Source: an uncultured cyanobacterium
GTDB taxonomy: Bacteria > Cyanobacteriota > Cyanobacteriia > Cyanobacteriales > CAWUOF01
Direction of reading: 5' to 3'
Assembly (NCBI GenBank): GCA_963744145.1
Contig: CAVUSO010000002.1
Coordinates: forward strand, 1 to 19,198
Length of the DNA stretch: 19,198 nucleotides
Position 1 is the first letter of the stretch. Each line of letters starts with the position of its first letter. Made by a program: the position numbers and the translations under genes. The notes beneath the pieces are model-generated. The model was not told the DNA's origin and did not search any database. It saw only the letters and a list, made by a program, of their open reading frames with translations. Positions 1 to 19,198 of the stretch are shown piece by piece.

Positions 1-32
1 ATATAGTTAATCTATTTGATTCATAAATCGCA

Positions 33-103
33 TAGGGCAAAGCATTCCGGTCATAGCTCTCGGTGGTAAGCAATAACTGATCTGCCGGAATGCTTGTCCC
101 CTA
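33..103. repeat. REP-like long-loop inverted repeat
   Basis: Imperfect arms GGGCAAAGCATTCCGG ... CCGGAATGCTTGTCCC ending in CCCCTAC; related to the hairpin inside the 204-342 element. Confidence 0.6.
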
Positions 104-203
104 CATATCCGGCCAAAATTCTGTTCACGTTTTATTTAGGTTCGCTATAATAGTGCTTGCATCTGAATTGTGATCTGACATTCTCGGCAAATTTTTCCTA
201 AAT

Positions 204-342
204 CAATACGGTTCAGTTAAGCGTAGGGGTGAAGCATTCGGGCGATAATTGAGCGATAAAACGAGTAATATTATACCCGAATGCTTCACCCTTCTTCTTC
301 TGCGCGGAGATCCCCAAAAATATTCTTAACTGAACCGTATTG
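204..342. mobile_element. MITE family A, copy 1
   Basis: Perfect 18-bp terminal inverted repeats CAATACGGTTCAGTTAAG / CTTAACTGAACCGTATTG; internal hairpin GGGTGAAGCATTCGGG...CCCGAATGCTTCACCC; related copies at 14984 and 18504. Confidence 0.85.
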
Positions 343-360
343 GGTCATAAATTTATCTAC

Positions 361-867
361 CTAAGCTCGACTAGAATCTAGATTTTTTTCCGATTGCTCA
401 GGTGGTGATGTTTCTGATGATTTTGGGAGATGCTTGTTTCTAAGGTTATTCAATTTATCCTGATTCTCCGGAGAAATAGACTTTTGAGGATCTGCATCAG
501 ATGCAACGGTCGTACCAGACTCTGGAGTAATAGGATTTCCTTCTAGATTTTTTTCCGATTGCTCAGGTGGTGATGTTTCTGATGATTTTGGGAGATACTT
601 GTTTCTAAGGTTATTCAATTTATCCCGATTCTCCGGAGAAATAGACTTTTGAGGATCTGCATCAGATGCAACGGTCGTACCAGACGTTCCTTTAGGAGTA
701 GGTGCAGATCCATTCTCCCCAAGACCTTGTTCATTTGTCTGATGGATTTTATTATCTATGTTATCCTCTTTAGCGGGTACAAGATTATCTTGTGCCACAG
801 GAATCTCAGCGGTTGTAGAAGAACTTTGATCTTTTGGTTTTTTTTGTGGTTTAAAAAATTCAGACAT
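361..867 (-). CDS. Hypothetical low-complexity hydrophilic protein with an internal duplication (55-aa period)
   Basis: 168-aa ORF starting 17 nt after the ATPase stop, with an AGGA RBS; rich in S/P/E/K/N. Confidence 0.75.
   Translation of the reverse strand: MSEFFKPQKKPKDQSSSTTAEIPVAQDNLVPAKEDNIDNKIHQTNEQGLGENGSAPTPKGTSGTTVASDADPQKSISPENRDKLNNLRNKYLPKSSETSPPEQSEKNLEGNPITPESGTTVASDADPQKSISPENQDKLNNLRNKHLPKSSETSPPEQSEKNLDSSRA
377..685. repeat. In-frame tandem duplication: two 144-bp copies, 165-bp period
   Basis: 377-520 and 542-685 differ at 2 positions (H/Y and Q/R codons). Confidence 0.95.
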
Positions 868-884
868 AAATAATCCTATTGAAG

Positions 885-3800
885 TTAGTTAAGGGTAAGT
901 TTTAAGAAGTATTGCAAATCCTCTGGATCTTTTTCGTTTAGCTGAATAGCTAGACAAGTAACCAAAGAATGTTTTAATTCATTGCTCAAGTATGGGTAAA
1001 CGACAGAAGTAGCAGCCCAGTTTTGTAAAGCGGTATGAGGACTAATATCTTTATTTTGCATATCTTGGTGAAAAGAAGTGCGATCGCCTGCTAACATGAT
1101 CTTATTTTCATACCTAAACACACCAGATGCTTCACATTTAGCATATTCAGGATGGGGCAAACCCAACTCTAATAAATGGTTGGGAATTCGACAGATCCCA
1201 ATCCAGTTGGCTTGATCTTGTGGACTAGGATTAAGGATAGCATTTACCAACAGACGGTGCGCGTGTAAGGGTTGATGTCCCAACCAGCCGTGGATTTTGC
1301 CTTTTTCCTGGATTGCTTCAAGAGCAAGAAAAGAAATGGCACTGTTAAGAATGGCTTGAATGCGATCGCCTGTTAAATGATTAGCACCACGCTCTACTAA
1401 AATTTTACCCAATATGAGGCGGATATGATCAGCCGCAGGGAAACCAAAAGGTGTGGCAAGAATTTGTAAAATTAGATGAGATTTTAAATATCGGTATTGA
1501 GGGTTTTCTGAGAGAATTTGCACTAAATCTGTTGCTATTTCCATGCAATTAGCTAACTCAGATTCTGTGGGACAACCTGCGGGTGGGGCATAGAGTGCAT
1601 TATGTTTAGCTTGGAACTCTTGGAAAAAGGTATGAATTTCTTGATCTGACAAACGGGGGTTAAAATTGTTGCTAGGGTCATCTTTGAAATTTGGAGCGGA
1701 AGTAATGCTAGGTTCGGGTTGACCACCGATATAATAAAGCATTTGACCCGTACCCAAGGAAGCGAGAGATTTTTCCTGCTGGGGTGTAAGTAACATCGAT
1801 CGTCCTAATGCTTCCCGATTTTTGGCTTCAACAATTCGATGGGCGATTTTGATATTAGTATTAACCATAACATCAGGAACTAAACCATCGGGATTTTGTT
1901 CGGCTATAGCGATTCCCTGTCCAAATCCTCGTACTTCTGCTAACATATTGGCAAAGTTTCGTACTGCTTTACCTTTGGGATTTGCTGTTTCTTGATTGGT
2001 AGATTCCGATACATTTGCTAAGAGATTATGAGCTTCTTCAACTAGGAGTAAATGTTTTAATTCTCCGGTAGCTTGATGTCGTCTAGCTGTCCAATATTGA
2101 TAGCAACGGTTGAGAATTAAACCCATAATAAATGCTCGATCGTCTGTATTGGTAATTTGACTCATTTCCATGATTACTGGACGTTGCATAAGTTCGTCAT
2201 AAGGTACTGATTCGGTAGTATTGAGCATTTGTCCTAGAGTACCACGACAAAATTTATTCAGGCGCACGGAAATGGAGGCTGTTATTTCATCGGTGGTTTC
2301 TTTTTTGTAGCCGAGTTTGGGTACTATTTCTGACACTAAATTGGCTAAGTCAGAAAAGCGTGGTGGTGTTAGTTTGTTGTTATCACCAAGAGTGGTAAAT
2401 CCTTTACGTTTATAGGCTTCTTGGATTAATTGTTCGACGACATTGGGTAAGGGTCCCCACATACTCATGGAAACGGAAAATAAATCTAGCAATGCTCCTT
2501 GATGACTGTCGAGATTAATTCCTTCTGGTACTTGAAAGGGATTGAAGCGAAATGGGGCGGTTCGTTCGTCCCCAAGACTAAAAATTAGGAGGTCTTTTTG
2601 AAGGGAATTAACTGTTTTTAAGCCACGATATTCGGTTTTGGCGGGTTCTAATACCATCCAAGGGATGCGATGTTCTCGCCATAATGTTTCTAGTAGATAT
2701 AGGGATGTATTGGTTTTACCGCTACCAGGAACTCCGCTAATTAGGGAGTGTTGGGTTAGTTGTTTTTTGCTTAGTTCGAGGGAACCAATCCGAATTTCTG
2801 CGGGAATTTGGCTGATTTTTTGGGGACGACGAGCGTCTGTTGCACCTGGAGCGGATGGTAAACCCCAGACTCCATTGCGATCGCTGATCGGTAAACGAAA
2901 TACGCTGTGAACTTCTTCGGGACTAAATAACCAGGGCAAGCGGTCTAAATCGTAAGTATTTCCCCAACGATGTAAGGTTAAATCTACCCAATTTTGGTGT
3001 ACTGCTATTTGTTGAATTTCAGTTTGGGTACGGGTGACAATTCCACTACCACGAGGTTGATTTTCGGTTTGGGGTTTGCCATCAATGGTAGTTTGAAAGG
3101 CGGCAATTACTGACTGTGGTAATGCGGATTCGGAGATAATACTAATTGTCATTTCAAAGGGCGATCGCCAACTACTTTGTAACCGCGTCCAAGCTTGGGA
3201 TGCCTGCTCTGCTTCTACCAATTTTTCTTGATATTGTACACTACTAGAAATCACTCGATTTTGGGTACTTTCAGTGCGAGTAATACTAGCTATATTAGCA
3301 TATAATCTTGCTTGTTCTGCGATATATGTTGTTTCTTGTCTTGTTAATTGAGTCGGACGCAAATTAATCGCTACAGCAGCAGGTGTGGGATGGCAAACAA
3401 GGGCACGAAATAGTTCTTGAAAATTAGTAGGATTGGCAACCCAGGAGTCGATGCGAATACCTACAGCATCAGGGATATCAACGCTGGTAATTGTTTCTAA
3501 GTGAGTAATACTACGGCGGAATTCTGCTGATTGTCCCGGTTCATTAGTTAAAAATGGTAAGCGTAATAAAGCTAATTGTTCAGAATTGCGACAGGATTCT
3601 AAGGGATAACCGTTGGGAAAACTATCACGAACTTTATTAAAAAAATTACGGGCAGCAATAATAGTTTCTGATTCGCTTTGTCCTTCAGTTTTACCAACTA
3701 AACCAAAGATTAAATCTTTTTCTGAATCCCCTGTAGTGATGAGACGAAGGGATAAGGTAAAGCGGTTTTCACCGTGTAATTGTTGTATCCAACGTTGTTG

Positions 3801-3986
3801 AGATTGGAGTAATTGATTTAGAGCTGTATCATAACTCATTCCTGTCCGAGCTTGTTCGAGGGAAATTAAATCAGGAATTGCCGGAATTATCACTCCCCAA
3901 AATACTGCTAGAGTTTGCTGTTCTGTCGGTTCGATCGCGACAGCAGGAGCGTTACTTGTTTCCCATTTACTTAATGTTATAACCAC
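885..3986 (-). CDS. Large HerA/FtsK-superfamily (DUF87/VirB4-like) P-loop ATPase
   Basis: HSLISGVPGSGKT (Walker A), LLLVEEAH (Walker B), EVRGFG (Arg-finger region), IAEQNP motif; GTG start with GAGGTG RBS; long N- and C-terminal extensions. Confidence 0.88.
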   Translation of the reverse strand: MVITLSKWETSNAPAVAIEPTEQQTLAVFWGVIIPAIPDLISLEQARTGMSYDTALNQLLQSQQRWIQQLHGENRFTLSLRLITTGDSEKDLIFGLVGKTEGQSESETIIAARNFFNKVRDSFPNGYPLESCRNSEQLALLRLPFLTNEPGQSAEFRRSITHLETITSVDIPDAVGIRIDSWVANPTNFQELFRALVCHPTPAAVAINLRPTQLTRQETTYIAEQARLYANIASITRTESTQNRVISSSVQYQEKLVEAEQASQAWTRLQSSWRSPFEMTISIISESALPQSVIAAFQTTIDGKPQTENQPRGSGIVTRTQTEIQQIAVHQNWVDLTLHRWGNTYDLDRLPWLFSPEEVHSVFRLPISDRNGVWGLPSAPGATDARRPQKISQIPAEIRIGSLELSKKQLTQHSLISGVPGSGKTNTSLYLLETLWREHRIPWMVLEPAKTEYRGLKTVNSLQKDLLIFSLGDERTAPFRFNPFQVPEGINLDSHQGALLDLFSVSMSMWGPLPNVVEQLIQEAYKRKGFTTLGDNNKLTPPRFSDLANLVSEIVPKLGYKKETTDEITASISVRLNKFCRGTLGQMLNTTESVPYDELMQRPVIMEMSQITNTDDRAFIMGLILNRCYQYWTARRHQATGELKHLLLVEEAHNLLANVSESTNQETANPKGKAVRNFANMLAEVRGFGQGIAIAEQNPDGLVPDVMVNTNIKIAHRIVEAKNREALGRSMLLTPQQEKSLASLGTGQMLYYIGGQPEPSITSAPNFKDDPSNNFNPRLSDQEIHTFFQEFQAKHNALYAPPAGCPTESELANCMEIATDLVQILSENPQYRYLKSHLILQILATPFGFPAADHIRLILGKILVERGANHLTGDRIQAILNSAISFLALEAIQEKGKIHGWLGHQPLHAHRLLVNAILNPSPQDQANWIGICRIPNHLLELGLPHPEYAKCEASGVFRYENKIMLAGDRTSFHQDMQNKDISPHTALQNWAATSVVYPYLSNELKHSLVTCLAIQLNEKDPEDLQYFLKLTLN

Positions 3987-4001
3987 CCCAACACCTCATG
4001 A

Positions 4002-4802
4002 TTAAATAGTAAATTTTTCAACTTCCTCAAGGGAAAAACCCAATGCTGCTGCGACTTGATCTTGACTTAATCCCATTCCTAACAACCGAGGAATAGCATC
4101 TCGTCTTGCTTGTTCTGCTGTATCAGCACGTTCTGCACCTGTCGGTAATAAATTTCCTGACCGATCCCACCATCGTAACCACAACATTTCCTGATTTTGA
4201 TACCTACCTTGCCATAATCCTAACTCTACATTTAAAGGGTCAATTACATAGCGACTACAAGGATTAGGAGCTAACTGCTGATACATTTTATTGATCAGTC
4301 GATAGACTTCTAGTTTCCCTGTTTTAATTTCATATATGCCATAATAGGAAGCTTGGATAATCTGTTCATATACCCAAAACTTTCCTGGTTTTTGTTGAGA
4401 ATCTCCTAAAGAAGATAAAGGTGTCTGATCTCTTTCTTCCTCACCATTTCCTGATGCAAACTCTAGAATAATTAATGGGTTAATCAGTTCCTGTGATAGT
4501 ACATAGGAACGACGTATTTCACCATCTAATTTTGGCGGTACATTAGGAACATAGAACCAATCAGGTGCTGCTGCTCCCTTGTCCAAAGGATCAGTTTGTC
4601 TCCAGTAAATCCCACAATCTTGTCCGATCGCATACTGTCCGTCTGGATGAAGTTTTTCTAATACTGAACTAAGCGAATCAGTTAAAATAATACTTTGGGG
4701 ATGCTCCTGAAAATTCTTCACAAAAGTGCCATCTTCCTCGGGTAACTGAGTGTGATCAAGGAAGGAAGAGGTAATGATCGTTTTTTCCACTGCTTGGGTC
4801 AT
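4002..4802 (-). CDS. Uma2 family (DUF820) PD-(D/E)XK-like endonuclease
   Basis: APDWFYVP, PLIILEFAS, WLRWWD, and the typical cyanobacterial tail AIPRLLGMGLS..QVAAAL. Confidence 0.88.
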   Translation of the reverse strand: MTQAVEKTIITSSFLDHTQLPEEDGTFVKNFQEHPQSIILTDSLSSVLEKLHPDGQYAIGQDCGIYWRQTDPLDKGAAAPDWFYVPNVPPKLDGEIRRSYVLSQELINPLIILEFASGNGEEERDQTPLSSLGDSQQKPGKFWVYEQIIQASYYGIYEIKTGKLEVYRLINKMYQQLAPNPCSRYVIDPLNVELGLWQGRYQNQEMLWLRWWDRSGNLLPTGAERADTAEQARRDAIPRLLGMGLSQDQVAAALGFSLEEVEKFTI

Positions 4803-5020
4803 TTGGCTAAGTCAATTAAAGCGTTGCGATACTTTTTGATGCCCCGTCTAGCGATTTCCATCTTTTTTGCAAAGTCGGGATCGAAAGCTGAGATTTCGTA
4901 ACCGTTGGGAGTTTTAGTGATATAGATAGTATCACCATCATCAATATTGAGGTTAGTCGCAATTTCTTTAGGGATGATCACGCTGAGAGAATTACCGCGC
5001 TTTTTTACGATGAGTCGCAT
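4799..5020 (-). CDS. AbrB/MazE/SpoVT-family antitoxin, Doc-partner-like
   Basis: KKRGNSLSVIIPKEI AbrB motif; C-terminus KKYRNALIDLAK; ATGA overlap with the downstream Uma2 gene. Confidence 0.85.
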   Translation of the reverse strand: MRLIVKKRGNSLSVIIPKEIATNLNIDDGDTIYITKTPNGYEISAFDPDFAKKMEIARRGIKKYRNALIDLAK

Positions 5021-5064
5021 GATGGTTTTCTGATGGGGAGATTTTATGTGATTTTACCAGTTAT

Positions 5065-5640
5065 CTATAAAATCGCATCAACACTAATTACCAAATCCGG
5101 AAAGGCAATGGGTGAGATACTTTCACCGCGTCTGAATTGTTGGACACTTTCATACCCATTAATAGATGGGTTGCGATAAACCTCAACCAATTCAGCCCCG
5201 ATATCTACGATCCAAAGTTCAATAATCCCAGCCCTACCATAGAGGACTGACTTCACATTATGATCGTTGTCAATAGTGGTAAGTACGGGCGTATTGCAAT
5301 ACGCCCCTTCAATCAGTAAATATATGTCTTGAGGCTGTGGATGGGATTCCCGGTAACAGTCTGTACGAAACCCCAGTATTGATAGATCAGGTTGTGGCTC
5401 TAATTGTCCGTTTAGCCTAATTGGGGACTGTGATCTGATTGTGGCACGTTTACCTAAAGCGTCAAAGAAAATTACTACCAAGCGATCAATACAGCTTGCA
5501 TGACGACTACCCATTGGTGCCATAAGAACAATATCCCCATCAATTAGTTCTGTCCGTTCATCAGGTCCAAGTATTCCTACTTCACCCAGTTTGTAATATT
5601 CCTCTACAGTAAATTTCTTTCTTGTTGCCACTGTGGTCAT
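5065..5640 (-). CDS. Uma2 family (DUF820) endonuclease containing an in-frame REP palindrome (alternative start at 5652)
   Basis: FTVEEYYKLGEVGIL..DERTELIDG, EPQPDL, LLIE, LYGRAGI.E.WIVD. Confidence 0.88.
   Translation of the reverse strand: MTTVATRKKFTVEEYYKLGEVGILGPDERTELIDGDIVLMAPMGSRHASCIDRLVVIFFDALGKRATIRSQSPIRLNGQLEPQPDLSILGFRTDCYRESHPQPQDIYLLIEGAYCNTPVLTTIDNDHNVKSVLYGRAGIIELWIVDIGAELVEVYRNPSINGYESVQQFRRGESISPIAFPDLVISVDAIL
5283..5308. repeat. REP-type palindrome inside the Uma2 CDS
   Basis: GTAC + perfect 20-bp palindrome GGGCGTATTGCAATACGCCC (5287-5306) + CT; same pattern as the REPs at 18877-18925. Confidence 0.8.
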
Positions 5641-5713
5641 AATTCTCACCATCCTAGTACAGAATCAAGCTTTATTTACCTGTTCGGGGGTCACTTCCAA
5701 ATATTTCTGTAAT

Positions 5714-5739
5714 CCCCTACACTTAACTGAACCGTATTG
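5714..5739. mobile_element. Solo end of MITE family A
   Basis: CCCCTACACTTAACTGAACCGTATTG matches the family A terminus; no partner TIR nearby. Confidence 0.75.
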
Positions 5740-5771
5740 TATTATAACTTAATTTAATGTGTAGTCCTGTT

Positions 5772-6185
5772 TTATTCTCTCAAATCGCACACTAATTTTT
5801 TAAAAAGAGATACGGAAATAACTGTAGTGTTCGTTAAAATTTTAGCTTCAGTAAAATCGCGATCGCCAGTTATTAAAAAATTTGCTTCAGCTACTACAGC
5901 ACAAGCCAGAAATTTAGCATCTTTCCGATCTCTCGGAAAATCAACTTCAACGTTGACTTCAATCAGCGTTGTAGCATACTCAAGGATATTAAACCATCTC
6001 TCTTTTTGGGATTCCGTTAATCTGAGCCGACTACGACTTAAAACCTCCTGATATTCTCTGAGAATTTCTGCTGACACCACCCATTCAAAATTTGGACTCT
6101 CTGCAATAAACAAAATAACTGTTTCTGGGTTTCTCCCAGTTACCGCAGCAGAGACTAAAACATTAGTATCAATAACTATTCTCAT
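5772..6185 (-). CDS. PIN-domain toxin (putative type II TA toxin, PIN_3-like)
   Basis: MRIVIDTNVLVSA, RDRKDAKFLACA, LITGDRDF. Confidence 0.9.
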   Translation of the reverse strand: MRIVIDTNVLVSAAVTGRNPETVILFIAESPNFEWVVSAEILREYQEVLSRSRLRLTESQKERWFNILEYATTLIEVNVEVDFPRDRKDAKFLACAVVAEANFLITGDRDFTEAKILTNTTVISVSLFKKLVCDLRE

Positions 6186-6421
6186 TCTCCCCTTCGATAA
6201 GCCTCGATTTCTGCTGCTATTTCTTCTTCAGTCATCGGATTATTTGCGTGTAATGCTTGTGTTTCCTTCATTAACTCTCGTAAATTTTGTGCTAAGGCTG
6301 CTTTTTGATTATTTTCAACCAAAATAATCACTTCAACCCGTTGTCCAGGTTGAAAAGGTAAATCAGATAAAACTACCTTTGATGGATCTTCAATTGTCAC
6401 ATATTTTTTATAAGCAAACAT
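6182..6421 (-). CDS. Putative antitoxin of the PIN toxin
   Basis: 79 aa; LPFQPGQRVEVII and MTEEEIAAEIEAYR; ATGA overlap with the PIN gene. Confidence 0.8.
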   Translation of the reverse strand: MFAYKKYVTIEDPSKVVLSDLPFQPGQRVEVIILVENNQKAALAQNLRELMKETQALHANNPMTEEEIAAEIEAYRRGE

Positions 6422-6756
6422 GGCTAATTTTCTCCAATATTAAAAAAGTTGGTTTACTGTACAGTTTTTCCCGGATATTTTGGACTATTCTGTGATTATT
6501 ACGATCTACTCTACTCAGTAGTTTATCAGATTTTGGTGTCTTGTCCATATTTTACTCCATTTCTTATAATTAGTTGGTAAATCTAAAAAATTTGGGTTAA
6601 CCTGCCCCGGCTAGTTAATAAGCGTGCAATTTCAGAGTAAATTGGGATAAGCAGTTCTTTGAATAAGCGATCGCGGTTAATCATTTTATCTAAATTTACC
6701 TTGATTTAATTTGGATTCTCTCACTTTCACGTCTTTGGTTTCAATTAAATTTAATC

Positions 6757-7827
6757 TTATCTTTGGCTATATTCTATTCGCCTTGGTTTACCTATTTCTG
6801 CATTTCCTACATTTTTGATCATAAACTCTTGAAATAATGCTGCCCGCTCTTGACCAATAAAAGATCCTACTTGAATCGATTCTATCCCTGTTTCTTTTCT
6901 TACCATTCGATAAGCATCTTGACAAAATCGGGACTTAATGATTTGTAAATCTGTTTCATTATATCTAACAAATACTGGATAAAAATAAACTGGATAAGCG
7001 CTCGGATCTGTTGGAATTGAATCTCCACAAGCACTTTGGGGAAATGCCATTGTTTCAAAAGGATTAACTGGTGGTGTGTAAGATGGTGCGACTGGAGGAG
7101 GTATTGGAACTATTGAATTAGTAACAGAGTTAGAAGAACTAGAAACTTTTTCTGAATTGGTGTTGGATGTTAAAAATGCGTTTATCCTAATTCCTACAAT
7201 CCCAAGTATCGCCATTATTGTAGCACCTATTAACCCCCACTGCCATGCAGCTAGTTCGCGTTTTGTTTCATTTTCTGTTGGGAAAATATTCCCTCCTGGA
7301 GTAGAAATAACCGTTGGGCTAGAAATAACAGTCGGAGAAGTAGGAGTGAGTGCTTGCAACATCTGCATTGCATTAGCATAACGATACTGGGGTAATGTAG
7401 ATATAGCCGACTCTAAAACTGCTGCTAATTGATCGCTAACTAGACAATCATCTTGCCATTTCCAAGTACCATCGTAATTCCGTAAAACTTCAGGATTTTT
7501 TCCGGTGAGCAATTCAATAGTTGTCACTCCTAAAGCATAGATATCTCCCGCAGGATTAGCTTGTCCTGTTTGTATTTGTTCAGGGGCAATATAGCCAGGG
7601 ACAGCAAAACTATTAGCTTGAACTAAGCTTGCTTGTTGAGTATTTCTGTTTTGCACTAAAGTATCTGGGGAAATTCCACCGTGGATTAATCCTTGTGCGT
7701 GTAACTGTGCTAATTGTGGCAATACTTGTCGCAAAATATCAGTTACTTGAGGTTCAGAAAAGCCCCGTCCTTGACGTTCTGCTAACAAAATCCGATAAGT
7801 AGTTATTTGTTGAATATTGTCTTGCAT
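6757..7827 (-). CDS. Membrane-anchored pseudokinase A: C-lobe only, TM helix, C-terminal domain
   Basis: Starts near helix E (no N-lobe); HGGISPDTL replaces HRDxKPxN; no DFG; keeps GYIAPEQ and DIYALG; TM WGLIGATIMAILGIVGI; C-terminal CGD..YPVFV..FCQDA domain. Confidence 0.85.
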   Translation of the reverse strand: MQDNIQQITTYRILLAERQGRGFSEPQVTDILRQVLPQLAQLHAQGLIHGGISPDTLVQNRNTQQASLVQANSFAVPGYIAPEQIQTGQANPAGDIYALGVTTIELLTGKNPEVLRNYDGTWKWQDDCLVSDQLAAVLESAISTLPQYRYANAMQMLQALTPTSPTVISSPTVISTPGGNIFPTENETKRELAAWQWGLIGATIMAILGIVGIRINAFLTSNTNSEKVSSSSNSVTNSIVPIPPPVAPSYTPPVNPFETMAFPQSACGDSIPTDPSAYPVYFYPVFVRYNETDLQIIKSRFCQDAYRMVRKETGIESIQVGSFIGQERAALFQEFMIKNVGNAEIGKPRRIEYSQR

Positions 7828-7856
7828 GATTTATTACCTATTGATAAATATTTCTC

Positions 7857-8928
7857 TTAAAGAATACCGATGCTAACTGTATAAGTTGAATCATTTGGGG
7901 CAGAAATTTCTACTGTATAGTCTCCATTACTAGGTAATATTCCTTCCCAAAATTTTACTCCATTTTGTGCTGTTCCCAATCTGGTTCCATTGGGCGCAAT
8001 TACCGCTACATTTACATTGCCCTGTAAAATGTTGACGCTAAATTTTTGTCCTTGTCCACAGTCTAGTAAATAATGCTTAAGTTGACTGGGTGAAATGCTA
8101 CCAGATACCGTTGCTTCCGTAGCTTCCTGCATTAAAATTAACTCGATTGGTTTCTACTGATGTTGGTAATGATGATGGTAGTGGATTAGGTGGAGCTAAT
8201 CGATTAGATGAAAAATTCTTTTCAGGAGTCGGTGCTGGATTTACATCATCTTTTACCTGTTTTTTAGAACTAACTAAGTTAGCTGATTCAAAACCTACTA
8301 GGATAATCAATATTGATGCTATAGCAACGATTATACCCAACTGCGGTTGAGGTAAGTTTTGCGATCGCTGCATTCTATTGGGGGAATTTGGTGTAAATAA
8401 TAAAGTTGGGTTGATACTATTATTAGTAGGTAAAATAGTTGGAACTTTAGGATTAAGTGCTTCTAACATTTGCATCGCGTTAGTATAGCGATATTCAGGT
8501 GTAGCTATAGTCCGCTCTAAAACTGCTGTCAATTGGTCGCTAACTAGACAATAATCTTGCCATTTCCAAGTACCATCATCATTGCGTAAAACTTCAGGAT
8601 TTTTTCCGGTGAGCAATTCAATAGTTGTCACTCCTAAAGCATAGATATCTGCCGCAGGATTTGCTGGTGCTGTTTGTAATTGTGCTAGTGGAAGAGAACC
8701 GGGAGCGGTAAAGTTATCAGCTTTGGTTAAAATTACTTGCTTACTACTTTCATCTTGGATGATGGTATCTGGAGAAATTCTCCCATGTCCCAATCCCTGG
8801 GCGTGGATTTGCGCCAATTGTGGTAGCACCTGTCGAAGAAGTTCGGTTATTTCTATTTCTGAAAAACCTCGACCTTGGCGATCTGTCAGTAAGGTGCGGT
8901 AGGTTTTGCTATGAATTTAGTTTTGCAT
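7857..8928 (-). pseudogene. Membrane-anchored pseudokinase B (paralog of A) with a PPC-like beta-sandwich C-terminus; disrupted
   Basis: ATG at 8928 reads MQN*IHSKTYRTLLTDRQGRGFSE, colinear with the paralog A N-terminus; TAA at 8917-8919; one extra A at ~8115 splits ORFs 8098-8829 and 7857-8132 (removal restores NAGSYG-ATVSGSIS). Confidence 0.85.
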
Positions 8929-8933
8929 AGGTT

Positions 8934-9365
8934 TCAGCCTTGGATAAGTTGCTGAATTTCGGTTAGATAATTTCGCGCTTTTTGATTTCCCGGTGCTAGC
9001 TGCAATGACCGATTTAGTGCTATTTCTGCGGTGCGATAATCTTGTAAATTTGCCTTAGCAATTCCCAACCCATACCAAGCAGTAGCATCCTGGGGTAGTT
9101 GTTGGGTTAGTTGTTCCCAGTAGTAAGCTGCTCTGGGATGATCTCCAATTTCTTCAGCAAATTCTGCTCCTAATTTTACTGTTTCAAGGTAGTGTTTGCG
9201 ATAAAGTTGTTGTTGGCTGGGATCTTTTTGAGTAATACTGTAAGCCAGTTGTAAAGATTGATTAATTTTGCCTAATTTCAGGCATATTTTTGCTATTTGC
9301 CAAAGTTCAGCTACAGCAGTTTCAGATTCTAGCTTTTGGATAGAAAGAATTGGAGATTGTATCAT
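8934..9365 (-). CDS. Tetratricopeptide repeat protein
   Basis: TPR consensus DATAWYGLGIAKANLQDYRTAEIALNRSLQLAPGN. Confidence 0.85.
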   Translation of the reverse strand: MIQSPILSIQKLESETAVAELWQIAKICLKLGKINQSLQLAYSITQKDPSQQQLYRKHYLETVKLGAEFAEEIGDHPRAAYYWEQLTQQLPQDATAWYGLGIAKANLQDYRTAEIALNRSLQLAPGNQKARNYLTEIQQLIQG

Positions 9366-9374
9366 TAATTACCC

Positions 9375-9758
9375 TCATCTCCTAAAAGATTTTCCGCCCA
9401 GGGAAGTTCTAACCAGAATTTCCTTAATTTGTTCCTCATTGTATCCCTTTCGATTGCAACATAGGTTTGAGAATTTCTTCTACTTGTTTAGATACCATAT
9501 CATCTAGTTTTTTGGCATCCAATAAATCTAGAGGTGGTATGTCTTTTTCTTGACCTTTTCGTTGTCTTAAGAAAGAAGAAAATACCAATAGCGAAAACTA
9601 TCAAAGGAAGAACAAGAATTGTTCCAAAAGAAGCACTAAAATACGACACGCAAAGATTCCAAGATAATTTCTTCACTCGAAATTTTGCCTAAGTTTCTAG
9701 TTAATTTGTTATCACATTAAATTACAACAATCAGTTGTACTAAGGAATGAGCTATCAT
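9375..9758 (-). pseudogene. Fragmented small membrane protein gene
   Basis: Hand translation joins a hydrophobic stretch (FGTILVLPLIVFAIGIFF), then SFLRQRKGQEKDIPPLDLLDAKKLDDMVSKQVEEILKPMLQSKG, then after +1 at 9445-9447 YNEEQIKEILVRTSLGGKSFRR*. It ends 9 nt before the TPR start; the 5' boundary is uncertain. Confidence 0.55.
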
Positions 9759-10061
9759 AGTTGCAAATTAACCTAATATATTAGGTTTTAACTCCAGTTT
9801 TTTCTTTTTTATCAGCATCATGTACAAGCGCAAGTATAAGCCAAAAAATAATCAAAATATATTGTAATGAAAGAATTAATATAAGCATTAATATGCCATT
9901 AGCTTTTTTAGGTAAAATTCCCAATCTTTTCATAAGATCAGGTGTAACGCCATATATCTGTAACCATATATATTCCAGAAAATTGCCAGAAAAATTCCTA
10001 TTCCTAACCCAGAACCATTCAGTAATATCATTACTGCAAAAGAGAAAAGAGTATGGTAAAA

Positions 10062-11060
10062 CTAGCCATAGATAGGAACTAACGGCGTTGGTTCTGGTTC
10101 AAATCGAGTTATCCAGCTTACAAATAAATCGGAGCCATAGTTTTCTACCAGTAAATAAGTTCTAACTCGATTATATGAAACAATACAGAATCTTCTGTAG
10201 TCAAATCTACCCATTACTCCTCGTTGAATAGGACATAACTCTACACCTAAAAAACTTTGGGTAGCTGAGTCGGCTATATGAGCATCTGTTAGCATAACTA
10301 CGCAACAATCCGTGTTTTCATATCCTCTCGTTTCTCCCAATCTTTCTTCTATTTTTACTGCTATTGTTTGAGCTGATTCTTTAAAATCAGGAATGATGTA
10401 GCCATCAAAAGCTTCAAACCCATTTCCTGATTGTTCTGGATGATAACCGCCAAACTTCCGTATCCAAGGGGTATTCCGAAAGCCTGTTATCATAGAAAAG
10501 TTAGCTGCTGTTTTTGCAAAAAACTTTCCCTCGTATTTCTTAAGCTGTTTTTCTACATACTGTTTCCAAGTCAGCACTTCTAACGAAGAAGATTGATTTG
10601 TCACCACAGATAGCTGCCACAGATTGCGGATTTCTTGCCAAAGATTCAGCAACGAAGAAGATTGATTTCTCGCCACAGATTGCTGCTGTGTTGAAGGTCT
10701 ACCCTGATAGGGATTTTGTGCATATACAGGTGGTGGTGTTAGTATTGTTGAAGCACTTATTCCACCTGGTGTTGCTACTAAAAAAATTCCACTAGCAAGA
10801 GCAATGCGCGTTTGATATTGAATCGGATAATCAATAATTTGCTGATTATCAACAAAAGTACCTGATCCGCTGCCTAAGTCTACGGCGTGCCAAGTTTGGC
10901 TAAATTGCTCAAAACTTAACTTCAAATGCTGGTTAGCAACAACATTTACATAAGGTAAAGAAATATCACAATCCGAACCACTGCCAATAATATACTCGCG
11001 GTTTGGTTTGAGGGTGTAGCTTTGACCTGTTTGTTCGATAACTAGCTTCAGTTCATTCAT
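10062..11060 (-). CDS. FHA-domain protein 1, probably frameshift-truncated (hydrophobic continuation to 9781)
   Basis: N-terminal FHA fold (YIIGSGSDCDI...QHL...DLGSGSGTFV); a shifted frame from ~10072 to 9781 reads LWLVL...IWLQIYGVTPDLMKRLGILPKKANGILMLILILSLQYILIIFWLILALV. Confidence 0.8.
   Translation of the reverse strand: MNELKLVIEQTGQSYTLKPNREYIIGSGSDCDISLPYVNVVANQHLKLSFEQFSQTWHAVDLGSGSGTFVDNQQIIDYPIQYQTRIALASGIFLVATPGGISASTILTPPPVYAQNPYQGRPSTQQQSVARNQSSSLLNLWQEIRNLWQLSVVTNQSSSLEVLTWKQYVEKQLKKYEGKFFAKTAANFSMITGFRNTPWIRKFGGYHPEQSGNGFEAFDGYIIPDFKESAQTIAVKIEERLGETRGYENTDCCVVMLTDAHIADSATQSFLGVELCPIQRGVMGRFDYRRFCIVSYNRVRTYLLVENYGSDLFVSWITRFEPEPTPLVPIYG
10582..10686. repeat. In-frame 69-bp-period duplication in the FHA protein 1 linker
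   Basis: AACGAAGAAGATTGATTT...CCACAGAT at 10582 and 10651 (SVARNQSSSL / SVVTNQSSSL), with NLWQ twice between them. Confidence 0.8.
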
Positions 11061-11267
11061 GGCTTGAAGAAGGTAAATTACTGTATTGCCTTGAGGTTAA
11101 ACACGAAAATGCTAGCATCGAACCTTACCGGAAATATGAATCAGCGATCGATGCCTACTGAGTGATTAATTAAGTGTACAATGCCACGTTTTAAAAGCAA
11201 GTATTTGGATCATCTGATTAAGTTAAATTTTCCTAAAGAAGTAATTTTATTTACAAAAGAGCAAGAT
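11061..11267 (-). promoter_or_regulatory. Conserved FHA-gene leader/promoter, copy 1
   Basis: Homologous to 12422-12620 and 18266-18471; GCATCGA...TCGATGC inverted repeat at 11115-11154; extended -10-like TGCTAGCAT on the minus strand; GTA-N8-TAC at 11241-11254. Confidence 0.65.
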
Positions 11268-11463
11268 GGTCTTGTGCTGTGACTACGGGTCAGGGTTATT
11301 GTCGCGATCGCGCGTATCATGTAGCCCATAGATTCGATGTCCTTCCAGGTTGATGGAAATATAGATCCGGGATATGTCCTATATATATCTCTGGCAATCA
11401 GCGTGGTTTTTATGCAGCGAAGCTGAATTTGTTACAAAACTTTATAATAGCGATCGCATTACC

Positions 11464-11649
11464 TATACAGCGTATGACCCATTGATAAAGTACAGTAAGA
11501 TTGTGGGACAGGCATCTTGCCTGTCCGATAAATTCGTCAGTTAAAGTCAATTGTGATTGATCTGTGTTGGTTGGGCAGGTTTATGATCGTGATCTGTTTG
11601 GAGCAGAATTGATTGGTGAACCTGCCCCTACAAATCTTGGTTGATTGTA
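11464..11649. repeat. Partial copy of REP-bearing element family C
   Basis: 11488-11649 aligns over 162 bp with 15192-15353; includes the GGACAGGC-ATCTT-GCCTGTCC hairpin and GGGCAGGTT...AACCTGCCCCTAC. Confidence 0.8.
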
Positions 11650-11726
11650 CGCATCAATTCACCGACTACAGCCTATTTCATATAGATATGGTTGTTTTTC
11701 AGAGCGCTGGTGCGTTACTCTAATAT

Positions 11727-12131
11727 TTATGGAGTAATTAATGGCACAGATGGAAAGTAAGTTCGATAACGGTTGACATCGCGGGTTAGTAGAGTCATAC
11801 CTGCGATCGCCGCATGAGCGCCAATGTAAAAGTCAGGTAATGGCGATCGCCTCTCTCCACCTCGACGGCGATAGTCTAGAAAACTTTGCCCTGCCAGAAA
11901 AGCTGCTGTATATGGGAGTGGATCGCGGCGAAAGAATGCTTCAGGTAACGCTGCTTCTAACTCTTCAGGTTGGTTAAACCCGATCGAGATTTCGGCGTAA
12001 ATGATCGGGTTGATAACCAAATTCCCCTGACGAGATTGTTCTGCCAGCATTTGGGCTGACCACTCAACCCACTGGGGGTCTTCGGTCAGAATGTCTAGGA
12101 GTACGTTGCTGTCAACCAAAATATCAGTCAT
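11727..12131 (-). CDS. vapC: Type II TA toxin, VapC/PIN ribonuclease
   Basis: ILVDSNVLLD, NPIIYAE, PLPDFYIGAHA, LLTRD. Confidence 0.92.
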   Translation of the reverse strand: MTDILVDSNVLLDILTEDPQWVEWSAQMLAEQSRQGNLVINPIIYAEISIGFNQPEELEAALPEAFFRRDPLPYTAAFLAGQSFLDYRRRGGERRSPLPDFYIGAHAAIAGMTLLTRDVNRYRTYFPSVPLITP

Positions 12132-12355
12132 ATATCTGCCCGTGTGAGTTGCATAATGTCGTAAGTGGTTAGGCTTCGGGTGGCTTTGCCGCGCAGGTTA
12201 GCGATCAGTTCTGCTCCCAGGTTGGGTATGGGCTGTTTGCGGAGTTGAAGGGTATCCCCAATCACTTCAAGTTGGATTTCTGTACCGGGTAATAACCCAA
12301 GCCGCTCTTGAATGTCGGCAGGAATGGTAATTTGTCCGTTAGGGCTAATTTTCAT
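12128..12355 (-). CDS. AbrB/MazE/SpoVT-family antitoxin
   Basis: GQITIPADIQERLGLLPGTEI; ATGA overlap with vapC; AAGGAG RBS. Confidence 0.9.
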   Translation of the reverse strand: MKISPNGQITIPADIQERLGLLPGTEIQLEVIGDTLQLRKQPIPNLGAELIANLRGKATRSLTTYDIMQLTRADI

Positions 12356-12361
12356 GGCAAT

Positions 12362-12421
12362 TTACTCCTTATCTGTGTAGCTTTGACCTGTTGGTTCGAT
12401 AACTAGCTTCAGTTTATTCAT
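12362..12421 (-). pseudogene. 5' stub of a third FHA gene (MNKLKLVIEPTGQSYT-DKE*)
   Basis: 14 of the first 16 residues match the FHA proteins' N-terminus MNELKLVIEQTGQSYT; then joins abruptly to the antitoxin RBS. Confidence 0.85.
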
Positions 12422-12620
12422 AGCTGGAAAAAGGTAAACTACTACATTAACTGGAAGTTAAACGCGAAAGTGCTAGCATCGAACCTGTGCGGAAATACGA
12501 ATCAGCGATCGATGCGTCCTGATATCTTAAATAAAGGTTATTCGGCCACATTTTTGCCAAAGTATTTGTATTGTTTTATTAAGTTAAATTTTGATAAAGA
12601 AGTAACTTTACTTACAAAAA
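12422..12620 (-). promoter_or_regulatory. Conserved leader/promoter copy 2, in the divergent intergenic region between the TA pair and the pseudokinase-peptidase genes
   Basis: Core TGCTAGCATCGAACCTnnnCGGAAATACGAATCAGCGATCGATGC; GTA-N8-TAC at 12602-12615; TATAAT at 12628-12633 on the plus strand. Confidence 0.6.
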
Positions 12621-12687
12621 AGAAAGGTATAATTTAGACTTAGGTTGTAGAATCAGTAGCAAGTATATAGCCAAAGAGATATTGTTT

Positions 12688-14184
12688 ATGACTTCAACCT
12701 TAGCAATCGGTTCAATAATACATCAAAGGTATTGCCTCCAGGAACTTACTCAAAAATCCCAATTTACAGAGATTTATCAGGCACAAGACCAAATCAGAAA
12801 TAATCAAATTTGTATTTTAAGAAGCTTGATTGAAAAAAAACTTAATGATGCAGCTAGAGTTGCAGAGCAATTTCAAGCTGAGTTGACCCTATTGACGGAG
12901 GTCAATCATCCACAAATTCAGAGTATCAAAGATTTTTTCTGGGAAAATGATCGTTTGTACATTATCCAAGACTATTATGTAGTTGGACAAATTGAGCAAA
13001 ATTGGTTACAAAATCGTCCTGCTCTAAGCGAAACGGAAGCGATCCAGCTATTAATCCAAATTTTGCCAGTCCTGAGTTACTTACATGAGCGACATATTAG
13101 CCATCGCAATATTTCTCCTAGTAACCTAATTTTCAGAAGTTCAGATCATCAACCGATCCTGACTAACTTTGGCATTATCCAAGAAATTATGGATCAGATG
13201 GAAATAGAAACTAATGAAACTAAACTTTTACACGAAGTAAGAAAGCTACCAGTAGGTTTTATTCCAACCGGTGTGGAGGAAGATTTGTATGCTTTGGCTG
13301 TGACAATAATAATCCTGCTGACGGGTAAAGAAGTTCAGGTTTTATTTGATTCTACAACCAAAACGTGGGACTGGGAACGCTGGAAATTGTTAAGTGATCA
13401 ACTAACCCAGGTAGTAAACCGAATGTTAGCAGTACAAGTAAGCGATCGCTTTCCCAGTGCTAATGCGGTTTTAGCAGCGTTAAATTCTCCTGCAAAAATT
13501 CCAGTACCGTCATTACCTACGGTACTATCTCCTCCTCCCATTGCTAACCCTTACCTATCTCCCCAAGCAGCACCACCGACCGGATGGATACCAACTAATG
13601 TATCTTCTGCACCACTAGCAAAACCCGTTCAAAATAACACTTGGCTGCTAGCTTTTGCTGGTGGAATTTTACTTACTTTGATCGGAATAATCGCGATAAT
13701 TTATGTTAAGGGTTGGTCGGGTTTCAATTCTGCCGATCAAAAAGCTCCTAGCGCGATCGCATCTCCAACGATATTACCAACACCAACTCCCCCTGCTTTA
13801 ACCGAGCCAGAAGCAGTAAATCTAATTAATCAATATTTGCAAGCAAAAAAACAGATGTTTGCTCCTCCCTACGATCGACAAATTGCTGCCAATATAATGA
13901 CCGGAAAAGCTTATCACGATGTAACTGGTCCTGAAGGTACAATTACTTGGTTACAACAACATAATTCCTACTATCGCTATGGCAATCTTAATGCTGGATC
14001 TACTGGATACTTTAACACTAGCGGAGATCAAGCCGAAATTCAAGTTATAATTAGCGAGGAGGTGTATTTCTATGTGAACAATATTCTGAACAAATCTGAT
14101 AATTACTCCGCTAATTATAGATTTTCACTAAGACGAGAAAATAATACTTGGAAAATAGCAGATCGACAAAACCTTAATAAATAA
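12688..14184 (+). CDS. Membrane Ser/Thr pseudokinase with a C-terminal IMS/ARC6-like (DUF4101) domain (ORF track start 12682 TTG)
   Basis: Full kinase fold but no Gly-rich loop, CILR at the VAIK position, HRN for HRD, NFG for DFG; Pro-rich linker; TM WLLAFAGGILLTLIGIIAIIYV; EAVNLINQYLQAKK...FAPPYD...WL...YY.Y...WKI. Confidence 0.85.
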   Translation: MTSTLAIGSIIHQRYCLQELTQKSQFTEIYQAQDQIRNNQICILRSLIEKKLNDAARVAEQFQAELTLLTEVNHPQIQSIKDFFWENDRLYIIQDYYVVGQIEQNWLQNRPALSETEAIQLLIQILPVLSYLHERHISHRNISPSNLIFRSSDHQPILTNFGIIQEIMDQMEIETNETKLLHEVRKLPVGFIPTGVEEDLYALAVTIIILLTGKEVQVLFDSTTKTWDWERWKLLSDQLTQVVNRMLAVQVSDRFPSANAVLAALNSPAKIPVPSLPTVLSPPPIANPYLSPQAAPPTGWIPTNVSSAPLAKPVQNNTWLLAFAGGILLTLIGIIAIIYVKGWSGFNSADQKAPSAIASPTILPTPTPPALTEPEAVNLINQYLQAKKQMFAPPYDRQIAANIMTGKAYHDVTGPEGTITWLQQHNSYYRYGNLNAGSTGYFNTSGDQAEIQVIISEEVYFYVNNILNKSDNYSANYRFSLRRENNTWKIADRQNLNK

Positions 14185-14202
14185 TTTTACCAGCACAACA
14201 CA

Positions 14203-14970
14203 ATGTTTTTTCTAACCAAGCTACGAAAACACTGGCGCTTTATTATAGTTGCTATTGTAGTTACTATTGGAATTATTCTGAATAGTTACGCAGTTATACT
14301 ATATACAAAACAGCAGACTAATGTATGTCAAACTCCTGTTCAAACTAATCCATCTCTGTTATCAGCAAATCCTAATTTAGACATCCCCAGCATAGCTAAC
14401 CCAATTGCTTTGATTCCTACTTTTAAACCAGCTCCAAGTGACCAACCCTTATACGGACATTTTCCCTATCCAGAAGCAGATGCTAATAGTTTGATGACGA
14501 TCGCTAGCTATGCTAAAGGAGAATATCAGCGATTTGAAAGAATGGCACCAGAAGCAGCAATAGAGCTAATGAAAATGTTTTATGCTGCTCGATATGAAGG
14601 AGTTTGGATTGTTCCAGTTTCAGCTTTTCGGAATGTAGCAACTCAAGAAATCCTGTTCAGAAACCAAATTCAGCGACGAGGTTCACCGGAAGCAGCAGCT
14701 AAATTGAGTGCCCCTCCTGGTTACAGTGAACATCAGACTGGATATGCGATAGATTTAACAGATGGTCATTTTCCGAAACAAGACATTACATACGATTTTG
14801 ATAAAACAGATGCTTTTCGTTGGCTAAATCTCCATGCTAAAGAATTTGGGTTTGAAATGTCATTTCCAGAGAATAACTCTCAAGGAGTTAGCTATGAACC
14901 TTGGCACTGGCGTTTTATTATTTCTCCTACGGCTGAAAAAGTTTTTGCTCGTGCTAGAAAAAAGATTTGA
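14203..14970 (+). CDS. M15B (VanY-like) D-alanyl-D-alanine carboxypeptidase with N-terminal membrane anchor
   Basis: SAFR, SAPPGYSEHQTGYAID and YEPWHWRF zinc-peptidase motifs. Confidence 0.92.
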   Translation: MFFLTKLRKHWRFIIVAIVVTIGIILNSYAVILYTKQQTNVCQTPVQTNPSLLSANPNLDIPSIANPIALIPTFKPAPSDQPLYGHFPYPEADANSLMTIASYAKGEYQRFERMAPEAAIELMKMFYAARYEGVWIVPVSAFRNVATQEILFRNQIQRRGSPEAAAKLSAPPGYSEHQTGYAIDLTDGHFPKQDITYDFDKTDAFRWLNLHAKEFGFEMSFPENNSQGVSYEPWHWRFIISPTAEKVFARARKKI

Positions 14971-14983
14971 TTAGTTGATAATG

Positions 14984-15166
14984 CAATACGGTTCAGTTAA
15001 GAATATTTTTGGGGATCTCAGCAGAAGAAGGGTGAAGCATTCGGGTATAATATTACTGCCCTTCGACTCCGCCCTTCGACTACGCTCAGGGAACACTCAG
15101 GGTAAAGTTTGATCGCTCAATTGTCGCTAAACATGCTTCACCCCTACACTTAACTGAACCGGATTA
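14984..15166. mobile_element. MITE family A, copy 2 (inverted relative to copy 1) with a nested insertion
   Basis: Left TIR perfect; right CTTAACTGAACCGGATTA; extra sequence at 15058-15106. Confidence 0.85.
15058..15106. repeat. Nested small dispersed repeats (CCCTTCGACTnCGCTCAGGG inserted into itself)
   Basis: GCCCTTCGACTCC[GCCCTTCGACTACGCTCAGGGAAC]ACTCAGGG; absent from the other family A copies. Confidence 0.75.
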
Positions 15167-15168
15167 GT

Positions 15169-15521
15169 TTACAACATATTCCTTATTTATGAAGTACAGT
15201 AAGATTGTGGGACAGGCATCTTGCCTGTCCGATAAATTCGTCATTTAAAGTTAATTGTGAGTGATCTGTGTTGGTTGGGCGGGTTTATGATGGTGATCGA
15301 TTGGTCACAAAATTGATCGGTGAACCCGCCCCTACAAATCCTGGTTGATTGTAATCATAAATTCATCCGATTTTTTGGTAAATAATCCCAGATCCGAACA
15401 GTTTTATTACCTGTAGGGGCGGGTTTACCGATTAATTATGATACACACAAATAACCTTAATAAACCCGCCCTGCCTCACAGATCACCTTAATGAACTTCA
15501 TAAACATGGAATAGGCTGTAT
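15169..15521. mobile_element. MITE-like family C element with several REP hairpins
   Basis: Imperfect TIRs TATTCCTTATTTATGAAGT / ACTTCATAAACATGGAATA; hairpins GGGCGGGTTT...AACCCGCCC twice and GGACAGGC...GCCTGTCC. Confidence 0.65.
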
Positions 15522-15535
15522 AATGAATAGTATTA

Positions 15536-16831
15536 TTATTCCATTGCTCTAATTATACTGGCAATTTTTGAATTTTTAATAATTGAGCTAATTTTATTTT
15601 CATTACTTCTTAAGTTTCCCTCCCGACATAATTCATTGGCTTTTTGATAGTAGTCTTCTGCGCCAAAATTTCTATATTCTGTTGCAGGTGTCAATCTGCG
15701 ATTACAAGTGTAACAGCAATAGCTTACTAATAGGTGAAATATTTTTAAATCAAAAGGTTTAAAATCCTGGTTTGCCGATGGAGAATTTAACATTTTCCAT
15801 ACTTCATCAGCTTCGTAAGGAGGAAGATTTTCTAAATATCCATATTTTTTGGCAATCCCAGCAATAAGTTTATCAAAGCTAGGTTTTGGTTTTTCAGGAG
15901 GTTGATGATAAATGCGATCGCCAAATTGTACCTCTCCGTGAAAGTTAGCTCCCTGTTGGTTATAAATATGCTCACCTTTTTGCTGGTAAGTATCTCCACC
16001 TCTAATATTATAAGTCACGTTTTGTACTGGATTAACAGGTTCTGTCTTTTCATTATCGGTTGGTTTTGGCAGATTTTTTTCTCTACCTTCCCAAAAATGA
16101 ATCGGTCTACCACAATGGAAAAAAATCGGACGTTGAGGGTAAGTTTTAAATTGAGGATGAGCATGAAACTCTCGTTCTACTCCTGCTTGAACTTCGGAAC
16201 TGGTAATATCAAAACCGACGGAATACTGATGAGGATCGAGAGATTTTAGTAACAGATGAGTTAGTACCCCGTGACCATCTACAGCGAGGGATTCTTCCCA
16301 AGGTCTACAAGATGTAATAATTGAGCGTTTTATGCCAGAATTTGCTGTCTGCAAAATCTCTTGATTTAACTTACCACTATGACAGCAATCTAACCAGATA
16401 ATTTGCTCCGGAACTTTACTTTTTGCTAATTGTTTTGCGAGCCAATCAAACTCAACACCTAATATTTTCTGATCTTGGCAATTTGTATCACTCCCACAGA
16501 GATAACCGTATTCTTCGTCATATTCATTTTTGACCAAACCATGTCCTGCAAAAAATAACAATACCGTCTGGGTGCCATCTGGTGATTTGACGAATAGGTT
16601 ATAAATCTCATCCTTAAGAGTCTGTACCTTGACAATACCTTTTTCTTCAACCGTTACTGCTCCATCTGTATAGGTTTCTGGTAATAACTGAACTTCAAAT
16701 CGCCCATAATCTCTCAGCATTTTGGCGATCGCTTCAGCATCTCCTGGGGCTTTTGGTAAATGTTGTCCTTTTCCTTTCCCATTGAAGTTAGGATAACGAT
16801 TAATTCCAACTACTAATGCTTTACGGTTCAT
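15536..16831 (-). CDS. Caspase-like cysteine protease (peptidase C14) with an uncharacterised C-terminus
   Basis: RKALVVGINRY, FFAGHG (catalytic His), WLDCCHSG (catalytic Cys), GVLT..LL..L. Confidence 0.9.
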   Translation of the reverse strand: MNRKALVVGINRYPNFNGKGKGQHLPKAPGDAEAIAKMLRDYGRFEVQLLPETYTDGAVTVEEKGIVKVQTLKDEIYNLFVKSPDGTQTVLLFFAGHGLVKNEYDEEYGYLCGSDTNCQDQKILGVEFDWLAKQLAKSKVPEQIIWLDCCHSGKLNQEILQTANSGIKRSIITSCRPWEESLAVDGHGVLTHLLLKSLDPHQYSVGFDITSSEVQAGVEREFHAHPQFKTYPQRPIFFHCGRPIHFWEGREKNLPKPTDNEKTEPVNPVQNVTYNIRGGDTYQQKGEHIYNQQGANFHGEVQFGDRIYHQPPEKPKPSFDKLIAGIAKKYGYLENLPPYEADEVWKMLNSPSANQDFKPFDLKIFHLLVSYCCYTCNRRLTPATEYRNFGAEDYYQKANELCREGNLRSNENKISSIIKNSKIASIIRAME

Positions 16832-16870
16832 TTTAAACCATCCTTTTGATCTCAGTAATTATTGGTAATA

Positions 16871-18265
16871 CTACTCTAAAAGACTCTCGGTTATTTCATT
16901 TAATGCTTGAGTTTTTATCAAACCAGGTTTTCTCTGTCTCACCTGCTGACGAATATTATATGCTGCATCTCTAGCTTTTGAGTGGTGAGCAGATTCTGCA
17001 TCTGATTTGTCCACTACGCGAGTATCCTCAAATACTGGAAATTGGATGCTTTGACTATCTGTAGTGGTGATTTCTATTAATTCGAGGTAAATTTCTTTTC
17101 TCTTATTTGTACCTACATTAGACGAAGATATTTCTTTATGTTTGATCGAGACAATACTGTCGTATAAATACTCGCAAGTTTCATCATCTAAAGAAGTTCC
17201 CTTAATAAAATTATACTTACATCTATAATAGGCTATGAAATTTTTGCATGGATAAATAGCGATGAAATCATATATGCTATATTTGAGTTTACGATCAAGT
17301 CCTTTTTCGCAAAAATAGTCACTACCTACTGCAATCAGAATCTTTTTAAATGCGTCAATGATATTACTAATCTCTTTTTTATCTGCAATATTTACTCCAG
17401 TTAATAAAACTATGGGTTCTCCATCCAGAATATTTTCAACATCCTTTCCTTCCGATTCCCCAATATTTAATTCTATTTTGCCGATTTTAATAAGTTCTTG
17501 ACGGTCATATAAAACCCATTTCCGAATTTGCTCATCTGTTACTGGCGGTTCTGGCAAGGTAGGTGAACGGGAAATAGTATTGTTATAGAGTATAATCGCC
17601 AAAATAATCACAAAAACACTCAATCCGATGTGAATCATCAATGAGATCAGTAATGCGCCAAGAAAAATATAAACCCAAATTCCCTCTTTTGGGCTTCGCT
17701 GCTCGTTAATAGATGCAATCCAGTCATCAATAACTTGTTTTCCTACAGGTACATCTATTGGTTGAGCCTCATTACGTTTTTTTAAACACTCAAAATATTC
17801 TCGAATTAGTTTTCGATCGGGTTGTTCGGAAAAGGTGATCGGCGTTGGTGAATACAGCTTGACAGAATAACCTGGTTGAGGTGCAGGTGCAGGTGGAGTT
17901 TGATAATAGGTTGGCGATCCTGTCTGTGGTTGATAGGTATTAGGTTGACTTTCTCCTGGCGTTATTACTGATGGCGTCACTATTAAAAAAATTCCATTAG
18001 CAAGAGCAATGCGTGTTTGATATTTAATAGGATAATCATTAATTTGTTGATTATTAACAAAAGTACCAGTGCTGCTACCTAAATCTATCGCGTGCCAAGT
18101 TTGGCTAAATTGCTCAAAACTTAATTTCAAATGCTGGTTAGCAACAACATTTACATAAGGTAAAGAAATATCACAATCCGAGCCACTACCAATAATATAC
18201 TCGCGGTTGGGTTTGAGGGTGTAGCTTTGACCTGTTTGTTCGATAACTAGCTTCAGTTCATTCAT
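16871..18265 (-). CDS. FHA-domain membrane protein 2
   Basis: First 98 aa differ from FHA protein 1 at 9 positions; P/Q/T linker; hydrophobic segment IWVYIFLGALLISLMIHIGLSVFVIILAIILY; C-terminus unrelated to FHA protein 1. Confidence 0.88.
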   Translation of the reverse strand: MNELKLVIEQTGQSYTLKPNREYIIGSGSDCDISLPYVNVVANQHLKLSFEQFSQTWHAIDLGSSTGTFVNNQQINDYPIKYQTRIALANGIFLIVTPSVITPGESQPNTYQPQTGSPTYYQTPPAPAPQPGYSVKLYSPTPITFSEQPDRKLIREYFECLKKRNEAQPIDVPVGKQVIDDWIASINEQRSPKEGIWVYIFLGALLISLMIHIGLSVFVIILAIILYNNTISRSPTLPEPPVTDEQIRKWVLYDRQELIKIGKIELNIGESEGKDVENILDGEPIVLLTGVNIADKKEISNIIDAFKKILIAVGSDYFCEKGLDRKLKYSIYDFIAIYPCKNFIAYYRCKYNFIKGTSLDDETCEYLYDSIVSIKHKEISSSNVGTNKRKEIYLELIEITTTDSQSIQFPVFEDTRVVDKSDAESAHHSKARDAAYNIRQQVRQRKPGLIKTQALNEITESLLE

Positions 18266-18471
18266 GTGCTTGAAAAAGGTAAATTTTTATTGCCTGGATG
18301 TGAAACATGAAAATGCTACCATCGAACCTGAGCGGAACTATGAATCAGCGATCGATGTCTACTGAGTGATTAATTAAGTGTATAGTGCCACGTTTTAAAA
18401 GCAAATATTTGGATCATCTGATTAAGTTAAATTTTCCTAAAGAAGTAATTTTATTGACCAAAGAGCAAGAT
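18266..18471 (-). promoter_or_regulatory. Conserved leader/promoter copy 3
   Basis: Highly similar to 11061-11267; TGGTAGCAT extended -10-like; GTA-N8-GAC at 18445-18458. Confidence 0.65.
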
Positions 18472-18503
18472 CACTAGGACAGTCATCTTGTCTGTCCAGC
18501 TCT

Positions 18504-18680
18504 CAATACGGTTCGTTTAAGGATATTTTAGGAGATATCGACGAAGAAGGGCGAAGCATTCGGGTCTAATATTACTCGTTTGAGTGTTCAATTGTCGCCC
18601 GAATGCTATGCCTCCGGCACGCTACGCGTTCGCACAGCGTGCCGTAGGCAAACGCCCCTACACTTAACCGAACCGTATTG
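18504..18680. mobile_element. MITE family A, copy 3, with a 10-bp target-site duplication
   Basis: Ends CAATACGGTTCG / CGAACCGTATTG; GTCCAGCTCT at 18494-18503 and 18681-18690; extra hairpin at ~18607-18651. Confidence 0.88.
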
Positions 18681-18724
18681 GTCCAGCTCTTGTCTGTCCC
18701 ATAAATTGCTCAACCTGACCTTGT

Positions 18725-18766
18725 GTTGAGTGTACCCTGAGCGAAGTCGAAGGGTGTAGTCGAAAC
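18725..18766. repeat. Nested small dispersed repeat
   Basis: GTTGAG-TGTA-[CCCTGAGCGAAGTCGAAGGG]-TGTA-GTCGAAAC; reverse complement of the 15058 repeat family. Confidence 0.7.
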
Positions 18767-18842
18767 ATTTTGCAAGAGGTCTGATCTAATCGGGTTGCCA
18801 AAGGTGTTTTTATGCAATTTCCATCAATTTTGTAATAAATCT

Positions 18843-18955
18843 GGCGTTGCTGATTTACGGTATGAATAAATAATTTGTAGGGGCGCATGGCCATGCGCCC
18901 TGGGCGTATGGCCATACGCCCCTACAGGATTTTCATACCCTGATTAAGCAACGCC
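18843..18955. mobile_element. MITE family B, copy 1 (113 bp)
   Basis: 24-bp imperfect TIRs GGCGTTGCTGATTTACGGTATGAA / TTCATACCCTGATTAAGCAACGCC; 8-bp TSD ATAAATCT; two internal REP palindromes. Confidence 0.92.
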
Positions 18956-19071
18956 ATAAATCTTTATATTGGGGCTGGGTGAAAGTGAGAAGATTATATA
19001 TGTGCTACTATTTTGAGCGATAAAGAACAATCTCAATTATCCTTATTATCAACTAACAAGTTTAACTGAAC

Positions 19072-19185
19072 GGCGTTGCTGATTTACGGTATGAATAAAT
19101 AATTTGTAGGGGCGTATGGCTTTTGCGCCCAGGGCGCATGGCCATGCGCCCCTACAGGATTTTCATACCCTGATTAAGCAACGCC
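19072..19185. mobile_element. MITE family B, copy 2 (114 bp)
   Basis: Same TIRs as copy 1; different 8-bp TSD AACTGAAC. Confidence 0.92.
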
Positions 19186-19198
19186 AACTGAACTAGAT

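Follow-up and report, generated by a model that had tools for sequence, protein, structure and literature searches.

A conserved cyanobacterial operon grouping a predicted VirB4-type ATPase with membrane pseudokinases and degenerate FHA proteins

Results

We analyzed a stretch of 19,198 bases from an uncultured cyanobacterium, referred to here as the window. It is the whole source contig, which ends 360 bases beyond the last gene, and contains the following genes and features.

361..867, minus strand: disordered polar protein, 168 aa, containing an internal repeat of 48 aa; next gene after the ATPase, in the variable family at this position; candidate cargo or cargo tail
885..3986, minus strand: ATPase, 1033 aa, of predicted VirB4 architecture (AF2 model, Foldseek, Pfam)
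4002..6421, minus strand: TA/Uma2 block; insertion outside the conserved unit
6757..7827, minus strand: pkA, C-lobe-only pseudokinase with one predicted transmembrane (TM) segment and an outer domain without a Pfam match
7857..8928, minus strand: pkB, C-lobe-only pseudokinase with a TM segment and an outer domain (ORF 7857-8132)
8934..9365, minus strand: TPR protein, 143 aa, no TM segment; Pfam TPR; core member, 11/12 loci
9378..9645, minus strand: 90-aa protein with one predicted TM segment and cytoplasmic helices; frameshifted in the window copy
9780..11060, minus strand: FHA1 (ORF 10062-11060, with the tail continuing in other frames to ~9780); 11/12 loci
12375..12421, minus strand: remnant of a third FHA start with its shared upstream sequence, interrupted by an inserted vapBC pair (11727-12355)
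12682..14184, plus strand: pkC, bilobed pseudokinase with a TM segment and an ARC6-like IMS domain; optional, divergent from the FHA operon
14203..14970, plus strand: VanY/M15B peptidoglycan peptidase with an N-terminal membrane anchor (Pfam E 6.6e-39); optional
15536..18265, minus strand: caspase and FHA2; local additions

An earlier note, made from the letters of the window, had named these genes and described one co-oriented run that emerges when the TA/Uma2 block is set aside. The genes lie where it placed them, the run is real, and the TPR protein, the VanY/M15 peptidase, and the caspase were each matched by Pfam. Its "TM protein" is a conserved gene of 90 aa whose reading frame is interrupted here, a point that had been missed.

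We compared the window with related loci (numbered with the prefix L). Among the 12 with at least 6 kb of upstream sequence, 11 have the gene order FHA membrane protein, 90-aa membrane protein, TPR protein, membrane (pseudo)kinases, ATPase, and disordered proteins. The earlier note had held that its proposal would fail if ATPase homologs lacked conserved linkage to these genes; they keep their linkage to the FHA, TPR, and (pseudo)kinase partners. Of 401 genomes, 4 have the 90-aa gene, and precisely these 4 have the full-length ATPase. The spread across the class is patchy (3 of 401 genomes), as is typical of conflict systems; the carriers, about 1% of genomes, belong to various families, and the chromosomal site differs among them. 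Named carriers are Sphaerospermopsis aphanizomenoides BCCUSP55 and Anabaena sp. UHCC 0451, and the carrier genomes are 95 to 99% complete. The operon comprises 5 to 8 genes and is intact in most relatives. Its ATPases are 55 to 82% identical among the 59 proteins listed, with broken copies at L009 and L013, and small unrelated genes also interrupt it at L007, L008, and L031. We concluded that the cluster is a conserved operon and not a product of local decay.

The cluster had been viewed as one unit. This held for the core, whose linkage is conserved in relatives, but not for the caspase and FHA2, which were found at 0 of 16 loci. FHA2 is a second copy of the FHA1 head and of the sequence upstream of it (494 bp match the FHA1 5′ region at 92% identity), fused to a membrane domain that is unrelated; its C-terminal part occurs in 16 of 331 genomes and is absent from one carrier, G004. 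The caspase has 13 chromosomal matches among those listed, and the Uma2 genes of the inserted block have at least 13 chromosomal paralogs each. The M15 gene was present at 4 of 12 loci and also adjoins a distant-clade ATPase at L038. The divergent pkC arrangement is common to L012, L013, L017, and L031, and the third FHA remnant marks the original divergent pkC/FHA junction. We concluded that the caspase and FHA2 are local passengers, not conserved members, and that M15, though frequent, is optional.

Several genes of the window copy contain frame breaks. The FHA1 reading continues through frame changes into the TM tail. The fourth codon of pkB is an in-frame stop (8917-8919), and a frameshift close to position 8124 separates the pseudokinase from its outer domain, which is fused to the pseudokinase at L020. 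Near-identical contigs of run X1 have one base fewer at 8124 and one base fewer at 9451, in the 90-aa gene; over 21.6 kb, indels totaling 117 bases separate a small sister contig from the chromosome. Several of the frameshifts are probably assembly errors.

Alignment of pkA, pkB, and pkC bore out the claim that catalytic motifs are missing from all three kinase-like genes. In pkA and pkB, the HRD position reads HGG or HGR and the DFG segment is deleted; both start at the alphaD/alphaE region and are therefore C-lobe only. The bilobed pkC has lost the glycine loop and has HRN and NFG in place of the motifs. In 45 of 45 short pseudokinases, the N-lobe was wholly absent. The pseudokinases are 30 to 38% identical to ordinary cyanobacterial kinases, and their outer domains have been swapped freely (IMS, SH3, WG, SecDF-P1, and DUF4359). 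Six pseudokinases in three loci have Pilin_GH outer domains, with weak ComP_DUS matches.

Canonical FHA domains carry G-R, SxxH, and NGT motifs. Both FHA domains of the window have G-S at the G-R position and alanine at the SxxH serine, and FHA1 has SGT at the NGT position. The canonical phosphothreonine (pThr)-binding residues are indeed absent from both, as had been claimed, and the degeneracy is family-wide. Local decay had been expected to show as intact kinases and canonical FHA domains in orthologs; the one exception to the degenerate pattern was L016, where an intact-looking kinase occupies the place of a pseudokinase. By these alignments, the loss of kinase motifs and FHA residues is family-wide and ancestral and not local decay. 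Behind its FHA domain, FHA1 has a proline-rich linker, a conserved alpha/beta domain that belongs to no named family, and a TM tail; the Atlas model of this domain is of poor quality and shows no named fold. In 4 of 33 homologs, FHA1 and the 90-aa protein form one fused chain; the 90-aa protein is the end of the FHA1 membrane domain, encoded separately. Neither the window nor the FHA1 and 90-aa orthologs yielded a VirB3/VirB6/VirB8-type Pfam match. IMS and VirB8 domains may have an NTF2-like fold in common.

The assignment of the 1033-aa protein to the FtsK/HerA superfamily was supported by a Pfam DUF87/HerA match (E 2.7e-6) and by intact Walker A and Walker B motifs, of which there is a single pair. 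Its predicted parts are a VirB4-like N-terminal domain (residues 1 to ~390), a HerA/VirB4 P-loop domain (~394-775), and a helical C-terminal domain (~790-1033). The best Foldseek matches of the AF2 model (pLDDT 90.9) were full-length TrwK/VirB4. The ATPase domain of the model reached Z 32.5 against VirB4 (4ag5), tied with DndH-C (Z 33.2). The N-terminal domain alone matched TrwK with Z 16.7 (rmsd 3.7, 269 residues), with the next match at Z 8.4, and at E≤0.001 it matched VirB4 only (14 matches); its fold match to ESX chains was weak (Z 8.4 and 8.3). No TM anchor was found on the ATPase, whose sole hydrophobic window is a beta-strand in the model, and Pfam P-loop_TraG did not match it. The CedD model gave E 2e-13 and 49.9 bits, far under its cut-off of 600; NCBIfam HerA_antiphage gave 19.7 bits, below its cut-off of 800; and PADLOC matches were weak (E 1e-9 to 1e-4) and confined to the ATPase domain. 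An EssC-like motor, as in the type VIIb comparison of the earlier note, is not supported: the Foldseek matches and Z scores give a VirB4 shape with one P-loop domain and no TM anchor. We concluded that the motor is predicted to be of the VirB4 type by its N-terminal and ATPase domains.

The proteins encoded behind the ATPase are variable and disordered, with common short motifs. The repeat in the window protein is 144 bp at the DNA level (98.6%), and the protein is 33% identical over 108 aa to its counterpart at L031. In 2 of 14 loci (L012 and L024), an N-terminal polymorphic-toxin nuclease-like domain lies behind an immunity-like gene. No supported toxin domain was found behind the ATPase in the other 12, window included, most of which have disordered proteins only. 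The L024 domain matches the very C-terminal end of a HINT polymorphic toxin at 42.9% identity (E 1e-13) and, as a lead, resembles Tox-SHH clusters (score 0.93). The two toxin-like domains are 39% alike, and the small genes preceding them are 47% alike. The position of these small genes suggests an immunity role; they gave no immunity-family match and are unrelated to the gene after the Streptomyces toxin. At L025, a 71-aa tail was found alone and behind a globular domain (90% identity). Sister ATPase clades, with Hsp70, dynamin, and GTPase partners, have variable downstream genes too, one with Ntox46 (E 8e-19). The L024-type toxin was not found in 5 of 5 other carrier genomes, and a tail profile matched only the operon loci used to build it (3/401); therefore, there is no dispersed effector repertoire. 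A polymorphic toxin system would combine a variable toxin domain, a neighboring immunity gene, and a linked export route; of these, toxin-domain homology is seen at 2 of 14 loci. The translocation or conflict role first proposed is favored by toxin-like cassettes in relatives but not by the window, which has none.

We compared the operon with known machines. T7SSb combines pThr-blind FHA domains with a membrane pseudokinase, and its ATPase, EssC/EccC, is membrane bound and has four NTPase domains (excerpt of PMC11217815). The likeness to type VIIb drawn in the earlier note holds for the FHA domains and pseudokinases, likely scaffolds in both systems, and pairs of toxin and immunity genes, here toxin-like and immunity-like, adjoin both machines. 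It fails for the motor, which here is VirB4-shaped, soluble, and limited to one NTPase domain, with FHA on a separate membrane protein and none on the ATPase. EssB is bilobed, whereas most membrane pseudokinases here lack the N-lobe and resemble host kinases. The statement that no WXG100 protein is visible in the window held in an extended search: PF06013 matched in 0 of 5 carrier genomes (controls matched in 3 of 14), although divergent helical hairpins may escape the profile. EsaA, EssA, and EsaB/YukD were not found among the 18 window proteins scanned.

With T4SS (VirB4/TrwK of R388 and VirB4 of Thermoanaerobacter), the operon shares the two-part VirB4 architecture, with intact motifs in the predicted model, and a nearby peptidoglycan hydrolase. 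It differs in an extra ~240-aa helical C-terminal domain and in its partners, which are FHA, TPR, and kinase halves; there is no recognizable VirB2/3/6/8/9/10/11, linked VirD4, or relaxase. The window gave no VirB2/3/6/8/9/10-type Pfam match; a VirB2/5 pilus and a VirB7/9/10 outer-membrane core were neither found in the window nor conserved in the loci, and no outer-membrane component is conserved. A TraG-D_C (PF12696) coupling protein is absent from the window's own genome and two other carriers and lies on other contigs in 2 of 5 carriers. The pIP501 T4SS has the VirB4-type TraE, the essential membrane pseudokinase TraF, and the wall hydrolase TraG, the sole such combination in the literature searched; however, it is conjugative, has 15 genes, VirB6/B8/D4 homologs among them, and works in a host with a single membrane (excerpt of PMC13037476). 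Here the pseudokinases have their origin in Hanks-type kinases of the host; most consist of the C-lobe alone, and their number and outer domains are variable. As in X-T4SS, where an upstream immunity gene precedes an N-terminal toxin with a C-terminal tail, we found an immunity-like gene, then an N-terminal toxin-like domain with a C-terminal polar tail, and tail-only ORFs; in contrast, the twelve class A subunits, VirD4, and XVIPCD of that system (excerpt of PMC6536674) were not seen in the operon, and no coupling protein is linked to it. Archaeal Ced is a simplified T4SS built on VirB4-like CedB/CedD, and Ced/Ted similarly join a VirB4-like ATPase to few membrane partners (excerpt of PMC11868833), but no CedA/VirB6 or CedA1 pilin homolog was recognized here, the host has two membranes, and there are variable cargo-like genes. 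Sir2-HerA, DUF4297-HerA, and DndH share the ATPase domain fold (Z 22-33), but their N-terminal domain differs; our operon is membrane rich, and no effector gene (Sir2, nuclease, or similar) is a conserved neighbor in the loci.

Discussion

At roughly even odds (about 0.5), the operon encodes a stripped-down VirB4-powered exporter of variable disordered proteins, some with toxin-like domains, that would work without a linked coupling protein. In its favor are the conserved gene order and co-occurrence, the FHA1/90-aa fusions, the patchy spread, the match of the N-terminal domain to VirB4, the toxin-like domains with their X-T4SS-like layout, the tail at L025, the variable downstream genes of sister clades, and the pIP501 precedent. 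The FHA1 membrane domain and the 90-aa protein would hold the soluble ATPase to the inner membrane, a task like that of VirB3/VirB6. Dead FHA domains, kinase C-lobes, and TPR would serve as phosphorylation-independent scaffolds, as do EssB/YukC and TraF. The pseudokinase outer domains may touch the wall or target surfaces, and M15 may open the peptidoglycan. The disordered motif-bearing tails would be the export signal and, because no coupling protein is linked, would be read by the ATPase itself. Against export we weighed the 12 of 14 loci with no supported toxin domain, the lack of a dispersed effector repertoire, of VirB-type Pfam matches in the window, and of a conserved outer-membrane component, the scarcity of TraG-D_C among carriers, the positional nature of the immunity assignment, the several frame breaks of the window copy, the intact-looking kinase at L016, and the equal fit of DndH-C to the ATPase domain.

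VirB4/HerA folds are also those of DNA translocases. The Ced precedent (excerpt of PMC11868833), the weak CedD match, and the pilin-like outer domains would suit a Ced-like or transjugation-like exchange in which the ATPase pumps chromosomal DNA in or out via membrane partners while outer domains contact cells. We consider this unlikely: the conserved genes of the loci include none for a nuclease, relaxase, helicase, or recombination, the outer domains are freely replaced, and the variable motif-bearing genes and toxin-like pairs are left unexplained. It is likewise unlikely that the operon is an envelope-sensing defense or cell death system, with outer domains that sense phage or wall damage, dead kinase/FHA scaffolds that signal, and an ATPase that releases or activates an intracellular effector. 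HerA-family ATPases do serve in anti-phage systems, inactive enzyme domains are typical of conflict systems of multicellular bacteria (excerpt of PMC7159879), and the patchy spread, frequent TA insertions, and sister-clade partners would fit; however, the N-terminal domain is not of the Sir2- or DUF4297-linked HerA type, no effector enzyme is conserved, and a separate upstream immunity-like gene with a wall peptidase suits export better.

A housekeeping or developmental exporter, for which the disordered acidic proteins would be surface, sheath, or cell-contact proteins and toxin domains occasional hitchhikers on the tail, would account for the 12 of 14 loci whose disordered downstream genes lack an enzyme domain and for the IMS, M15, and SH3 domains, which hint at the wall. 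We find it quite unlikely, as a distribution in ~1% of genomes, in scattered families and sites, is unlike that of a developmental core function. The disrupted reading frames of pkB, FHA1, and the 90-aa gene and the broken ATPases of two relatives could suggest a decaying remnant or a chance pile-up of dead signaling genes, which is very improbable given that most relatives have intact operons with well-conserved ATPases and that two of the window frameshifts are absent from the X1 contigs; the window copy may be decaying, but the family is not. A type VII (ESX/T7SSb) system proper, acquired by cyanobacteria through transfer, would explain the common parts list (excerpt of PMC11217815) and the faint ESX fold match, but it is largely refuted by the motor, by the lack of WXG100 in carriers with controls working, and by the resemblance of the pseudokinases to ordinary cyanobacterial kinases.

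It is possible, though doubtful, that the proposed exporter is one branch of an unrecognized secretion class in Cyanobacteria, Actinomycetota, and Bacillota, in which a lone VirB4-type ATPase without coupling protein, pilus, or core complex exports polymorphic toxins tagged by disordered tails, each clade with its own recruited membrane scaffold. Such scaffolds might be kinase C-lobes, dead FHA, and TPR here and Hsp70, dynamin, GTPase, or helical pairs elsewhere. The exporter would be a secretion system of a make-up for which we found no description in the literature searched. If it is real, VirB4-type transport would extend to a minimal protein-export machine in cyanobacteria; since the operon is small and present in named genomes, the minimal needs of VirB4 and substrate reading without VirD4 would be directly testable. 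Half a kinase would have survived as a membrane module with a purely structural task and exchangeable outer domains, a further case of pseudokinase recruitment into secretion beside T7SSb EssB and pIP501 TraF. Interbacterial weapons are poorly known in cyanobacteria; as a branch of the wider class, the exporter would equip cyanobacteria of mats and soils with a contact weapon whose surface-recognition modules can be exchanged.

Conservation of the operon

All genes that an earlier note had named at this locus were present, among them the following:

885-3986 (-), ATPase, 1033 aa
4002-6421 (-), TA/Uma2 block
6757-7827 (-), pkA, kinase-like membrane protein
7857-8928 (-), pkB, kinase-like membrane protein
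9780-11060 (-), FHA1 membrane protein
12682-14184 (+), pkC, kinase-like protein
14203-14970 (+), M15 peptidase
within 15536-18265 (-), FHA2 and caspase

The relatives of the window were cyanobacteria. Of 7,999 candidates scored against the ATPase, 973 matched; among the 120 matches listed, 59 (the window's own counted) were at least 55% identical to it, and those named were from cyanobacteria. Full-length orthologs were rare, occurring in 2 of 41 relatives, 3 of 401 genomes class-wide and 4 of 401 order-wide (own genome in all counts), and 16 further genomes of the order-wide set had only matches of 33 to 38%. A profile of the 90-aa membrane protein encoded next to FHA1 matched exactly the four genomes with a full-length ATPase among the same 401.

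We tabulated 16 homologous loci (L numbers), including close kin (L007/L008/L009 and L011/L020); L014, L018, L021, L022, and L023 were excluded as duplicates or fragments. In 12 loci, the sequence upstream of the ATPase extended for 6 kb or more. All 12 encoded a kinase-fold membrane protein; the FHA1 domain, the 90-aa gene, and the TPR gene were each found in 11, an IMS domain in 7, and M15 in 4. The locus without this core, L009, also had a split ATPase; in L013, the FHA1 domain was mostly deleted and the ATPase was broken. FHA1-type proteins formed 33 clusters at 50% identity, and in 4 of these the 90-aa protein was fused to the C terminus, indicating that the two form one unit. An Atlas search with the FHA1 C-terminal domain returned no named cluster; the best match scored 0.83, with a TM below 0.5.

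The caspase and the C-terminal part of FHA2 were found in none of the 16 loci. The head of FHA2, with its upstream region, was a copy of FHA1, and the C-terminal part occurred in 16 of 331 genomes and was absent from another carrier genome, G004. We conclude that FHA2 is a local chimera. Its C-terminal membrane domain (window 16871-17782; L056-L060) represents an unnamed family in those 16 genomes of the order.

In the following places, the operon is interrupted between the TPR and ATPase genes by unrelated small genes, which on inspection often resemble TA or Uma2 genes:

L007:8400-8792
L008:4913-5713
L031:8288-9639
window 4002-6421

A telomere resolvase gene (ResT/TelK) just past the operon on a metagenome contig (L016:12410-14323) hints at a linear element. 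No relative was found among the viral contigs searched, and a plasmid search returned 46 records, all of them partial matches that spanned less than 80% of the query.

Quality of the contig

The window is the whole of contig C2 (19,198 bases), one of four contigs in a 7.7-Mb genome. It has repeats in common with the chromosome, C1, as well as Uma2, caspase, and kinase paralogs; comparison with its own genome revealed no second chromosomal copy of the ATPase or FHA genes. The small contigs of this genome look error-prone. C4 is a 98.5% duplicate of C1 5,029,603-5,051,211 with 117 indel bases, and C3 has a few segments in common with the same region, at 68 to 77%. We read C3 and C4 as strain-variant or low-quality contigs.

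In the window copy, frame changes or a stop break FHA1, the adjoining 90-aa gene, and pkB. Contigs from a sequencing run, X1, many of them identical to the window across hundreds of bases, have neither the base at 8124 nor that at 9451, which shift pkB and the 90-aa gene, respectively; these frameshifts therefore point to assembly error. The depth of the X1 contigs was about 3, X1 is possibly the source sample and hence not independent support, and the pkB stop and FHA1 break lay outside its coverage. The Uma2 gene at 5065-5652 has a stretch near its C-terminal motif that diverges from the chromosomal paralogs, possibly through compensating indels or assembly error.

The FHA start with about 250 to 500 bp of upstream region occurs in three copies (10767-11267, 17972-18471, and 12375-12626), 92% and 78% alike. 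No leader or operator upstream of FHA1 was conserved across species, alignment being limited to these three window copies, and a promoter and terminator scan gave signals at or below shuffle level.

Degenerate kinases and FHA domains

As claimed earlier, pkA and pkB lacked catalytic motifs: both start at the beginning of the kinase C-lobe, have HGG/HGR at the catalytic loop, and have the DFG-activation segment deleted. pkC was likewise degenerate, keeping two lobes with HRN and NFG in place and the glycine loop missing. Canonical FHA domains carry a characteristic arginine and serine, which served as our yardstick. Neither FHA domain of the window had these residues, again as claimed, and of the 35 rows in the family alignment, 1 kept the arginine and 9 kept the serine. 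Among 45 pkA relatives at an E value of ≤1e-20 (pkB of the window included), none had an N-lobe, none that were readable had HRD at the catalytic loop, and 43 had a predicted TM segment. Each of four pkC orthologs lacked HRD, DFG, or both. The exception is L016, in which an intact-looking kinase takes the place of the pseudokinase. We conclude from these alignments that the motif loss is ancestral to the family. The outer domains of the pseudokinases were freely variable (Pilin_GH, IMS, SH3, WG repeats, SecDF-P1, and DUF4359). A pattern scan of the own genome found 85 kinase-like ORFs, 40 of them with both motifs, indicating that the cell does have active kinases besides these.

Structure and relatives of the ATPase

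The ATPase model (pLDDT, 90.9; pTM, 0.70) best matched full-length TrwK/VirB4, over about 900 columns. Its ATPase domain aligned with VirB4 4ag5 at a Z score of 32.5 (rmsd, 2.9; 342 residues), on a par with the 33.2 for DndH-C; HerA proteins scored lower, at 27 or less. The N-terminal 392 residues were modelled alone (pLDDT, 78.6). A search with the N-terminal domain gave 14 matches at an E value of ≤0.001, all VirB4 among the matches listed, and comparison with 48,161 chains gave a top Z score of 16.7 (rmsd, 3.7; 269 residues; 8% identity), the next being 8.4. The Walker A and B motifs, together with neighbouring Gln and Arg positions, were invariant in 105 sequences. The motor is thus predicted to be VirB4-shaped. 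Pfam P-loop_TraG was found in none of five carrier genomes, and a coupling-protein domain in two of the five, each time on a different contig from the operon; the own genome had none. NCBIfam NF033849 ("serine-rich protein") matched the ATPase domain (window 885-3986; E value, 7.8e-27, far below the cut-off), which points to an uncharacterised family of related ATPases.

In a tree of 36 ATPase domains, built by a quick method with SH-aLRT support only and no bootstrap, the 12 operon-family rows formed a single clade (SH-aLRT, 100). Sister clades tracked their gene neighbourhoods: Hsp70/GTPase (100), helical pairs (99), two membrane-protein types (100 each), and a group common to cyanobacteria and Actinomycetota (94). 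In the first (L006, L039, L041, L042, L044, and L048), Hsp70-like and GTPase genes precede the ATPase, and a gene of about 110 aa and HExxH metallopeptidase-like genes follow (the HExxH-type match in L042, 25.6 bits, was below the cut-off); one copy of this clade is on Anabaena cylindrica plasmid pANACY.04. In another sister clade (L028, L035, L036, L037, and L045), the ATPase is followed by two small helical proteins (about 126 and 185 aa) that are conserved as a pair; these could be WXG100-like substrates, and those scanned gave no WXG100 match. The clade of L027, L046, and L049 spans cyanobacteria and plasmids of Streptomyces/Rhodococcus; upstream of its ATPase lies a small membrane protein, and downstream lie long acidic proteins. 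Downstream genes of the sister clades were also variable (Ntox46 in L026, OmpA in L027, and long acidic repeat proteins). More distant ATPases precede IMS and M15 genes (L038) or follow a pair of bacterial dynamin-like genes (L029:3196-11583). Homology of the FHA1/90-aa domain to the upstream partners in sister clades found no support despite a look-alike motif (hhalign probability, ≤2.4%; 6 comparisons).

Genes downstream of the ATPase

In 14 loci, 19 proteins encoded downstream of the ATPase in the same orientation were compared. They were polar (65 to 83% P/E/S/Q/K/D/N/T/G), and 16 of 19 were net acidic. Several pairs from different families aligned on short motifs; motif enrichment, seen in 17 of 19, is descriptive only, since the patterns were drawn from the same proteins and the measure is circular. 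In L025, the same 71-aa tail stands alone and after a globular domain. A ParB-like domain there, seen as a motif by eye, had no Pfam or plasmid match and was not counted as a toxin. A tail profile had no match beyond the operon.

In L012 and L024, N-terminal domains of about 125 aa, 39% alike, precede the tail. The L024 domain shared 42.9% identity with the C-terminal 100 residues of a HINT polymorphic toxin from a Streptomyces plasmid, and its neighbours in the Atlas include Tox-SHH clusters (0.93; 27 to 30% of members), which is a lead. In both loci, a gene of 143 to 152 aa (47% alike) precedes the toxin-like gene. This layout matches the Xanthomonadales bacteria-killing T4SS (X-T4SS), in which, according to PMC6536674, an immunity gene lies upstream, the toxin domain comes first, the polar tail comes last, and tail-only ORFs occur. 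Weighing against this, 12 of the 14 loci had no supported toxin behind the ATPase, the window had none before the contig end, the L024 domain was found in none of five other carrier genomes, and matches to the tail profile were confined to the operon.

Proposed function

We propose that the operon encodes a minimal export machine for conflict proteins, driven by its VirB4-type ATPase, a reading to which we give a probability of roughly one-half. It draws on the observed gene linkage, motif loss, modular outer domains, and toxin homology in two loci, and on the predicted VirB4 fold.

Other readings were weighed against this. Ced-like DNA exchange is improbable, and envelope-triggered defence equally so; for export of non-toxic surface proteins we see slightly less chance. 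Decay is very unlikely. Least likely of all is a true T7SS. The earlier analogy with the type VIIb motor did not hold, since the ATPase, in contrast to EssC as described in PMC11217815, has a single NTPase domain and lacks a membrane anchor. The scaffolds are T7SSb-like, yet the operon fell outside T7SSb, and WXG100 was found in none of five carrier genomes.

In the proposed exporter, the ATPase would be anchored by the FHA1/90-aa domain. FHA, TPR, and kinase C-lobes may form a scaffold without phosphorylation, as described for YukC/EssB (PMC12599244) and pIP501 TraF (PMC13037476). M15 would clear the wall, and the disordered tails may act as the export signal. The main gap in this model is outer-membrane crossing, which it leaves unexplained. 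A link between IMS and VirB8 had no support in the literature found and no PDB sequence match.

The literature searched yielded no account of the operon, nor is it described in the available parts of PMC7159879, PMC3482391, PMC4158269, PMC11868833, PMC13622651, or bioRxiv 10.64898/2026.10.19.760177; supplements of large domain surveys, such as those of the first two, could list it. The operon would combine a motor of the T4SS type with T7SSb-like scaffolds, and of the features that define a T4SS, VirB4 alone was recognised in it; it also fell outside the X-T4SS and the HerA defence pairs. Less probably than not, it represents a distinct class of secretion system.
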